DNA from: Ramazzottius varieornatus
Lineage: Eukaryota; Animalia; Tardigrada
Assembly: GCA_001949185.1 (NCBI GenBank)
Contig: BDGG01000003.1
Location: 4,833,092 to 4,897,091 of the forward strand
DNA length: 64,000 nucleotides
Reading direction: 5' to 3'
Position 1 is the stretch's first letter; each line of letters opens with the position of its first letter. This document shows positions 1-64,000 of the stretch, piece after piece. The translations under genes were made by a program, and so were the position numbers. The notes below the pieces were generated by a model. The model was not told the DNA's origin. It ran no database searches and saw only the letters and a program-made list of their open reading frames with translations.

Positions 1-3000
1 ACGTGGACGGGGTGGTTAGCTTCCTTTCCTGTGATGACAACGTGTTCAAGGTATGGCCTTGAAGAACTGGGAACTCAGCACCAGATTGTTCTCCGAGAGG
101 CGCACGTTCTCAGTAAAGGTGACCGCGAGGGTGCGCCATTTGAGAAACTGGCGAATGTTCCCCCAGTGGCGCACACTTTCGGTGTTATTGAGTGGAAGTA
201 TGCGCCAGCTGAGAAAGTGATCTGGCCGAGTTTCTTTGCCGTGATCTCAGCTGACCTTGTTTTTGAGATTTATGTCGAACTCATTGTGATTGTTCTGTAG
301 GTTTGGCCGCGGTTTTCCAGCAGCGTCGTCATTGACCAAAGCTCTCCTGACACTACGGTTCCTTCAACGTTCTTTCCTTTCCACACTGTGGCCCACGTTC
401 CTTCCTCGGGCAGCGGTGTCAGTTTCTACGAGTGCGAGCTGCCCAGCTCGGCCTCTCCACACCCTTCTCAAGCTCTTGATCTGTACCAGAATCTTCCATT
501 ATCTTTCCCTGTCCAAGAATCTCATTCGCTAGTCCCGCTCTACGCCTGTTTGTTATGTCCACCCATACATTTCGATAGCGAAACCACCTTCCTCCATCAT
601 ATCTCAACCAAGCACGACCTTCCTTTCGTCCGAAACTTCTCCGATAGTCTCGGCGCCATCGCCCAACGAGACGGGCCAAACGGCGAAGCGGTCTGTTCAT
701 GGCTGAAACCCATATCAATTCACGCAGCCGATCCTACTCCACCATTCAAGAGTTCCACTCAAACAAGCCCATTAACGGACAAAGCACGGCTGACACCCCA
801 ACGGGACACTTCCGGCCCGCCGACCGAACCAAAGGAACAAGAGGCTTTTGGCTCTGTGCCAGAAAATGATCTTCCAGAAAATCTATTTTCCCCTCGTCCT
901 GACATGTTACCTTCGGATCTTCCTCCCAGCTTGTCTGTCCTTCAGTTGGAAGAACCAGAAAGCGTGGGTGTGATACGGAAGACGGAGGAAAGCCTTGTTC
1001 GGCCGACCGCACCACCATTCCAAGGTGTGGATCAGTCGGACGCCGATGATAACAGCCTCGATTCCAACTCTGTTCATTCCTATGATCCCGAAGATCTCTC
1101 CCTTCCTTATCGCTCCGAAGAGCACAACCATGGACACACTCACGAACACGGGAAGAGCAGCAGTGTGGAATGTCCCAAGTGTGATGTCGTATTGGGTAAG
1201 TAAAATTTATTCAATGATAACCTTTTCGAAATTTCTGGAATATTTTCTCCTGGATGAAAGTGCGGCTTTATGGTCTGATTTTGCAGAAGGGTGTCTGAAG
1301 TGGGTGAAAATGTTTTCTTTAAAATTTCTTGCAGGCTCGAGCAAGTCACTGGGCGGCCATATGACGATGGTCCATTCGCGCAACTCCTCCAAGACGCTGA
1401 AATGTCCGAAATGCAACTGGCACTACAAATACCAAGAAACGTTAGAAATACACATGAAAGAGAAGCATCCAGACTCGGAAGAGAGCTGTCCGTACTGTTT
1501 GACCGGGCAAAGTCATCCCCGGCTAGCCCGCGGAGAAGTCTACAGTTGTGGGTACAAGCCTTACCGCTGCGACATCTGCAACTACTCCACCACCTCCAAA
1601 GGCAACCTGACCATTCACATGCAGTCCGACAAGCATGTCAACAACGTCCAGGACCGTCAGAAGACTGGCGGGGAGGTGGCTGCTTCGAGTGCGGAAGGCT
1701 TGAGCCCTGTGGAAGAACTACCGCCGCAACCTATTGCTCGCTCGTCATCCAACAGCTCCAACCGCGGTCCCTTCCGCTGTGACATGTGCAACTACGAAAC
1801 AAACGTCTCGAGAAACCTTCGTATTCATATGACTAGTGACAAGCATCAACAGAATGCTGCCCTGTTGATGGGACACAGCAGAAGGCCGGAGGTCGGCATG
1901 ATGACAGCGCCCAATGGCATGGGAATGTTCGACGCCACCACCATGATGCAGGTTCGTGTCGCCGAATGTCCTGCATTGCCTGGCGCGCGAGTTTGGATGA
2001 AAAATGGGCTGTTAAAGTCCTTTTATCCTTTCCGTCAATTTCCGCCCGGGCTGTGCTGTTAAAAATCCGCACCCACCCGGGAGAAATGTACCGAGTCCAT
2101 AAGACGGCCAGAAAGAGAAGTTTATTGGTTTCATTTGTTTTGTATGACTGTCTTATGGTGATTTGAGTCGACTTTCATTGTTCTTTACAGCTGATGGGAA
2201 TGAATGCGGCGGACATGATGACCATGCAGCAAGCCTACATGACGTCGCTGACCAACGGGTCTTCACCCTCAACCGCACAACCATCAGTTCCAAGCGACCT
2301 AAAGCCCGCACCCCACTCATCTCCCCACATTCCCCGCATTCCCGAGGAAACAAAGGTTGTTCAGTGTCTCATCTGCGTCCATTTCCAGACTGACTCTTTC
2401 GAGGACCTCCACGAGCACGTTACGCGCGACCGCAGTGAGGCCTCGCTGGACAGCAACGAGAGCCTGATCATGAACGGCTCGCAATGTATCTGCAAATACT
2501 GCCAGTATAAAACGAACCTGAAAGCCAATTTCCAGCTGCATTGCAAGACCGACAAGCACCTCCAAAGAATGCAGCTGGTCAATCACGTTGCTGAAGGCGG
2601 CACGGAGAACGAGTGGCGCCTACAGCATCTCAGTACCTCGAACCCCGTTCAGGTGAGTTCGTCTTCTCCTCATCGTTTTCTTCCTGATCTCCTTGTAATC
2701 TATCATCTTCACCTACAAACTTGTTTCTGACCTCTCGTCTATCAAATTTGCCATGAAACTCATTCGGGAATGTTTTCGGCTAGGCAGACAGACTCGACAA
2801 GAGTTCTTCCAACTGGCGCATGCTGCCAGTGTTTTGGCTTGGAGAGGGCGCCACTTGGAAAAAACACTCTTGTCGGGTTGGTAGTTCTTGCCAAGTGGCG
2901 CACTTTCTCATTATGATTGGCCGGAGATGTGCGCCACTCAGGGAAACCACCTCGTGGAGTTTGTTTACCGAGCTTCCAATATTTTTTGAATTTTAATTAA

Positions 3001-6000
3001 TGGGTTCCCGTTTTTACCCCGCAGGTTCGCTGTAATGCCTGTGATTACCAGACGAGCAGTGTGACACAAATGCACCATCATTTGGAGAGTAATGAGTCGC
3101 ACGAAGTGAATCGGGCTGTGCTCTTCCGAGTGCGCGACCTTCAATTAGAGGCTAACGTAAACAAGAGTTCGCCGCATTTGCTTAATGCCTCATCATCATT
3201 TATTTCTCCCTCGTCAACACGGAAATGGAAGTTATGCTGCGCCTGCTGTAGTTTCACCAGCAAGTCTCCGGCTAGTTTCATGCAGCACATGCGTAGTGCG
3301 ACTCATTACCGCCATGCCCGCACTCGCAACACGGAGGAAGTCTCTTCCTCAACGACCGCCGCTCATCATCCCGACTACACTACCTTCATCTCCATCAAGG
3401 AAGACCACCCTGCGGAAGAAGGCGAGACTGATTCGGAGGAAGAACAGTTTCTAGGTAAGAGACAGTGGTATTTCGTTAATTGGAATGACTGTCGTCTCTC
3501 CGGGCGGAACCAACGATCTAGCATGTTGGAATGCCGGCGGCTGGCTGTCACTAAGCTCAAAAGGCGTTACTTTGGCCCTATCTACCTGTGTTTTCTTTCA
3601 GTGTAAATTAATAACGTGAAAATCTGACAGCTGGTAATGAAGCCGGATTACTTTGCTGAAACTTGAAAAGCCGAATATGTGATGCGTGTTTTTCTCGCGA
3701 AAAGTTTTCCAGCAACTTGAACTTGCTGATCAAGCACTTAAAATTTCACTGGTGCTTGACGTTTATAACCCTCATCGGTACTTTTCCTCATTACTGATTA
3801 GCATTCGCGTAGGGGGTAAACACGGAAGGCTGAAAGTTGCGTTTTGCCGTTTCAGTTTGCCTTCGTCAATATTCTCCTGAATATTTTTTCTGGATATATC
3901 CAGGCTTTTGTTGAATTTTCGGAGCCAGGTTGTGAACGTTTTTCTCGCCTCTGAACTTTTCTTTTAACAGACTGATAAAAAAACTGGAATATTTTTTGGC
4001 AGTTTCGGTTTTGAATATTTCGGATATTTATTCGGTTTCGAATATTTTGGACATTTTTCGCAGTTTAGTTTAGTTCCTTTACTGTTTCGATTTTCGGTCG
4101 CCTTCATTTTCTCACTCGGCATGTTGTTGTAGATGAGCGCGAGCAGGCCCTGCTGGAAGTCCAAGAAGAACCCACCGATCGCTCTTCCCGCCCGCATCCG
4201 GTCTTCATGTGTCCCCTCTGCCAAGAGCCTTCCTACAGCAGAGACCGGCTGAAGCTCCATCTCACCGGCAAGCACAAGGTGGACGCTGGTGAAGCCCTGT
4301 CCAAGCTAATGCGTCTAGTGGAGACCTCCGATACCTGGACCGAGGGCGCCGTGTCGCGGGAGCCATCACCGTCCTCCACGACGTCTGAAGCCGAAGGCGA
4401 CAAGGCCCTACACCTTTCAGAAGCCAGCCATCATAATCACCATGACATGCACGACGTCTATCGGTGCCAAAAGTGCTCGGAGAACTTCAAGAACATTGAA
4501 CAGCTGTACGCACACCAGAACGACAAGTGTCAGCTGGAGCTGAAACAGACCCCGCGAGGCCCGGGTTACCTGTGCTGGAAGAAGGGCTGTAATCAGTACT
4601 TTAAGAGCAAGCAGAGCCTCCAGATGCATTTCACCGAGATCCATGCGAGGAAAGCCCAAGCTGGAATAACGCAACACGTTGAAGTAAGTACCCCCTCCAC
4701 CTTCTCGCTCAGTCGGAGAACCTCAACGAACAAAATTTCGTCCTGGCATAATTATTAGCCTGGACAAAATTTTTGACCACCGGCCGAAAGCGACAACGCT
4801 TTGATTGATTGTCAGTTTAGCCGGGAGATGCCGCTTTCGGCCAGTGGGCAAAAAGTTTCTCCGGGCCAGTAATTAGGTTAGACGTGTGTACGTCATCACA
4901 TACTCGCACACAGGGGCCTAACTTTCATTAGGCCATGCATGTATGCAAGTTCACGTTAGATTGCGCCGCTGTGCGTAATAATTCACCACCTGCGTACAGG
5001 AAGCTGCATGTGTTTTGCAGGGTCCTTGTATGCAGGTGGATGAAAACCTTTCCACTGTTTACTGGCTGGTTTGTTTGCAGTCGTAAAGGGTGCTTTTGTT
5101 CCTTCTAGAATCTTCACGATTCGGACGGTGCCAGCACACCGCACACCGACGAGAACTCGCAGAACGGCGACGGCGAGATGGACGACGAGCTGAACTCGAC
5201 TTCCCTGGCAGAGTCCGGCTACCGCGACGTGACCCGCAAATACAAGTGCCACCGGTGCAAGCTTGCCTTCACCAACCAGAACTACTTGACAGCCCACAAC
5301 AAGACCCCTCAACACCGCAAAGGCGAGAAGAGCAACTATTCCATGGAGAAGTATATGGACCCCAACCGCCCTTACAAGTGCGAAGTCTGTCGCGAATCAT
5401 TCACCCAGAAAAACATCCTCCTCGTCCACTACAACTCTGTTTCTCACCTACACAAATTGAAGAAGTACCGCAACCAGCAAGACAGGAAGTTCAGCAACTT
5501 CGAAGCCAACACTGAAGCAGTTTCCCCTGTTCCGAAAAGACCTTCCTCAAACTCGCTCGAAGACGATTCGAAGCCTTACCGCTGTAAAGTTTGTAAAGTA
5601 GCTTACGCCAACGCTTCCAACCTCGACATTCATGTGCGTTCTGTCGCTCATCAGAGTCGCATGGCCAAAGCTCAGTGTGTGACGATCTTACCGGTTTCCA
5701 GCGCCGTGGATCTGTCGCAGTCGGTCCAGCGGGAACACGCAAGTCCGGACAGGATGGAGGAGGACGAAGAAGTGGTGTCGTTGCCGCCAGTGTCCAACCT
5801 GGACGAGAAAGAAAAGGAGTCAGTTTTTCAGAGAGTACCGCAGTCTAGGTCGGTGAGCCCAACCGTGACAAGGAGGACGGTTGGAAGAGGGAGAGGGAAC
5901 GTGGGATGGATGTCCATGATGGAGAATATCGGCTTGGAAGTCGTTCAGCACGGCCTTGAGGTGCGCACTGGAAAAATACATAATTATTAGTTCGAGAATT

Positions 6001-9000
6001 CGGTGAATAATTCGTAGAAAAATGGCGACAAGGTCGTTTTTCTCAAGTGGCGCACGCTTGCGGCCATTTACGCTAAAACCGTGCGCCGCTGGGGAAGACA
6101 GTCTTGTCGAGCTTCCAATTTGGCAAATGAAATTCATTTGTCGTCCTACAATTGATCCTTCTTTGTTTAGAATGGCCAGAAGCCCTTGAAGAAGTCTAAG
6201 GACACGACCTTAGAGCCCGTCGAAGGTGAAAATTCGATACCTGACAAAGCATCATCAAAGAACGAGTGCCAAGTCTGTCACAAGCAGTTCTCCTCACAAT
6301 GGATCCTCAAAGTCCACAAAGAGTCCTCTCACGGTGACTTTATCCCCAGTAAGATCCTCGAAGCCGTCGCCAGCGAGTACCGCAAGACCATCCGCGCGGA
6401 CAAGTCTAAACAGAAACGTCCGATGGAAGCCGAGCCTTCCTCAAAAACAACCGAGAAAGACTCGCCGAAGAAACTTCGAGAATCCCAACAAGCCAACATT
6501 ACTTCTTCCAGTCCACAACCCTCCACTTCTTCTTCGACCAACGCTGCTAACTCGTATGCAGCTGACTTGATGGCTGCCCAAGCCATGCAGTTACTACCGT
6601 TGCTCTACCCTGGGTTAGGCATGGCCGGAATGAACATGATGGGACTACAAGCCGCCATGATGAACCTCCAGCCTCAGCTGATGGCCAACAACGGGCAGTA
6701 TCTAGAAGCACTCGGCTTACCTGACCTGTCCAAAGGGGGTTCAGGCCAGGCTTCGGCCAAAGGGTACCAGGTTGGGCAGAACGGGGAGAAGAGGAACCGG
6801 ACGAGGATCACTGAAGAGCAGCAGGCGATCCTCCGAGCCAACTTTGACATCAAAAGTTCGCCTTCGGATGAGCTGCTCCAGTGTCTCTGTGAACAGACGG
6901 GGTTAGAACTGAAGGTGGTGAAGCACTGGTACAGGAACACGCTGTTCAAAGAGAGACAGAGGAACAAAGACTCACCGTACAACTTCAACGTCCCGCCGAA
7001 TCCCAACTCGGTTGTGGAAGATGCTTCTTCGTCTGAAAGAGGGGAAGAAAGACCGAGTGTCATTGAATCGGTGGTGAATGCAGAACCGAGAAGGGAGGTG
7101 AAGGAAGAGAAGATCAGGGTACCGGTCATTGTCAAGAGGGAGAAGAGTGTCGATTCGGTGGTGGAGGAAGCGACTAGTCGGTCCATGAGGGATACTTCCG
7201 TCAGTCAGATGACCATGTCGACTCCATCGCCTACTCCGGGATTCAACGGTCCTCTGTCGACAAGCGGATCTATCAGCCAGCAGTTCCAGATGGGTGAGGA
7301 TCGTGGTGGTGGGAAGAGAGCTAATCGGACCAGATTCACCGAACTCCAGGTAAGAAATGAAGAAGTCCAATGTCTAAAATTCCTGGATGCAGAAGTCGAA
7401 AATCTAAACTTGTCTGGTGACGTCACTATTCTTCCATTGTCCCGGAAATGATGCCCTGGTCATGTTGTTAAGTTTTATACAATAACCTAGGTGAAATTTG
7501 ACGCGGTTATGTTGACAAGGGGTTGATTGATTGATTGTTTGTTATGGTAGATCAAAGCCCTGCAAGATTATTTCGATCGGAACGCTTACCCGAAAGACGA
7601 CGATCTGGAGGATCTCAGTCGTGCTTTGGACCTCCAGCCCCGCGTGATCACCGTCTGGTTCCAGAACGCTCGACAGAAAGCGCGCAAGTCGTACGAGAAC
7701 ACCACACCACCGGAAGAAGAAGCTCCGGTGATCCGTACGCCCAGCCTGAACTACCAGTGCAAGAAGTGCCTGCAGGTCTTCCAGAAATACTACGAGTTGA
7801 TTCGTCACCAACGCGTCCAGTGCTCCGGAACATCGGCAGGCCTCAACATGAAGGACATTGACGACGCTTGTAGCGTGGCTTCCGCCAGCTCCGTAACCTC
7901 GTCCAAACTGGGATCGGTGAAGGCGGAACGCGACCTGAGTAACGGCGGTGGTACATACACCAACACCATACCGGTTGCGTCTGTCCTTGCAGCAGCGCCC
8001 TTCATGTTCTCTGGTCTCTACCCAGCCAACAGCCCCTTCGGCATGCTTCAGATGGAGGCGATATCGAATCCTGTGCCTGGGACATCGCAGAGTGCGGGAT
8101 CATCGCCGCTACCGCTGGGTCCGGGGAAGAGAAAGGTGTCATCGGATGACGAGAACGACGGTGGCGAGTCGGGCAGCAAGCGAGTGCGGACGACCATCGC
8201 GCCTGAACAGCTGGATTTCTTGCTTCAACAGTACAAGATCGACCAGAACCCTAGCCGAAAGACGCTGGAACATGTCGCTGCAAGAACAGGTACGACCGCA
8301 ACCCTTTCAAAAGCATGCGCCGGTTCAACCGGCTGCGTTGTCATAAAGGCGCGCTACTTCATATGGATAATGTACCTTGGGGATCGCTTTGATGGCAACT
8401 TTCCTCTCTTGTCTTACTGCGGCTGTTGCTCTGTTTGAAAGACTTGATCCAGTCGCTGAAAATGGCTCGGATTCTGACAGGGTTCTCTTTGTTTGTAGGT
8501 CTGAAGAAGAGAGTGGTACAGGTGTGGTACCAAAACACTCGCGCACGAGACCGCAAAGGCGCGCTGAATGTCAAACAAGTCAACAAGCGCTGTCCGGTGT
8601 GCCGTTTGAAATTCTCCGCTCGCAACACCCTGGAAGCCCACATTTCCACCAAGCACGCGGATATCTACTGTAAAGGAGATGTCAACGTGGACAGCCTTCC
8701 CGACACTGATGGAGGCGACTCAGCCGATGATCATTCCATGGCGCGATCTACACCCAGCCCCGTTCCTCTTCCACCAAAGGTACCATCCCCTCCTTCCGAG
8801 CTGATCTCATATTTGTCACACCGACTGGCTTCAAGTTCTTTACAGTTTTCAAAATCGATCTTTTGTCAAATTATTTATATTTTGATTTTTTAGGTGGCTC
8901 TTCCGTCCTCTTCCGCCTCGACATTGCACATGTCTTACTCGATGCAACGTTCTTACGAAGAAGCCATGAAGAAGTTTCTGACCAACACCGAGATCACACC

Positions 9001-11375
9001 TTCCATCCCGCTGTCCCAGCCAACTTCCGTCATCGTTAAAGCCAACCCGAAGCCGTCTTCCACATCAACCGACGCACCGCTGGACCTATCCGCGCCAGCG
9101 ACCTCCAGTAAGCAATCCACTTCTTCGACAGTCACTGCAGCTTCTCTAGCCATGCTGGGCGCCTTCAATAACCACGACGACAGCTATGGTGGCGACCAAG
9201 AAAGTAGCGATCAGGAGGACGGCTCGAACATGCGTGGCGGCGATGGTTCCGTCAGCCAGAGTGGCCGACAGGGCAAACGGTACAGAACTCAGATGAGCAA
9301 CGCCCAGTTGAAAGTCATGAAGAGGCTTTTCGATGACTATAAGACACCGTCGATGGTCGAATGTGAAACGGTGGGAGAAGCCATCGGTCTGCCCAAAAGA
9401 GTCGTCCAGGTAACTTTCCCATCGAACCGGACAACCATTCTTGGGTCGGCACGGTAGAAAAAAAGCAATATAGACATGTCTGTCAAGGCTGTGCCCAGCA
9501 AGGCTTTGACAGCAGTAAGTACCTAATTCGAAGATGTTTTCAGTTTTCTGTTCTTGGTAGGTATGGTTTCAGAATGCTCGAGCGAAGGACAAGAAGAACC
9601 CGCGGCCCGCCGGTTTCGAGGGGGGTAAACCACCGATCACGGACCACTGCCCCATGTGCAACGTCACCTTCTCGACCAAGCTCACCCTGCAGGACCACCT
9701 CTTCACCAAGGAACACATCGGCCAGCTGAAAAAGAGCGAAGACTGCCACGACGGACCTTCAACCAGCTCCATGATGGCTCGTCTGTCCTCTCCAGCACCG
9801 AAAGCCGATCGTGAACCTGTTCGACAGAGCGTCGTTGTGACCAACCATGCCAAGAAGAGCCCGAGAGAGGGAAGTGGCGACAGGAAGCACGTGAACGAAG
9901 TGTCGCAGTCCGCTTCGAAGAAAGCACAGAGCGCGAAGAACGAAGCGTCGGATCAACTGGCGCGAACACAGCAAAGTATTCAGCAGATGCAACAAGCGGC
10001 GGTGGCTCAAGCCGCCATGAATCCGTACGGAGATTTGAGTGCCATGATGATGAATGGCGCCATGGACCCGATGATGGCCTACATGTGCGCCATGAACCCG
10101 TACTACAATCCAGCCGCCATGCTGAATCCGTATGCCGGTAAGAATAACTATACACACAAAAAAGCTCAGGAACAGGACCTCGAAATTAATGTCTGAAAAG
10201 TAATACGGGGGCTTCAGGCTCGCCAGACAAGCTCGACCAGATTGTCTCACCAAGTGGCGCACTTCTCGAGCCGATGACACTAGAGCCGTGCGCCACGTAC
10301 GGAAACACTCAATCTCAACGAGATAGTTTTTTCCAGGTCGCGCACTCCACCAGCCGAAAATACAGAGACTGCGCGCCACTTTGAAAAAGCATCTGATTCA
10401 GTTTCGTTTGCCAGGCTTCCATGTATAGTCGAAAAGATAACAAAAGATAGCAAAACTACTAACACCTCTGTCAAAAAATCAACTAAATTAAAAGCCGAAC
10501 TTTCGAAAACGATAATACAGAAATTTGTGAACAGGTTTTGACGGTGATGTTTTTGTAGGTCTGATGTACATGGGTGATCCAACCGTTCATGGCACAGCTC
10601 TCCACAATCTTCAGCTCCCGCCCGGTGTAGCTGAGCAGATCTTCTCCAAGCTGAATTCAAACGAAAGGTCGGCGAATCCGTCCGCGGTGGCTTTTGCCCA
10701 AGACGGAAAGCGGTTGAGCGACCTCCGCGAAGTCGTATCCGCTTCGGACTTTGCCTGTGCCACCAGCAGTCAGAGCGACATTGGCAGTGTGTGTCGCAAA
10801 TGTCAAACAGTCTTCCCGACGGAAGCCAACTGTAAAGCCCACCAGAGCAGCCTGTGCTTCCCGGGATCGAAAGACCCAAAGAATATCCTGAAACTCCAAC
10901 AGGTAATGAGAAATTGACCGAATAATCGGAAATTCGAAGCTCCGTAAACACACAGACAGATAAGCTAACAAACTTTTCAAGATTAGTTTAGCAAGCGGCG
11001 CGCGTTTTCGGTGTGACCGGCTGTAAGCGCGCGTCACGCGGGCAAGCAATCTTGCCGAGTTTGACAGTCTTTCCAAGTGACGCACATACCAGTGTCAGAG
11101 GCTGAATGTGTGCGCCACTTAAACAAACGCTGTTGCCGAACTCGCACTCCAACTCAAAATTTGAATTTCAAGTTTTCGAATTTTACTGAGTTCTCCTGCT
11201 GTTTTTCCAGATTCATTTCCATTGTACGGTATGCCAGAAACAGTTGCCGACCATCACGGACTTCAAGCAGCACTGCAGTACACCGTCACACCAAAAGAAT
11301 CGGCACAGTCAAGCAACGCCTTCCCTGAAGAAGACATCTTCCGGTGCACATTTGGAAGAGAAGCGGAACCGATGA
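1..11375 (+). CDS. zfh2: Zinc-finger homeobox protein (zfh2/ZFHX3-4/ATBF1 family), 5'-partial, multi-exon
   Basis: Frame-consistent GT-AG exons: <1-50, 301-1195, 1335-1951, 2191-2652, 3025-3454, 4133-4683, 5109-5960, 6171-7349, 7551-8289, 8499-8779, 8894-9409, 9561-10137, 10559-10902, 11211-11375 (TGA). Family signatures: [32 protein letters not shown] and [27 protein letters not shown]. Four homeodomains ([29 protein letters not shown]), many C2H2 fingers, and a PLDLS motif near 9077. Confidence 0.95.
68..245. repeat. Palindromic N25 element, 2 modules (zfh2 intron)
   Basis: GGCGCAC..GTGCGCCA twice; ends GGGAACTCAGCA / TTTGCCG. Confidence 0.75.
2775..2979. repeat. Palindromic N25 element, 2 modules (zfh2 intron)
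   Basis: CTCGACAAGA..TGGCGCA..GCGCCACTTG twice; right end GTTTACCGAGCTTCC. Confidence 0.85.
4750..4874. repeat. ~46-bp imperfect inverted repeat in a zfh2 intron
   Basis: AATTATTAGCCTGGACAAAATTTTTGACCACCGGCCGAAAGCG versus CGCTTTCGGCCAGTGGGCAAAAAGTTTCTCCGGGCCAGTAATT. Confidence 0.7.
6020..6120. repeat. Palindromic N25 element, 1 module (zfh2 intron)
   Basis: CAAGTGGCGCAC..GTGCGCCGCTG..CTTGTCGAGCTTCC. Confidence 0.8.
10209..10419. repeat. Palindromic N25 element, 2 modules (zfh2 intron)
   Basis: CAAGTGGCGCAC..GTGCGCCAC plus a second degenerate module. Confidence 0.8.
10945..11143. repeat. Palindromic N25 element, 2 modules (zfh2 last intron)
   Basis: CAAGCGGCGCGC.. and CAAGTGACGCAC..GTGCGCCACTT. 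Confidence 0.75.
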
Positions 11376-11857
11376 AGCTGATCCAGACTTCGCATAGAGA
11401 GATTCTCGTTTTTTTGTTGAACATAACCTGTGAAAGACTGCGCATGACAGTCTGCATGCGGATGACGGTTCATAGCCGGTTGGGACATAGCTGGAATAGT
11501 TTCTATTATCTCTTGACGTGTTGAGTGTATTCATTCCCAAGAAGTTTTCCTGAAATCGATGATTCTTCCTTTCTGTTTTTTGCCAAATGACAGCAATAAT
11601 CTCATTCTCTCCTATTTTTCCTTTTCCGAAGACTTTGACATTTTATTCTTTAATTTACGGATGTCACTGCTGCGATCGCAGCAGTCCTCTTGATTTCCGC
11701 AAGAGATGAAACCATTGTTTTTTGAATTTTATTGGTATTTTATGTGGCTACCAAGCTTCCTTGTTCCTTGCTGTACGTTTTGTTTTTCTCTTTTAGCCGT
11801 AAATCTCGACGGACTCCACTGCGAACCGCTTACACTTATGTACATTACAAGTGTCAC

Positions 11858-11867
11858 AATAAATAAA
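11858..11867 (+). terminator. Probable polyadenylation signal (overlapping AATAAA) of the zfh2 gene
   Basis: AATAAATAAA about 480 nt after the stop, at the end of an AT/T-rich 3' UTR. Confidence 0.55.
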
Positions 11868-14296
11868 ATTAATGATAAGTGAAATTCTACTTGAAATTGT
11901 CAAATTCGGTGAAACCAAAAAGACGTAGAAAGTACACTACACACGCGAAGGGAAAGTTTGGAACAGTAAAAAGTTTGGAACGGGCGATTCCGAAACTGCG
12001 GAATAGAAGTTCGTACGTACATGTGCAATTCACACCAATGCACTGTTTGACGATTTTCTACGGTTGAGTCGTCAAGTTACTGTCTTTTTGAATTTTCCCT
12101 TCGCGCGTGCACAAGGTATCATCTCCAGCGCGTGCTACACTTCGGCCTCAGACTCGTAAGAATTTATGCGAAGCGATCTTCGGAGCACACCATGTAAGAG
12201 TATCCACGGCGGAGAGGTTGTGAAAATCGTCCTACATCGGCAGCACGCTCGACCGCGCTGAAAAAATTCTGACATTTTAAGGAGTACGGCAGCGGAGTGA
12301 AGGAAGGCCGGAAATCTGTGAGACCTGTGTCGAAAAGTGCCATTCGCGGCAATAGAACCTTCCGATGGCCGAAAGATGGCGCCAGCTGAGAAAGTGCGGG
12401 CTGGCCACCTTCGCTTTTGTTTCCTCCCCTATCCCATTCTCCACTGCAGTACGTACGAATAGCACCAAAGCTTTGGAATGCAGCTCCAATTGTCTTGATT
12501 TCTACAAGTATCGCTGGTCACAGAGGTGGGTATTGGGTTTGAAAGACGTCAACGAGGGGCAATTCCCTTGCCGGCTCGAAAGTGTGGTGCGAGAACTTTC
12601 GTCTTCCCGGAAAGACCTCGATCCTCTTGCACCCGGCCCGACGTCACAATACTACCGAAAAAAAAGAAGCAAAGGATGAAAGAAAAGGAGCATGCAGGAA
12701 TGTGCCGCCAAGTAAAGACTACATCCCTTTGATATTCCGACCGTTAGTGTTTCCGGTAAGTGGTGTCTACGGATCAATGGGCTGATCCATACCCAAGCAA
12801 TGTGGCGCAGATATACCTCTGCTGAAAATTAACGCCCTCTTACAAAGAACGAAGGAAGGCACTGGTCGATGGGTGATCGTGACTCGATCGTCGTCGAGTC
12901 CACCCAACTTGATATAACAACTTGGAGGAAGTGGAGAGGCTACATGCTGGGCGACGATGCGTAATAACTATCCAAAGTTATTCAAGTGGCGCACAAGGCA
13001 CAACAGTCGAAACACACGGCAAGACAGACGAGACCAATGTAACCACCCTGGGCTAATATCTGTGAACATTCTTGCGACGAGGCATGGCCCGAGCCGCAAA
13101 TCACAATCGCGGCGTACTTCGCAACACGCGGTCGCCGAGTACAACATCGATGATTCGTGCCTGACAGTGGAAAGTGTAAAGACGAGACTCTTTGGCCCGT
13201 AGTCGCATACAAGCCCAGCCATGCGTCGATGCTCGAAAGAAAACCTCAAACGTATTGCCTCATTTCACTCACGTACTACGGTGAATATATCTCATCTCTA
13301 TCACGTCGCCTGCTGTGGCTGGTGTGCTTTCAAGTGAGTACAAAATATTTCAGGAGCGAGTCAGTAAACTTGCCTCAATACATGGCCACACCATCAAATC
13401 TTCAAACTGGCTTTGGCTTGATACTGGCACCCAACACGGAACACACGACAGACTATATCTCATCCATTTCGCCTTGGCTGTTTTTAGAGCAACGTGGTTG
13501 TCATTAGCATTCATCGCGCTTTTGCACTCGAACCTTGCCAGACTTGTCCAAGAAAAGGTACGCTGTTTCCTCAACCTAACTCCTTCCGTGTTTCCCCCAG
13601 TGTCGTTCATTCCTCCATGCTGCTTGTTTCTCGATAGACCAGATGTTGCTGGAATCAAGGCGACGGCAGCAGATTCGCCTAGGTAAGGATCTGTTATCGA
13701 TTTTGCACGCTAAAAAGGAGGCCGTTTTTTTCTTCGATGTAGACATTTGAAAATCCATGGGAGTCTCCCCAGTATACACTGACAGCTTTCAGGCGATGTA
13801 ACCTTCGTTACTTTGCCAAAATAGGCAGAAACAGTTAATTGTATGCCTTTTGCTGTTACACATGCTACCCATTCGTAAATCGGCTAAAACTGGAGATTTC
13901 GAAAAATGGGATTGTCGTTGTTGATCGCGAAAGATAGAAATTTCACACCGAGAACCGCAGAGAAAAGTGAAGACCGAACAATGGCTGCGATCTATGTTTG
14001 GTATGTTGGTGAGCACGTGAAAAGAGCCCCGTAGAGCTCGAATGAAAAGACCATGTGACTGATAAGATAGTGCGTGACTTGACCCGGGTCCTGGGTACGG
14101 GGGCGAAGTTAGGAGCTGTGGTTTAGGAACTGTTGTAGTCTTGTGGAACCTTTGTCCAATCAAGCGTGGTTCATCGAATGATACAACTTGAAAACTTCCG
14201 ACGTTGCTGTTTTTTTTTTGCAGCCGACTAAAGAGGAAACAAGGTTGCGCCCGGTTCGAACAGCTGACTGACGGATAATTCTCCTGGGACTTGATC

Positions 14297-15763
14297 ATGA
14301 CTTCCCTCTCTGCCAAACTACAGAACGCGGCAGCTTCCCTCAACCATTCGTCCGGCGGGACAATGGAAATCTCCAAGAACCGCAAGTCCTACACGTTGGA
14401 GTTCAAGCGTCAAGTCATCAACTTTTACCACGCGCACGCTGGCAACATCTCCCTGGCGGCCAAGATGTTTGGTGTGGATCGCAAGATGGTGCGTAACTGG
14501 GTGGAGAACGAGGACTTCTTCCGTCGACAAACCGAAGACGGAATGCAAGAGCCCATGCCTCTCGTTGCAGCGGCTCCTTCTCAACCCACCAAAGCTCCTC
14601 CACCACAGCGCAAACGTCTCGAGCGCAACTTTGCGTCGGGAAGTGCAGCGCGGTATCCAGAGCTGGAGCGCTCGCTGGCTGAATGGTGGACTGTCCAGCT
14701 GTCTCACGGTCAGAATATCAAAGCCAAGGCCTTGAAGACTCACGCGCTTCTACTTTTCCATCAGTTGTACCCCAACTCCAGCGACCAAGACTTCAAAGCT
14801 TCCACCGGATGGCTTCAACGTTTTGTCGCTCGTATGGAAGCTGGAGGAACCAGCCCGATGGGAGACAACCAAAGTGAAACTAATGCTCAGCAACTTTTTT
14901 CAGGTAACGAATGGTCCGAAACAAAAGCGAACTCGGCAAACATACTGTACAAGATTGTTTCCCCACAGTTGCGCGCGTTCGTAGTGTAATTGACTAAAAA
15001 CGTGCGCCACTCCAAACGATCTTGTCGAGCTTCACGAGGTTGCGCACTGTTGCGGTGTTTAAGACTGGGAGTGTGCGCTGCTTAGAAAAACGATCTGACC
15101 GAATTCGGTTGTTTTCACAAGTGGCGCACATCAGGAGTGATATTGGTTGGAAAAAGTGCGGCACTTTGAACAGCGATGCTGTCGAGTTTGCTTGCCTGCG
15201 TTCCGGTTCGGGTTTCTGAAGAAGTTCAGGTTGGCATGTGTTTGTTTCCTACTGTAGGTCGAAGTAATGCCTTCAACGGTGGTAACGTCAACATTCCGAG
15301 CTCACTAGACCAAGGAGATAATAACGCGGCAGCTATGAACCCGTTGATGTACTGGGCAGCTCAACAACAAGGAAACCTCGGCATGCTGTTCAGCCAGAAC
15401 CAGATGCAGCAGAACGCAATCAAAGAACCGCTGAAAGCAGCACCCGGAAGTAAGAAGCGAACTGCGGCGGATCTCGTGCCAATTTATCCCAAGACTTCTT
15501 CTCAACCAAGCTCCAGTAATCTCTTTCAACCCAGCCCATCGCACCAGTCTCAGTCGTCCTTCGATGGTCCTGCAAGTTCGAAGAGGAACAGAACCTATTT
15601 CGAGACTCCACAGACGTCGGAGGAGAATGAAGAACCACCGGCTGTGAAATACGTCGCAATGTCTCAACAAGATCGCGCTGTTATCGAACAGCAAAAGCAG
15701 GAAGTTGAGAGATTCTTCCAAGACTGCCGAGACTTTCTAATTTATTTAGACAAAATTCAGTAA
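14297..15763 (+). CDS. pogo/Tigger-derived DNA-binding protein (Brinker/psq-like HTH plus CENP-B HTH), no DDE domain
   Basis: Exons 14297-14903 and 15258-15763 (phase 1 intron). N-terminal HTH RKSYTLEFKRQVINFY...AAKMFGVDRKMVRNWV; CENP-B/Tc5 HTH ARYPELERSLAEW...FKASTGWLQRFVAR. The C-terminus is Q/S-rich low complexity with a short terminal helix. Confidence 0.85.
14930..15200. repeat. Palindromic N25 element, 3 modules (intron of the CENP-B-like gene)
   Basis: Left end AACTCGGCAAAC; three GCGCAC..GTGCG modules. Confidence 0.8.
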
Positions 15764-16070
15764 CTACTGTACTTTCCCCCAAAAGATTCCCATGACACAA
15801 AACAATTACTCTAGCTGACATCCAGATGAATTTTTCGTCAAAAAGTTGATTTCATGTATGGACTAAAATGAAATCCGATGAGAGAAAAAGTTTCTCGCTT
15901 GCAAAACACAAACAAGAATTAGTCTCTGAATCTCCAAATTTTCGTAACGAACCTAACGATCAAAGCTATAACCGCGAAGAAAATTTGACAACATGGAAGA
16001 ACAAGCGGTTAGTTTTCCATACAGAGGATGAGCTTTAAAAAGCACATGTCGATGGTGAAACAGTAAAACC

Positions 16071-17907
16071 CTAGGCCGAAATGGCTTCTTGTACTCCATT
16101 AGTCGACGCTCCGTTCTGGACTACGTTGCTAGAATAGTCGTACTTGCCCACCTGACTGTGGTCTCCCGTACGTTCAACTTTATACTTGCCTTCATACCAT
16201 GTGACGTACTCGAGAACCTTGTCGATGCCCAAGAGGGTCGGGTTCGTTAGGAGGTGCTTGTACAGGACGCCACGAAGGACGTGGAGCGCTTGGGCGTCGC
16301 TGTAGTAATGCAGGGTGACTGGATCACGATACTTGGCTGGCCTGCCTGTGATTATACAGTAGTGTGGTTCGGGAAGTTTGGGCTTGGGTGTTTCGGGAAA
16401 GTACTGACGGAAGAGTTCTTCGTCAGAGAAAGCCATGAGGTTGCGCGAATATTTGTCGCCAGGCTGGTGAATGAAGCTTTCGAGGTCTTCCTCCAACAGA
16501 CTAAAAACGGAACAACAGTTCATCACTTGGAACTTGGACAAAAAACCCGGCAAGATCTGTTTTGCGTAGTGGTGCACACTTTCAGCTTACACCACCCGAA
16601 AAACGCGCCACTTGGGGAAATAATCTGACTCGGCAAGATCGGCTTTCCAAGTGGCGCATACTTCTTGTCTATATTAGTCATAGCGTGCGCCACTTGTGGA
16701 AACGATCTGGTCGAGTTTATTTGCCGAGTTCTCACTGGGTTAATTTTAGGTATAGGATTACTCGTCTTACCTATCATCGTGCGATCTCGGGTAAGGCATG
16801 GACTGTGTTGTGGAGATGAAGCATGAGACGAACGGGCCTTTCGTGACCTTGATCTTCCTGGATTTCTTTTTCTCGTTTTCCTCTTCGTCGCGTGCATGCC
16901 TTTCTGCGAACCAACGCATACACTGATTCACGGCGATCGATCAACAATAGGGATTCATTTATTCAAAATCGCACAAAGAACCGTACCCAGATCAGCCTTA
17001 TTTTTCTTTTCTGTCTGGATACTCTTCTGGACCCTTTCAGCTTGGGACGGTATTCGGTGCTTGATCTTCTTCCGAGGTCCGATTTCTTGCCTCCTCTGCT
17101 CCCGAAGCGACTCCATTTCTTCCGTTTCGAAACGCTTGGCTGCGGTACTGTCCCGAATGCTTCGACCTGTTGGAAGAACAGCAAGAGCGAAGTTGACTGT
17201 CGTAAGCGCAACACCCAACAAGAGCTGCGCACGACGTCATATGCTAAAGCACGAGCAACGCGCGCAGCCAACAGTATCATGCGCAAGCTCACGTGAAAAT
17301 AATACAATATTGTTATGGTCATCTCAGCAACTTACTTGATGGCGTTACAGACGCTTTCTTTTTCTTCTGAGACCCAAACTCCGTAACGGAGAACCCATCT
17401 CTACTATCTTCGCCGTTCCCGGAGCTCGTAGACGGAGTAGGGGGCTCGCCGTCCAGATCGTCCTCCTCATTGTATTCATCCTCTGAAGCAGGCAGACTTG
17501 GCTCTTCAGTAGTTTTCTGCTTCTTTGCCCTGCTACCTTTCTGTCGAGTGGTCGAAGATTTTTGCTTGAATGCGGCGAATGGACCTTTTGTGGGTCTTTT
17601 GCGCTTGCGTCGTCCTTCCTCATCATCACCTTGCCCTTCTTGGATGTCGTCTTCCAAATGTTCCTCCTCTTCGCTGAAGTCAATGTCTGATCCGCTGTCG
17701 GATGCTTGGTCCTCTCCAAAGTCATCATCGTTAGCTTCCTATAAACCAGCACATACGTCACTCTCGGGATATCATAAACAGGTGAACGGATATTACCTCG
17801 GTAAAGCCACCATAAAGTGTACTGTAGGCTTCTTCTTCGTGGAAATCTTTGATGAGGCCAGGCATCAGCGCACCTGCATTGGCTCTGCGAGAACGTGAAG
17901 CGGCCAT
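16071..17907 (-). CDS. VPS72: VPS72/YL1, H2A.Z chaperone subunit of SWR1/SRCAP-p400, multi-exon
   Basis: N-terminus MAASRSRRANAGALM...YSTLYGGFTE, an acidic DSDIDFSEEEE region, and C-terminal YL1_C motif CIITGRPAKYRDPVTLHYYS. Confidence 0.9.
16540..16732. repeat. Palindromic N25 element, 2 modules (VPS72 intron)
   Basis: CAAGTGGCGCAT-N25-GTGCGCCACTTG; right end TTTGCCGAGTTC. Confidence 0.85.
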
Positions 17908-18037
17908 AGTAGCGCTCTTTCCCAATCACCGCGGGTACTTTTTCTCCCAGTGACACAGAACTTCCAAGACGAAGATGTGGACGAATGGTAAACAGAACTT
18001 ACAGAAGCTCAAGAGTCGATCCAAGACGGAATGGAAG

Positions 18038-18461
18038 TAGAGCACTGGGCCGCAGGTCCAAAAGTACGCTGTAACTGTGCTGCGCACATTACCAGGGCGC
18101 TGTATGCTGCGCTGTGCTGCACAACTTTCATGCTCAGTCGCTAAGCAGTTGTGCTGCAGATGCACGTTGACCTGGTGCAACTGTGCGGTACGCCGATGTA
18201 TTGACGCGGTTTGTAATTCGATCGGCGAAATCGGTAGTCAACCTGGAGAACGTTGCCCTAAAGTACGGCAAAGGTGAGACCGCAGACGTTCGAATGCTCA
18301 AAAACTGTAATTTTTTTAGGTTTCGGTAGGTGCATCTGCGCGGTAGTCTATGGCTTTCTGCTGTATGCTGTACTGTGCCGCACAAATTTCGTCAGTTTAC
18401 GCGCCGTAGCACAGCACAGCTGAAGCGCAGTACAGCACACGCGGCCAGATTCCGTGCTCTA
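18038..18461. mobile_element. Degenerate MITE-like element with GCTGTGCTGC-type subterminal repeats
   Basis: Ends TAGAGCAC..GGCCGC and GCGGCC..GTGCTCTA; CTGTGCTGC repeats on the left mirrored by GCACAGCACAG on the right. Confidence 0.5.
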
Positions 18462-18544
18462 ACGCAAACAGCAAACACGAACAAACGAGAACGAACGGCA
18501 GTTACGAACCGGAAAATTGAACATCTTTAGCGAAAGGTGGTCCA

Positions 18545-18606
18545 TAATGACGTCAAGTTTAGACAGCCAATGGCCACAAAAATGACGTAAAGTTCACGTC
18601 ACGTGC
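18545..18606. promoter_or_regulatory. Cluster of CRE/CCAAT/E-box motifs in the divergent VPS72-NDUFAF8 promoter
   Basis: TGACGTCA (18548-18555), CCAAT, TGACGTAA and GTCACGTG (18598-18605) between head-to-head genes. Confidence 0.45.
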
Positions 18607-18874
18607 TTCGTCCCTTTTGAAAGGAGCTTCCGAACTCAAACTGAGTTTCAAGCTGAGTTTTTCTTAAGTGTCTCTTTGGCTGGTTTCATTTTTGTACAAG
18701 GTGTGCAGTTTTTTGCAAAAACTGTTTTGATCCTCCACGTCCATTTCGAGTTTCTGTCTCTCGTCAGTCGTCTATCCTTAGCAAAGTCTTGAACCACTGT
18801 CTGTCATATCGAACTGGGATAACCGGGAACGAGGAGGTCTGCGTCATCGAGCTGCGTGTGTTCCAGAAGTCATC

Positions 18875-19072
18875 ATGTCGTCCTCCGTCGAGCGCGCAAG
18901 GAGAAAGATGCACCAGTTTCCGGTCGCCTTCGCCAAGTGTACTGAGCACTCTGTTGTCTACGCAAGATGCATATCTTCAACTGAACATCCCGAGAAGGGC
19001 CAATGTCAAAAAGAATTTGCTTTTTTTAAGAACTGTTTCCAGAAAGCCATGTCGGAATCCTTGAGCAAGTGA
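18875..19072 (+). CDS. NDUFAF8: Twin CX9C mitochondrial complex I assembly factor (NDUFAF8-like)
   Basis: 65 aa; RARRKMHQFP-x-AFAKC-x9-C...C-x9-C with CQKEF..FKNCF matches the NDUFAF8 pattern. Confidence 0.8.
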   Translation: MSSSVERARRKMHQFPVAFAKCTEHSVVYARCISSTEHPEKGQCQKEFAFFKNCFQKAMSESLSK

Positions 19073-19359
19073 GTCTGGAGTGACAGATTCTATAGGAGAC
19101 ACGGAAGATAATTCTTTTTTTCCAGTACAAATTGTCGATTATACCATTTTGGCCATAGAAGGCCATTATGGAATGACATTTTAGCAAGCAAGTAAAGAAG
19201 ATAGAGCTTCCGGTTGAAGCGTGCGAACTGCGAAGAAAATAAATATCTCACATACGACGATCAAAACGGTCCTTTTCCGAAACAAATCTAGAGAAACATC
19301 AACATACTGAACTGCAGTGAAAAGTCCTCTGCTGAAAAACAAGATAAAACCTAGACAGG

Positions 19360-19905
19360 TCAGTCTTCCCCGACAGGTAAAGCATCTTCCAGACGCTTGT
19401 TGAACTTCACTCGAAGTTCAGTGGCAGAATCTGCAAGTAAAAACTCTCGCGCAATATTAATTGTCACATCAATCTGCACCATCTCACAGCCGCCTCTTAT
19501 AGCCCCACAAAGCACGCGAGAATATTGAAGAGGTCGGAGATGATCAGGAAATTCAACAAAGTCCCCAATGGGGTTCGTTTGCTCCCATGTGAGGGAGAAT
19601 TCGTTGCCAGCTGGAGACCAATTCCCGACGCTGGGCTGCATGCCCAGGTAGAAACGAAAGGCCTGCTGAATGCGCTCGGCTGTCTGGCGGAAGTCCAAGC
19701 AGCGGGGAATGTTGTGATGAGCAATGAAGTCCTCCACGAGACGGACTCCGATGTTGTAGCCCAGCTTGTCCAGCTGCTTGTTGACATCTTCGGGACGTTC
19801 GTAATCCTTCACGATCTGCGCAACCAAGGCGCCGTAGGTCAGCTTGATCAGGTCCGCGTTCACCTTGCTCGCATCTAGTAATGGAGCCTTCCCTTTTGAC
19901 GACAT
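19360..19905 (-). CDS. TRAPPC3: TRAPP complex subunit 3 (Bet3), intronless CDS
   Basis: LTYGALVAQIVKDYE.PEDVNKQLDKLGYNIGVRLVEDF...FVEFPD..LQYS.VLCGAIRG. Confidence 0.96.
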   Translation of the reverse strand: MSSKGKAPLLDASKVNADLIKLTYGALVAQIVKDYERPEDVNKQLDKLGYNIGVRLVEDFIAHHNIPRCLDFRQTAERIQQAFRFYLGMQPSVGNWSPAGNEFSLTWEQTNPIGDFVEFPDHLRPLQYSRVLCGAIRGGCEMVQIDVTINIAREFLLADSATELRVKFNKRLEDALPVGED

Positions 19906-20323
19906 CTTGGGTGTAGACGCTTCGATCGGGAAAAACAGCAGCGCGCGCTAGTTTGATGAGAGGAACTTCTGCCAAAACTCAAACTTAACAGGCAGAAAAT
20001 TAATCCGAATTTCCAAATCACCGATCTTCAGCAATCAATTCAATCAACCGACAAGAAACAATACGTCTTGCAGCTTCGCTAGCTTGAAGAAACTGAAGCC
20101 ATATGCGCCTCGCACCGCGTTGTTACAATATCTCAAAATTTAATTATCAATTTGAGAAAATTCAGATTCAAATTTTCAAATCAGTTTCCATCAGATTCAG
20201 ATTTCAGAACAGTTTCTCAGGGAAATCCACGCGCTCTCTTTGTGGTTTCGAGTTTCGTCTGGCGATTGCGTTCTCCGTGTTCCCAGCTAGTCGAGCGGAG
20301 TCGGGCCAGTCGGTGGACGAACA

Positions 20324-21580
20324 ATGCCCAAGAGGACGAATAAGAAAGCCGATAGAGGGACTTTGATCAAAAGATCGAAGAGTGGAGGAAAGCAAACGGG
20401 TACAGAAGGTGAGATGGGGGATGCAGGAAGCCCGTATGGACTGAGCGAGCTGTTCCAGCGTATTCCTGCTCTCGTCCTGGGGGAGATTTTCGACTTCTTG
20501 GATGCGGGACAAGCCACGAGGCTGGGCAGGTACGTACAGGACGACTAACTTTACCTCTACTTTGACCATCTCGCTCGCTTCCTGAACCAGAAATCAGAAG
20601 CATCAATGATCCTTCATTTTGCAGTGCGATCCCTGAATAGAAGCCAATATTGACACGGAACGTGAAGCGCAATAATGGGATCATGTTTCTGGAGAATCCG
20701 ACTGAAAGGGTCGCTATTTTCTGCTTGAACGATAGTCTGAGCCCTCAGACTCTTACCCATGTGTGGTCAAAACATTTTCTGTGGCTTTTGGACATTATCA
20801 AGCATTTCGTCCTGGTCGGAAAGATCTCTTCTTTTTCGTTCTTTCGTAACAGTGATTCTTGGTCCAAAAAGTTGATGTATGCCCGGAACTATTTCGACTC
20901 TGACGATGACTGGAGCGACATTGCGGGAAGTTCACTCACTTCCGTCAGTATCTTCCAGTGTTCCCTCAAGTTTTATGGCATCTACGCAGGCGTTCTGATC
21001 CACCAGTGCGCTTTTTGGCAAGCGTACTTGCAGCAGAATAGAAGATCAGCAAGGCTCGCTCCTTCGTACACGTCGGTTCACTACTATCTCGATTGGGACC
21101 TGACAATTAACCTGCCGTCACTGACTGTACAAGAGGGGGAATGCCGAAGGTAATCACGGAGCCGATGTCCAGAGGTATCTGGACAAACAGAATCTCATTT
21201 GGCCCCATCCTCAAGAACAGACGTCTTGGCTGCTGAGATCGTTGGCGAACTTGGACGCGATAACATTGGAAGCGGTGAAGGACGCGGACAGTGCTTGGCA
21301 AGTGCGCAGGTTAGTTTTGACCCTATTAGAACCAAGCACCTAAAGTCGCTTCTTTCCCTTGCAAGAATATGTGGTAAAAAACGGCAAGATTCATCAGTTT
21401 GAAGACCATCTACCCAAGCTCGGTTCGACCACAACAGCCACCAGCAATGCCCGGGAACTCAACTCTATCGATCTGGCTTTCTTCGGACGGGTCGTCGCTG
21501 CCTTGCACAAACTCATGGCCATTCCAGGCTTCGCGCCTCCTCTTTACCCCTTTCCTGACGATCTCGTGCGACGCCAGTGA
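20324..21580 (+). pseudogene. Disabled F-box-like gene, paralog of the gene at 60182-61621
   Basis: Same exon structure as the paralog. In-frame TAG at 20638-20640 where the paralog has TGG; +1 frameshift in the G5 run 21135-21139; third-exon acceptor near 21364 appears lost. Homology persists throughout (LFQRIPALVLGEIFDFLD; SLANLD...EAVKDAD; DLAFFGR...PFPDD). Confidence 0.75.
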
Positions 21581-21589
21581 GGATGCCGG

Positions 21590-21765
21590 CACTGACTCTA
21601 CAAATACGCCACTTTCAAAACTACTAATCGACATGGTGAACAAATTCTACGTTCGACAAATAAATTCGCCCAGATTTCTAACTCAAGTAGCGCATGTTTT
21701 CATTGTTGTTAGCTGGAAGAGTGCGCTACTTGGGGGAACGAACTGCGTGGGTTCAGTTGTCGACG
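21590..21765. repeat. Palindromic N25 element, degenerate (downstream of the pseudogene)
   Basis: CAAGTAGCGCAT..GTGCGCTACTTG. Confidence 0.7.
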
Positions 21766-22280
21766 TTTCATACTATGTTTCTTTCACTTTACTGTGAACT
21801 ATTTTCTCGATATCATCGGGTTATGCCGTTTCTCTTCATCTGACATCAAGTACGGGGAGCGTGGTATCGTTGTTTAATGATACATGCGTAGTGAACAACA
21901 ACCATTTCTGGATCGAGGGAAAATCGAAATTCATTGTAAAATAAATAGTTCAAACGCAACAGGTTTACGCCCGTTCAAATCCATGCTGAAAGCCTAAAAC
22001 AATGATGTAAAGACAAGAGACGAATTATCGCAAGAAAGCTTTCCCAACAGTATCCCTTCACTACCGAGTCACACCAAATTCTGGACCAAGCTTCTCGTAC
22101 GAGGTATGTCAACGTCAGAAACAAAAAGCTACAACAGCGACAAATATAAATATTTCCCTATCGATGTGAAATGGACAGTCTAAAAAATGCAGTGGAATTT
22201 TGCCAAGCAAGTCAGGTGGTAGGAAAAAAATGGAACGGTCAGACAACTCCGAAAATGTACAAAAGCAAATTCAGAAAGCT

Positions 22281-25200
22281 TCAAAAAATAAATTCTGGAC
22301 CAGCCATGTCGATCGCCCAATTGAACTTGGATCTTTGCGTCTTGTTGTACACCTTCTCGATGGGCACGTTGTACTTTTTGCACCTGGAAGAAACCCACCA
22401 AGATAAAAAACCTGTTTCATTCCAATCATAAAAACTAACCAAACATAAAGTCATTAGCGAACTCGGCAAACTTGGAGGGATCGATTCTCTAAGTGGCGCA
22501 CATCTTCAGCCTGTAATCCCGGGAGCGTGCGCCACTTCGGAAAACCAATCAAACTCGACCAGACCGCTACTGAAGTGGCGCACGCTCCCAGCCAATAATA
22601 CTGAAACGGTGGGCCGCTAAAGAAGACAGGCTTGCGGAGTAAGTTACCCATCCCCAGCCATCCAAAAAATGCACTCAAAAAGTAATGCATAAGATTCAGA
22701 CTTCTTCTCCAAGTGCATTTCGAATTATTTTCCTTACCAAGCCACGCTGATTCGAGGATCCAAGTAGTTCAACTTAGACGTTCCCAGAGCGATGGTCTTG
22801 TTTTCTTCCCTGTCGACCGCGGCAATCTCCACCTTATGGAGGGCTTCTTTGGCCTTAGCGATCTTGCTGTTGATCTTCTCCTCTTCCTTCTTGTTGCCCT
22901 TGGCTTTCTTCTTCTCGGCCTTCAGTGCCTTTATCAGGTCCTTCTTCTCGTCAATCTTCTTCTGGGCATTCTCCATCTGCTTCTCAAAGCCCTTCGGCGT
23001 ACTCCGTTGATGGTTACAGAGAATCGCCACTGCACGGTTTGCGCGGTTATACGACAACATCAAACCTTGCACCGTATCTTTCGCTACAAGAAGAAAGCCA
23101 AAAATTACGAAGAATAATCGCATAAAATAAATTCAATTTTCAGAAAACAATTCCCAGGAAGATACTCTTCTTACGATTCGTCAGTTTCTCCAGTTGCTCC
23201 TGTAAAGTGAAACTAGCGTTGTAGGTACGAAAGACTTTGGCCGTTAAGCCTTCCATGAGTTCGGAGAGGTGCTTGTTGAGGTCGGTTGTCTAAAAGAAAG
23301 AAATGCTGAAGCTGGAAATTTGAGAATAGTTTTCTGGACATGATTTTCTTACGTTAAGGCGGTCAAAGACATCGTCTTCAGGGGACTTCTTGGCCAAGAA
23401 GAGTTTAAGGTTCTTAAAGACGCGCTTCTCCACTTCGACACTGTTAAGGTAGCGGATGCTGTCTTTACCCAGAAAGTCAAAGTCCACCACGTACTTCTTG
23501 TCGTCCACTTGATCGTGCAGTTTAATGTGCTCGACGCGGAGGGAACAGCAACCCACCGTATCGGCAGTCTCACCTTCCTCCTTCTCGTTACCCGCTCTCA
23601 GGGCAAGCTACAGAATAGACTCCCATCAAGACAGTTCCCAAATCCAAATTGGGAGCCCGGCAAACAAACTCGACAAGATTGTCTCCTCAACTGGCTTAAG
23701 TTACCGTGTTACAGACCGAAAGGGTGCGCCACTTGGAGAAAAACAATCTTGTGATTTTTGACTTTTGTTTTCAAGTGGCGCACATTTACAGTATCTTCGG
23801 CTGGAACAGTACGGCACTTGGAAGAAAGATCCTGTCAAGTTTTTTTGCCGAAGCACCATATGAAATCAAGATCTCATCTTTATCGACCTTCATTCTAAAA
23901 ATCAAATATAGATATACTTTGAAGGAGAAGTCTGTCGAAAATGTTCGGAGAGGGTTACTACCTTGTCGATAAAGTACAGTGCGACGGCGCGTTGCCGTAC
24001 TTTCATCTCCTTGGACTTCATGTCGCTCTTGTAAGTCTCACGAATCTTGTGGATCTTCGATTTGAGTTTCCTGGCCATCTCGTACTTCTTCCAGTCCTTC
24101 TCGCCCTTCAGCTTACTACTGGGGTTCAACATGATGTACTTGACCGAACCCAGAATGTTGTCTGTCCAGCAAGCCAACCACGTAACCTACAACAGCAACG
24201 TTTTCCTCTTCATCCAAATTTACACCACCTTCAGCAAGCTCCAATTGAAAATTCGGTTCAGTTAAGTAAAAGCTTTCACGAGTCTTTGCGTCTGTGTTCA
24301 ACATGCTAAAGCATCATAACCAAATTCCCACGAAATGCAAGCTCGGCAAACGAAGACTTAGGAAGTCGAACAGATTGTTATTCCAAGTGGCGCACGTCTT
24401 CAATGCCATTAGGTAGAAGCGTGCGCCGCTTGAAAAGAATGATCTCGTCGAGTTTGTTCAAGTGGCGCATGTTCTCGGTGCTACTGACTGGAAAAGTGCG
24501 GCCCTTCGCAAAACATTCGTTGAGTGGTTTGCCGAGTTCCCAAATTATCTCAAGGGGAAAGAGTGAAGGAATTTCTTACCTTGTTATCGTGGCGGACTTC
24601 CTTCCATTTGTGTCCAGCTGGCGGCCTGGGTGCCACGTCCTTGGAGCTGCAGTTGATGATGACGTCTTCGGGGAGCACTCGGCGTTTCAAGCAGCCCATC
24701 TTGGGGTGTTCACCGCGACCGCGGAAGAGTCCGGGAGGTTCAATGCGGTAGTTGCCCACCTTCTCCTTGTGGTTGTCGATCATGCAGAAACCGTACTCTT
24801 TCGTCAGCGCCTCATTCTTCTCCTTCTCTTTCTGCAAAACAAGGAGAAAAAACCATAAAAAAATCCTCCAAGCCGCTTCCAATCCAAGACAAACGCGTTT
24901 TTCAAGTGGCGCACACTATTGGTCAATAATACAGAGATTTTGCGTCACCTGAGAAAACAATCACACCCGACAAGCTTGTCTCAGCAAGTGACGCATGATT
25001 TTGGTTATTTACACCGAAAACGTTCGCTACTAGAGAAAACAGTCTTGTTGATTCGATCTGCCGACTGCCGAGCACCCAAAAGGAGTAATATTTTACCTGT
25101 TTTTCTTCTTTCGTTCTCTGCTTCTTCAACTCTGACTGCTCCTTAAAGTAAGTATGCATCTGAGTGAAATCGCACTTCTTCAAGTCTGTTATCGTATTTC

Positions 25201-26263
25201 TTTCTTCAGCAGTCATAACCTGATGGAAACAAACAATCGAGATTAGAAACTGGAAATTTCTCTGCAGAGACAATGAATCTAACCTTTCTCCAATCTTTGA
25301 AGAAATTCTTGTTGAAAACATCTTTCGTTGTATAGTCATGATCCAGCATCTTCGCGTAGAACGTCGCGACTTCTTCGGCACGTTCCGAAAGCGGCATACT
25401 CTGACCTTTAAAGAACAAAAAACATCAGAGCCGATCGCAAAAAAATAACCTAAGCATAATAAGTCGTCGAAAGTCGCAGTTCAGTTGGAAAAATACTTCA
25501 CCAGTGTAGTGTCTGTGTTCAACATGCTAAAGCATCATGACATGATTCAGACGGGGTTGAAACAAAAACTAGAGTGGAAGAGAGACCCACCGTCGTATTT
25601 GAACTTGATGGATTTGAGTAGAGGAACGTAGTCGGGAGCAAAGATGGGTCCTTTATGCGCCAGTGTCTTCCACTTGATATCACTATCCCGTCCTTCTTCT
25701 TCCCACCACTTCCACACCTCGACTTCCTCCTCCTGCTTCTTCTTTCGAGGTGAACCCGCACCACTCTTCTGTGACGAGCCTTTCTGTGAAGAGTGGGAGG
25801 GTTTCTTTTTGTCAGTGGCTTTCTCCTTGTCCTTTTTGGCCGTTCCATTCTTGGCCTTCGTAGCAGACTCTTTCTCCTTCGTTGCTTTAGCGTTCGACGC
25901 AGGGGCTTTCTTCTTCTTGGCCGGCTTTGAGTCTTCGTAGTCACTGTCATCGTCAGTATCGTCACCCCGCTTCTTCTTCTTCTTCTTGGAACCCGAACCG
26001 TTGGTGGCTTTTTTCGAGGAGGACGGTGGCGGAGACGGCGAACGCTCGTCTTCGGATTTCACCTCCGCCTTGACTTTACTCGTGCCATTCTGCAGATGCT
26101 TCTTCTTGTCTTCGTTAGACAAGAGCAGTAACGTTTCGGCTGCTTCGCCGTCTTGTCTGGAGTTCTTGGAGGAGGACGCCTTGCTGCTACTTCCGGTTGA
26201 GCGCAGAGGACTCATACTCGGCTCGTCCTTGATTTCTTCCTTCACTTTCGGTGGCGAACTCAT
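22281..26263 (-). CDS. TOP1: DNA topoisomerase I (type IB), multi-exon
   Basis: [19 protein letters not shown]; [19 protein letters not shown]; [10 protein letters not shown]; [11 protein letters not shown]; [10 protein letters not shown]; catalytic [13 protein letters not shown]. Start ATG at 26263 is inferred; upstream non-coding exons are likely. Confidence 0.96.
22458..22643. repeat. Palindromic N25 element, 2 modules (TOP1 last intron)
   Basis: GAACTCGGCAAAC; AAGTGGCGCAC-N25-GTGCGCCACTT. Confidence 0.85.
23649..23855. repeat. Palindromic N25 element, 2 modules (TOP1 intron)
   Basis: TTGGGAGCCCGGCAAAC..CTCGACAAGAT; CAAGTGGCGCAC. Confidence 0.8.
24340..24543. repeat. Palindromic N25 element, 2 modules (TOP1 intron)
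   Basis: Ends GCTCGGCAAAC and GTTTGCCGAGTTCCCAA; two CAAGTGGCGCA. Confidence 0.88.
24870..25080. repeat. Palindromic N25 element, 2 modules (TOP1 intron)
   Basis: CAAGTGGCGCAC..TGCGTCACCTG; CAAGTGACGCAT..; right end TGCCGAGCACCC. Confidence 0.75.
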
Positions 26264-28554
26264 GTTGAGAGGTGTTTCCTGCAAAGAGATGATTAGTATA
26301 ACGTTAGAAAAGCCTGCGGCAGAAATAAAAGTTGATTTTATCGGACTTCCAAAATATTTTCTTCATGCGAGCATGCTTACGGCTTTGCTAGGGCCAATAT
26401 CGATCCATTGATTGGTCGGTAAAGCATGGATGGACATTTTGATTAGGTAAAACTTCCAAACGGCGAATCACAATGGGCAAGAAAAACGCCTAACCACGCC
26501 TACAACAGGCAAGGGCCCACAGATGGCGCTTTGTTACCACATGCATTACAAAAAACGCTTCCCGTTGATTAACGCCCTCTGCCGGACTCACCTAATTTAT
26601 TTCCACGGAGGCTAAGTCCCGACTAGGACTTGGAAAAATTTTCAGGATCTCGTAAGTCGTAACCTACAACACAAAGACAGCACATACCGTAATCTTCTCG
26701 CCTGCGCCAACTAGGATATACGCAACCTTAAAAACGGTATCGTTTAAGAGTTGAGAAGCTACTCTATCCTGGATAATCGTTCGGAGGTCAGAAGAGTAAC
26801 AGGACAAGACAATCTTGCGAAATCGAAGGACATGTGGACAAAGACGCCGTTACAGTCTGGCTGCCAGACGGCCTTCAGACATGGAGGACTAACAGTGTCC
26901 GCAAGACGAACTACGGAACAAGGGACGGCCAGGAACTTACCGGAGAAGTTAGAGATGATGGAGAAACGTCCAGATTCTGGATGAACCAGGTCGGAAGAAA
27001 GAAAGTTTTGTAGCAGAGCTTCCAAGTTGAAGATAAAAGTGTCGACGTTGAATGAAAATTTTCTAAGTCCCAGCAAGTCGATGCGCCTCACGAGCTATGT
27101 CCGCGTTTCACGCTGCTGCGCATGCGCGGCTCCGCCTCCCACAGAGAAGCTATTGACGTTTCTTTGCTCGCAGGTGGCGCCACTTTGGGATTTTCACAAA
27201 ATCTCCCTTCTGAAGTTCAGCAGTTCGCGAAACGCCAGGATCACGTTCCCTCCTGAACTAGCCACGACCAAGGTGCAGAGACGAACTGATTCATTTCATA
27301 CGGCTGGAAAAGGTGTTCGAAACTTACTTGTAGTACCTTACGGACGAGATCGACCGTGTAAATCAGGAGACCGAGTAGTCGCCACTCGCCACTCACCAGC
27401 GCCGGTTCGGGCGGGTATAAAAGCATCAGCGAGATCGTAACGTCGGTCAGCATGAAGCCCCAATGTCCGTCCAAAGGGGCAGCAAGCGCCGTCACCGTCG
27501 AACCGTTCGAGGCTTCCATTTCCAATACGAGCAAGAAATTTGGTTTCTTCCAGAACCGAGCTCTGTACAAAGGGTGCACGACTTTGCAGAGAACGGTGTT
27601 GTTAGAACCCCCATCGTAGAAACGAGAGTAGCGGAACATTTGTGTTCAAACATGCCTACCGAATTAGAGCTTCGATCAACCAGAAGCGGCTTCTAAAGGC
27701 CGAAAGCCGGAAGTCAACCAGATAGTTGTCATCCGTTGGAAATCCTTCCAGGACCCAGGACCCAGGACACAAGAGTTTTACCGCCATCTAGACGTAATAA
27801 AGAGCTGCCAGTGGACTTTCGAAGCAGTTGATTCCATGACGAAGATCCTGAATGTTTGTGGCACAAAACTCATCACAGGTTCAAAGGTAGAAAATTGTCC
27901 ATACGTTCATAGTCGTCGTTATCGTAATACTCTGACCATCAGTCGACTTCTTAACAATCTACCACAGAGCTCAGTAAAGGGAAACGTAGCGAAATTGAGT
28001 GTAATTCTTTTTGTTTTTTCTTGAAGGCTCAGACGTCAGCTTTCTGTTTTTGCGAATGTTACAGGGTTTCTCGGAGGAGGTTCCTTGCTAACTTCGTGTG
28101 GACGCGGATGTTTGTAAGAAGGCAACAGTAAGGGATGGAACGGTGCATGGCTTTGGCTGGACAGTTGAAGAATCATGTGGTCAACCACATTGAGACCAGC
28201 GAAACCGAAAGCATATTGAGCCATGAAGTTCTCAAGTATCATTCGAGTAAGCGATTACGGCCAAGCTGTTCTTTGTGGCTATTTATGCATGAAAGAGTCA
28301 ATTTATCTAGACGGCTTTGTGTAAACGACTGAGCAGAGCATCCTTTTACACGATCAGAACTTATCAGTCGGCGGCAGGTCTCATAATTACTAATTACTCC
28401 GCTGCGAACTGCCTGATATGTGATGATCTGTGTAATTGTTGGTTACACTAATTAATAACCTTTTCTCTTTCCCTTCTTTTTAGCCGACATGGCTGTATTC
28501 ATCATATGGATAGGAGAAAACTAAATCGCCGGTCACAAATTTTCTTCATGTCAG

Positions 28555-29189
28555 TACGAGGTAAACGGCATAATTCGGGCATGGCAATTTCCGACCCATA
28601 ATTCGGGCAACTGTTTTCTCCGTAAGGTCTGGACGGATCAGCGTTATTTGTGGTTTGCCGAGTGGAAAAACTTGTTTACGGTAGCCTTAAACAGTTTTGA
28701 GGATGATCTGGTGGACGGAATCCGAAAAACAGGACTCCAGCCAGAGGAGGGTATCGCTAATGTTAAAAAGCGTACGAAATGAGATTGATAAGGGCCACAA
28801 GAGGCGCTTGACTCGATTTATTTAACAACCTTCGTTGACGTCATAAACCTAAGAAAGCTTGATACTTTTGAAGCGGATTCCGCCAGTGATTACTCGTGGC
28901 TTCTCCTTACGCAGTGTTCACTGTTATCTTGTCTGACTGTTTACATGTAGACTTAAAAGCTTACTGACGTCCAGAAAATGTTGGAGCTTCTCGTAAGGAA
29001 AGCTATTTCCGTGTGTGCCGAATCCCATACCGCAGAACAGAACGTTAATGCAGAACACAACTGTAGCACGGTTATAGTCAGCAGCACACGCTAACCAGCA
29101 ACCTGACACGTGCTGCCACCCCATACCGCAGGTTTGCTCGAATTATGGGTCGGAAATTGCTATGCCCGAATTATGCCGTTTACCTCGTA
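28555..29189. mobile_element. Non-autonomous Tc1/mariner-type MITE (~635 bp)
   Basis: ~55-bp near-perfect TIR: TACGAGGTAAACGGCATAATTCGGGCAT.GCAATTTCCGACCCATAATTCG, matched by its reverse complement ending ..CCGTTTACCTCGTA. TA at both ends; no transposase ORF. Confidence 0.8.
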
Positions 29190-29199
29190 CTCTTTCTTC

Positions 29200-29300
29200 A
29201 AGGAGAGTTGGCTTTCTCAAATGGCGCATGTTTCCACTGTTACTGGCTGGAAGTGTGCGCCACTTAGGAAACGAATCTGGCCTAGTTCGTTCGCCGAATT
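29200..29300. repeat. Palindromic N25 element, 1 module (intergenic)
   Basis: CAAATGGCGCAT-N25-GTGCGCCACTT. Confidence 0.8.
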
Positions 29301-29989
29301 CTGTCTTGAACAGGGGATTGAACTTATTCAGAACAAGAATAGTCACAAACAATACAACAAGCTTAAGGCATAGCAGACAAGACGACCTCTTTTGTTTGGA
29401 GGAAAGAACCATGAAAGAAGTTTTGTTGATGGCCGTCGATAAAGTGTTGATCTGTTCGCGTCCGGCCTGATGGTTCTTGTCTGCTGCACGAAGTCTTGTA
29501 TCGAACTGAGGAGACCTCGCGTACAACCGCGTCGGCTGAAATGACGTGACTGCGGATCATCACAGGATAATGTAGGTTAACGTTGATTGCTCATTGGCAA
29601 AAATTCAAGTAAACGTAGCGACTGCTCTCGTAAACTCGAAAAACCGTCTTACAAACCGCCGCAAAACATTGGAAATCTGATATTGTCAAATGACCATCAT
29701 TTGAACACTCCAAAGATGGTCGTTAATAACTGCAGCTATTCTTCTTTGACACGTCTATTCAACAAGAATCTAGGTCCTTCATCCTGTTCCTAAAACCATA
29801 AAACCATAACGCAGTGCGTTAAATACAAACACAAGAAAAGCGTCACGTAAATAAACAGAGACATCTTATCAGAAACATTTCTAATATGAATATGAAACAA
29901 AACGTGAAACGGCTTTTATTCAGAAAAAGACTTCAAAACGATAAAACCATAGTTCGCGGAATTTCAATTGGGACGATAGCGAATGGATA

Positions 29990-30145
29990 CACGTAGATCG
30001 TTTCCCCAACTGGCGCACGTTTCCAGTCAGTAACACTGAGAAAGTGCGCCACTAGGGAAAAATTCTTGTCGAGTTTTGACATCGGTTTCTCAAGCGGCGC
30101 ACGCTTTCGGCCAATTGTAATGGAAACGTGCGCTACTTCAGACAT
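29990..30145. repeat. Palindromic N25 element, 2 modules (intergenic)
   Basis: CAACTGGCGCAC-N25-GTGCGCCACT; CAAGCGGCGCAC..GTGCGCTACTT. Confidence 0.85.
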
Positions 30146-31341
30146 TCAATCAGAGTAAATTCCTCTACCGAAGTCCCAATATCCGATATATTTCAAATCC
30201 GTTTCTTCTTCTTGTTGTTATTTGCCTGATTGATCCTGTGTACTTTATGCTGTTCTTGACAGTGAGAGCTTTTGCGAGAAAGTGCTTTGCATTGCCCGCA
30301 GATACCTTCAGAGGTCGAAGAGGGTGTTCGCACCGTAGTGCGCACGTACGACGTCAAGGGCAATGCCGCCGTCGGATCGTTCAAAGACCCCAAAGAACTC
30401 TACGGCAAGAATCGCAGAGGTCATGAAGAAGTAGACTGACGAAAAAAGTGAAACACGCAAGACAGTTCATTGGAACCCTCTGATGCATGCACGGCTGACC
30501 AAGAGCCTCGTAGAGCCCGCGACTAGCTCTTCCGACCGCACCACGTCGTAAATCACATCGACCTCGAAAAACCACCCAGGGAGAAAATCAAAACACATCT
30601 TCCACATCCCAAATAAGTTATGATCGGTTTTCGACCAGTTTGGTGTGAGGCAGTTTTCCAAGGACTGCGCGAGTTCTTGCGTGCAGTCGGTAGCAGTGAA
30701 GTCTTCAGTGGACGAAAGTGAGGTCTCCCAGCTCTAAAAACTAACTGATGTCTAAAATGTAGTTTGGATGAAAGCCATGTCGAATTGTGGTGATGTTACC
30801 AAGAATTTTCGTTCTGGGTGTTTTTCAGGATTGCGCGAGTTCATCGGGGGAATGGCTTTTTGGGTGTGGTTACGGTGGGAAGGTGTGGGTTTTGGTGGGC
30901 GATACGGTCAAGTCTGGGATCGTCGCGCTTATCTGGCCAACCTTGAGATTACAAAATGGTCGATCGTCTTCGTTGAGTGGCGCTAGCGGACAAGCGTCTG
31001 ACTCCGCCTGTGCTCTGCCGTCGTTGGCTCTTCGGTCTCGACTTTCCTCCACTTCTTACCTGCAGACTGTACAGCTGAAGCTAGGCGATCGAGCCGGCCA
31101 CCTTTTGGAAAAGAGCAAGATTCCTAACAGGTGAGCAACTTTTGGCCGAAGAGATCTCGAGACTTTACGATCTTGGCGATTTCATAGATGAGCAGGAAGC
31201 TGATAGAGATGTCTTGCTCATAGCTTTTTATGCGCCATTTTGATACACGGACAAACTTACCGGTCTATTTCCCAGCTGTTCCCAACCTTAAACTGCTTTA
31301 GGGAGAAAGTCAAGCAAGAACTGACCCAAGCTCCGGACAAG

Positions 31342-34300
31342 ATGAACCTGGACAACTCCAGCGCGCCGCTGGACTTCCACTCAATCAACCCCGGACAAAT
31401 GCAGTATTCCACCGGCATGGACATTCCAGCCGACAATGAAATTCCTTCCATGGTTGCCGAATACCTCAGCAAGGTAAGACGCTCGTCTTGAACCGTGGAC
31501 ATTTTGCCCAAGTCGCAGACAACACAAGTTTCGGCTAGACTTGCGCACAAGTCGTGGGACGTGGGCAAATGATGTCACCCAGATTGCTACTTCAAGTGGC
31601 GCATTTGTCCATTGATGCTGACTGAGAGCGTGCGCCACTTGGGAGAACCACCTGGGTGAATCCCATCCCCTGGGTGAATCCCAACCTAGCTAACTTAGTA
31701 GCTCCGCTGACTAAGTTAGCTAGGTTCGCGGTCCGGCTCATAGTGCGCCACTCGAACAGGGCAAATGGGAGGGGGTATGTGGAAAGAGCCCGATGTGATT
31801 TTGGGCATGTTTCAGGTAGTATCTTGATGATTTATGAGTTACCGTTACGTGCAGATCAGTTTAATGGTGTGTCGTATTGTTTTAGCGAATTGAATACGTA
31901 GTACTTGCGGTTAGTGTCGCAAGTCCTTTCAGTTTTGATGGCGGAGATGACCTTGAATAAGCGTGGTAAAGTTCCCTAAGAGAATTATGGTAACTTTGTG
32001 ACTTGAAGTTGCGGGGCCTTTTTCTAAGTTTCTTGATGTGCGGAAGGTCGAGGAAGATGCTTGTGTGAAAGTAGAGAAACTACTTTTAGAGTTGACTGAC
32101 CTTCGAAGAGTTCATTACTCGCATCGTTGCATCATAGCGTCTCCACGATGAGCGTTTACAGTTGCAAAGTCAGGTGTATCGTTCTGTACGAAGATCTGAG
32201 TGAGGAGGCTGGTAGGGGAGGTAGCTCATTCGTGACCAGAACGTCACGACGGGCAACGAAAGAGAAGCTGAGAGAAAGACAAGAGAAATTCATTCGGAAG
32301 AAGAAGGATATACCAGAAGATCATATTGATGAGTGAGAAATCTTGTTCCGGTTTGCACATCGTTTTCCGCCAGTTGAGAAGAGATACAGTAGAATTTGGC
32401 CTAAATAAAAACTTGATCACTGGTGGTTACTGCCATAAAGTCGAAAGCGCCGGCGGCTTCTTCGTAAAGGTCAGGGAAGGATTGTTTCTCTCATTCAGTG
32501 ATTATGTGAAATCATCTGACAGAGGCAATCAATCATCGAAACTCCATTGCTCTCCTTTGTGATCTCTGCTCTACCAAGAGACAGTCAACGATACTGCTTT
32601 CATCATGATCAGGAAGGCAAAGTCCGAAATTAGGATACTGTATCAGTTCAAACTCCGACTGCGATAATTTATTACCGATTTTGTGAACCACGCTACGATA
32701 TATTTGCGAAAAGTGACATGTCGGTGAACCGACCACATCGCGTCAGGAAACCAGAGCACTACGTTGTCTTCATCTTTGCCAGAAACTCTGAATCTTAAAT
32801 CTGGAATGTATGACTGTGAAACTGCAGTAAGTATACTTTTGCGCTGCTATTGGTTAGATATTTTCAAATACTCTCCAAATAACTTTGAAGAACACAAACA
32901 ACCCAGAAATGCAGATTCTGTGTTGCCGAAAGGTTTCTGATGAGGAAGAGCAGTCAAGATTGGAAAAAAGTGAGCAAGCAGTGAAGTGCGAAGGGTACGA
33001 TGAACCTGGCCGTAAGGCTATGTGGTCATGCCATATGCCAGTCGTGTGGAACGCCGAGGACGGCAAACTCTTCCGTTTTGTAACTTCATTATCATCTTTT
33101 GTGTCAGAAGATCAACTCTTGATGGCTACTCTCCGCTAAAAAAAACTTGACGAAAGTACCCAGAAAGTACCCCCTTTAAACGAAAGACATGTCTGCGTTT
33201 CTCTGAGACCTTTCAGAAGCTGAAATTTTAGACGCCAGAACATAGACTTTTTCACAAGCCGATTTGGTCCACCTACTCAGACCTTGTTACGACTTTACTT
33301 CCTCTGCATGGGTCATCTTGGTCATTCTCCCAGTCAGACAAGAAGTGCCAGAAAGTAAGCTCGAGGGAATCATCTGAAGACCTGACTAAATGGGAAAACA
33401 CCCGGCAAGATCGTTGTTGAAGTGGCGCACACTTTCAGCCAATCAAAAGCTAAACGTGCGCCACTTGGATAAACTGAACCAAATGGTTTTCTCAAGTGGC
33501 GCATTTTTCCCTACTTTATTGGGTGGAAGCGTGCGTCACTTGGATGAGCGAGTTGTCGACTCTGTTTGCCGAGCTCTCAACTTAGCCAACAGTCGCAACC
33601 CTGTTCGGTCTTTCGTGACGGCCCATGGAGAAAAGTCGTGCGAAAGTCGACCGGTGTGTTTCAGTTTCCAAAATATGGCCTTAGTATTAAAGGAGGTTAA
33701 GCTTTTAATAATTGAATCAAACATGAGATTAAACTCCGCAATCTTGTTTTGTACTTAGTTGGATTCTGAGGGCCAAATGGAAAGCTTCTTATCGAACAAC
33801 AGGTGGTCATCGGCGTATGGGCTTAATTTCTCTTGGCTGGCCACTGAAAATGACCATTTGTTACACATGATTAGCTTTTGCCGAGCACGGCCCCTATAAT
33901 TACCCAGCAGGTAGTCTTTTCCACGGCAAAAGCTCTGCAAGTCCCCCTCTTACTTTCTGAGACGCTTCCGTAATTCGCAAGAATGTTCTATAAGTAGTCT
34001 TTCGTCAAAGATGCTGGAGACGCTGAACAGAACGTCGCTGCCTTCTTTCTAAAATGTAGCCTACTTTTGACACTTTTGACACCAGGCATTGAACTTTTAC
34101 TTATCCGTAACGATCCTCGGCCACGGGCGATGAGGCTAATTACACTGGGCGGTAATTAGTGCGAGAAACGACTCAATGCCTGACAAAGTTTAGAATACGG
34201 AAGTGAACGGTCGAATGTCGCGACGACTGGGCGTTTTCAGGTGCTTACTGTTATATACAGATCTAGAGACCAAAAGTCTGTGGTATATTTGAATAAAAGA

Positions 34301-37300
34301 AGCACTCTGTCCATATACCTATTGTTGTGCCACGCTAACCGCATGTGACAATTTGCCTGGGACAACCTGTCACTAATCTACTTGACCACTGGTCCAATTG
34401 CTTTCTCTTACTCTCATTCTTCAGCCGCTAATACCGACATCATAATGCCATATCCATATCGCCAAGTCAGAACGTACTGTATGAGACTTACGGATCGTTT
34501 CCTGTTTCTCGAATGTCTTAGGGTCAAAAGCTGGAAGCACGGCAAAGAAACTCGAGTAGATGGTTCTCCCCCCTAGTGGCGCAAGTTTTCTGTGTTATTT
34601 GCTAAACGCGTGCGGCACTTGAAAAAGCGTTCTTGTCGAGTTTAGGCTGTTTTCCCAAGTGACGCGCGCTCTCAGCCTTACCGACTGGGAGTGTTCCTCA
34701 CTTGGAGGGGCAATCTTGTAAGGTTTGGCTGAAGCCATGCCTGGTCTCTACTGAATTTTCTTACAAAATTAATCTTCGCGTATCGATTTCCTAGAAATTT
34801 CTTATCAAATTTGGCGACTGGAAATACTTGGAAACTTAAGGTTTGCGCCAAATTTTATAAGATATGTCCGAAGAAAGATAGCGTAGGGATTTTATGAACC
34901 AGGTTGCGAAAAATATTTACGTTACTAGCTTGAGCAAACGGAGAAATTTGTGAGGCCTGGCAGTATTTGTGGTTACTTTGGACCGGGATAATCTTGTTCA
35001 AAGTCAGCTCCACCTGCCTCGATTTGCATTTATCTTTTTCGTTCTAGTCGGACTGAGATAAGAGTGAATTTCCGTAACGCGAACCGTAAGAGCGCTATCG
35101 CGGTAAACCACGTGAAGTAAAGGGATGAGGCGAAAAAAGTGAAGCTGGGCACACAGTCGCACCTTCATGTTTTCAATGATAAGAGTGGCGACAATGATAT
35201 TATATACATTGTGGTCTGTTCTCTTGTCCAGGATCTGACGTTGGTGGACGACGATTGGGCGGAAATCATGAGCTACATGATGGCCAACGATGCGGCGGAC
35301 CAAAGCATGGCTTCTTGCAATGTACGTAACAAACTTCCTGGTTCTCGAACAACAAATGATAAGATACAGACTGTGACGGGCGAACCCTGAAAACATATAC
35401 CCAGTCGAGTCACGATGTTTCATCATTTGAATATAGTACATACGAAAATCAAATGGGATTTCGTCAAATACAATCGACCAGATCGTTTGCCCAAGTGGCG
35501 CATACTCTCACTTAGTACCACCGGAGATGTGCGCCACTTGGATAAGGTCGGCCTGAACGTTTATCCAAGTGGCGCACTCCTCATCGATACTGCCTGGAGA
35601 CATGCGCCACTTTGGAAAACGATCTAGCCGAGTTTGTCTGCCGAGTTCCCGACTTTTGTTTGATTTTTTTGAGTTTACGGATGTCGGTGTCAAACCAAAA
35701 GATAAATTTTGGCGATCGCAGACAAAATTTGTAGCGATGAACGGAAGTCATCTCGGTTGATTCGGTGAATGGAGTTCTTGCGGACAAGAATTTTGAACCT
35801 TTCAACTATGACTTCCTGCTTTCGACATAGTTTATAATCAAAAACAGCCCAAAGCTACCTCAACTTTGTGATGCAAACACCTTCTCTCACCTGACCATAG
35901 AATTTACAGCAGACAAGACGTCTTCTACATTACTCTTCCGGTTTTTGCAGATGCCAATGACCGGCCCGATGAACTCTGGCAGCTCTGGCGTCGACATTGA
36001 CTTTGGTGGAATGTTCAACGATCACAGTAGCTCTTCGCAAGCTTCACTTTCACATCTTAATCACTCTAACCAACAGCAGCCGCCACAACAAACCACCCCA
36101 CAGCAGACACAAATGCCTTCCTACGACTGCTACCCACATCAACAGACGCAGCAATACCAGTCACGACCCCTCCAGTTCATGGATCAGTATAGTCCCATAC
36201 AATCACAACAGCTAGCCCAATTACCACAGTATTCCACATCGCTTAACCTTCCTCAAAACTCCAACGGCATGGCTTACTACGAGCAATGCCAGCCTCAGCA
36301 TATCCAACACCCACAGTCGCAGGACTTTGGACAGACGTCGCCGGTGTACCTTGTGGCGCAGACCGTCAAGAACATTGACAACTTTAACTTCGAACACTAT
36401 GCTTCGTTACCTTCTATCACCAACACTAGCCTCAGTCACCACATTCCTCAGAATGTCGTCAGGACCCTCTCGTCCTCATCCACCGGAAACTCTCCCAGCT
36501 CGCAGTCGCCTGTCAGCGAAGAAGACTACCACGACGTCACTGGCAGCGTAAGTCGTAACACTCCTTCCAGGTTGCAGTCTTTGAGCAATCCGTGATTCTC
36601 CGTGTAGAAGACCACGGCTGCCAGTCGTCGGAAAGCTGAGGCACCAGCTCAGACCAAGAAGAAGTCGGTATCGAAGCCTCGACGACGAAAGCGAGATCCC
36701 AATGAGCCTACCAAGTAAGTCGCTTCCGGCAAAACCTGCTGACGATTTTCAGTACGAGTAAAAGTATGTTTTTCTCTTCTGCCAGGCCCGTATCGGCTTA
36801 TGCCTTATTCTTCCGGGACAAGCAAGCAAACATCAAGGGATCGAAACCCGACGCGACTTTTGGGGAAGTGTCAAAGATCGTCGCACAAATGTGGGATAAC
36901 CTCGACCCGGAAAAGAAAAACGTAAGAAAATTAGCTCCCTTGGGGACTGCTGCAACTGAAAATAACGGCGAACAAACCCGACCAAATCGTTCTCTCGGGT
37001 GGCGCGCAATCGCAGTGTTCTTAGCTGCCAGCGTGCGTCACTTGAGAAACTCGATCTTGTCGAGTTTCTTCAAGTGGCGCACGTTGTTAGCCTCACTGGC
37101 TGGAAGCGTGCGTTATTAAGATAAACGATCTTGTCGACTTGGTTCACCGAGCTCCCAACTAAACACCGTCATGAACGTTGGGGTTTGTTTGTAGATGTAC
37201 AAGAAGAGGACGGAAGAAGCCAAGAAAGAGTATTTGCAACAACTGGCTGTCTACCGAGCTTCCTTGTTAAACTCTCCCGAGACCTTGTACATGCAGCCCA

Positions 37301-38264
37301 GCTTTGTCTCACGCAGTCCACCAGCGCAGATGACCAGCTACAACCGGAACATGTACTCGAACAACAATAGCCAGCATCATAACGGACTCAAGATCCACCT
37401 TCAGAATATCCCGCCTCAGATGAACACCACACGCTCGCCACCTCGCGGAAGTGCCCAAGATGAGTGTTTACAAATAACTTCCGGCTCTCCCAACGAGGTA
37501 CTGTAGCTCAAAAACTCCACGTCATTCGAAAACTGATTTGACTCGGCAACGAAACTCGCAGGATTGACGTACGAACTGGCGCGTTTTCGATGTTATCGAC
37601 TTGACTTGTGCGCCACTTTGGAAGAGCATCTTTTACGGAGTTTGATTGTTTTTCCCAAGTGACGTACGTTTGCAGTATCGTAGGGTGGTAGCGTGCGCCA
37701 CGTGTGGAGATCGATCTTGTCGAGGTTGTCTGCCGGGATCCTCAGTAATTCCGCAACTCCGTGTTTTGTTGCAGGGACGGCAAATGTACAGTAGGGTGAT
37801 GGATTCCGAGATGGTCAAGCATAACTACCTGGCCTCCAACCACATGACTAACGTCTGGGAGAGTCAAATCCCCATGGATGGAGATGGATTGGTCGCTCAT
37901 TGCAAGTATGTAAGAACCTCTGATCTAAGCTAACGAGTAAGGATGTTATTTTCCAAGCGGCGCACGCTTCTGCTTAGTGAACCTGAAAATGAGCGCCACC
38001 GGAGAGAACAATCAAACTCTTCAAGATCATTTCCCAACTGGCGCACACTTTCAGGCAATAACATGGCAGACGTGCGTCACTTGAAAAAACAAATCACTTA
38101 CCGAGCACATTTACCGAGCTTCCCTGTCACCACAAGTGACGAATCACAACAGCTTTCGATGAGGCAATAGCCAATGTAAGCTTCCTTTCTTCAGAGATAC
38201 TTACACGAACTGGATCCCCGGACAACAGCAGACGGTTCCCAACCCCGCTAAAGTGCTCATATGA
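31342..38264 (+). CDS. TOX: TOX-family HMG-box transcription factor, multi-exon
   Basis: Core exons 35951-36547, 36608-36714, 36786-36921, 37195-37497, 37775-37905, 38195-38264 encode [50 protein letters not shown]...[13 protein letters not shown]. Upstream exons 31342-31473 and 35232-35321 (both phase 0) are inferred from splice sites and frame only. Confidence 0.85.
31525..31760. repeat. Palindromic N25 element interrupted by an unrelated hairpin (TOX intron)
   Basis: CAAGTGGCGCAT..GTGCGCCACTTG, then an insert at 31651-31726, then GTGCGCCACT. Confidence 0.7.
33390..33580. repeat. Palindromic N25 element, 2 modules (TOX intron)
   Basis: AAGTGGCGCAC-N25-GTGCGCCACTTG; right end GTTTGCCGAGCTCTC. 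Confidence 0.88.
34538..34735. repeat. Palindromic N25 element, 2 modules (TOX intron)
   Basis: AGTGGCGCAA..GTGCGGCACTTG..CTTGTCGAG. Confidence 0.8.
35460..35652. repeat. Palindromic N25 element, 2 modules (TOX intron)
   Basis: Two CAAGTGGCGCA..TGCGCCACTT (spacers 25 and 24 nt); right end TGCCGAGTTCCC. Confidence 0.9.
36965..37160. repeat. Palindromic N25 element, 2 modules (TOX intron)
   Basis: GTGCGTCACTTG..GATCTTGTCGAG..CAAGTGGCGCAC; right end CCGAGCTCCC. Confidence 0.82.
37540..37742. repeat. Palindromic N25 element, 2 modules (TOX intron)
   Basis: ACTCGGCAAC..GTGCGCCACTT..GTGCGCCACG..GATCTTGTCGAG. Confidence 0.8.
37933..38125. repeat. Palindromic N25 element, 2 modules (TOX last intron)
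   Basis: CAAGCGGCGCAC..; CAACTGGCGCAC..GTGCGTCACTTG; right end CCGAGCTTCCC. Confidence 0.82.
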
Positions 38265-38624
38265 AAGACTCGCTCTGAAGACTGCGGAATGAGGAAGTCT
38301 TCCCAAGCCGATGACCAAAAGAAACGGTGTTAATCTTATCCAGGTGTCGAACCGCGAAACCAGACGCAATAATCCGCTTTTATGATATTCTTGCAAAATA
38401 ACATGCATGTGCATTGGAAGTATCATGTCAAAAATCAAGTTTTATTGTACAGAAAAAAATAACAAGCTCGAATCCATTATGCCATGCTGTTCTTTTGCGG
38501 CCCTATCGCAGGCCACGTTGTACACTTTTCACAATTCTTCACCGCATTTTTCAGTTTGTTGTACGTTTTGTTTTCGTGTACTTTTTCTGTTCCCTTTTTG
38601 TATGTTTTTATTTGTCGACTTTAA

Positions 38625-40614
38625 TTAAATTTTCTTCTTGTCTTCCGCAGTGGAATCACCAGCAGCTACTTTTCTTCTATTCAGATTCACTTCTTGTGCT
38701 GCTTGACTTTTCGGGGTTGCAGACAGCTTACTCCTAACAGATGCGATGTCAGTAACGGTCAGTAGCATCATGATGTTGACCGCCATGAACAGCAGGCTAG
38801 CCACCCAAACCAGGAACAGCACTTCCTGCTGCTGAAACTCAAACAGGTAAGCTGTGCCCAACCAAAACGCCATGGACCCGAACCAGGAATACCCAAGGCT
38901 CTTTAGTCGCGGTGAAAGTGGGTAGCCAAACTTCGGAATGACCAGAGGTAAGAACGTCAGGTACCACATGAAGTACTGCAAGCAGAAAAACGGTTAAAAA
39001 AGTCATCATGTTAGCCCTACTGTTAAACTCGCGCACTATGCCCAAGAGAATAATGGAAAAGTGCGCCGTTCGGTCAGGAAACAGGAGCATTTTCTCGCCC
39101 CGACCTGCTGGCGCAATTTACCGTTAACATGAACCATAAAGTGCACAACCTGATCAAGGAACAAAACGATTTCCCGCCCGGGACAGTGGCGCATCTCCCC
39201 ATGAGCAAAAGCGACAAAGCGCGCGAACCGAAATTCGGAAAAAAACGCAGGTGGAGAGTTGTTACCTGAACCGTGCAGACTTTGTTGAAGATGACAAAGA
39301 CGAAGGTGTTTAGAAAGCACACGAAGGGTAGATCGCGGAAGTACTTGAAGGAGTACCAAATCCAAAATGCGACTTGTGGAACGAAAGGCGCTAAGTTCAG
39401 GGCTTGTTCGTACGGAGATCCGACTGTCTTTCTCAGAATGTAGAACCACGGTGAGAAGTTATGCTGGATATCCCGACGCGTCAAATGGTACAGATACGTC
39501 TCTTTGATGAACTCCTGCCCATATATCGCGTAGAAAAGTCCTGTGAGAATGCAAAAGGACAAAGCGGAACTCAGCACGAAGGCAATCTTATTTTTATTTG
39601 GAGTCAGCAACCGAATGATTCGCTTCATTCCAATCGACGAGCCTTCTTCACGCTCGGAAGTACAGTAAAAGTACAACGGCACGGCGTAACATATCGGGTA
39701 GATTTTGAAATGCACGGAAAGGCCGAAGACGAGGCCGGAAAGGAGGCACTTCCGGTCCATGTGAAGGACGAGGTTGAGAAGACACAAGACGCTCATGATG
39801 GACTCGGCGTTGCCTCGTGTCGAGACGTTGATGGCCACAGGGTTGTACAAAGCCACCATCATGCAGTTCTTCATGGTGTCTTTATTGACTTTCATTCGTT
39901 GGAGAATAATGAAAGTCAGGTACGCAGCGACAACGTCCAGGAAGGCGAAGAGAGCTTTACCGAAGGCGGGGTGAATGAAATTGTTAGGAAGGAGCATATA
40001 GGCGAGAAGTGGAGTGTAGCGGTATGTGTCTCGATTGTACGGAGACTTTTCCTGCAACAACGAAATGACGTTAGGTTTTTTTGGTGCCACTTTGATGGGG
40101 CAGAGAACAGCTTTCCGGTCGTTGCTTTTCCAACCCGCGCACTTTATCGCTTAACGTAATGGTACGGTGCGCCACTTTGCCACGGCAAAGAACTGCTTCT
40201 CTTCTCTGGTCAATCTGCGCACTTTTCCATTACAACTGGCGGCGTAGTGCGCGAGGATTGCAGTGTATTTTAGATGATGACTTCCTCTTCTTTTTGCTTG
40301 CAGTACTATATACTGTACTAAAGCCCCTCTTTGTAGTCATATAAAAGTTCGGCTGGCCACTTTCGCCAGTCATGTGAGGAAGAATTACTTACTTGGCTAA
40401 CCCATGTGGCTGCATCGGAGAAGACTCGGTAATCAATGTCGGTGTAGTTAAGGTGCAGGGCTTGGTCGTGGAATTCTCCGTAGATGATCATGAAGAGTCG
40501 GAACAGAAAGGCGATGCCGAAGTGGTCGTAGAGGAAGCTGTACGGCGTGTTGAACTTCGAGAAGTCGATGATGTTCTCCGCTGTGCTGGGCTCGATCTCC
40601 GTCATAGGATCCAT
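38625..40614 (-). CDS. PIGM: GPI mannosyltransferase 1 (PIG-M)
   Basis: Exons 40614-40393, 40051-39266, 38975-38625. Motifs YTDIDYRVFSDAA (DXD), SPYNRDTYRYTPLLA, STRGNAES, YLYHLTRRDIQHNFSPWFY, FNKVCTVQYFMWYL. Confidence 0.95.
39030..39240. repeat. Degenerate palindromic N25 element (PIGM intron)
   Basis: GCGCAC..GTGCGCCG; TGGCGCAA..GTGCAC; AGTGGCGCAT. Confidence 0.55.
40075..40255. repeat. Degenerate palindromic N25 element (PIGM intron)
   Basis: CCAACCCGCGCAC..GTGCGCCACTT; CAATCTGCGCAC..GTGCGCG. Confidence 0.6.
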
Positions 40615-41596
40615 CTGCGCAGGTCCTCACAATCCGAATCGACGAAGTTCAGGTCCGACTAGTGGAGGCTGTCATCCCAGACTTCAACGTAAAACCTGCA
40701 ACGACAGCAACGTTCGCGTGAGACGAGAAAGGAAAACGAATTCAGAATGGATGAAGTGGATAAAAACAGACTCGAAAGTCGAAACTTGTTCGAAGTTTGT
40801 AATCTGCACCAGTTGATCTGACAATACTGTATGCACTAGACATTGTGCGCACAATTGACTATCCGGCCAAATAGAATACGTGCGCATGCACAAAATGCGA
40901 ATTCGAGGCGTGGTTTTGCCTTGGAATCGTGTGTGTTCTATGGTTCGCAGATCAGCATGGACGTACCGGATCGAGCAGAAAACGCAGCGTCCGTGACTAT
41001 AATGTGGAGCTAATGACGCAGCGTCTGTATAGACGTTGCGTTATCTCCTCGAACCGAAAGCGATTTTTTTTGCATTGCACCGTCATCGATCGTTGATTTT
41101 CGTGGATGGCAGGCCCCTGTAGTCTCCCCGACTCTCCCGGCATTCGCTTTCCACCGGAAATTTCCCTCTGGACAGCAGAAAAGCGTTCCGTATCTTAATC
41201 GAGCCTTAGGCATGTATCCACGAAAAGAAGACGATGGTCGTGGAATCTGTGTCTGACATTTGTTTTTCTTTAGAGGTGGGCATCGACAACTGACAACATC
41301 AAAGAAATTCTCGGTTAAGTTACATCGTGGGATTCTTCGGTGTCCTTACTCCTTCCTTGTAGCGTCCTCTGGTACCTCTACGTAGAACAAGCATACGGTC
41401 AGTGTTGCGGACCAAGATGTCGGCGTAGTGTTCCTGGTAGGCGCCGACAGTGTTCATAAAACCTCCGATCAGGTGGACGTTAAACCTCTTTACTCACTAT
41501 TCCCCACCCATCGCCGTTCGGTCCACTATGTCCTTAAATCCCTCCAGAAGATCTGCTCTTGCACGTGTAATCTGTCTCGTTTAATGGTGTTCATAC

Positions 41597-41839
41597 CTAG
41601 ACTGGATTTAGCCAACGTTTGGGTAGAGGCGTAGATCTAGGGCTATCGGCTACTTTGTGAAGTAGCCGAAAGGTCACTTTGGCTATATTGCAACAAAAAA
41701 AGAAGCCAAAGTGACCTTTTGGCTACTTCACGAAGTGGCCAATGGCTACTTTCTCACTAGCCATAACCACTTCGAAGTAGCCATAGATACTCCGAAGTAG
41801 CCATCGGCTCTAGCCAAACTTTGGCCAAGTCCAGTCTAG
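41597..41839. mobile_element. Foldback/MITE-like element with ~32-bp TIR and internal GGCTACTT/AAGTAGCC repeats
   Basis: CTAGACTGGATTTAGCCAACGTTTGGGTAGAG versus the reverse complement of CTCTAGCCAAACTTTGGCCAAGTCCAGTCTAG; second internal IR at 41648-41740. Confidence 0.7.
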
Positions 41840-42594
41840 TCGCCGCACGAGAAGAATGTCTTGTTCCTCGTCCGTTCGAACGCATACCCTTTTGAAGTGT
41901 TGATAGAGTGTTCCTTCAAATCTCGATCCGTCTTTGCTTATCATCGCAATCCGATGCGCATCCCGTCGCAGTCCGAATTTTTAATCGTCGGGTTGTAATT
42001 ATACATTCCCGGAGGGACTTTGATTTGCTATCATGCTTCCTTCCGTCTTTCGGCGGTCCGCATCGTTCATGGCAGCAACGGGAACCTGTTGGACGTGACG
42101 AGACAAGCTGTCGTCACGAATCTTCCTGACGTACGGTATGTACTTGGTTCGTTCTGAAGTTTGAATCTTTCACGGTTGAACATTCCTGTAAGACTTCTGC
42201 ATTTCGCGGCAGTCGATTCTTACTATTATAATCTAACTGAATTTTACTTTGATACGTTTTGTGCCTTTCTATTATTTTTCTAGAATTCTGGATGCTGCAA
42301 GGTTGGTTTGTTCCGTTTGATGCAAATTCAAGCAGCATTTAATGCCTTTCTCTGTGTTGTTCTTTTTGGAATCTGCGGTCGAATCAGGAAAAACCAGACC
42401 TTCCCAGTGGGAAGTTCAGTAGAAAGAGGTTTCTTCTCCGACTATAACTCTTGGACTGTAGGCACGTGGGAACACTGCAACGCAAGAAAGTGCAAGAACC
42501 AGTATTGTTCCGATACGACAGCGGAACTAATTCGAATCGGGTCGCCCATGTTCAGTCTACGGCTACAGCGGGCCATATCGGAATGAATTCTGCA

Positions 42595-43345
42595 TTATGC
42601 ATTAATATACATTGTATCGGAACAACACTGGCAAGAACCCGATGACATCCAGGAATCAGCTGGGCTTCGTTATCCGGGAATGCTTGCTTCTTTGAATTTC
42701 CGGCGAGCGAGGGGGATGTCGTCCGAAATTGTCCCAGTTTTGATATCACCAAAATAGACTCGAGAAATCACATCGAGAAGAGAGGAAACGGCCTGTTGCT
42801 TCCTGTAAACGAAACGTAAATTTGAGTTCGAAAACAAAGGGCAGTTGCCCAATTTCAGCGCATGGCTAATTCAACATCATCAAGATGGTGCGCAGCATCA
42901 GCTTACCGTAAATTACCCTTCCAAGGTACGCCACCAAATCGATGAGGGAAGTATGAGATGATCGCGAAACCGCACGGCATATCCTTTCTAAAGTCAGAAT
43001 TTGTCAGAAGAAGCCAACTTAGAGTTCAAGCTCTGACTCACATTGTCCAAGAATGTATCGTTCCGTTGCGAATGAGTAGGTCAGGATGAAATCCCGATCG
43101 ACATTCCACCTCACCTCTGTGACTGTTTCCCAACGTTTGCTCCATCCAAATATAAAGCCTTCCATATAGCCATCGACTTCTGCTCGTTGATTGCCTTCGA
43201 ATATACCAGCTTCTTGAGACCTAGACGACAGCATATCAAAGCCAACAGACAACGTTTGAGCAAGCATCAAGGTGACCAAAACGTTAATGGCTTTGTACCG
43301 TTCTTCGTGCTTCAGTAAACTGTCAAAGACGTCCGTACCGTCCAC
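42595..43345 (-). pseudogene. LTO1: LTO1/ORAOV1 homolog (Yae1-Lto1 Fe-S adaptor for ABCE1), apparently damaged
   Basis: Exons read DVFDSLLKHEER / SQEAGIFEGNQRAEVDGYMEGFIFGW / KGYA-CGFA / RKQQAVSSLLDVIS...ARRKFKE / CCS. This fits the LTO1 layout (DIFD..EERF, G-x3 repeats, GF, KFK). GTG occupies the expected start, exon 42907-42987 is out of phase, and there is a GC donor at 42687. Confidence 0.65.
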
Positions 43346-43749
43346 CTTTCGGCGGATGCCGTTCTTTCCCTCTATCTTCCAGGTATTAGACCAGTCCGAG
43401 GGTCGGCAGGTGCTCTCGAGAAGATAAGGACTTTCCTATAGAAGTACTAGAAGATGAGACAAGATGGCAGAAGTTGAGAAAAAGTTCATGACGGTTGAAT
43501 GAAACCAAATTTCGACAACGCTTTGTTTACGTTCAATCAAGTTCAATCAAGCAATGGTTGAAAGCAACGGGTGGGTGGGGCTCACTCATTCGTTTGATCT
43601 TTGAAGAGCCATTCATGCTTTGACCGTTTGACGTCATGGACGACTGTATTAAATTTGATCTTCTTTGCAGACTTCTTCCACTTTCGGAGTCTGATTCCGA
43701 CTGTCGTGTTCTGTAGTTCTGTTTGGTTTTGCTGTAGGAAGAAAGAGTG

Positions 43750-44963
43750 ATGTCTGCACCAGGATCGTCTGGAAGCAACGTGATTCTAGCGACAGGAGGA
43801 TACGACCACACCATTCGTTTCTGGCATGCCCACACAGGTGTCTGCTGCAGGACAGTCCAGCACCCTGATTCTCAAGTAAACGCCCTCGCCCTGAACTCCA
43901 GCAAGGACACACTAGCTGCCGCAGGATACCAGCACATTCGTCTGTACGAAGTGAACTCTCCCAACCAACAACACGACAAGTCTTACGAAGGCATCAGCAA
44001 GAACGTTCTCGGGGTGGGATTTCATCAGGACAGTCGATGGATGTACACTGCAGGTCAGCTTCCACCTTCAAATATCCCACATTCAACTCTCTAATATTCG
44101 ATGTTATTCAGGAGAGGATGGTACGGCACGGATATGGGACCTCCGTGCTAACTCAACCAGCAGCCAGAAGTCCAACCAAGTCAACTGTCCACTCAGCAGT
44201 ATTTGCCTTCATCCCAACCAAGCTCATCTGGTCTTCTCCGACCAGAATGGCAGCGTCTTCGTATGGGACCTTCGAGCAGACAAGACACAGAAGATATGCC
44301 CGGATAAAGGCACCAACATTGTCGCGTTGGATATCGACCCGGAAGGCGTCTACCTAGCTTGTGTAACCTCCAAAGGTAGACTTGCTATTTCGCTCTTTCA
44401 CTTCGCGCATGACGTCATGCTAGACACATTGAATTGAATGACGTACTTGGACGGTCTTGCGCGAGTTTCGCTTTTTCGCCATATCGAGGCTCGAGCTCAT
44501 CGGTTTCCTGCGATGCTTTTGTACCCCTGTTAGCGTATACGCAAATAAACGTTTCCTTGTGTATCTTGCAGGTGTTCTACATGTGTACTCTATTTCTGGA
44601 CTGACACAAGACTCGATGGAATTTAAAGCAACGCCGACAAACTTCTCACCCACAACGGCGCATTCCTCCTACGGTCTGAAGGTTCGCTTCAGTCCCGATT
44701 CCACACTTCTCGTTACAGCTTCCGCCGACAAGACGGTCAAGACGTGGACGACGTCCGATCTCGGCCTGGTATCGACGTTCAAAGACGAAAAGCAGAAGTG
44801 GGTATGGGATGCAGTATTTTCTCTAGACAATGAACATATCATTTCCGCGTCCTCTGACGGCATTGCTCGATTATGGTCCGTTCACGACAAAACTGTCAGA
44901 AGAGAATATATTGGCCATCAGAAAGCCATTACTGCTCTAGCATTCGCTGATTCAGTTGCATAG
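43750..44963 (+). CDS. MLST8: Target of rapamycin complex subunit LST8 (WD40)
   Basis: VILATGGYDHTIRFW...RTVQHPDSQVNAL; WMYTAGEDGTARIWDLR; RFSPDSTLL.TASADKT; WVWDAVFS; exons 43750-44053, 44112-44375, 44572-44963. Confidence 0.96.
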
Positions 44964-45007
44964 GTAAACTTTCATGTAAAAGATGCGTAAAATTGAAGCA
45001 GCGAAAC

Positions 45008-46804
45008 TCAGGCCGTTACTTCCGGTGCGTATTGTTTGCTCACTCTATCGAACTCTCTTTCCTACGACGAAAAAGGTTTTTCGATATTCTAACACGTCAA
45101 CGAATAAAAAGTTGGAATTACAAGCCCAATGATCTTACTTTGTTCGCCCATAACTGACTGACGGGATGGTTCGGATGCGAGTCTCGAAGTTGGTTGACGT
45201 AACGGTTTATCACGTCTTCGGACTTGTCAGTGTGCCGACTACAGATCACCAGGTTGATGAGAATGTTGGGGTTATTGGAATCCTATCCAACAACAGACAG
45301 ACGCTCGTAAAAGGGGAACGATAAAAGAGAAGCCAAGACGAGGGTAATTGAACCTTCTGAAGGGCTTCCTGCAAGAAGCTTTCCGCTTCCTCGTATCTGC
45401 CCATGTTAACCAGCGCAGTGACCATGCCGTTAAGCGCGATCGTCGAGTGGGCGTACTTGTCAAACAGATCGTGGAAAATGTGGTACGCTTCCTGAACGTG
45501 CTTTCCGTTCTACAAAGCGAACATATGCGAAACTCAAGGTCGGTACTCCGCAAGACCTTGAAACACAGGTGACAGGTGATGGAACTCAGGGAAAACTCAC
45601 CAGCTGCATATTGAGGGTTGCTTCGGCCAACTGCGTCAGCGTGGCGTCCTCATCGGTCTCTTGCATTCGTTTGACTACTTTCCTGGAAGGAAAGAAGAAG
45701 CATAGCTGAAAGGAAAGACTACAGCACGATTGTATGAGTGGCTCCTGCAGATTTCGTTGTCCACTTACCCGGCTTGATCCGGTCGTTCCATCTTGCAGTA
45801 AGCGAAGACCGAATACGCCAAGCTGGAACACAATTCAAAATGAAGGTTTTTCAAGTGATGGGGCCGGAAGATTGAACCCAGAAGCGGTTCACGGAGAAAC
45901 AGAAATAACACAGTACGGACCATTCGAGATGGTCGGATTGGTGCAGGACGCGTAAAGCCGCCTCATAATTCTATAAAGAGATACGCAGAATCAAGATGAG
46001 TGGGTCGTCCGTCCAGAAAGCATTGCGGCTGCCGAGTTTACGGTTTACCTCTTCGTAACAGTAAATGGTAGCTGCGGTGACGAAGAAAACGTAGTTGGAA
46101 CTGGCGACTTCGCCGGAATTCAGCTTGTCATCAACCTTCTTCACCACAGTCGCCCTACAAACAGCTCAAATTAGTCAGTCTGAACTACGACCTAAGCAGA
46201 ACCCACAAGACAGATTCGTTTTCTCAAGTGGCGTACGCTTCCAGCCAATAACACCATACACATGCGCCACTTGGGAAAACAGTCAATCTTGATAAGATCC
46301 TTTTCTCCAGGTGGCGCAAGCTTCCAGCAAATAACAGTATAATTGTGCGCCACTTGGAAAACCATCTTGTCGGTTTGTCTGGCAAGCTTCCACTTAGCTA
46401 ACGGCCTCGTTGCAGCCAAACAATGGGCTTCTCACGTCGCGTACTTTTTATTCTCGTCTACGTTCGATCCTTGACTGATTTGTAAGTATTCGACCAGCAG
46501 ACTCAACGATTTAAGCTCTTGGGAGGCCGTGCTGCGTAGTTCGTCGAGGACAAGCTTGTATTTCTCCAGTCCAATATACGCTCGGTACATGTAGACGTCC
46601 CGTTCTAGCTGCAGGTCGGGTGTTGTCACCTTAAAGACCAGCTTGATTACCAAAAACCGAGGTCCGAAAGATGTCGATTGTCGAGTGGTATGACTGGCCT
46701 ACCTTGGCTTTCTGAGCGTCGTTTACACAGCGTTGAAATTCGCCGAGATAGTACATGTTCTTGATCTCGAACAACGGATCCGTTCCAGATTCCCGCTGAG
46801 CCAT
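45008..46804 (-). CDS. COPE: Coatomer subunit epsilon, multi-exon
   Basis: DPLFEIKNMYYLGEFQRCVNDAQ; LERDVYMYRAYI; KRMQETDEDATLTQLA; DSNNPNILINL...RYVNQLRDSHPNHP; last exon EREFDRVSKQYAPEVTA*. Confidence 0.92.
46200..46392. repeat. Palindromic N25 element, 2 modules (COPE intron)
   Basis: Two modules with 25-nt spacers GCTTCCAGCCAATAACACCATACAC and GCTTCCAGCAAATAACAGTATAATT. Confidence 0.9.
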
Positions 46805-46982
46805 AATGGTGGTTCTTGACAAGCAGTTCACGCACTCCAGACAGAAGACGAGAGGCAGTAAGATAAGAGGTCCGCGGAAGAAGTGGACGAACAAAAACCG
46901 GATCCTGGAATGACTGACCAACGTGGCAAATTTGTATTGCACTGTGCTTGATTGTTGATTGCTGAGAACAATGAATGAAGAT

Positions 46983-47002
46983 TTCCGGTGACGTCACCGG
47001 AA
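46983..47002. promoter_or_regulatory. Perfect 20-bp palindrome TTCCGGTGACGTCACCGGAA (CRE flanked by ETS cores) upstream of COPE
   Basis: Read directly; about 180 bp 5' of the COPE ATG. Confidence 0.6.
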
Positions 47003-47430
47003 GCTCGGATTCCCTTCCGGTCACTCAGACAGCAGCTTAGCAGCTCACCTGCGCCGCAAGGCCAAAGAGCACGGCTTTACTTTGAGGATCTCAGTAAGAT
47101 ATACTTTCTACTGTTCGGACTAGGTGAAATGAGCCTCATGCGGCAGAACGAGAAGTCCGCAACCTGTGTGCTTACGTCGCAAAGACCAACCGGGAAGTCT
47201 CGCAGCCCGGTCACTGAACTCACTGAAGTCTGAATTGTGTCTCGGAGTATCCCAAAATTATACACGGGCTGCTGCTCGTTGTCGGTGTCGCAAGCGCAGT
47301 AGTAACAGTATCACGGACGCTACCGATGAATTCACGGTTCACAAACGTCTGACGATATAGAGAACGAACAACACTCGAATCGATCCCTCAAATATCTTCA
47401 CAAGGCCTCGAACATTTAAATTCAAAGGCG

Positions 47431-48597
47431 CTAATACCAGAAAGTCTGTGGCTGCTTCCCGTTTTCCACGATACCCATTTGCTGCATGATATCTTGTTCG
47501 AAGGTAAGAAGAGAAGGCTTGAATGTGACTTCCGTTACTTCCTTCTTCAAAGTGTCTTTCGGCTCATCTGCAAACATAGTCGTTTTAGAGTCATCCCACA
47601 TAGACATACACAAGGAACAGTTCTAGGAAGCATTAGCGAATAAACCATTCACGGACCTCTGTAAGTTGCCCTCGACTTGAATTCGTAAGTTTCCTGCGCG
47701 ACCATGGGCTTAGGGATTATCCTTCCGGTCCTTTTGGACACGCGAACTCGCTCGCCTTGCTCAGTATACCTCCACTCGATTTCTGTCGCCGAGCTATAAA
47801 GTAAGAGAAATATATTTCGAAACATAGCCACAATCGGTAAATCCTTCCGTCAGTCGCAAAAGCCTTAATATCACGAACACAGACTAATCGTCAAAACGGA
47901 AGCTAACTTAGACATTTCATGAAATCGACGCAAACGTCATCAGCATACTCAGATTACAACGTGCAGAGGCCATTACACCCACCCGCTCGATGACGTAATG
48001 CGCGAAGTGAACACGTTTCTACTTACTTGTCTACGGGATCAATCAATGCAACCTCTGTAGCGACATCCAATGGCATTTCTTTTGCGACGACTTTGCCTGG
48101 CATTCCTTCGAATTTTCCGTAGGTTTCGTATTTCTGGAAGCAGAAACCATCTGATAGTTTTCCATAAGAGTTGTGGTCATTTGTAGGTGGACCGAGGTGG
48201 ACTTACCAGATTTTTACCTCCGACGAAACACCAATTCCTCTCTTTCACCGTCTGTACGACTTCACCGCGTTTGCCTTTATCTCTCCCTATGAGGATCTGG
48301 ACCTGCAAGAGAAGTATGGAGTCTTTGGAGTTGCAAGAACGTCCCACGACTCACCATGTCTCCTCTGTAGACGTGGAACTCGGGAAGAGGAACGTGCACA
48401 AGCCGATTGTGCGGGCCAATTTTCCTGTTGACGGAATTCTCTAATTTCTCCTCCATACTCCATGGCCGGTGCTCCGTGTACCGGTAATTATATCTTTTAT
48501 AGTCCGGATGCCTTTTCAAACCTTTCTCCCTTTCAACGTATGTCTTTGGGAAGTTCCTGAAGTACGTATCGAGGCGCGGGAGAGTGATACGGACCAT
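47431..48597 (-). CDS. MRPL24: Mitochondrial ribosomal protein L24 (uL24m), multi-exon
   Basis: [26 protein letters not shown]; ALIDPVDK; [24 protein letters not shown]; [23 protein letters not shown]. Confidence 0.92.
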
Positions 48598-49478
48598 GGC
48601 GAGCGAATATGAGCAGCAATACAAATCACCAGGCCGTCTTTGTGTTCGTGCGAGATCCGGCAGCGGCAGAGCTCCGTCCGGAAGGATAACGATTTCTATA
48701 CCCGTCAACAAGGTTGGACGATGCAGGCAATGGTGCATCGGATGAGTGTTTCAGGAGAACATCAATGCAGGAAATGCGGAAAAATTCAGAAATTTGGAAT
48801 TAGAAGTTTGAAAACTGAAATTTTGTAGAAAAACGAATCCAATCAACAATCAACTGTGCATTGTTGATTGGCTCGCTGCCCGCTTGCCACAAGACTGTAA
48901 TGCATGCTCCTAGGCGGAAGTGAACGTAGTCTCTGGACTCTAGTCTTTTAGCCTAGAGAGCTCCGCCTAACGATGCTGCTACGATACTTCGGTGCGCCTT
49001 TGTTGTTTCTACCGCTGCTGAAACAACATCCAGAACAAGCGCAGGAGTTCATCAATCATTCCAGTAATCATGTGACAATGATAATATTAGCGAAAAACCG
49101 CTGGAAACTTTCTCTCGCTGTCCCCCATCTTGTCACGAACCTCCTGTAGACGGCTGACAACATCATTTATTCAGAAACAGGAATACTACGTGGCTAACAG
49201 ATTAAAACAAAAACTGCAAATAAAACATTCCGCACTCACCAAACTAAAATTAAAATTGAAAGAGTAGTAATACTGGAAGTCTAAAAGATTTTAGACAGAG
49301 GAGATACCTCTGATCCATCATCTTCTTGGTGTTGTTCTTTGCACGGCTGGCCGGGAACTTTGGTCTAGTGACTGGGGGTTGTGGGGCATCCATTGATTCT
49401 TGAGTAAAACGGTAAAGGGAACAATTCTTCATAAAAACCATGAGCATCCAGCCCTCCCCAACACGTTTCACACACTCG

Positions 49479-50081
49479 TTAGCTTGGCTTTCCTTGAAAA
49501 GCTTGAGGGGCTTTGAAGGCATGCGAGTTCTCTTTGGGAGAATGATGATTTGAGCCTCCAGATGCTGCTGCAGAGTTTGTAGACATCTTGGAGAAGTTGA
49601 GAAGAGCTTCCGAGAAGTTTGGTGGTGTTGCTGGAGTGTTAGCTGGCGCACACATCTACGGGGGAAAAACATGATGAACGTTTGGGACGGGAGCAAATGA
49701 ACTGGACCAGAGTGGCGCACATATTCAGTACTATTTGCCGAAACTGTGCGCCACATCGAAAAACGGTCTGGATCCATCCATTGTTCTACGTTATTGTTGA
49801 TTGATTGGAAAAAAAGTTCTTCATTGCAGATGGATGAACTTACAGGGTTCTGTTGCTGCCGTATGGATGCCGGGGGTGTCGCTCCTTGGAAGAACTTGCT
49901 CAGAGCAATCTTAGGAGGAAGATTGGAAGCAGGTAAGGTTGAGTTGCAAGATGGAATAATAGAGACTACGAACCTCCAGCTGCCAGTTTGTGTTCTTCAG
50001 AGCGGTTTGCGCATCATCAGACGAACATCCGGTTACCATTGCGAACTGGTTCACCATGACGCTTTGCTTCAGGCCGTCCAT
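49479..50081 (-). CDS. UBALD1: UBA-like domain-containing protein (UBALD/FAM100)
   Basis: Exons 50081-49974, 49909-49844, 49655-49479: MDGLKQSVMVNQFAMVTGC...NWQLEIALSKFFQ...MCAPANTPATPPNFSEAL. Confidence 0.88.
49700..49775. repeat. Palindromic N25 element, 1 module (UBALD intron)
   Basis: GAGTGGCGCAC..GTGCGCCAC. Confidence 0.78.
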
Positions 50082-52361
50082 GTTCCTGGAACAGAAAATC
50101 AGGTACAGGGTATGTTTAAAGACAGCAAAAGGTGATGGGTCAAGCAGGCATGCGTCGAAGGAGCCCTTGGAAGTTTGTCTGATTGGGATAGCGCAAATGA
50201 GTGAAATGACAACATCGTCAGTCTGATGTTTGTTTTCCTTTTTGCCGTGGTGTGTATTCTCTTTACGGCGATTACAGCTCGACGTAAGTCCTCTCCATAT
50301 GGCTTGTCTTTCACGGTCTCTCTCGCTGTCTCGGTCTCTCTTTGCCATTCAGAAAATGGCTAGGGAAAAATATCCGGGTGCGTGGGTGGACCGGAGTGAT
50401 TATGTGCTGTACGCGGAAGTAATTTCTGACGATGGATGGATCAATGATGGAAAATCGAGTATTTGCCACTTTCCGCCCTTACATTGGCTCCTCTTCATCC
50501 TTCTCCCGTGTCACGGCAAGGTTTTGGTTTCATGGGGAACGTTTACAAACTTATAGATCTGTTTGAGCTGAGGTCTCGGAAGTGATGGCATGAAAAAACA
50601 CGAGCGCATGAGTACTTCATCAGCCAGTTCACCATGAGCTGGCGAAACGCACGCATGACGTCATCCAGCTCGTTACGTCTGTTGGCGGTTTCCGGGCGTT
50701 CGGCAGTATGCCGAGTTCGGCATTCGCGGCTGTATCCGGGTGAGAAAGGCCTACTGTCGCGCTGGATCGATATGACTGGAGTACCCTACATCGCGCCTCT
50801 CGCTTGGGCTTTTGATGGGGCTGCAGGCTGACAGCTCAATCTCGGTCTTTCTCTTACCGTTTTCATGTTTTGCAACCTTTTGTGGTTTCTTGATTCTTTA
50901 TTCTGCTATGATTGTAAACCGGAAGCCTCGAGCATTACAACTTACCAGAAACAAGGCTGGAACGTTTTACGACTTCAGCGCACTTTGTTTTGGTTAGCGG
51001 GGCGATGCGCGAGTTGACAGCGGCAATACCGCAATAACCGTTTCACAAAGACCTACAGTGCACAACTGCAATCTTCGCAGAAGGTTTTATGAGCTTCAAA
51101 GATGACTTCAGCGGAAACAGCAAACAACAACGGTAAGTTCGTTGAGTTTGTTATCCAAAGATTCGGCGCATCAGAAAAACGTTTTCGTTGGATTTTGACA
51201 GGCTCTTCGAGATATGCTAAACTATGAAGCAATCGTATGCATAAATAATTTGATTGATATGCGAGCATGTAAAGTAGCCTTGCAGGTTTCTGGGGTTTCT
51301 TCCATAAGGCTCGTGTTCGAGAATTTCTAGCGATGGATTAGTCGAGCCAAGAAGGTTCTTTGTGCTAGAGCGAGTACTTTTTCACTAGTCCGACAGTACT
51401 TAAATTGCCGTTATAGGTAAACCTCCACACTTCCCACGCGTAGAGCTGGCTGACTCGTCGCAATGCTGCAACACTGTCAAAGTAAGCATTGTCTGGCCTT
51501 TTCTTGAGAAGAAAAACATGCAAATTTATTTGCCTTTGGTTACTGTGTGCAAATGTGCAAGTTGACAGTCAGATTCGCCGAACTTTGCGATTCGTGTATA
51601 ACAACCACCGCTGTTTATTCTGTGTGGGCTTCGTAGATTTTGCAAGGGGCAGATGTCAGGTGAGCGGAAAGAAGCGCCAACATTTCGCCATAGGAAAATC
51701 AGTACATGCAAACAGAAACGGTTTCTCGCCAATGTACGTATTCATGTAGGCAAATTATAGTACAAGAATCTTTCATGTGGTCTAATCTGCAGGTTTATAC
51801 GTGCTCCGAAGTCTGTACATAGTGCGCGACCTGCACGAATAGGATTCATAAGTAACCAGTTGTTTTTTTTTCATATTTGCACACCCACGAAGAATCTTCG
51901 GCTATAGTGCATACTTTTCAAACTTTGAGTTTTTCTGACCCAGTATACTGCATGTACGACGTTGCCGCGCTGTCTCGCAATTTACTTTACATAGCCTTTC
52001 CAGCGGAAATACGATACATACCCTCCTTTGGGACTTCCAGCTGCGCCTTGTGGGTTCCTCGGTGTATGGCGCACGTCATGAACTGTAAGTTGTTTAAACT
52101 CCTCACCAGGCACTTTGCAAATGAAGGTTTCACGACGGTCAGGGTTCCTCTCTCTATCTTACTGGCTCTGTGCGGCTTCGCTTCAAAGAACGCCGCGCCA
52201 TTTGAGTTCTTCGTGTACGGTGTACGTGTTCTTGCCCACCGGTGTTGTCACGTTGCTTCCCGCTTGACCTTTTATGACTTGGTTCTTGAAGTTTTGTTAT
52301 CAGCATTGTGAAGTTTGTCTGAATTCTGGATGGACAGGGCTGGCTGTACTCATTTGCTTAA

Positions 52362-52409
52362 TCCTGGTTCCTGGTCCGGTTCCTGGTCCGGTTCCTGGTC
52401 CGGTTCCTG
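52362..52409. repeat. 12-bp tandem repeat (CCTGGTCCGGTT) about x3.5
   Basis: Read directly. Confidence 0.8.
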
Positions 52410-53020
52410 CATCGAATGACGTACCAAGTGATTTTTGCTGGCAACTGTTTGCTTTGTGTACTTCAAACATGTTGGACATTCCTTTGCAATTGGATTCTTT
52501 AAGCTGTCCAGGAAAACTTTGCAAGGCTTTTAGTATTCATCGTACCTGTTCGGAGCGTTGATTATTTATGATTACAGGAAGCCGTCGCTTTACAAGTGAT
52601 TTATGGCTATTGGAATGGGCTTGAGGTGACGAAAGAGCGTTTGAGTTTCTTGGAGCTGTGAAGGTACGGAGCCATTGGGCCGTCGTTTTCTTCGTCAAAG
52701 AGACATATCGTACAGAAGTAGAAGAGTTAATGTTTCGCGCTCGCTGATTTTATTAAATTACAACAGTCGGCTCTAACGGAAATACATCTTGCATGTTTTG
52801 ACGATCGCTAAACAAACGCCGTAATATGAATTCATAGCTTTGACGCTTGTAACTTGGCAAACCAGTTCAGAACTCAAACGTTTGTATTTTTACAGTGTCT
52901 ATCATTCGTCTCTTTGGACGCCTGCTTCTTTCACTCTTCAGTATTCAGTCGATTGTATTCCGCCAGTGAAAATAGTCTAGCCTGTAATCCTTTCAACCTT
53001 AACAAGGAAGTCCCCACAAA

Positions 53021-54889
53021 ATGGCACCGCATCGATATCATCAGAAACCCAAGCGCCGCAGCAACACCAAAACTGTAAGCGAGCATCGTCTTCATCACAA
53101 TGGGCAACTCGGCAAACGGAATCGACGAGATGGTTTTTCCCCAAGGGCGCACTCCTCCAGCCAACAACACCGGTGAAGTGCGCCACTTGGGGAAACATCC
53201 TTCTCGGAACTCTTTTCCCGAGCTGCCGACTCATCAGTTGGCTCTTTTGCATTGTTTGCTGTTTTATTTAGATGAATGAAATGATAGAGGATATCATGGA
53301 GCTAGAGAACCAGTCACACAGTGGGAAACCTCGCGGTCAAAAGAGCGCTGCCAAGCCGTCGCCTATGGTACGCGCCACCCGGCATTCAGCGTTTCCCGCT
53401 GACAGAAGGCTGCACTCCTTTGACGCTTTACGTCCGATACTATATTTTGATATCTTTCCTTCTGTCAGGGTGACAGTAATAACTACCGAATACTCGACGC
53501 GTCTACTGGTCAGCTGCTCTCACCGAAGAAGTCTTCCTCGTACCGCTTGCCCCGATCAAGAGGCGGATCGGATAATCGGAAGAAGAAGGACGACCATAAC
53601 GTCAGTAAGTACATGATTACATCTTAAACAAACATTGGTGTGAAATAGTCCCCTTGCAGAACGCTTTCTTCAAAGCGACACGTCCGTTTGATGAATGTTT
53701 TGTATCGAAATTTTGTGCCCAGAAACCAAATATGAGCGTTGGCAAACGATTTCACCCAGATCATTACATCAAGTGGCGCACATGCGAATTGTTATTAGCG
53801 ATAAGCGTGCGCCACCCAGGATCATCGATCTCGAAACCCGACAGATTGCTCTCTCAAGTGGCGCATGCTTGTAGTGTTGTTAGCTGAGAAGCGTGAGCTA
53901 CCTGGGAAAACGATCTAGGTGTTTTCATTTGCTTACGTCCCTAACAGAATTTAATCCCGCAGATTTTTTCTGGCGTATCAATTTGGTGAAAATTGTCTGT
54001 GAGAACTGGTTCGATGGAAAATTGGATCTACGTGGAATTTGCGTTTCTTGTTTCAGTTGAGAGGAAGCGGCGGAACAACATCAATAACTTGATTAAAGAA
54101 CTGCGATCATTAGTTCCACCGGCGATCAACGAAACGTAAGAGTAATCAATTTCTGAAATGATTGAAATTCGAGACCGGCACATCGTAACCGGTTTGACAT
54201 CAAAAAGATTCGCCAGTCTTCAGCTCAGAATTGTTTTGTCTTTTGCAGAAGCAAAGGTGGTACGCTGAAGGCCACTGTCGATTATCTTCGAGGACTAAAG
54301 TCGGACGCCGAAAGTTTACGCGTCTATGCCAATTCTCACAAACAATGCGACCAAAATAATCGCAAGCTCCAAGAACGAATTAAGGTAAGTCGTTTAAGTT
54401 GGGTAAAGTGGTCGTCGAGAGTTTGATGGAATGTTACGGAATGTCTCTTTGCGCTTTTTACTATCTGACCAAAACATTTTATTGTCTTTCAAACAGGAAC
54501 TTGAGCAGGCACTCAACCAGAAACAAGCCAATGTTCGCCATCCGGTCGAACACGACCAGGCTTTGCCGGGTTCGCCACCGACCATACCGCACAAGCGAGA
54601 CTCGATGGAGCTGACCTTTCGGCCTCCAATCAATGCCTTTACCAACGCTTTCAAGATGGAACTGGAACAGCAGTATGAAAGCCAAGTCTTCCCGGCGTAC
54701 GAGTACCTCGAAGCGCCAAGCATACCGCAAGATCTTCAGCCGGTGGAGTTTAGCGACGAAGACTTTGCAGAAATACTCAAGGGCGTGGCACCTTCGGAAA
54801 TGGCGCATCCGGTCATGCATGATCCACTCGTTTCTTACTTTGATATGGATGGCTTGGAGGCTCAAAATGGCCTTGTCCATTTCATGTAA
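53021..54889 (+). CDS. Divergent, short MiT/TFE-family bHLH-Zip transcription factor
   Basis: Exons 53021-53074 (inferred), 53272-53367, 53469-53604, 54057-54135, 54249-54384, 54497-54889. MIEDIMELE activation-type motif; RKKKDDHNVIERKRRNNINNLIKEL..SKGGTLKATVDYLR..NRKLQERIKELE. Confidence 0.82.
53101..53225. repeat. Palindromic N25 element, 1 module (MiT/TFE intron)
   Basis: TGGGCAACTCGGCAAAC..GGCGCAC..GTGCGCCACTTG..CCGAGCT. Confidence 0.82.
53738..53935. repeat. Palindromic N25 element, 2 modules (MiT/TFE intron)
   Basis: CAAGTGGCGCAC-N25-GTGCGCCAC; CAAGTGGCGCAT.. Confidence 0.82.
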
Positions 54890-55124
54890 ATATGTTTATT
54901 TAATAATCTAAACTTTTTATCAATAAAAGGGACTTTCGCCGTATTGAGAACTGAGAGCAATATGATCGGACCGAAGCGCAAGACAAGCTATAAAGAAACT
55001 CAACAGATAATACTTCTGGATCATAAAATCCTCAAGGTTCTTCAGAACCTGTCAGAAAAACAAGTCGCGCATGCATAAATTCGAATAGCTTTGGAAATGG
55101 GGTTTGCTGTACTACTTACATGGT

Positions 55125-55210
55125 GCAGAGCAAGATCGGTTTTCCGACTGGCGTGCGGTTGCAGCTAATTGCACTGAACATGTGCGTCACTGGCTGAAGG
55201 TTTTCCGTGG
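55125..55210. repeat. Degenerate palindromic N25 element (intergenic)
   Basis: CAAGATCGGTTTTCCGACTGGCG..GTGCGTCACT. Confidence 0.55.
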
Positions 55211-56904
55211 CTGGTGCGATTAACGTCTTTTGGACGAGAATTCGAAATCGTCAGGAAGAGCACGCGGAAGTGCATGCTTTGAACCCTGGATTGGCTTTGT
55301 CTATACAAAGAAGGAGTCTTCCGAAGAAGGCCAGATCCAGACGATACTGAGTTTCCTCCCGTCACAAGTAGCTTTACTGGTCATTCCGAGCTTGTCGTAG
55401 TGGTCGTTGCATCTTAATCTTGCGTAACTGTTCTCTCCGTGAAAAAAAACGTACTGTAAGATTCTATAGAGCGAAGAAAGCAGGGACGATTCGCCTTCAA
55501 CAAACCTGTCTCTCTGTCACGCCCGGTCTGCTTCTTTCACTGCTTCCAACACCATATATTCCATCCAATCAAGGATTAAGACATGCAAGGATAACGACGA
55601 TTCAACCCCCTTGGCTGCTTTCCCGGTTATTGATCGTCCGATTAAGTAGCATTACCTATTTTGATTTCAAATACATCTTGATTGACTGGATCAGCTGCAC
55701 GCCTGTACTCGGGCCTGATTTACGCCTACGACTCCGTACAGGGTCGTACATTACGAGGATCAAAGATGTTATCTGCTGATCTTCCCCGGTAGCGGGATGG
55801 TCAAGAGGTTATCTCAACTTTCTGGGACGGCCATTTGATAGCCGTCCGACCTGTTTGAACATTCAGAGGCCGATCTGGGCAGAAGTGGTCTGCAGAAAGC
55901 TCACCGTTTGGAAAGTCTTGGGGTCTGTGGTTGGTGAAACAGAGCTTAGTCTTGGTCATCGTAACACTAGTGGAGATTCCGGAGGATCCTCGACAGCTAC
56001 CACGGTCGCTTCAGCACAGGGATGCCAGTGCTGACATTCCAAACTTAACCTCAGATGGTATGTGTAAAACTCGATCAAGCAGTTCCACAAAGTCACAGAT
56101 TCCAACGGAGTAGGTAAGTTACCCGATTTGTCGCCTTTTCGCGTAGATAGATATTTATTTAGTCTCGACAGTCTAGTCAACGGCCTCCTCGATCATCGGA
56201 GGATAATAAGACATGCAAAACTAAAGTAATTCCAGCTTTGGAGGGAAGGCAATCAAGGATAACTTCGAGAGATCGGCGCAGGGAAATTACAGTTCGAGAT
56301 ACGGGTACCAGATGGAAAACTCACAGAGCCATAACAGAAGCAACTATTAATAAGATCACCAAAGAGGAAATGAGGAAGCCTTCTTCCATCTTCGTTCAGG
56401 TGTTCATTCGTTCGTGTCCACGTCCGACTGGCTTCGTTTCGTCTTGACGCTCGAGCTGGTCCGAGTTTCTGGGTGGGTTCTATGCCGGTGTCGTTAGCTC
56501 CTTGATGTCTGTCGCGGGTTTTTTTTCCATGGACATGTTAACGTCCTCCGAATCTGGTAGTGCCATGGTAGAACCTGGTAGAACCTGGTAGTACCTGGAG
56601 GCTTGAGCCTTCTGGCTTGGCAGGACGATGATGTGATGGTCATTCGAAGGCCATTCTCCTCCCGAATGTCCGGGGTTATGTACTTCCTTGTTGTCCACCA
56701 TTGCCATGTCCACCTACTCGTTGTTCGCCACCACCACGTCCACCCCCACGGTGTCTTCCACCACCACGTCTACCGCCATGTCGATCAGAGCGGCCATTAG
56801 TACCACCACGTTCGCCATGGCTACGACCACGGTACCGGACCACCGGTCGGATTTGTGTCAGCGAGGCAGCTGATTGCCGAGCCGACGGTGATCATTTGGA
56901 GCAT

Positions 56905-57382
56905 TAGTCCTCCTCACGACAGGCGGACAGGCCGTAAAACTCCGTTGATTGTGTTGATCTTGAAAGTGGATTACGAAGTTTCGCTTTCAAGATAAGCAGC
57001 CCTCGAGTAGCTTATCTTGGAAGCGCAAACGGATTATTCTCTGCACACTTGACTCAAAATTTCAGATTTTTATGTCTCAGCTGATCTCTGTCTGCACAGT
57101 GCTTCACGTTGCGAGATAAAGTTTCACGTATGGGCTTCTTGATACCTATTAGGGGATATCGAAAGACAGAAACTAGCCAGAGAGAAGACCATGAGTTTCA
57201 GCCTAGTCAGGAGGCAAAGTTTGCCTACAGACCTACCCCGCAAAACTCGCGCATTTCCGCTGCCGTTTCCGAGACTTTCGAAAAACGCAATTTTGCCTCA
57301 CTCATGACTAATTTCCGTTGATCAAGCAAACTCAAATTTTAAATCAACCGTTTGCGACAACAGCTCGTCGTGAGGAGGACTA
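56905..57382. mobile_element. MITE-like element with perfect 16-bp terminal IR including TA
   Basis: TAGTCCTCCTCACGAC ... GTCGTGAGGAGGACTA; internal hairpin around 56980-57030. Confidence 0.7.
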
Positions 57383-57489
57383 TTATAAAAAATGACCAAT
57401 CAAATTGTTTGGTCAGATTTAACAGTCCCATACCGCCTTCGCTCCGCTGCCAGATAGTTTTGTTCATGTCAACACTCAGCAGTTAAATT

Positions 57490-57683
57490 AACGACGAGAA
57501 AATATGGGCTAGTAAAAAATTATGGACCAGGCGGAAAAGACGGCAATGGAGAAATCCAACCGTAGAAAAGTGGCAGAAATTTATGTTAGTGTGAATGAGT
57601 CGCGTACGTACATGCTTCCGCGCCGCCGCAGCGAAAATGCCTGGTCCGTAGTTATTACTGGTCCATAATAATCTCTCGTCGTT
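57490..57683. mobile_element. Foldback/MITE-like element with ~44-bp imperfect TIR
   Basis: AACGACGAGA..TATGGACCAGGC versus GCCTGGTCCGTAG..TCTCGTCGTT. Confidence 0.6.
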
Positions 57684-57933
57684 CGTGTGATGTAGTGAAC
57701 AGTAATTTTCCGTCAGGAAGTTTTGATTTTTAAAGTCTGATTTCTGAACTCTGAAGGCCTCTCCCTGTATGAGAACATTAGTTGCTGGGCTTGTGGGTTT
57801 TCTTTACAGGAATCTGGAGGTGTAACCTGCATAGGTGACGACGGCCTGGAAGGAAGGGAATGTGAGCTGTCATGAAAGGCGCGACGAAGAAGCAGATGTT
57901 CCATGCCATTCCAGTGGCACACGCCTGGACAAG

Positions 57934-59779
57934 ATGTATCTTTTTCCTGCCCTCCTCATCCTGACATTTCACCCTGCACTCTCTGCTGAAGATGAGTTTG
58001 TGGGGACAGAAGAGTCGACGGTTTCTGGTGTAACAGTCCATTACGTCCATGCTTTCCTGAACAACTCCGTTACCCTGCTTTGCGATGGATCTGACGGCAC
58101 CCCGACGTGGACCGATCCCCTGGGACGCCAGCTGCCATTCTTCTCGAACGTATCGAAGAATGCAGACCTACCAAAGTATTATATCGAAGCGTCAGGAACG
58201 CTGGTTGTTCTAGATATTACAAGATATAATGGAGGTGAGTTGGAACTGGGAATATGGAGTTACTGTAAAGTCATTGTGATTGGTCAATGACGTCAGGTCT
58301 GACAGGCGGTTTACGCATGGTGATTCATGACGTAGTGCGCGACTTGATCGGGGCATTTATTCATGCTGGTTTCGAAGCTGCTGTCAAGACGTTTACGGAG
58401 ACTTGTTGACTTGCTTCTTATCTTTCCAGGTTATTACTGGTGTACAAGGAATGGACTTCCCGGAAACGCCACTATATGGCACGTGATGATCAATTCATGG
58501 TTCCGTTATCATCTGGAGATAGAAAGCGTCATGTAAGTCAGAGTTGCTCTCACTTCCGGTAACAAAATTGCATTTGTACTGAGGTTCTTCATTCAGAAAA
58601 AGATTCTTCATTTTGTTCATGTTCCCAGGTATGGATGGTATGCGGGTCTGGGTACGCTTATCCTGGGCATCACAATCGGTCTAATGAAATTGATTGTCCG
58701 AATCTGCTGCCCACAATGCCATGCAAGAGCCAGCGCTGCAGCTCGTGTCCAGCAGATGCGACTCCTCATCGTCGCACTCGAAACCTACCGTCATGATCAG
58801 TCTACTCGCCTGCGAGAAAACTACACTGCACAAGTGAGAGGCAAAGATCTTCCGGTTAAACTTCGAACATTGTAAATTTTGAGAGACCTGCAATCGAAAC
58901 CTGGAAAATCAGAACCTCCAGTGGCGCACATTTCCGGTTGTTGCAATGAAAACGTGCACCACTTGGACGAACTCGACAAGACCGTTTTGCCAAGTGACGC
59001 ACTATTCGGCCAGTAGCAATAAGGAGCTGCGGCACTTGAGACAACGATCTTGTGCATTTCGTTTGCCGTTGACCCCGATTCTTTAACGTGTAATCTTTTA
59101 GGTGGAGAAACTGAAGGAGAACTGCGCAGCTCAGATGGAAGGTCTTCGTGACCATTACGGCACGAAGATCAACCGTTTTCGCAACTACCGTCTACCTTTC
59201 GGTAATACGCGTGACCAATATTGGCAGCAAGTAACCAAAGTCCGCGACTACGGCTCCAGCCAGATGGAGCGTCTTCAAGACAACTACGCCAAGAATCTCG
59301 GCAAGCTGCGGACCTACAGCGTGGCCCAGCTTGAACGTTTCCGGCAGCAGTACCAGCTACAGCACAAACACATGGCTAAGATATTGGAGGCCATGAATTT
59401 TACCCTAGATTGTCGTGCAGGCGGGGCCGGTGAAATGACACCTAGTCCTTCGATATTGCTCAATATGGATCTTAGTTTAGCCCAGCTAAGGTTGGAAGCT
59501 TCAGATCTGCATAGTGGCGGTAACTCTTCGGATAGTATTACTTGTGGTGGACCACAGGTCTCAAACTGTGTGGTCCAGATGGAACGCACGCGGGGTGATG
59601 TTCCCGTCTTGGATTTCAACTCTGACAGTATGGACTTTGAGACTAGTCTGGAGAATGAACCGCTACGAGATGGGTCGAGTACTGAGGAGAGCCTCAAAAG
59701 GAAACTGGAAGAAGTGGTGGAAGATATCGTCCGTTCGGAGAATGGCGAATCCGAACCGGAAGCTGAAAGTGTTGTTTGA
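57934..59779 (+). CDS. Single-pass Ig-domain membrane protein with IGLR-2-like cytoplasmic helical repeats
   Basis: Exons 57934-58234, 58430-58532, 58629-58833, 59102-59779. Signal peptide MYLFPALLILTFHPALSA; Ig domain (VTLLC..W..GTLVV..GYYWC); one TM segment; tail LRENYTAQVEKLKENC...RDQY.QQV.KVRDYGS...KILE. Confidence 0.78.
58890..59070. repeat. Palindromic N25 element, 2 modules (Ig-protein intron)
   Basis: CAGTGGCGCAC..GTGCACCACTTG..CTCGACAAGA..CAAGTGACGCAC. Confidence 0.82.
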
Positions 59780-60181
59780 GTTTGACCGCTGTTCTCTCGC
59801 CGGCTCGGCAATTAGGTATTTCGTTCAAGTTTTGATTTCAAAGCATCCACGTTCTCCTTTCTCCGGTCCGCCATGCCGTCTGCGCTGCTGGATAACGCTG
59901 AATACAGTTTTATCTAACTTGTTTATTTTGATAACTCGAAAATGTTCGGTTACAGAGTTTATGGATGAGAGCGAGAAGTTACTGCGTCTTGAAGAAATTA
60001 AATCGGTGTATACTCATCAATTTCTTCCTCGGCAGATAAGCTCGCAGCGCACTGCATAATATGTCATTAAAAGCCTATCATCACCTAGCAGTCAATACGA
60101 AAAATCAGACCTGGAGACAAGAATGGATAGAAATCAAACGTCTTTGAAACGGAAATCGAACTCGAACAGAGTGAGACAAGA

Positions 60182-61621
60182 TTATCGGCCACAGTCGCCT
60201 TTACGTTTTGTCAAGTGAAACTTGAAGTCATTAGGGAACGGAAATGGGGGCGGCTGGAAATCGGCACTGGGTTTCACATTATTCAGACTAACCAGAAGTC
60301 TTCCAAAGAACGCTAAATCGAGGGAGGTGAGCTTCCGCTTCTCATGCGTTGCCCAGGTCGTTAAGTCCTGCTCATTCAGACACTGTCTGAAAGTCAGATC
60401 GCGGTAGGATTAAACGGCAGCTCGGCAGAAAAGCTCAACTAGATCGCTATTCCAAGTGGCGCACGCTTTCAGCCAATAATAGTGTAAATGTGCGCCACTT
60501 GGGAACAAGATTTTGGAACAAGACGACACCGATGCTTCGAGGCAGCGTACCTGTATTTCCGCCACAGCGCATCGGCGTCCCTCACAGCTTCCTGTGTCTC
60601 TTGGTCCAAATTAGCCAAAGATATCATGAGCCACTCCAGCTGTTCTTCAGGAAAGGGCCAAAACAGCTTCTGCTTATCCCGCTCCTTGTGCACGTAAGCT
60701 CGACTTTCTTCTTCGGAAGCGATTCTAGGAATCACCACAGACTTGACACGAATCTTGATATGCCATACGATGTCCGCCAGTGCATACCAACCATCTTCCG
60801 CGGTAACTCGCGACGACCTTCTCAACGTACTCCAGTAACTTTTCCAGAAGTGGAGTTCTGGGTTGCACGGCATCAAGTACGGACCGAATTTGATGGTAGA
60901 GTCGACAACGTCAACAGACGACACCGATGCTTCGAGGAAAGTCCGCCAGTCTTCGCTCGCCTCGAAGCTGTTCCTAGCGTACGTTATCTTTCTCGGCCAA
61001 CAGGCTGACTGTGTTGTGGAAGGATCGATAAAGTAGTAATGATGATATCTGGACGTCTTCCCAACCACCACCAAATGCAAGATGCTTTCTTGAGGTATCG
61101 GATAGGCTTTTGACCATTCGACACTGTCGAATCTAACCCAGCGGTGTTCAGCGAAGGTAGGGTTATCCAGAAACGCGATACCTTTGTTGCGTGCTGGAGT
61201 GCGGATCAGCATCGACTTCCAGCGATTAAATGCCCTAAACAGAGACGATTATTGTGCATATGGTCGCTCCGGCGAATGCATTCGACCACACCGTTGTCTC
61301 AAGTGGCGCACACTACTGGGTAATATCACCGAGAACGTGCGCCACTTGGAAAACGATCTGGCCGAGTCTGTTTGTTGAACAAATGATCTATTTTACTTAC
61401 TTCGCCAGGTTCGAAAGTTCTGGGATGTCCAAGTAGCTGAAGATCTCCTTCAAGATGAGCGCTGGAACCAGCCGAAAGACGTCTTGCACGGTGAATGGGC
61501 TCTGTCCAACGTCCACTTCCGGTGCATCCTTGTGGTTTCCGTCTCCACGCTTGGACTGCGTCTTTGGTCTTTTGGCTGGCGTGTTGCGCTTGGAACTTGG
61601 AGGCTTCCTCTTCTTCGGCAT
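60182..61621 (-). CDS. F-box-like protein with an unrecognised C-terminal domain (intact paralog)
   Basis: Exons 61621-61401, 61234-60551, 60386-60182. Basic NLS-like N-terminus, then an F-box-like segment VFRLVPALILKEIFSYLDIPELSNLAKAFNRWKSML. Confidence 0.75.
60419..60530. repeat. Palindromic N25 element, 1 module (F-box gene intron 2)
   Basis: GCTCGGCAG..CAAGTGGCGCAC-N25-GTGCGCCACTTG. Confidence 0.88.
61265..61378. repeat. Palindromic N25 element, 1 module (F-box gene intron 1)
   Basis: CAAGTGGCGCAC-N25-GTGCGCCACTTGGAAAACGATCTGGCCGAG. Confidence 0.9.
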
Positions 61622-63038
61622 GACCACTGAAGGTTCACAACTGAATACTGGTAGTTTCAACTCTCAACGAGACTGAAGGAGCAACGAATGTAAACTGTCT
61701 ACCGTCCACCTGTCCGAAGGACCGGAACTCGAAGACGAAAACTGACATTGCTGCCAGGTCGGTCGTAATGTCAGTCGCAACAGTCGCAAGGCCAGTCGCA
61801 AACTCGCATCTGAAGAACGATCTTGAAGTCTATCATCGAAGGCTAGAGTTGATTGGCATTTTAAGTTTGACACGGATACCTGCAATCAGCTCTTTTGCCA
61901 ATCAATCTTTGCAGAGGACTCTGCTGCATCATCCCGGAATGATTTTGATTGTTCGAATAGATTTTGATTGTTTGATATAGGAGTGACTCTTATCCCACTG
62001 TGAACATACGCAGCTAGGATGGTACGGTGGACAAACTCAAACTGTTAACTAAGAGCCTAAGGCTTATTAGGCTAGGACTTTCGTTCTTCTCGTCACATTC
62101 CGCACCGAGCATTCAACTGGTTTGTCGTACCTGTGTGATAGACTTACCTGGTTCGATCAAGAAGAGGGGAGTTGCTGGTTGTTGTGGGAATGACGACACG
62201 TTCGACGTGAGGCAAACCTAGTCCACGACTCCACCGTGCGGGACAACCAGTACTGTATCTGCATTATTAATGGACAAAGACATCATCGTGTGCGTAGTAG
62301 CCATCCTTCTGTGCCAACTGATAGTTTATGTCTTCAGCGTGGAATGCCCACCGACGTCCCTTTGGACACTCCAGGCCCAAGAGATGGAACGGCTCAAGAA
62401 GTTCACCGTCGATCAAGTAGTGCCTGACCACTGATGTGCTGCTGAACCAGGGAAGACGGACTTTCACGAACCGCATCTCGACTTATCTTCGCCGAATAGC
62501 ACGATTCCTTCGATTCCTGCTCACTCACACTTTAAGGTTAAGAACTTCGCGAGGAAATAAAAGTTGGGTTCGCCGGTTGCCGGAAATTATTTCATTGTCG
62601 TAGGCTGAAAATGTGTCGTTTCATTTTACGATTCAGAAGATGTGTCTTGACAACTAAGTTGTGTAGACTGCGGTTTTAATGGCATACGTTCCTTTGGGGA
62701 CTAACACATTTAGTCACATGAAACTTTTTACCAAAATATCTCTTTTACGGAAATGAAAAATGATTACATTCGTCGAAGAGCGGTAGCTATTCACAAAGCA
62801 TTTTCGTTACAACATGCGTAGGTGTCACTCGGTTATTGCTGCTGGTTGTCGTTCAAGAATCGATCATGCTGAAAATGGATGGACGCATATGGGAATAAAC
62901 GCTTTCACGTGCTGAAAAGATCTGCGTAATTAGGGACACCAGTAGGGATTTGAAGAAGGGCTTTTCTTTGTCGGCTACATCCCGCGGCTTTTGTGGGACA
63001 TTGGTTATTTATAATGTCCCTTTTCTCGAACTGTCCTT

Positions 63039-64000
63039 TCAGGTGTCCTCCATAGGCATCAGCGCATGCCTAAAATTTATCAGAAATTTTGTTAGGAATT
63101 TCACGGTTATCTTACCAAAATTTCATGTACACTATCTTCAAAATGTTCGATTTCTCAAGTTTGCTGCAAATGTATTTTACAGTAATCTTCCAACTAGACG
63201 AATGGCGAGAGTTCGGCAAACCATCTAGACAAGACCGACCTTTGAGTGGCGCACTTTGCCAGCCAATTGCACTGTAAATGTGCACCGCCGAGAAAATAGC
63301 CAAACTCGACCAAATTGTTCTTCCAATTGGCGCGCGTTGTCAGCCGGTAGCATCGAGAAAGTGCGCCACTTGAGGAAAACATTCTTGTCTAACTGTGAGC
63401 CGAGTTCGTAGGCAGTCTTGAGATTTTTGAATTTCAGGGTGACGTGATTCTAGTTTTAGTGGAGGTTGATAATGATAGGAAATAGACTGACTTGGGTGAT
63501 TAAAATGTGCACTTACCATTTGGTGAACTCACGACCATATTCCCTCATGGTCAGGGACCAATGGCGCACTTCCGACTCTTCCGTGCTGCCATATCCCAGA
63601 AGGACTTGTCCCAAGGCCGTCGAACCAAAGAGATTTAATTTCGCATAAACGGTCACTTCCACGGTGGTGTGTTTGATGTCCTCCAGAGAGACTCCCAGCG
63701 TGAAGGAAAAGGCTTCCCGGTACAAAGGGTCCTTGGTTCGCTTCACAACCTTGGTCGTCTTTTTGCCAATGTGTTTGTCGTTCTGTATGACCTCCACCCG
63801 CACGAAGGTATCTGAAAGGTAGTTCTAAGTTCAAAGAAACCTTTAGCACGTTCAGGGAATAGAAATAGGCTGTTGAAATTTATCTACGAAATGTTAAAGA
63901 CTAAGGTTGGGAGCGGCCACAATTATGTGTATGGTATAATGAGTGTCTGATGCCTCACCTTTTTCATTTTTTGCGCTACTGGTATTTTTGGAATTTTGCT
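63039..64000 (-). CDS. Synaptotagmin-like protein, C-terminal C2 domain (5'-partial)
   Basis: Exons >64000-~63959, 63811-63517, 63069-63039: DTFVRV...KKTTKVVKRTKDPLYREAFSF...LGQVLLG...HW......TKWHAL. Confidence 0.85.
63205..63408. repeat. Palindromic N25 element, 2 modules (synaptotagmin-like last intron)
   Basis: GAGTTCGGCAAAC..GAGTGGCGCAC..; TGGCGCGC-N25-GTGCGCCACTTG; right end CCGAGTTC. Confidence 0.85.

Follow-up and report, generated by a model that had tools for sequence, protein, structure and literature searches.

A probable lineage-specific MITE-like transposon family of modular palindromes in introns of Ramazzottius varieornatus

The window, a stretch of 64,000 nucleotides from the genome of the tardigrade Ramazzottius varieornatus, contains ORFs of a zinc-finger and a homeobox gene, a ZFHX-like gene, a HTH_Tnp_Tc5/BrkDBD gene, and the YL1, TRAPPC3 and TOP1 genes, and a short palindromic element recurs along its whole length. 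One exon in the window shows 97% identity to RvY_08183 of R. varieornatus. By profile search, 53 modules were identified and assembled into 31 elements (10 singles, 20 doubles and 1 triple), while a loose core pattern yielded 47 modules in 31 clusters, compared to about 1 in shuffled sequence. The density of about 32 copies in 64 kb, stated in an earlier reading of the letters alone (the sequence-only reading), was thus borne out. Strands given below denote the loop orientation of an element, and module positions were taken from the profile matches.

The first element had two modules at 80–225 (−; these coordinates are the module span, beyond which the terminal repeats reach by ~25–30 nt on both sides), and the second, also with two modules, occupied 2773–2979 (−, termini included) between the zinc-finger and homeobox gene ORFs. 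A single module followed at 6038–6107 (+) between the Pfam-supported exons 5178–5990 and 6186–7451, and two-module elements were located at 10212–10422 (+), in an intron of the ZFHX-like gene, and at 10980–11135 (−). The only triple, at 14926–15210 (−), lay in an intron of the HTH_Tnp_Tc5/BrkDBD gene, and a double at 16526–16735 (+) lay in a YL1 gene intron between conserved blocks. The single module at 21670–21743 (−) was probably intergenic, in the gap between TRAPPC3 and TOP1, and four doubles were associated with TOP1: 22455–22650 (+) in its 3′ part, 23649–23859 (−) and 24337–24543 (−) in introns, the latter with exact terminal 10-mers at both ends, and 24898–25048 (+) probably in an intron.

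Further downstream, we found single modules at 29209–29280 (−) and 31579–31651 (−; outer stem variant), and doubles at 29995–30142 (+), 33406–33580 (loops opposed, no strand assigned) and 34533–34719 (−), the last having no counterpart in the syntenic locus L027 of a related tardigrade. Four doubles were placed in RNA-defined introns: 35453–35652 (no strand assigned) in intron 35322–35950, 36955–37158 (−) in intron 36922–37194 (273 nt), 37540–37745 (−) in intron 37496–37772 (277 nt) and 37949–38092 (+) in intron 37906–38194 (289 nt); for the latter three, the orthologous L027 intron was short and empty. The remaining part of the window carried doubles at 46213–46370 (+), 53756–53916 (−), 58917–59053 (+) and 63205–63411 (+), and single modules at 49711–49771 (−), 53101–53229 (+; 129 nt with both termini), 60416–60520 (+) and 61263–61375 (+), together with two single profile matches, one of moderate score at 55131–55193 (+; 37 bits) and a weak, doubtful one at 40123–40177 (18 bits, no strand assigned).

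Each element is non-coding and consists of one to three tandem modules between inverted termini. The module core was defined as AAGTGGCGCAC + 25 nt + GTGCGCCACTT, in which the 11-nt palindromic core was the best-kept part, and the complete module constitutes a long imperfect hairpin of ~83 nt. The sequence-only reading described modules with an N25 spacer, and the core-to-core spacing was exactly 45 nt in 40 of the 47 modules (85%) in the window. Elements with one module were 121–129 nt long and those with two modules 196–213 nt, and the sole three-module element measured was about 285 nt; loops within an element shared one orientation in 24 of the 28 doubles examined and in both elements with three modules. 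The termini, present at both ends, are inverted repeats with a consensus close to GGGAGCTCGGCAAAC, for which 366 genome matches were obtained at ≤1 mismatch (0 for the control). This terminal repeat extends over ~17–20 nt with per-position conservation of 62–92% (52 ends), and its outer boundary is sharp, conservation being at background 2 nt past T-GGGAGC. Among individual copies, the 17-nt terminal repeat was matched with at most 2 mismatches by only 8 ends, and the 31-nt module arm with at most 3 mismatches by only 2 arms; of the 66 elements examined, only 20 had both termini recognisable (≥10 of 15 positions). The consensus strings reported earlier are correct as consensus, but single copies are far more decayed than their wording implied.

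The family is dispersed in the genome, with matches spread over many contigs and 740 exact cores genome-wide (0 for the reversed control). A random 200 kb of the genome contained 47 modules in 33 elements, from which ~9,200 elements (95% interval 5,600–13,400) and ~13,100 modules were extrapolated, corresponding to a family total of ~1.4 Mb or ~2.5% of the R. varieornatus genome; the genome copy number, which the earlier reading had left to a genome scan, is high. All interspersed repeats of this genome have been tabulated as ‘Unclassified’ (PMC5531438, S3 Table), and its published annotation assigns 19.56 Mb to exons, 12.38 Mb to introns and 23.89 Mb to intergenic DNA (PMC5531438). The literature on the core motif or on a tardigrade palindromic intron repeat gave nothing relevant, and the paired core had 0 matches in JGI metagenome contigs, a result of little weight, since such collections seldom contain tardigrade DNA.

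Four window elements were located inside introns defined by spliced RNA contigs, and about seven more were flanked on both sides by exon blocks, conserved or Pfam-supported, belonging to the same gene. Each exon was searched singly. RNA run X13 differed by about 1%. None of the RNA-supported exons in the window contained an element. The claim that the copies are largely intronic and spare coding exons was borne out in part, for these loci, and at least one element, at 21670–21743, looks intergenic. At a G+C content of 47%, a six-frame stop-free mask, intended to separate intron-like from intergenic insertion sites, covered nearly all of the sequence. In the spliced RNA contigs, the element-bearing introns were 273, 277 and 289 nt long and their neighbours without an element 60 and 71 nt, so that intron length rises from about 65 to about 275 nt with an element (about 3–4 times). 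Residual length after subtraction of the element was equal to that of the neighbouring element-free introns, and the splice sites lay 20–50 nt outside the element. In syntenic L027, the same three introns were ~60–90 nt long and the element was absent. The intron lengths measured by RNA and the empty introns of relatives therefore indicate that, in this lineage, the elements went into introns that were already present.

In a wider comparison, 11 window elements had no counterpart in syntenic L027, L028 or the Paramacrobiotus locus L029, these three loci (36 kb) gave no significant module match, and the relatives' short contigs L025 and L026, which total only 3.7 kb, contained no modules. A search for paralogous filled and empty sites within the window found no paralogous segments at the DNA level. 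Element strand showed no bias relative to host gene strand, and no rule of position relative to genes was observed. A module-like palindrome in a PIG-M intron was shared by R. varieornatus and L027, with the remaining intron unalignable; the match of this palindrome to the element profile was not significant (E = 0.92).

The best identity between copies was 70–82%. The non-core Jukes–Cantor distance from consensus was ~0.37 (converted from 0.29), and the 4-fold-site distance to L028 was 1.16, half of which is ~0.58; the copies are old and decayed. The uniform neutral decay that the sequence-only reading associated with an ordinary MITE was not seen: differences from consensus affected 12% of sites in the core versus 29% elsewhere. 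With an ascertainment weighting all positions equally, the core was ~2.4 times better conserved than the rest, pairwise identity was 0.79 in the core versus 0.565 outside it, and conservation descended from core to inner terminus to stems and loop. Non-core variation was nearly star-like with mild subfamily structure (sd 0.082 vs 0.066 permuted). The relation of core to non-core divergence had a negative slope, as detection-threshold truncation itself produces. Stem changes were mostly one-sided, with compensated pairs clustered at three polymorphic positions, and stem pairing carries no sign of selection. The gradient fits selection for transposability, and the non-uniform decay also fits selection after insertion; the conserved core may owe its retention to mobility or to a role as a binding site of the host.

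The flanks had a consensus of A-A-N-T adjoining GGG. When 4-nt direct repeats beside GGG were counted, 42 of 80 matched, compared to 35.0 ± 2.9 for permuted flanks (p = 0.016, uncorrected, among ~60 tests), a weak signal, and no other register of target-site duplication was better; literature on Sola and Zator elements provided no flanking-repeat consensus for comparison. A transposase with the same termini, whose existence had been raised earlier, was not found, as none of the three Harbinger and three piggyBac loci examined was an autonomous partner with the element termini. In one piggyBac family, a diverged stretch resembling a module lies close to one of the ends, but this family has different termini and TTAA flanks.

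Being short and non-coding, with inverted termini, a high dispersed copy number and empty orthologous sites, the family is probably a lineage-specific, now inactive MITE-like DNA transposon of R. varieornatus, which is undescribed before, yet of a fairly ordinary kind. Of two options offered at the outset, the ‘very successful old MITE/foldback family’ is supported by the inverted termini, the ~9,000 copies, their age and their absence from relatives' orthologous introns; functional maintenance is unlikely but may apply, because decay is non-uniform and the core is kept ~2.4 times better than the rest. The copies entered already existing introns after the split from the sampled relatives, and the family reached roughly 9,000 copies, which are now decayed. 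Movement may have been of the cut-and-paste type, by a DDE transposase supplied in trans, for which the cores and inner termini would have served as binding sites that stayed intact along the copy lineages still moving. Copies persist where they are harmless, mostly in short introns, and we infer that they are missing from exons because selection removed such insertions.

The better-kept core might alternatively have been retained by the host. According to this explanation, paired 11-nt cores with a 25-nt spacer, derived from the transposon, are bound by a host or domesticated DNA-binding protein and, in many copies, kept by purifying selection as parts of a lineage-specific regulatory or chromatin-architecture network. 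The 2.4-fold better conservation of the core than of stems, loop and outer termini, its pairwise identity, the exact 45-nt spacing and the near star-like non-core variation are consistent with it, as is the retention of the PIG-M palindrome in two species. However, this pattern would equally be expected had continued movement been limited to copies whose transposase-binding sites were intact, the inner terminal repeat is likewise well preserved, as for a mobility signal, no rule of orientation or position relative to genes is present, and PIG-M is a single locus whose profile match is not significant. We therefore regard the explanation as unlikely, and give an equally small chance to the claim at its core, that ~13,000 paired cores are under post-insertion purifying selection for a putative tardigrade DNA-binding protein, which might be a domesticated transposase-derived factor. 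If true, a lineage-specific transposon would have connected introns by the thousand in a single network of regulation or chromatin architecture.

A function at the RNA level was also considered, in which the 83-nt module, transcribed within introns, would adopt the fold of a microRNA precursor or of long double-stranded RNA and supply a pathway of small RNAs or RNA editing. The elements folded far better than shuffled sequences (z = −7.7 for DNA, z = −3.7 for RNA), the entire element can form one long hairpin, the module is of a size like that of a pre-miRNA, and elements are transcribed as parts of introns, intron-retaining RNA contigs being present. On the other hand, stem mutations are mostly uncompensated, strand bias relative to host genes is absent, and no Rfam family was matched at gathering score in the window, and we consider this function very improbable.

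The resemblance to bacterial REP/BIME systems pointed out by the sequence-only reading holds for appearance, that is, a variable number of palindromic units between conserved ends, but not beyond it. Such a system would be moved by an HUH transposase (Y1, RAYT-type) recognising the hairpins, and no transposase of this type was found: a genome-wide search for Y1_Tnp (PF01797) gave 0 matches, whereas it matched in 6 of the 14 control genomes. Mobilisation by RAYT/HUH was ruled out because the genome is without Y1_Tnp. Helitron Rep matches exist in the genome and are mostly broken, Helitron-type ends are absent from the elements, the two modules of a double share one direction in 24 of 28 cases instead of alternating, and the elements are intronic in a eukaryote host, all of which make a REP/BIME-like system scarcely credible. 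The proposal that each insertion made its own intron, as an introner would, has next to no probability: the element makes up most of the length of its intron, but the orthologous L027 introns pre-exist, which refutes such an origin for the three introns tested, and the outlying splice sites and the residual length speak against it as well.

The REP/BIME and introner readings, which would be striking in an animal, fail, and the family is no new kind of system. The MITE-like reading gives anatomy and a name to a family that was previously masked only as ‘Unclassified’ repeats and that accounts for a visible share of intron length in an animal whose genome is very compact. It also offers thousands of dated insertion markers for Ramazzottius, and with this family one could cleanly test whether it is the host, or the transposon's requirement for movement, that preserves a transposon motif.

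Compared to known systems, the elements share with bacterial REP/BIME palindromic units in variable number, dense in non-coding DNA; REP/BIME units are bacterial, alternating and RAYT-mobilised, none of which holds for the tardigrade elements. With introners they share a high-copy, MITE-like family in introns of many unrelated genes; introners, however, create the intron and carry or co-opt splice sites, whereas the tardigrade elements reside inside older introns. Foldback (FB) elements are likewise able to fold in their entirety as a single long hairpin, but their long terminal inverted repeats are composed of subrepeats, while the tardigrade elements have termini of ~17–20 nt and modules repeated directly in tandem with one loop orientation. 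DINE-1 of Drosophila and the Pearl-type elements of bivalves have conserved ends around a variable number of internal repeat units, an organisation shared by the tardigrade family in a comparison by description only; unlike theirs, the tardigrade unit is a long palindrome whose spacer is fixed at 25 nt, in arrays of only 1–3 units. With MITEs, the family has in common short, non-coding elements of discrete lengths with terminal inverted repeats in thousands of dispersed copies, as well as strong hairpin potential, apparent enrichment in or near genes and absence from relatives' orthologous sites; it differs from them in a body of 1–3 tandem palindromic modules and in a core far better kept than the termini.

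In the window, a loose module pattern (9-nt arms with at most two mismatches each and a spacer of 22–32 nt) gave 31 clusters comprising 47 modules, compared to approximately one in shuffled sequence, and an iterated nhmmer profile gave 31 elements comprising 53 modules (10 singles, 20 doubles and 1 triple). The count by the sequence-only reading, about 32 copies with one to three and usually two modules, was thus correct. Its consensus strings were also right as consensus, but the copies are far more decayed than it implied: only 8 termini were within two mismatches of the 17-mer and only 2 module arms within three mismatches of the 31-mer in the window. In the whole R. varieornatus assembly (55,842,812 bases, 200 contigs), 740 exact paired cores were found, with 0 in the reversed control, along with 366 terminal 17-mers with at most one mismatch; a PIG-M exon of the window shares 97% identity with RvY_08183 of this species. 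A random sample of twenty 10-kb pieces contained 47 modules in 33 elements, which extrapolates to approximately 9,200 elements (95% interval 5,600–13,400) and 13,100 modules, occupying 1.4 Mb or 2.5% of the genome. The element density of the window was approximately three times that of the random sample.

Elements with both ends recognisable measured 121–129 nt with one module and 196–213 nt with two modules. Their terminal sequence is GGGAGCTCGGCAAAC, outside which T and then A-A are enriched (71%, 58% and 71%, respectively), followed by background composition. Each module is a long imperfect hairpin, with a core-to-core spacing of exactly 45 nt in 40 of the 47 modules in the window, and its loop is asymmetric and contains CAGCCAAT, so that the module has a direction. 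Of 28 two-module elements, 24 had their modules in the same orientation, as did both three-module elements, indicating that the modules are direct tandem copies and that the element has polarity. Whole elements folded much more strongly than shuffled sequences (z = −7.7 for DNA, −3.7 for RNA).

Introns on the + strand were defined by contigs assembled from four public runs, which skip GT..AG intervals and are therefore derived from spliced RNA. An element lies inside the introns at 35322–35950 (629 nt), 36922–37194 (273 nt), 37496–37772 (277 nt) and 37906–38194 (289 nt), starting 20–50 nt from the splice sites, and is absent from those at 36548–36607 (60 nt) and 36715–36785 (71 nt). A further seven or so elements of the window are flanked by exon blocks with either conservation in relatives or Pfam support, and the one at 21670 looks intergenic. 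Orientation relative to the strand of the host gene was mixed. Contigs of one run (X13) differed from the assembly at approximately 1% of sites within 33000–38900, in exons and one retained intron, indicating that a second strain or close relative is present in the public data.

Syntenic loci of related tardigrades were reached by single-exon searches: L027 (ENA metagenome scaffold, 5.3 kb; collinear with 34192–40616, 76% amino-acid identity), L028 (ENA contig ERZ25067493, 10.4 kb; collinear with 14375–24825) and L029 (Paramacrobiotus metropolitanus, 20.7 kb). No significant module match was found in these three loci, and 0 of 11 window elements had a counterpart in their syntenic stretches. 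The equivalents in L027 of the three introns of 273–289 nt are roughly 60–90 nt long and lack the element; since the same introns are short and empty there, the introns are older than the elements. The elements were thus inserted into older introns, in the Ramazzottius lineage. The non-core distance of the elements from their consensus, approximately 0.37, agrees with insertion after the split of R. varieornatus and L028, for which the Jukes-Cantor distance at four-fold sites of TRAPPC3 was 1.16. In L028, the syntenic genes have introns and spacers filled with (GATT)n-type simple repeats in place of the palindromic element (for instance, L028 positions 1230–1370, 1650–1740, 3160–3440 and 7260–7470), a different route to inflating the same introns. 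Separately, two TOP1 introns of the window share a motif of approximately 30 nt with a small internal hairpin (24290–24332 and 25511–25553), which has barely changed in the related species (L028 318–349) within an otherwise unconserved intron and had no match in Rfam.

The discrete short lengths, sharply bounded inverted termini, thousands of dispersed copies and empty orthologous sites make it probable that the family is a MITE-like non-autonomous DNA transposon. Among candidate target-site duplications, the leading one was a weak 4-nt direct repeat adjoining GGG (42 of 80 matches versus 35.0 ± 2.9; p = 0.016, uncorrected for many tests). Genome-wide, at least 129 Harbinger-type DDE_Tnp_4 matches were found, several of which contain the same 427-residue open frame with equal scores (for instance, C3:355948–356421, C14:1034282–1034755 and C1:6413181–6413654), and these suggest a Harbinger family that has been active recently. 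There were also 57 piggyBac matches; the element termini were absent from all six Harbinger and piggyBac loci examined. One piggyBac-like family (L033–L035; C17:89475–93344, C4:360844–364710 and C13:1299205–1303068) has three copies 96–97% alike with a TTAA flank at one end, and is young. Inside its TTAA-flanked end lies a diverged module-like stretch at 44–108 nt (score 33 versus 16.9 ± 2.7 for shuffles), representing either an old copy nested there or a clue to where the element originated. Helitron Rep matches in the genome were mostly broken.

HTH_28/BrkDBD and HTH_Tnp_Tc5 DNA-binding domains are encoded by the exon at 14291–14986 (+), which is conserved in both L028 and L029; the ORF that follows lacks a DDE domain. 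The exon probably belongs to a domesticated gene of pogo/CENP-B-like type, in whose intron the only three-module element of the window sits. A 58-nt inverted repeat (28553–28610 and 29134–29191; 97% complementary, arms 523 nt apart), adjoining the module at 29209, seems to be a young element, unrelated to the family, that ends in inverted repeats.

There are no young copies of the element, the best copy-to-copy identity being 70–82%. When copies were ascertained with a single-sequence query scoring all positions equally, identity to consensus was 0.875 and 0.89 for the two core arms, 0.72 for the termini (approximately 0.77 without the first two positions, estimated from per-position digits), 0.73 and 0.68 for the outer stems and 0.69 for the loop. 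Pairwise identity, which is independent of the consensus, was 0.79 in the core versus 0.565 elsewhere. Non-core variation was only mildly structured (sd 0.082 versus 0.066 after column permutation). One-sided changes overwhelmingly predominate in the stems, showing that pairing has not been maintained since insertion; compensated pairs are concentrated at three positions, which look like old source-copy variants. The core has decayed at less than half the rate of the rest of the element, with its spacer length kept. This would reflect selection for mobility if copies went on moving only while their transposase-binding cores and inner termini were intact; the sampled copies, a sparse draw from approximately 9,000, would then carry long histories of such selection. 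We favour this reading, since the inner terminus, too, is well preserved. It is also conceivable, though rather improbable, that the cores are bound by a host protein and that purifying selection holds many copies. In a single case, R. varieornatus and L027 both retain a module-like palindrome, with two changes in each core arm, in an orthologous PIG-M intron that is otherwise unalignable (window 39027–39070; L027 4081–4124). Its match to the module profile is not significant, and the palindrome may represent either an ancient, constrained copy or an intronic hairpin unrelated to the family.

Two comparisons with other systems fail: the REP/BIME likeness, as the whole genome contains no Y1/RAYT transposase and the modules are co-oriented, and an introner origin, as L027 has the three introns compared, short and without the element. 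The core motif was not found in the literature searched. The comparative tardigrade genome paper tabulates all 65,730 interspersed repeats of R. varieornatus as 'Unclassified' (PMC5531438, S3 Table), and the only TE figure given by another study is a total share of 4.3% (PMC7943196). The family, probably MITE-like, is old and lineage-specific, inflates short introns and is undescribed in the literature searched.
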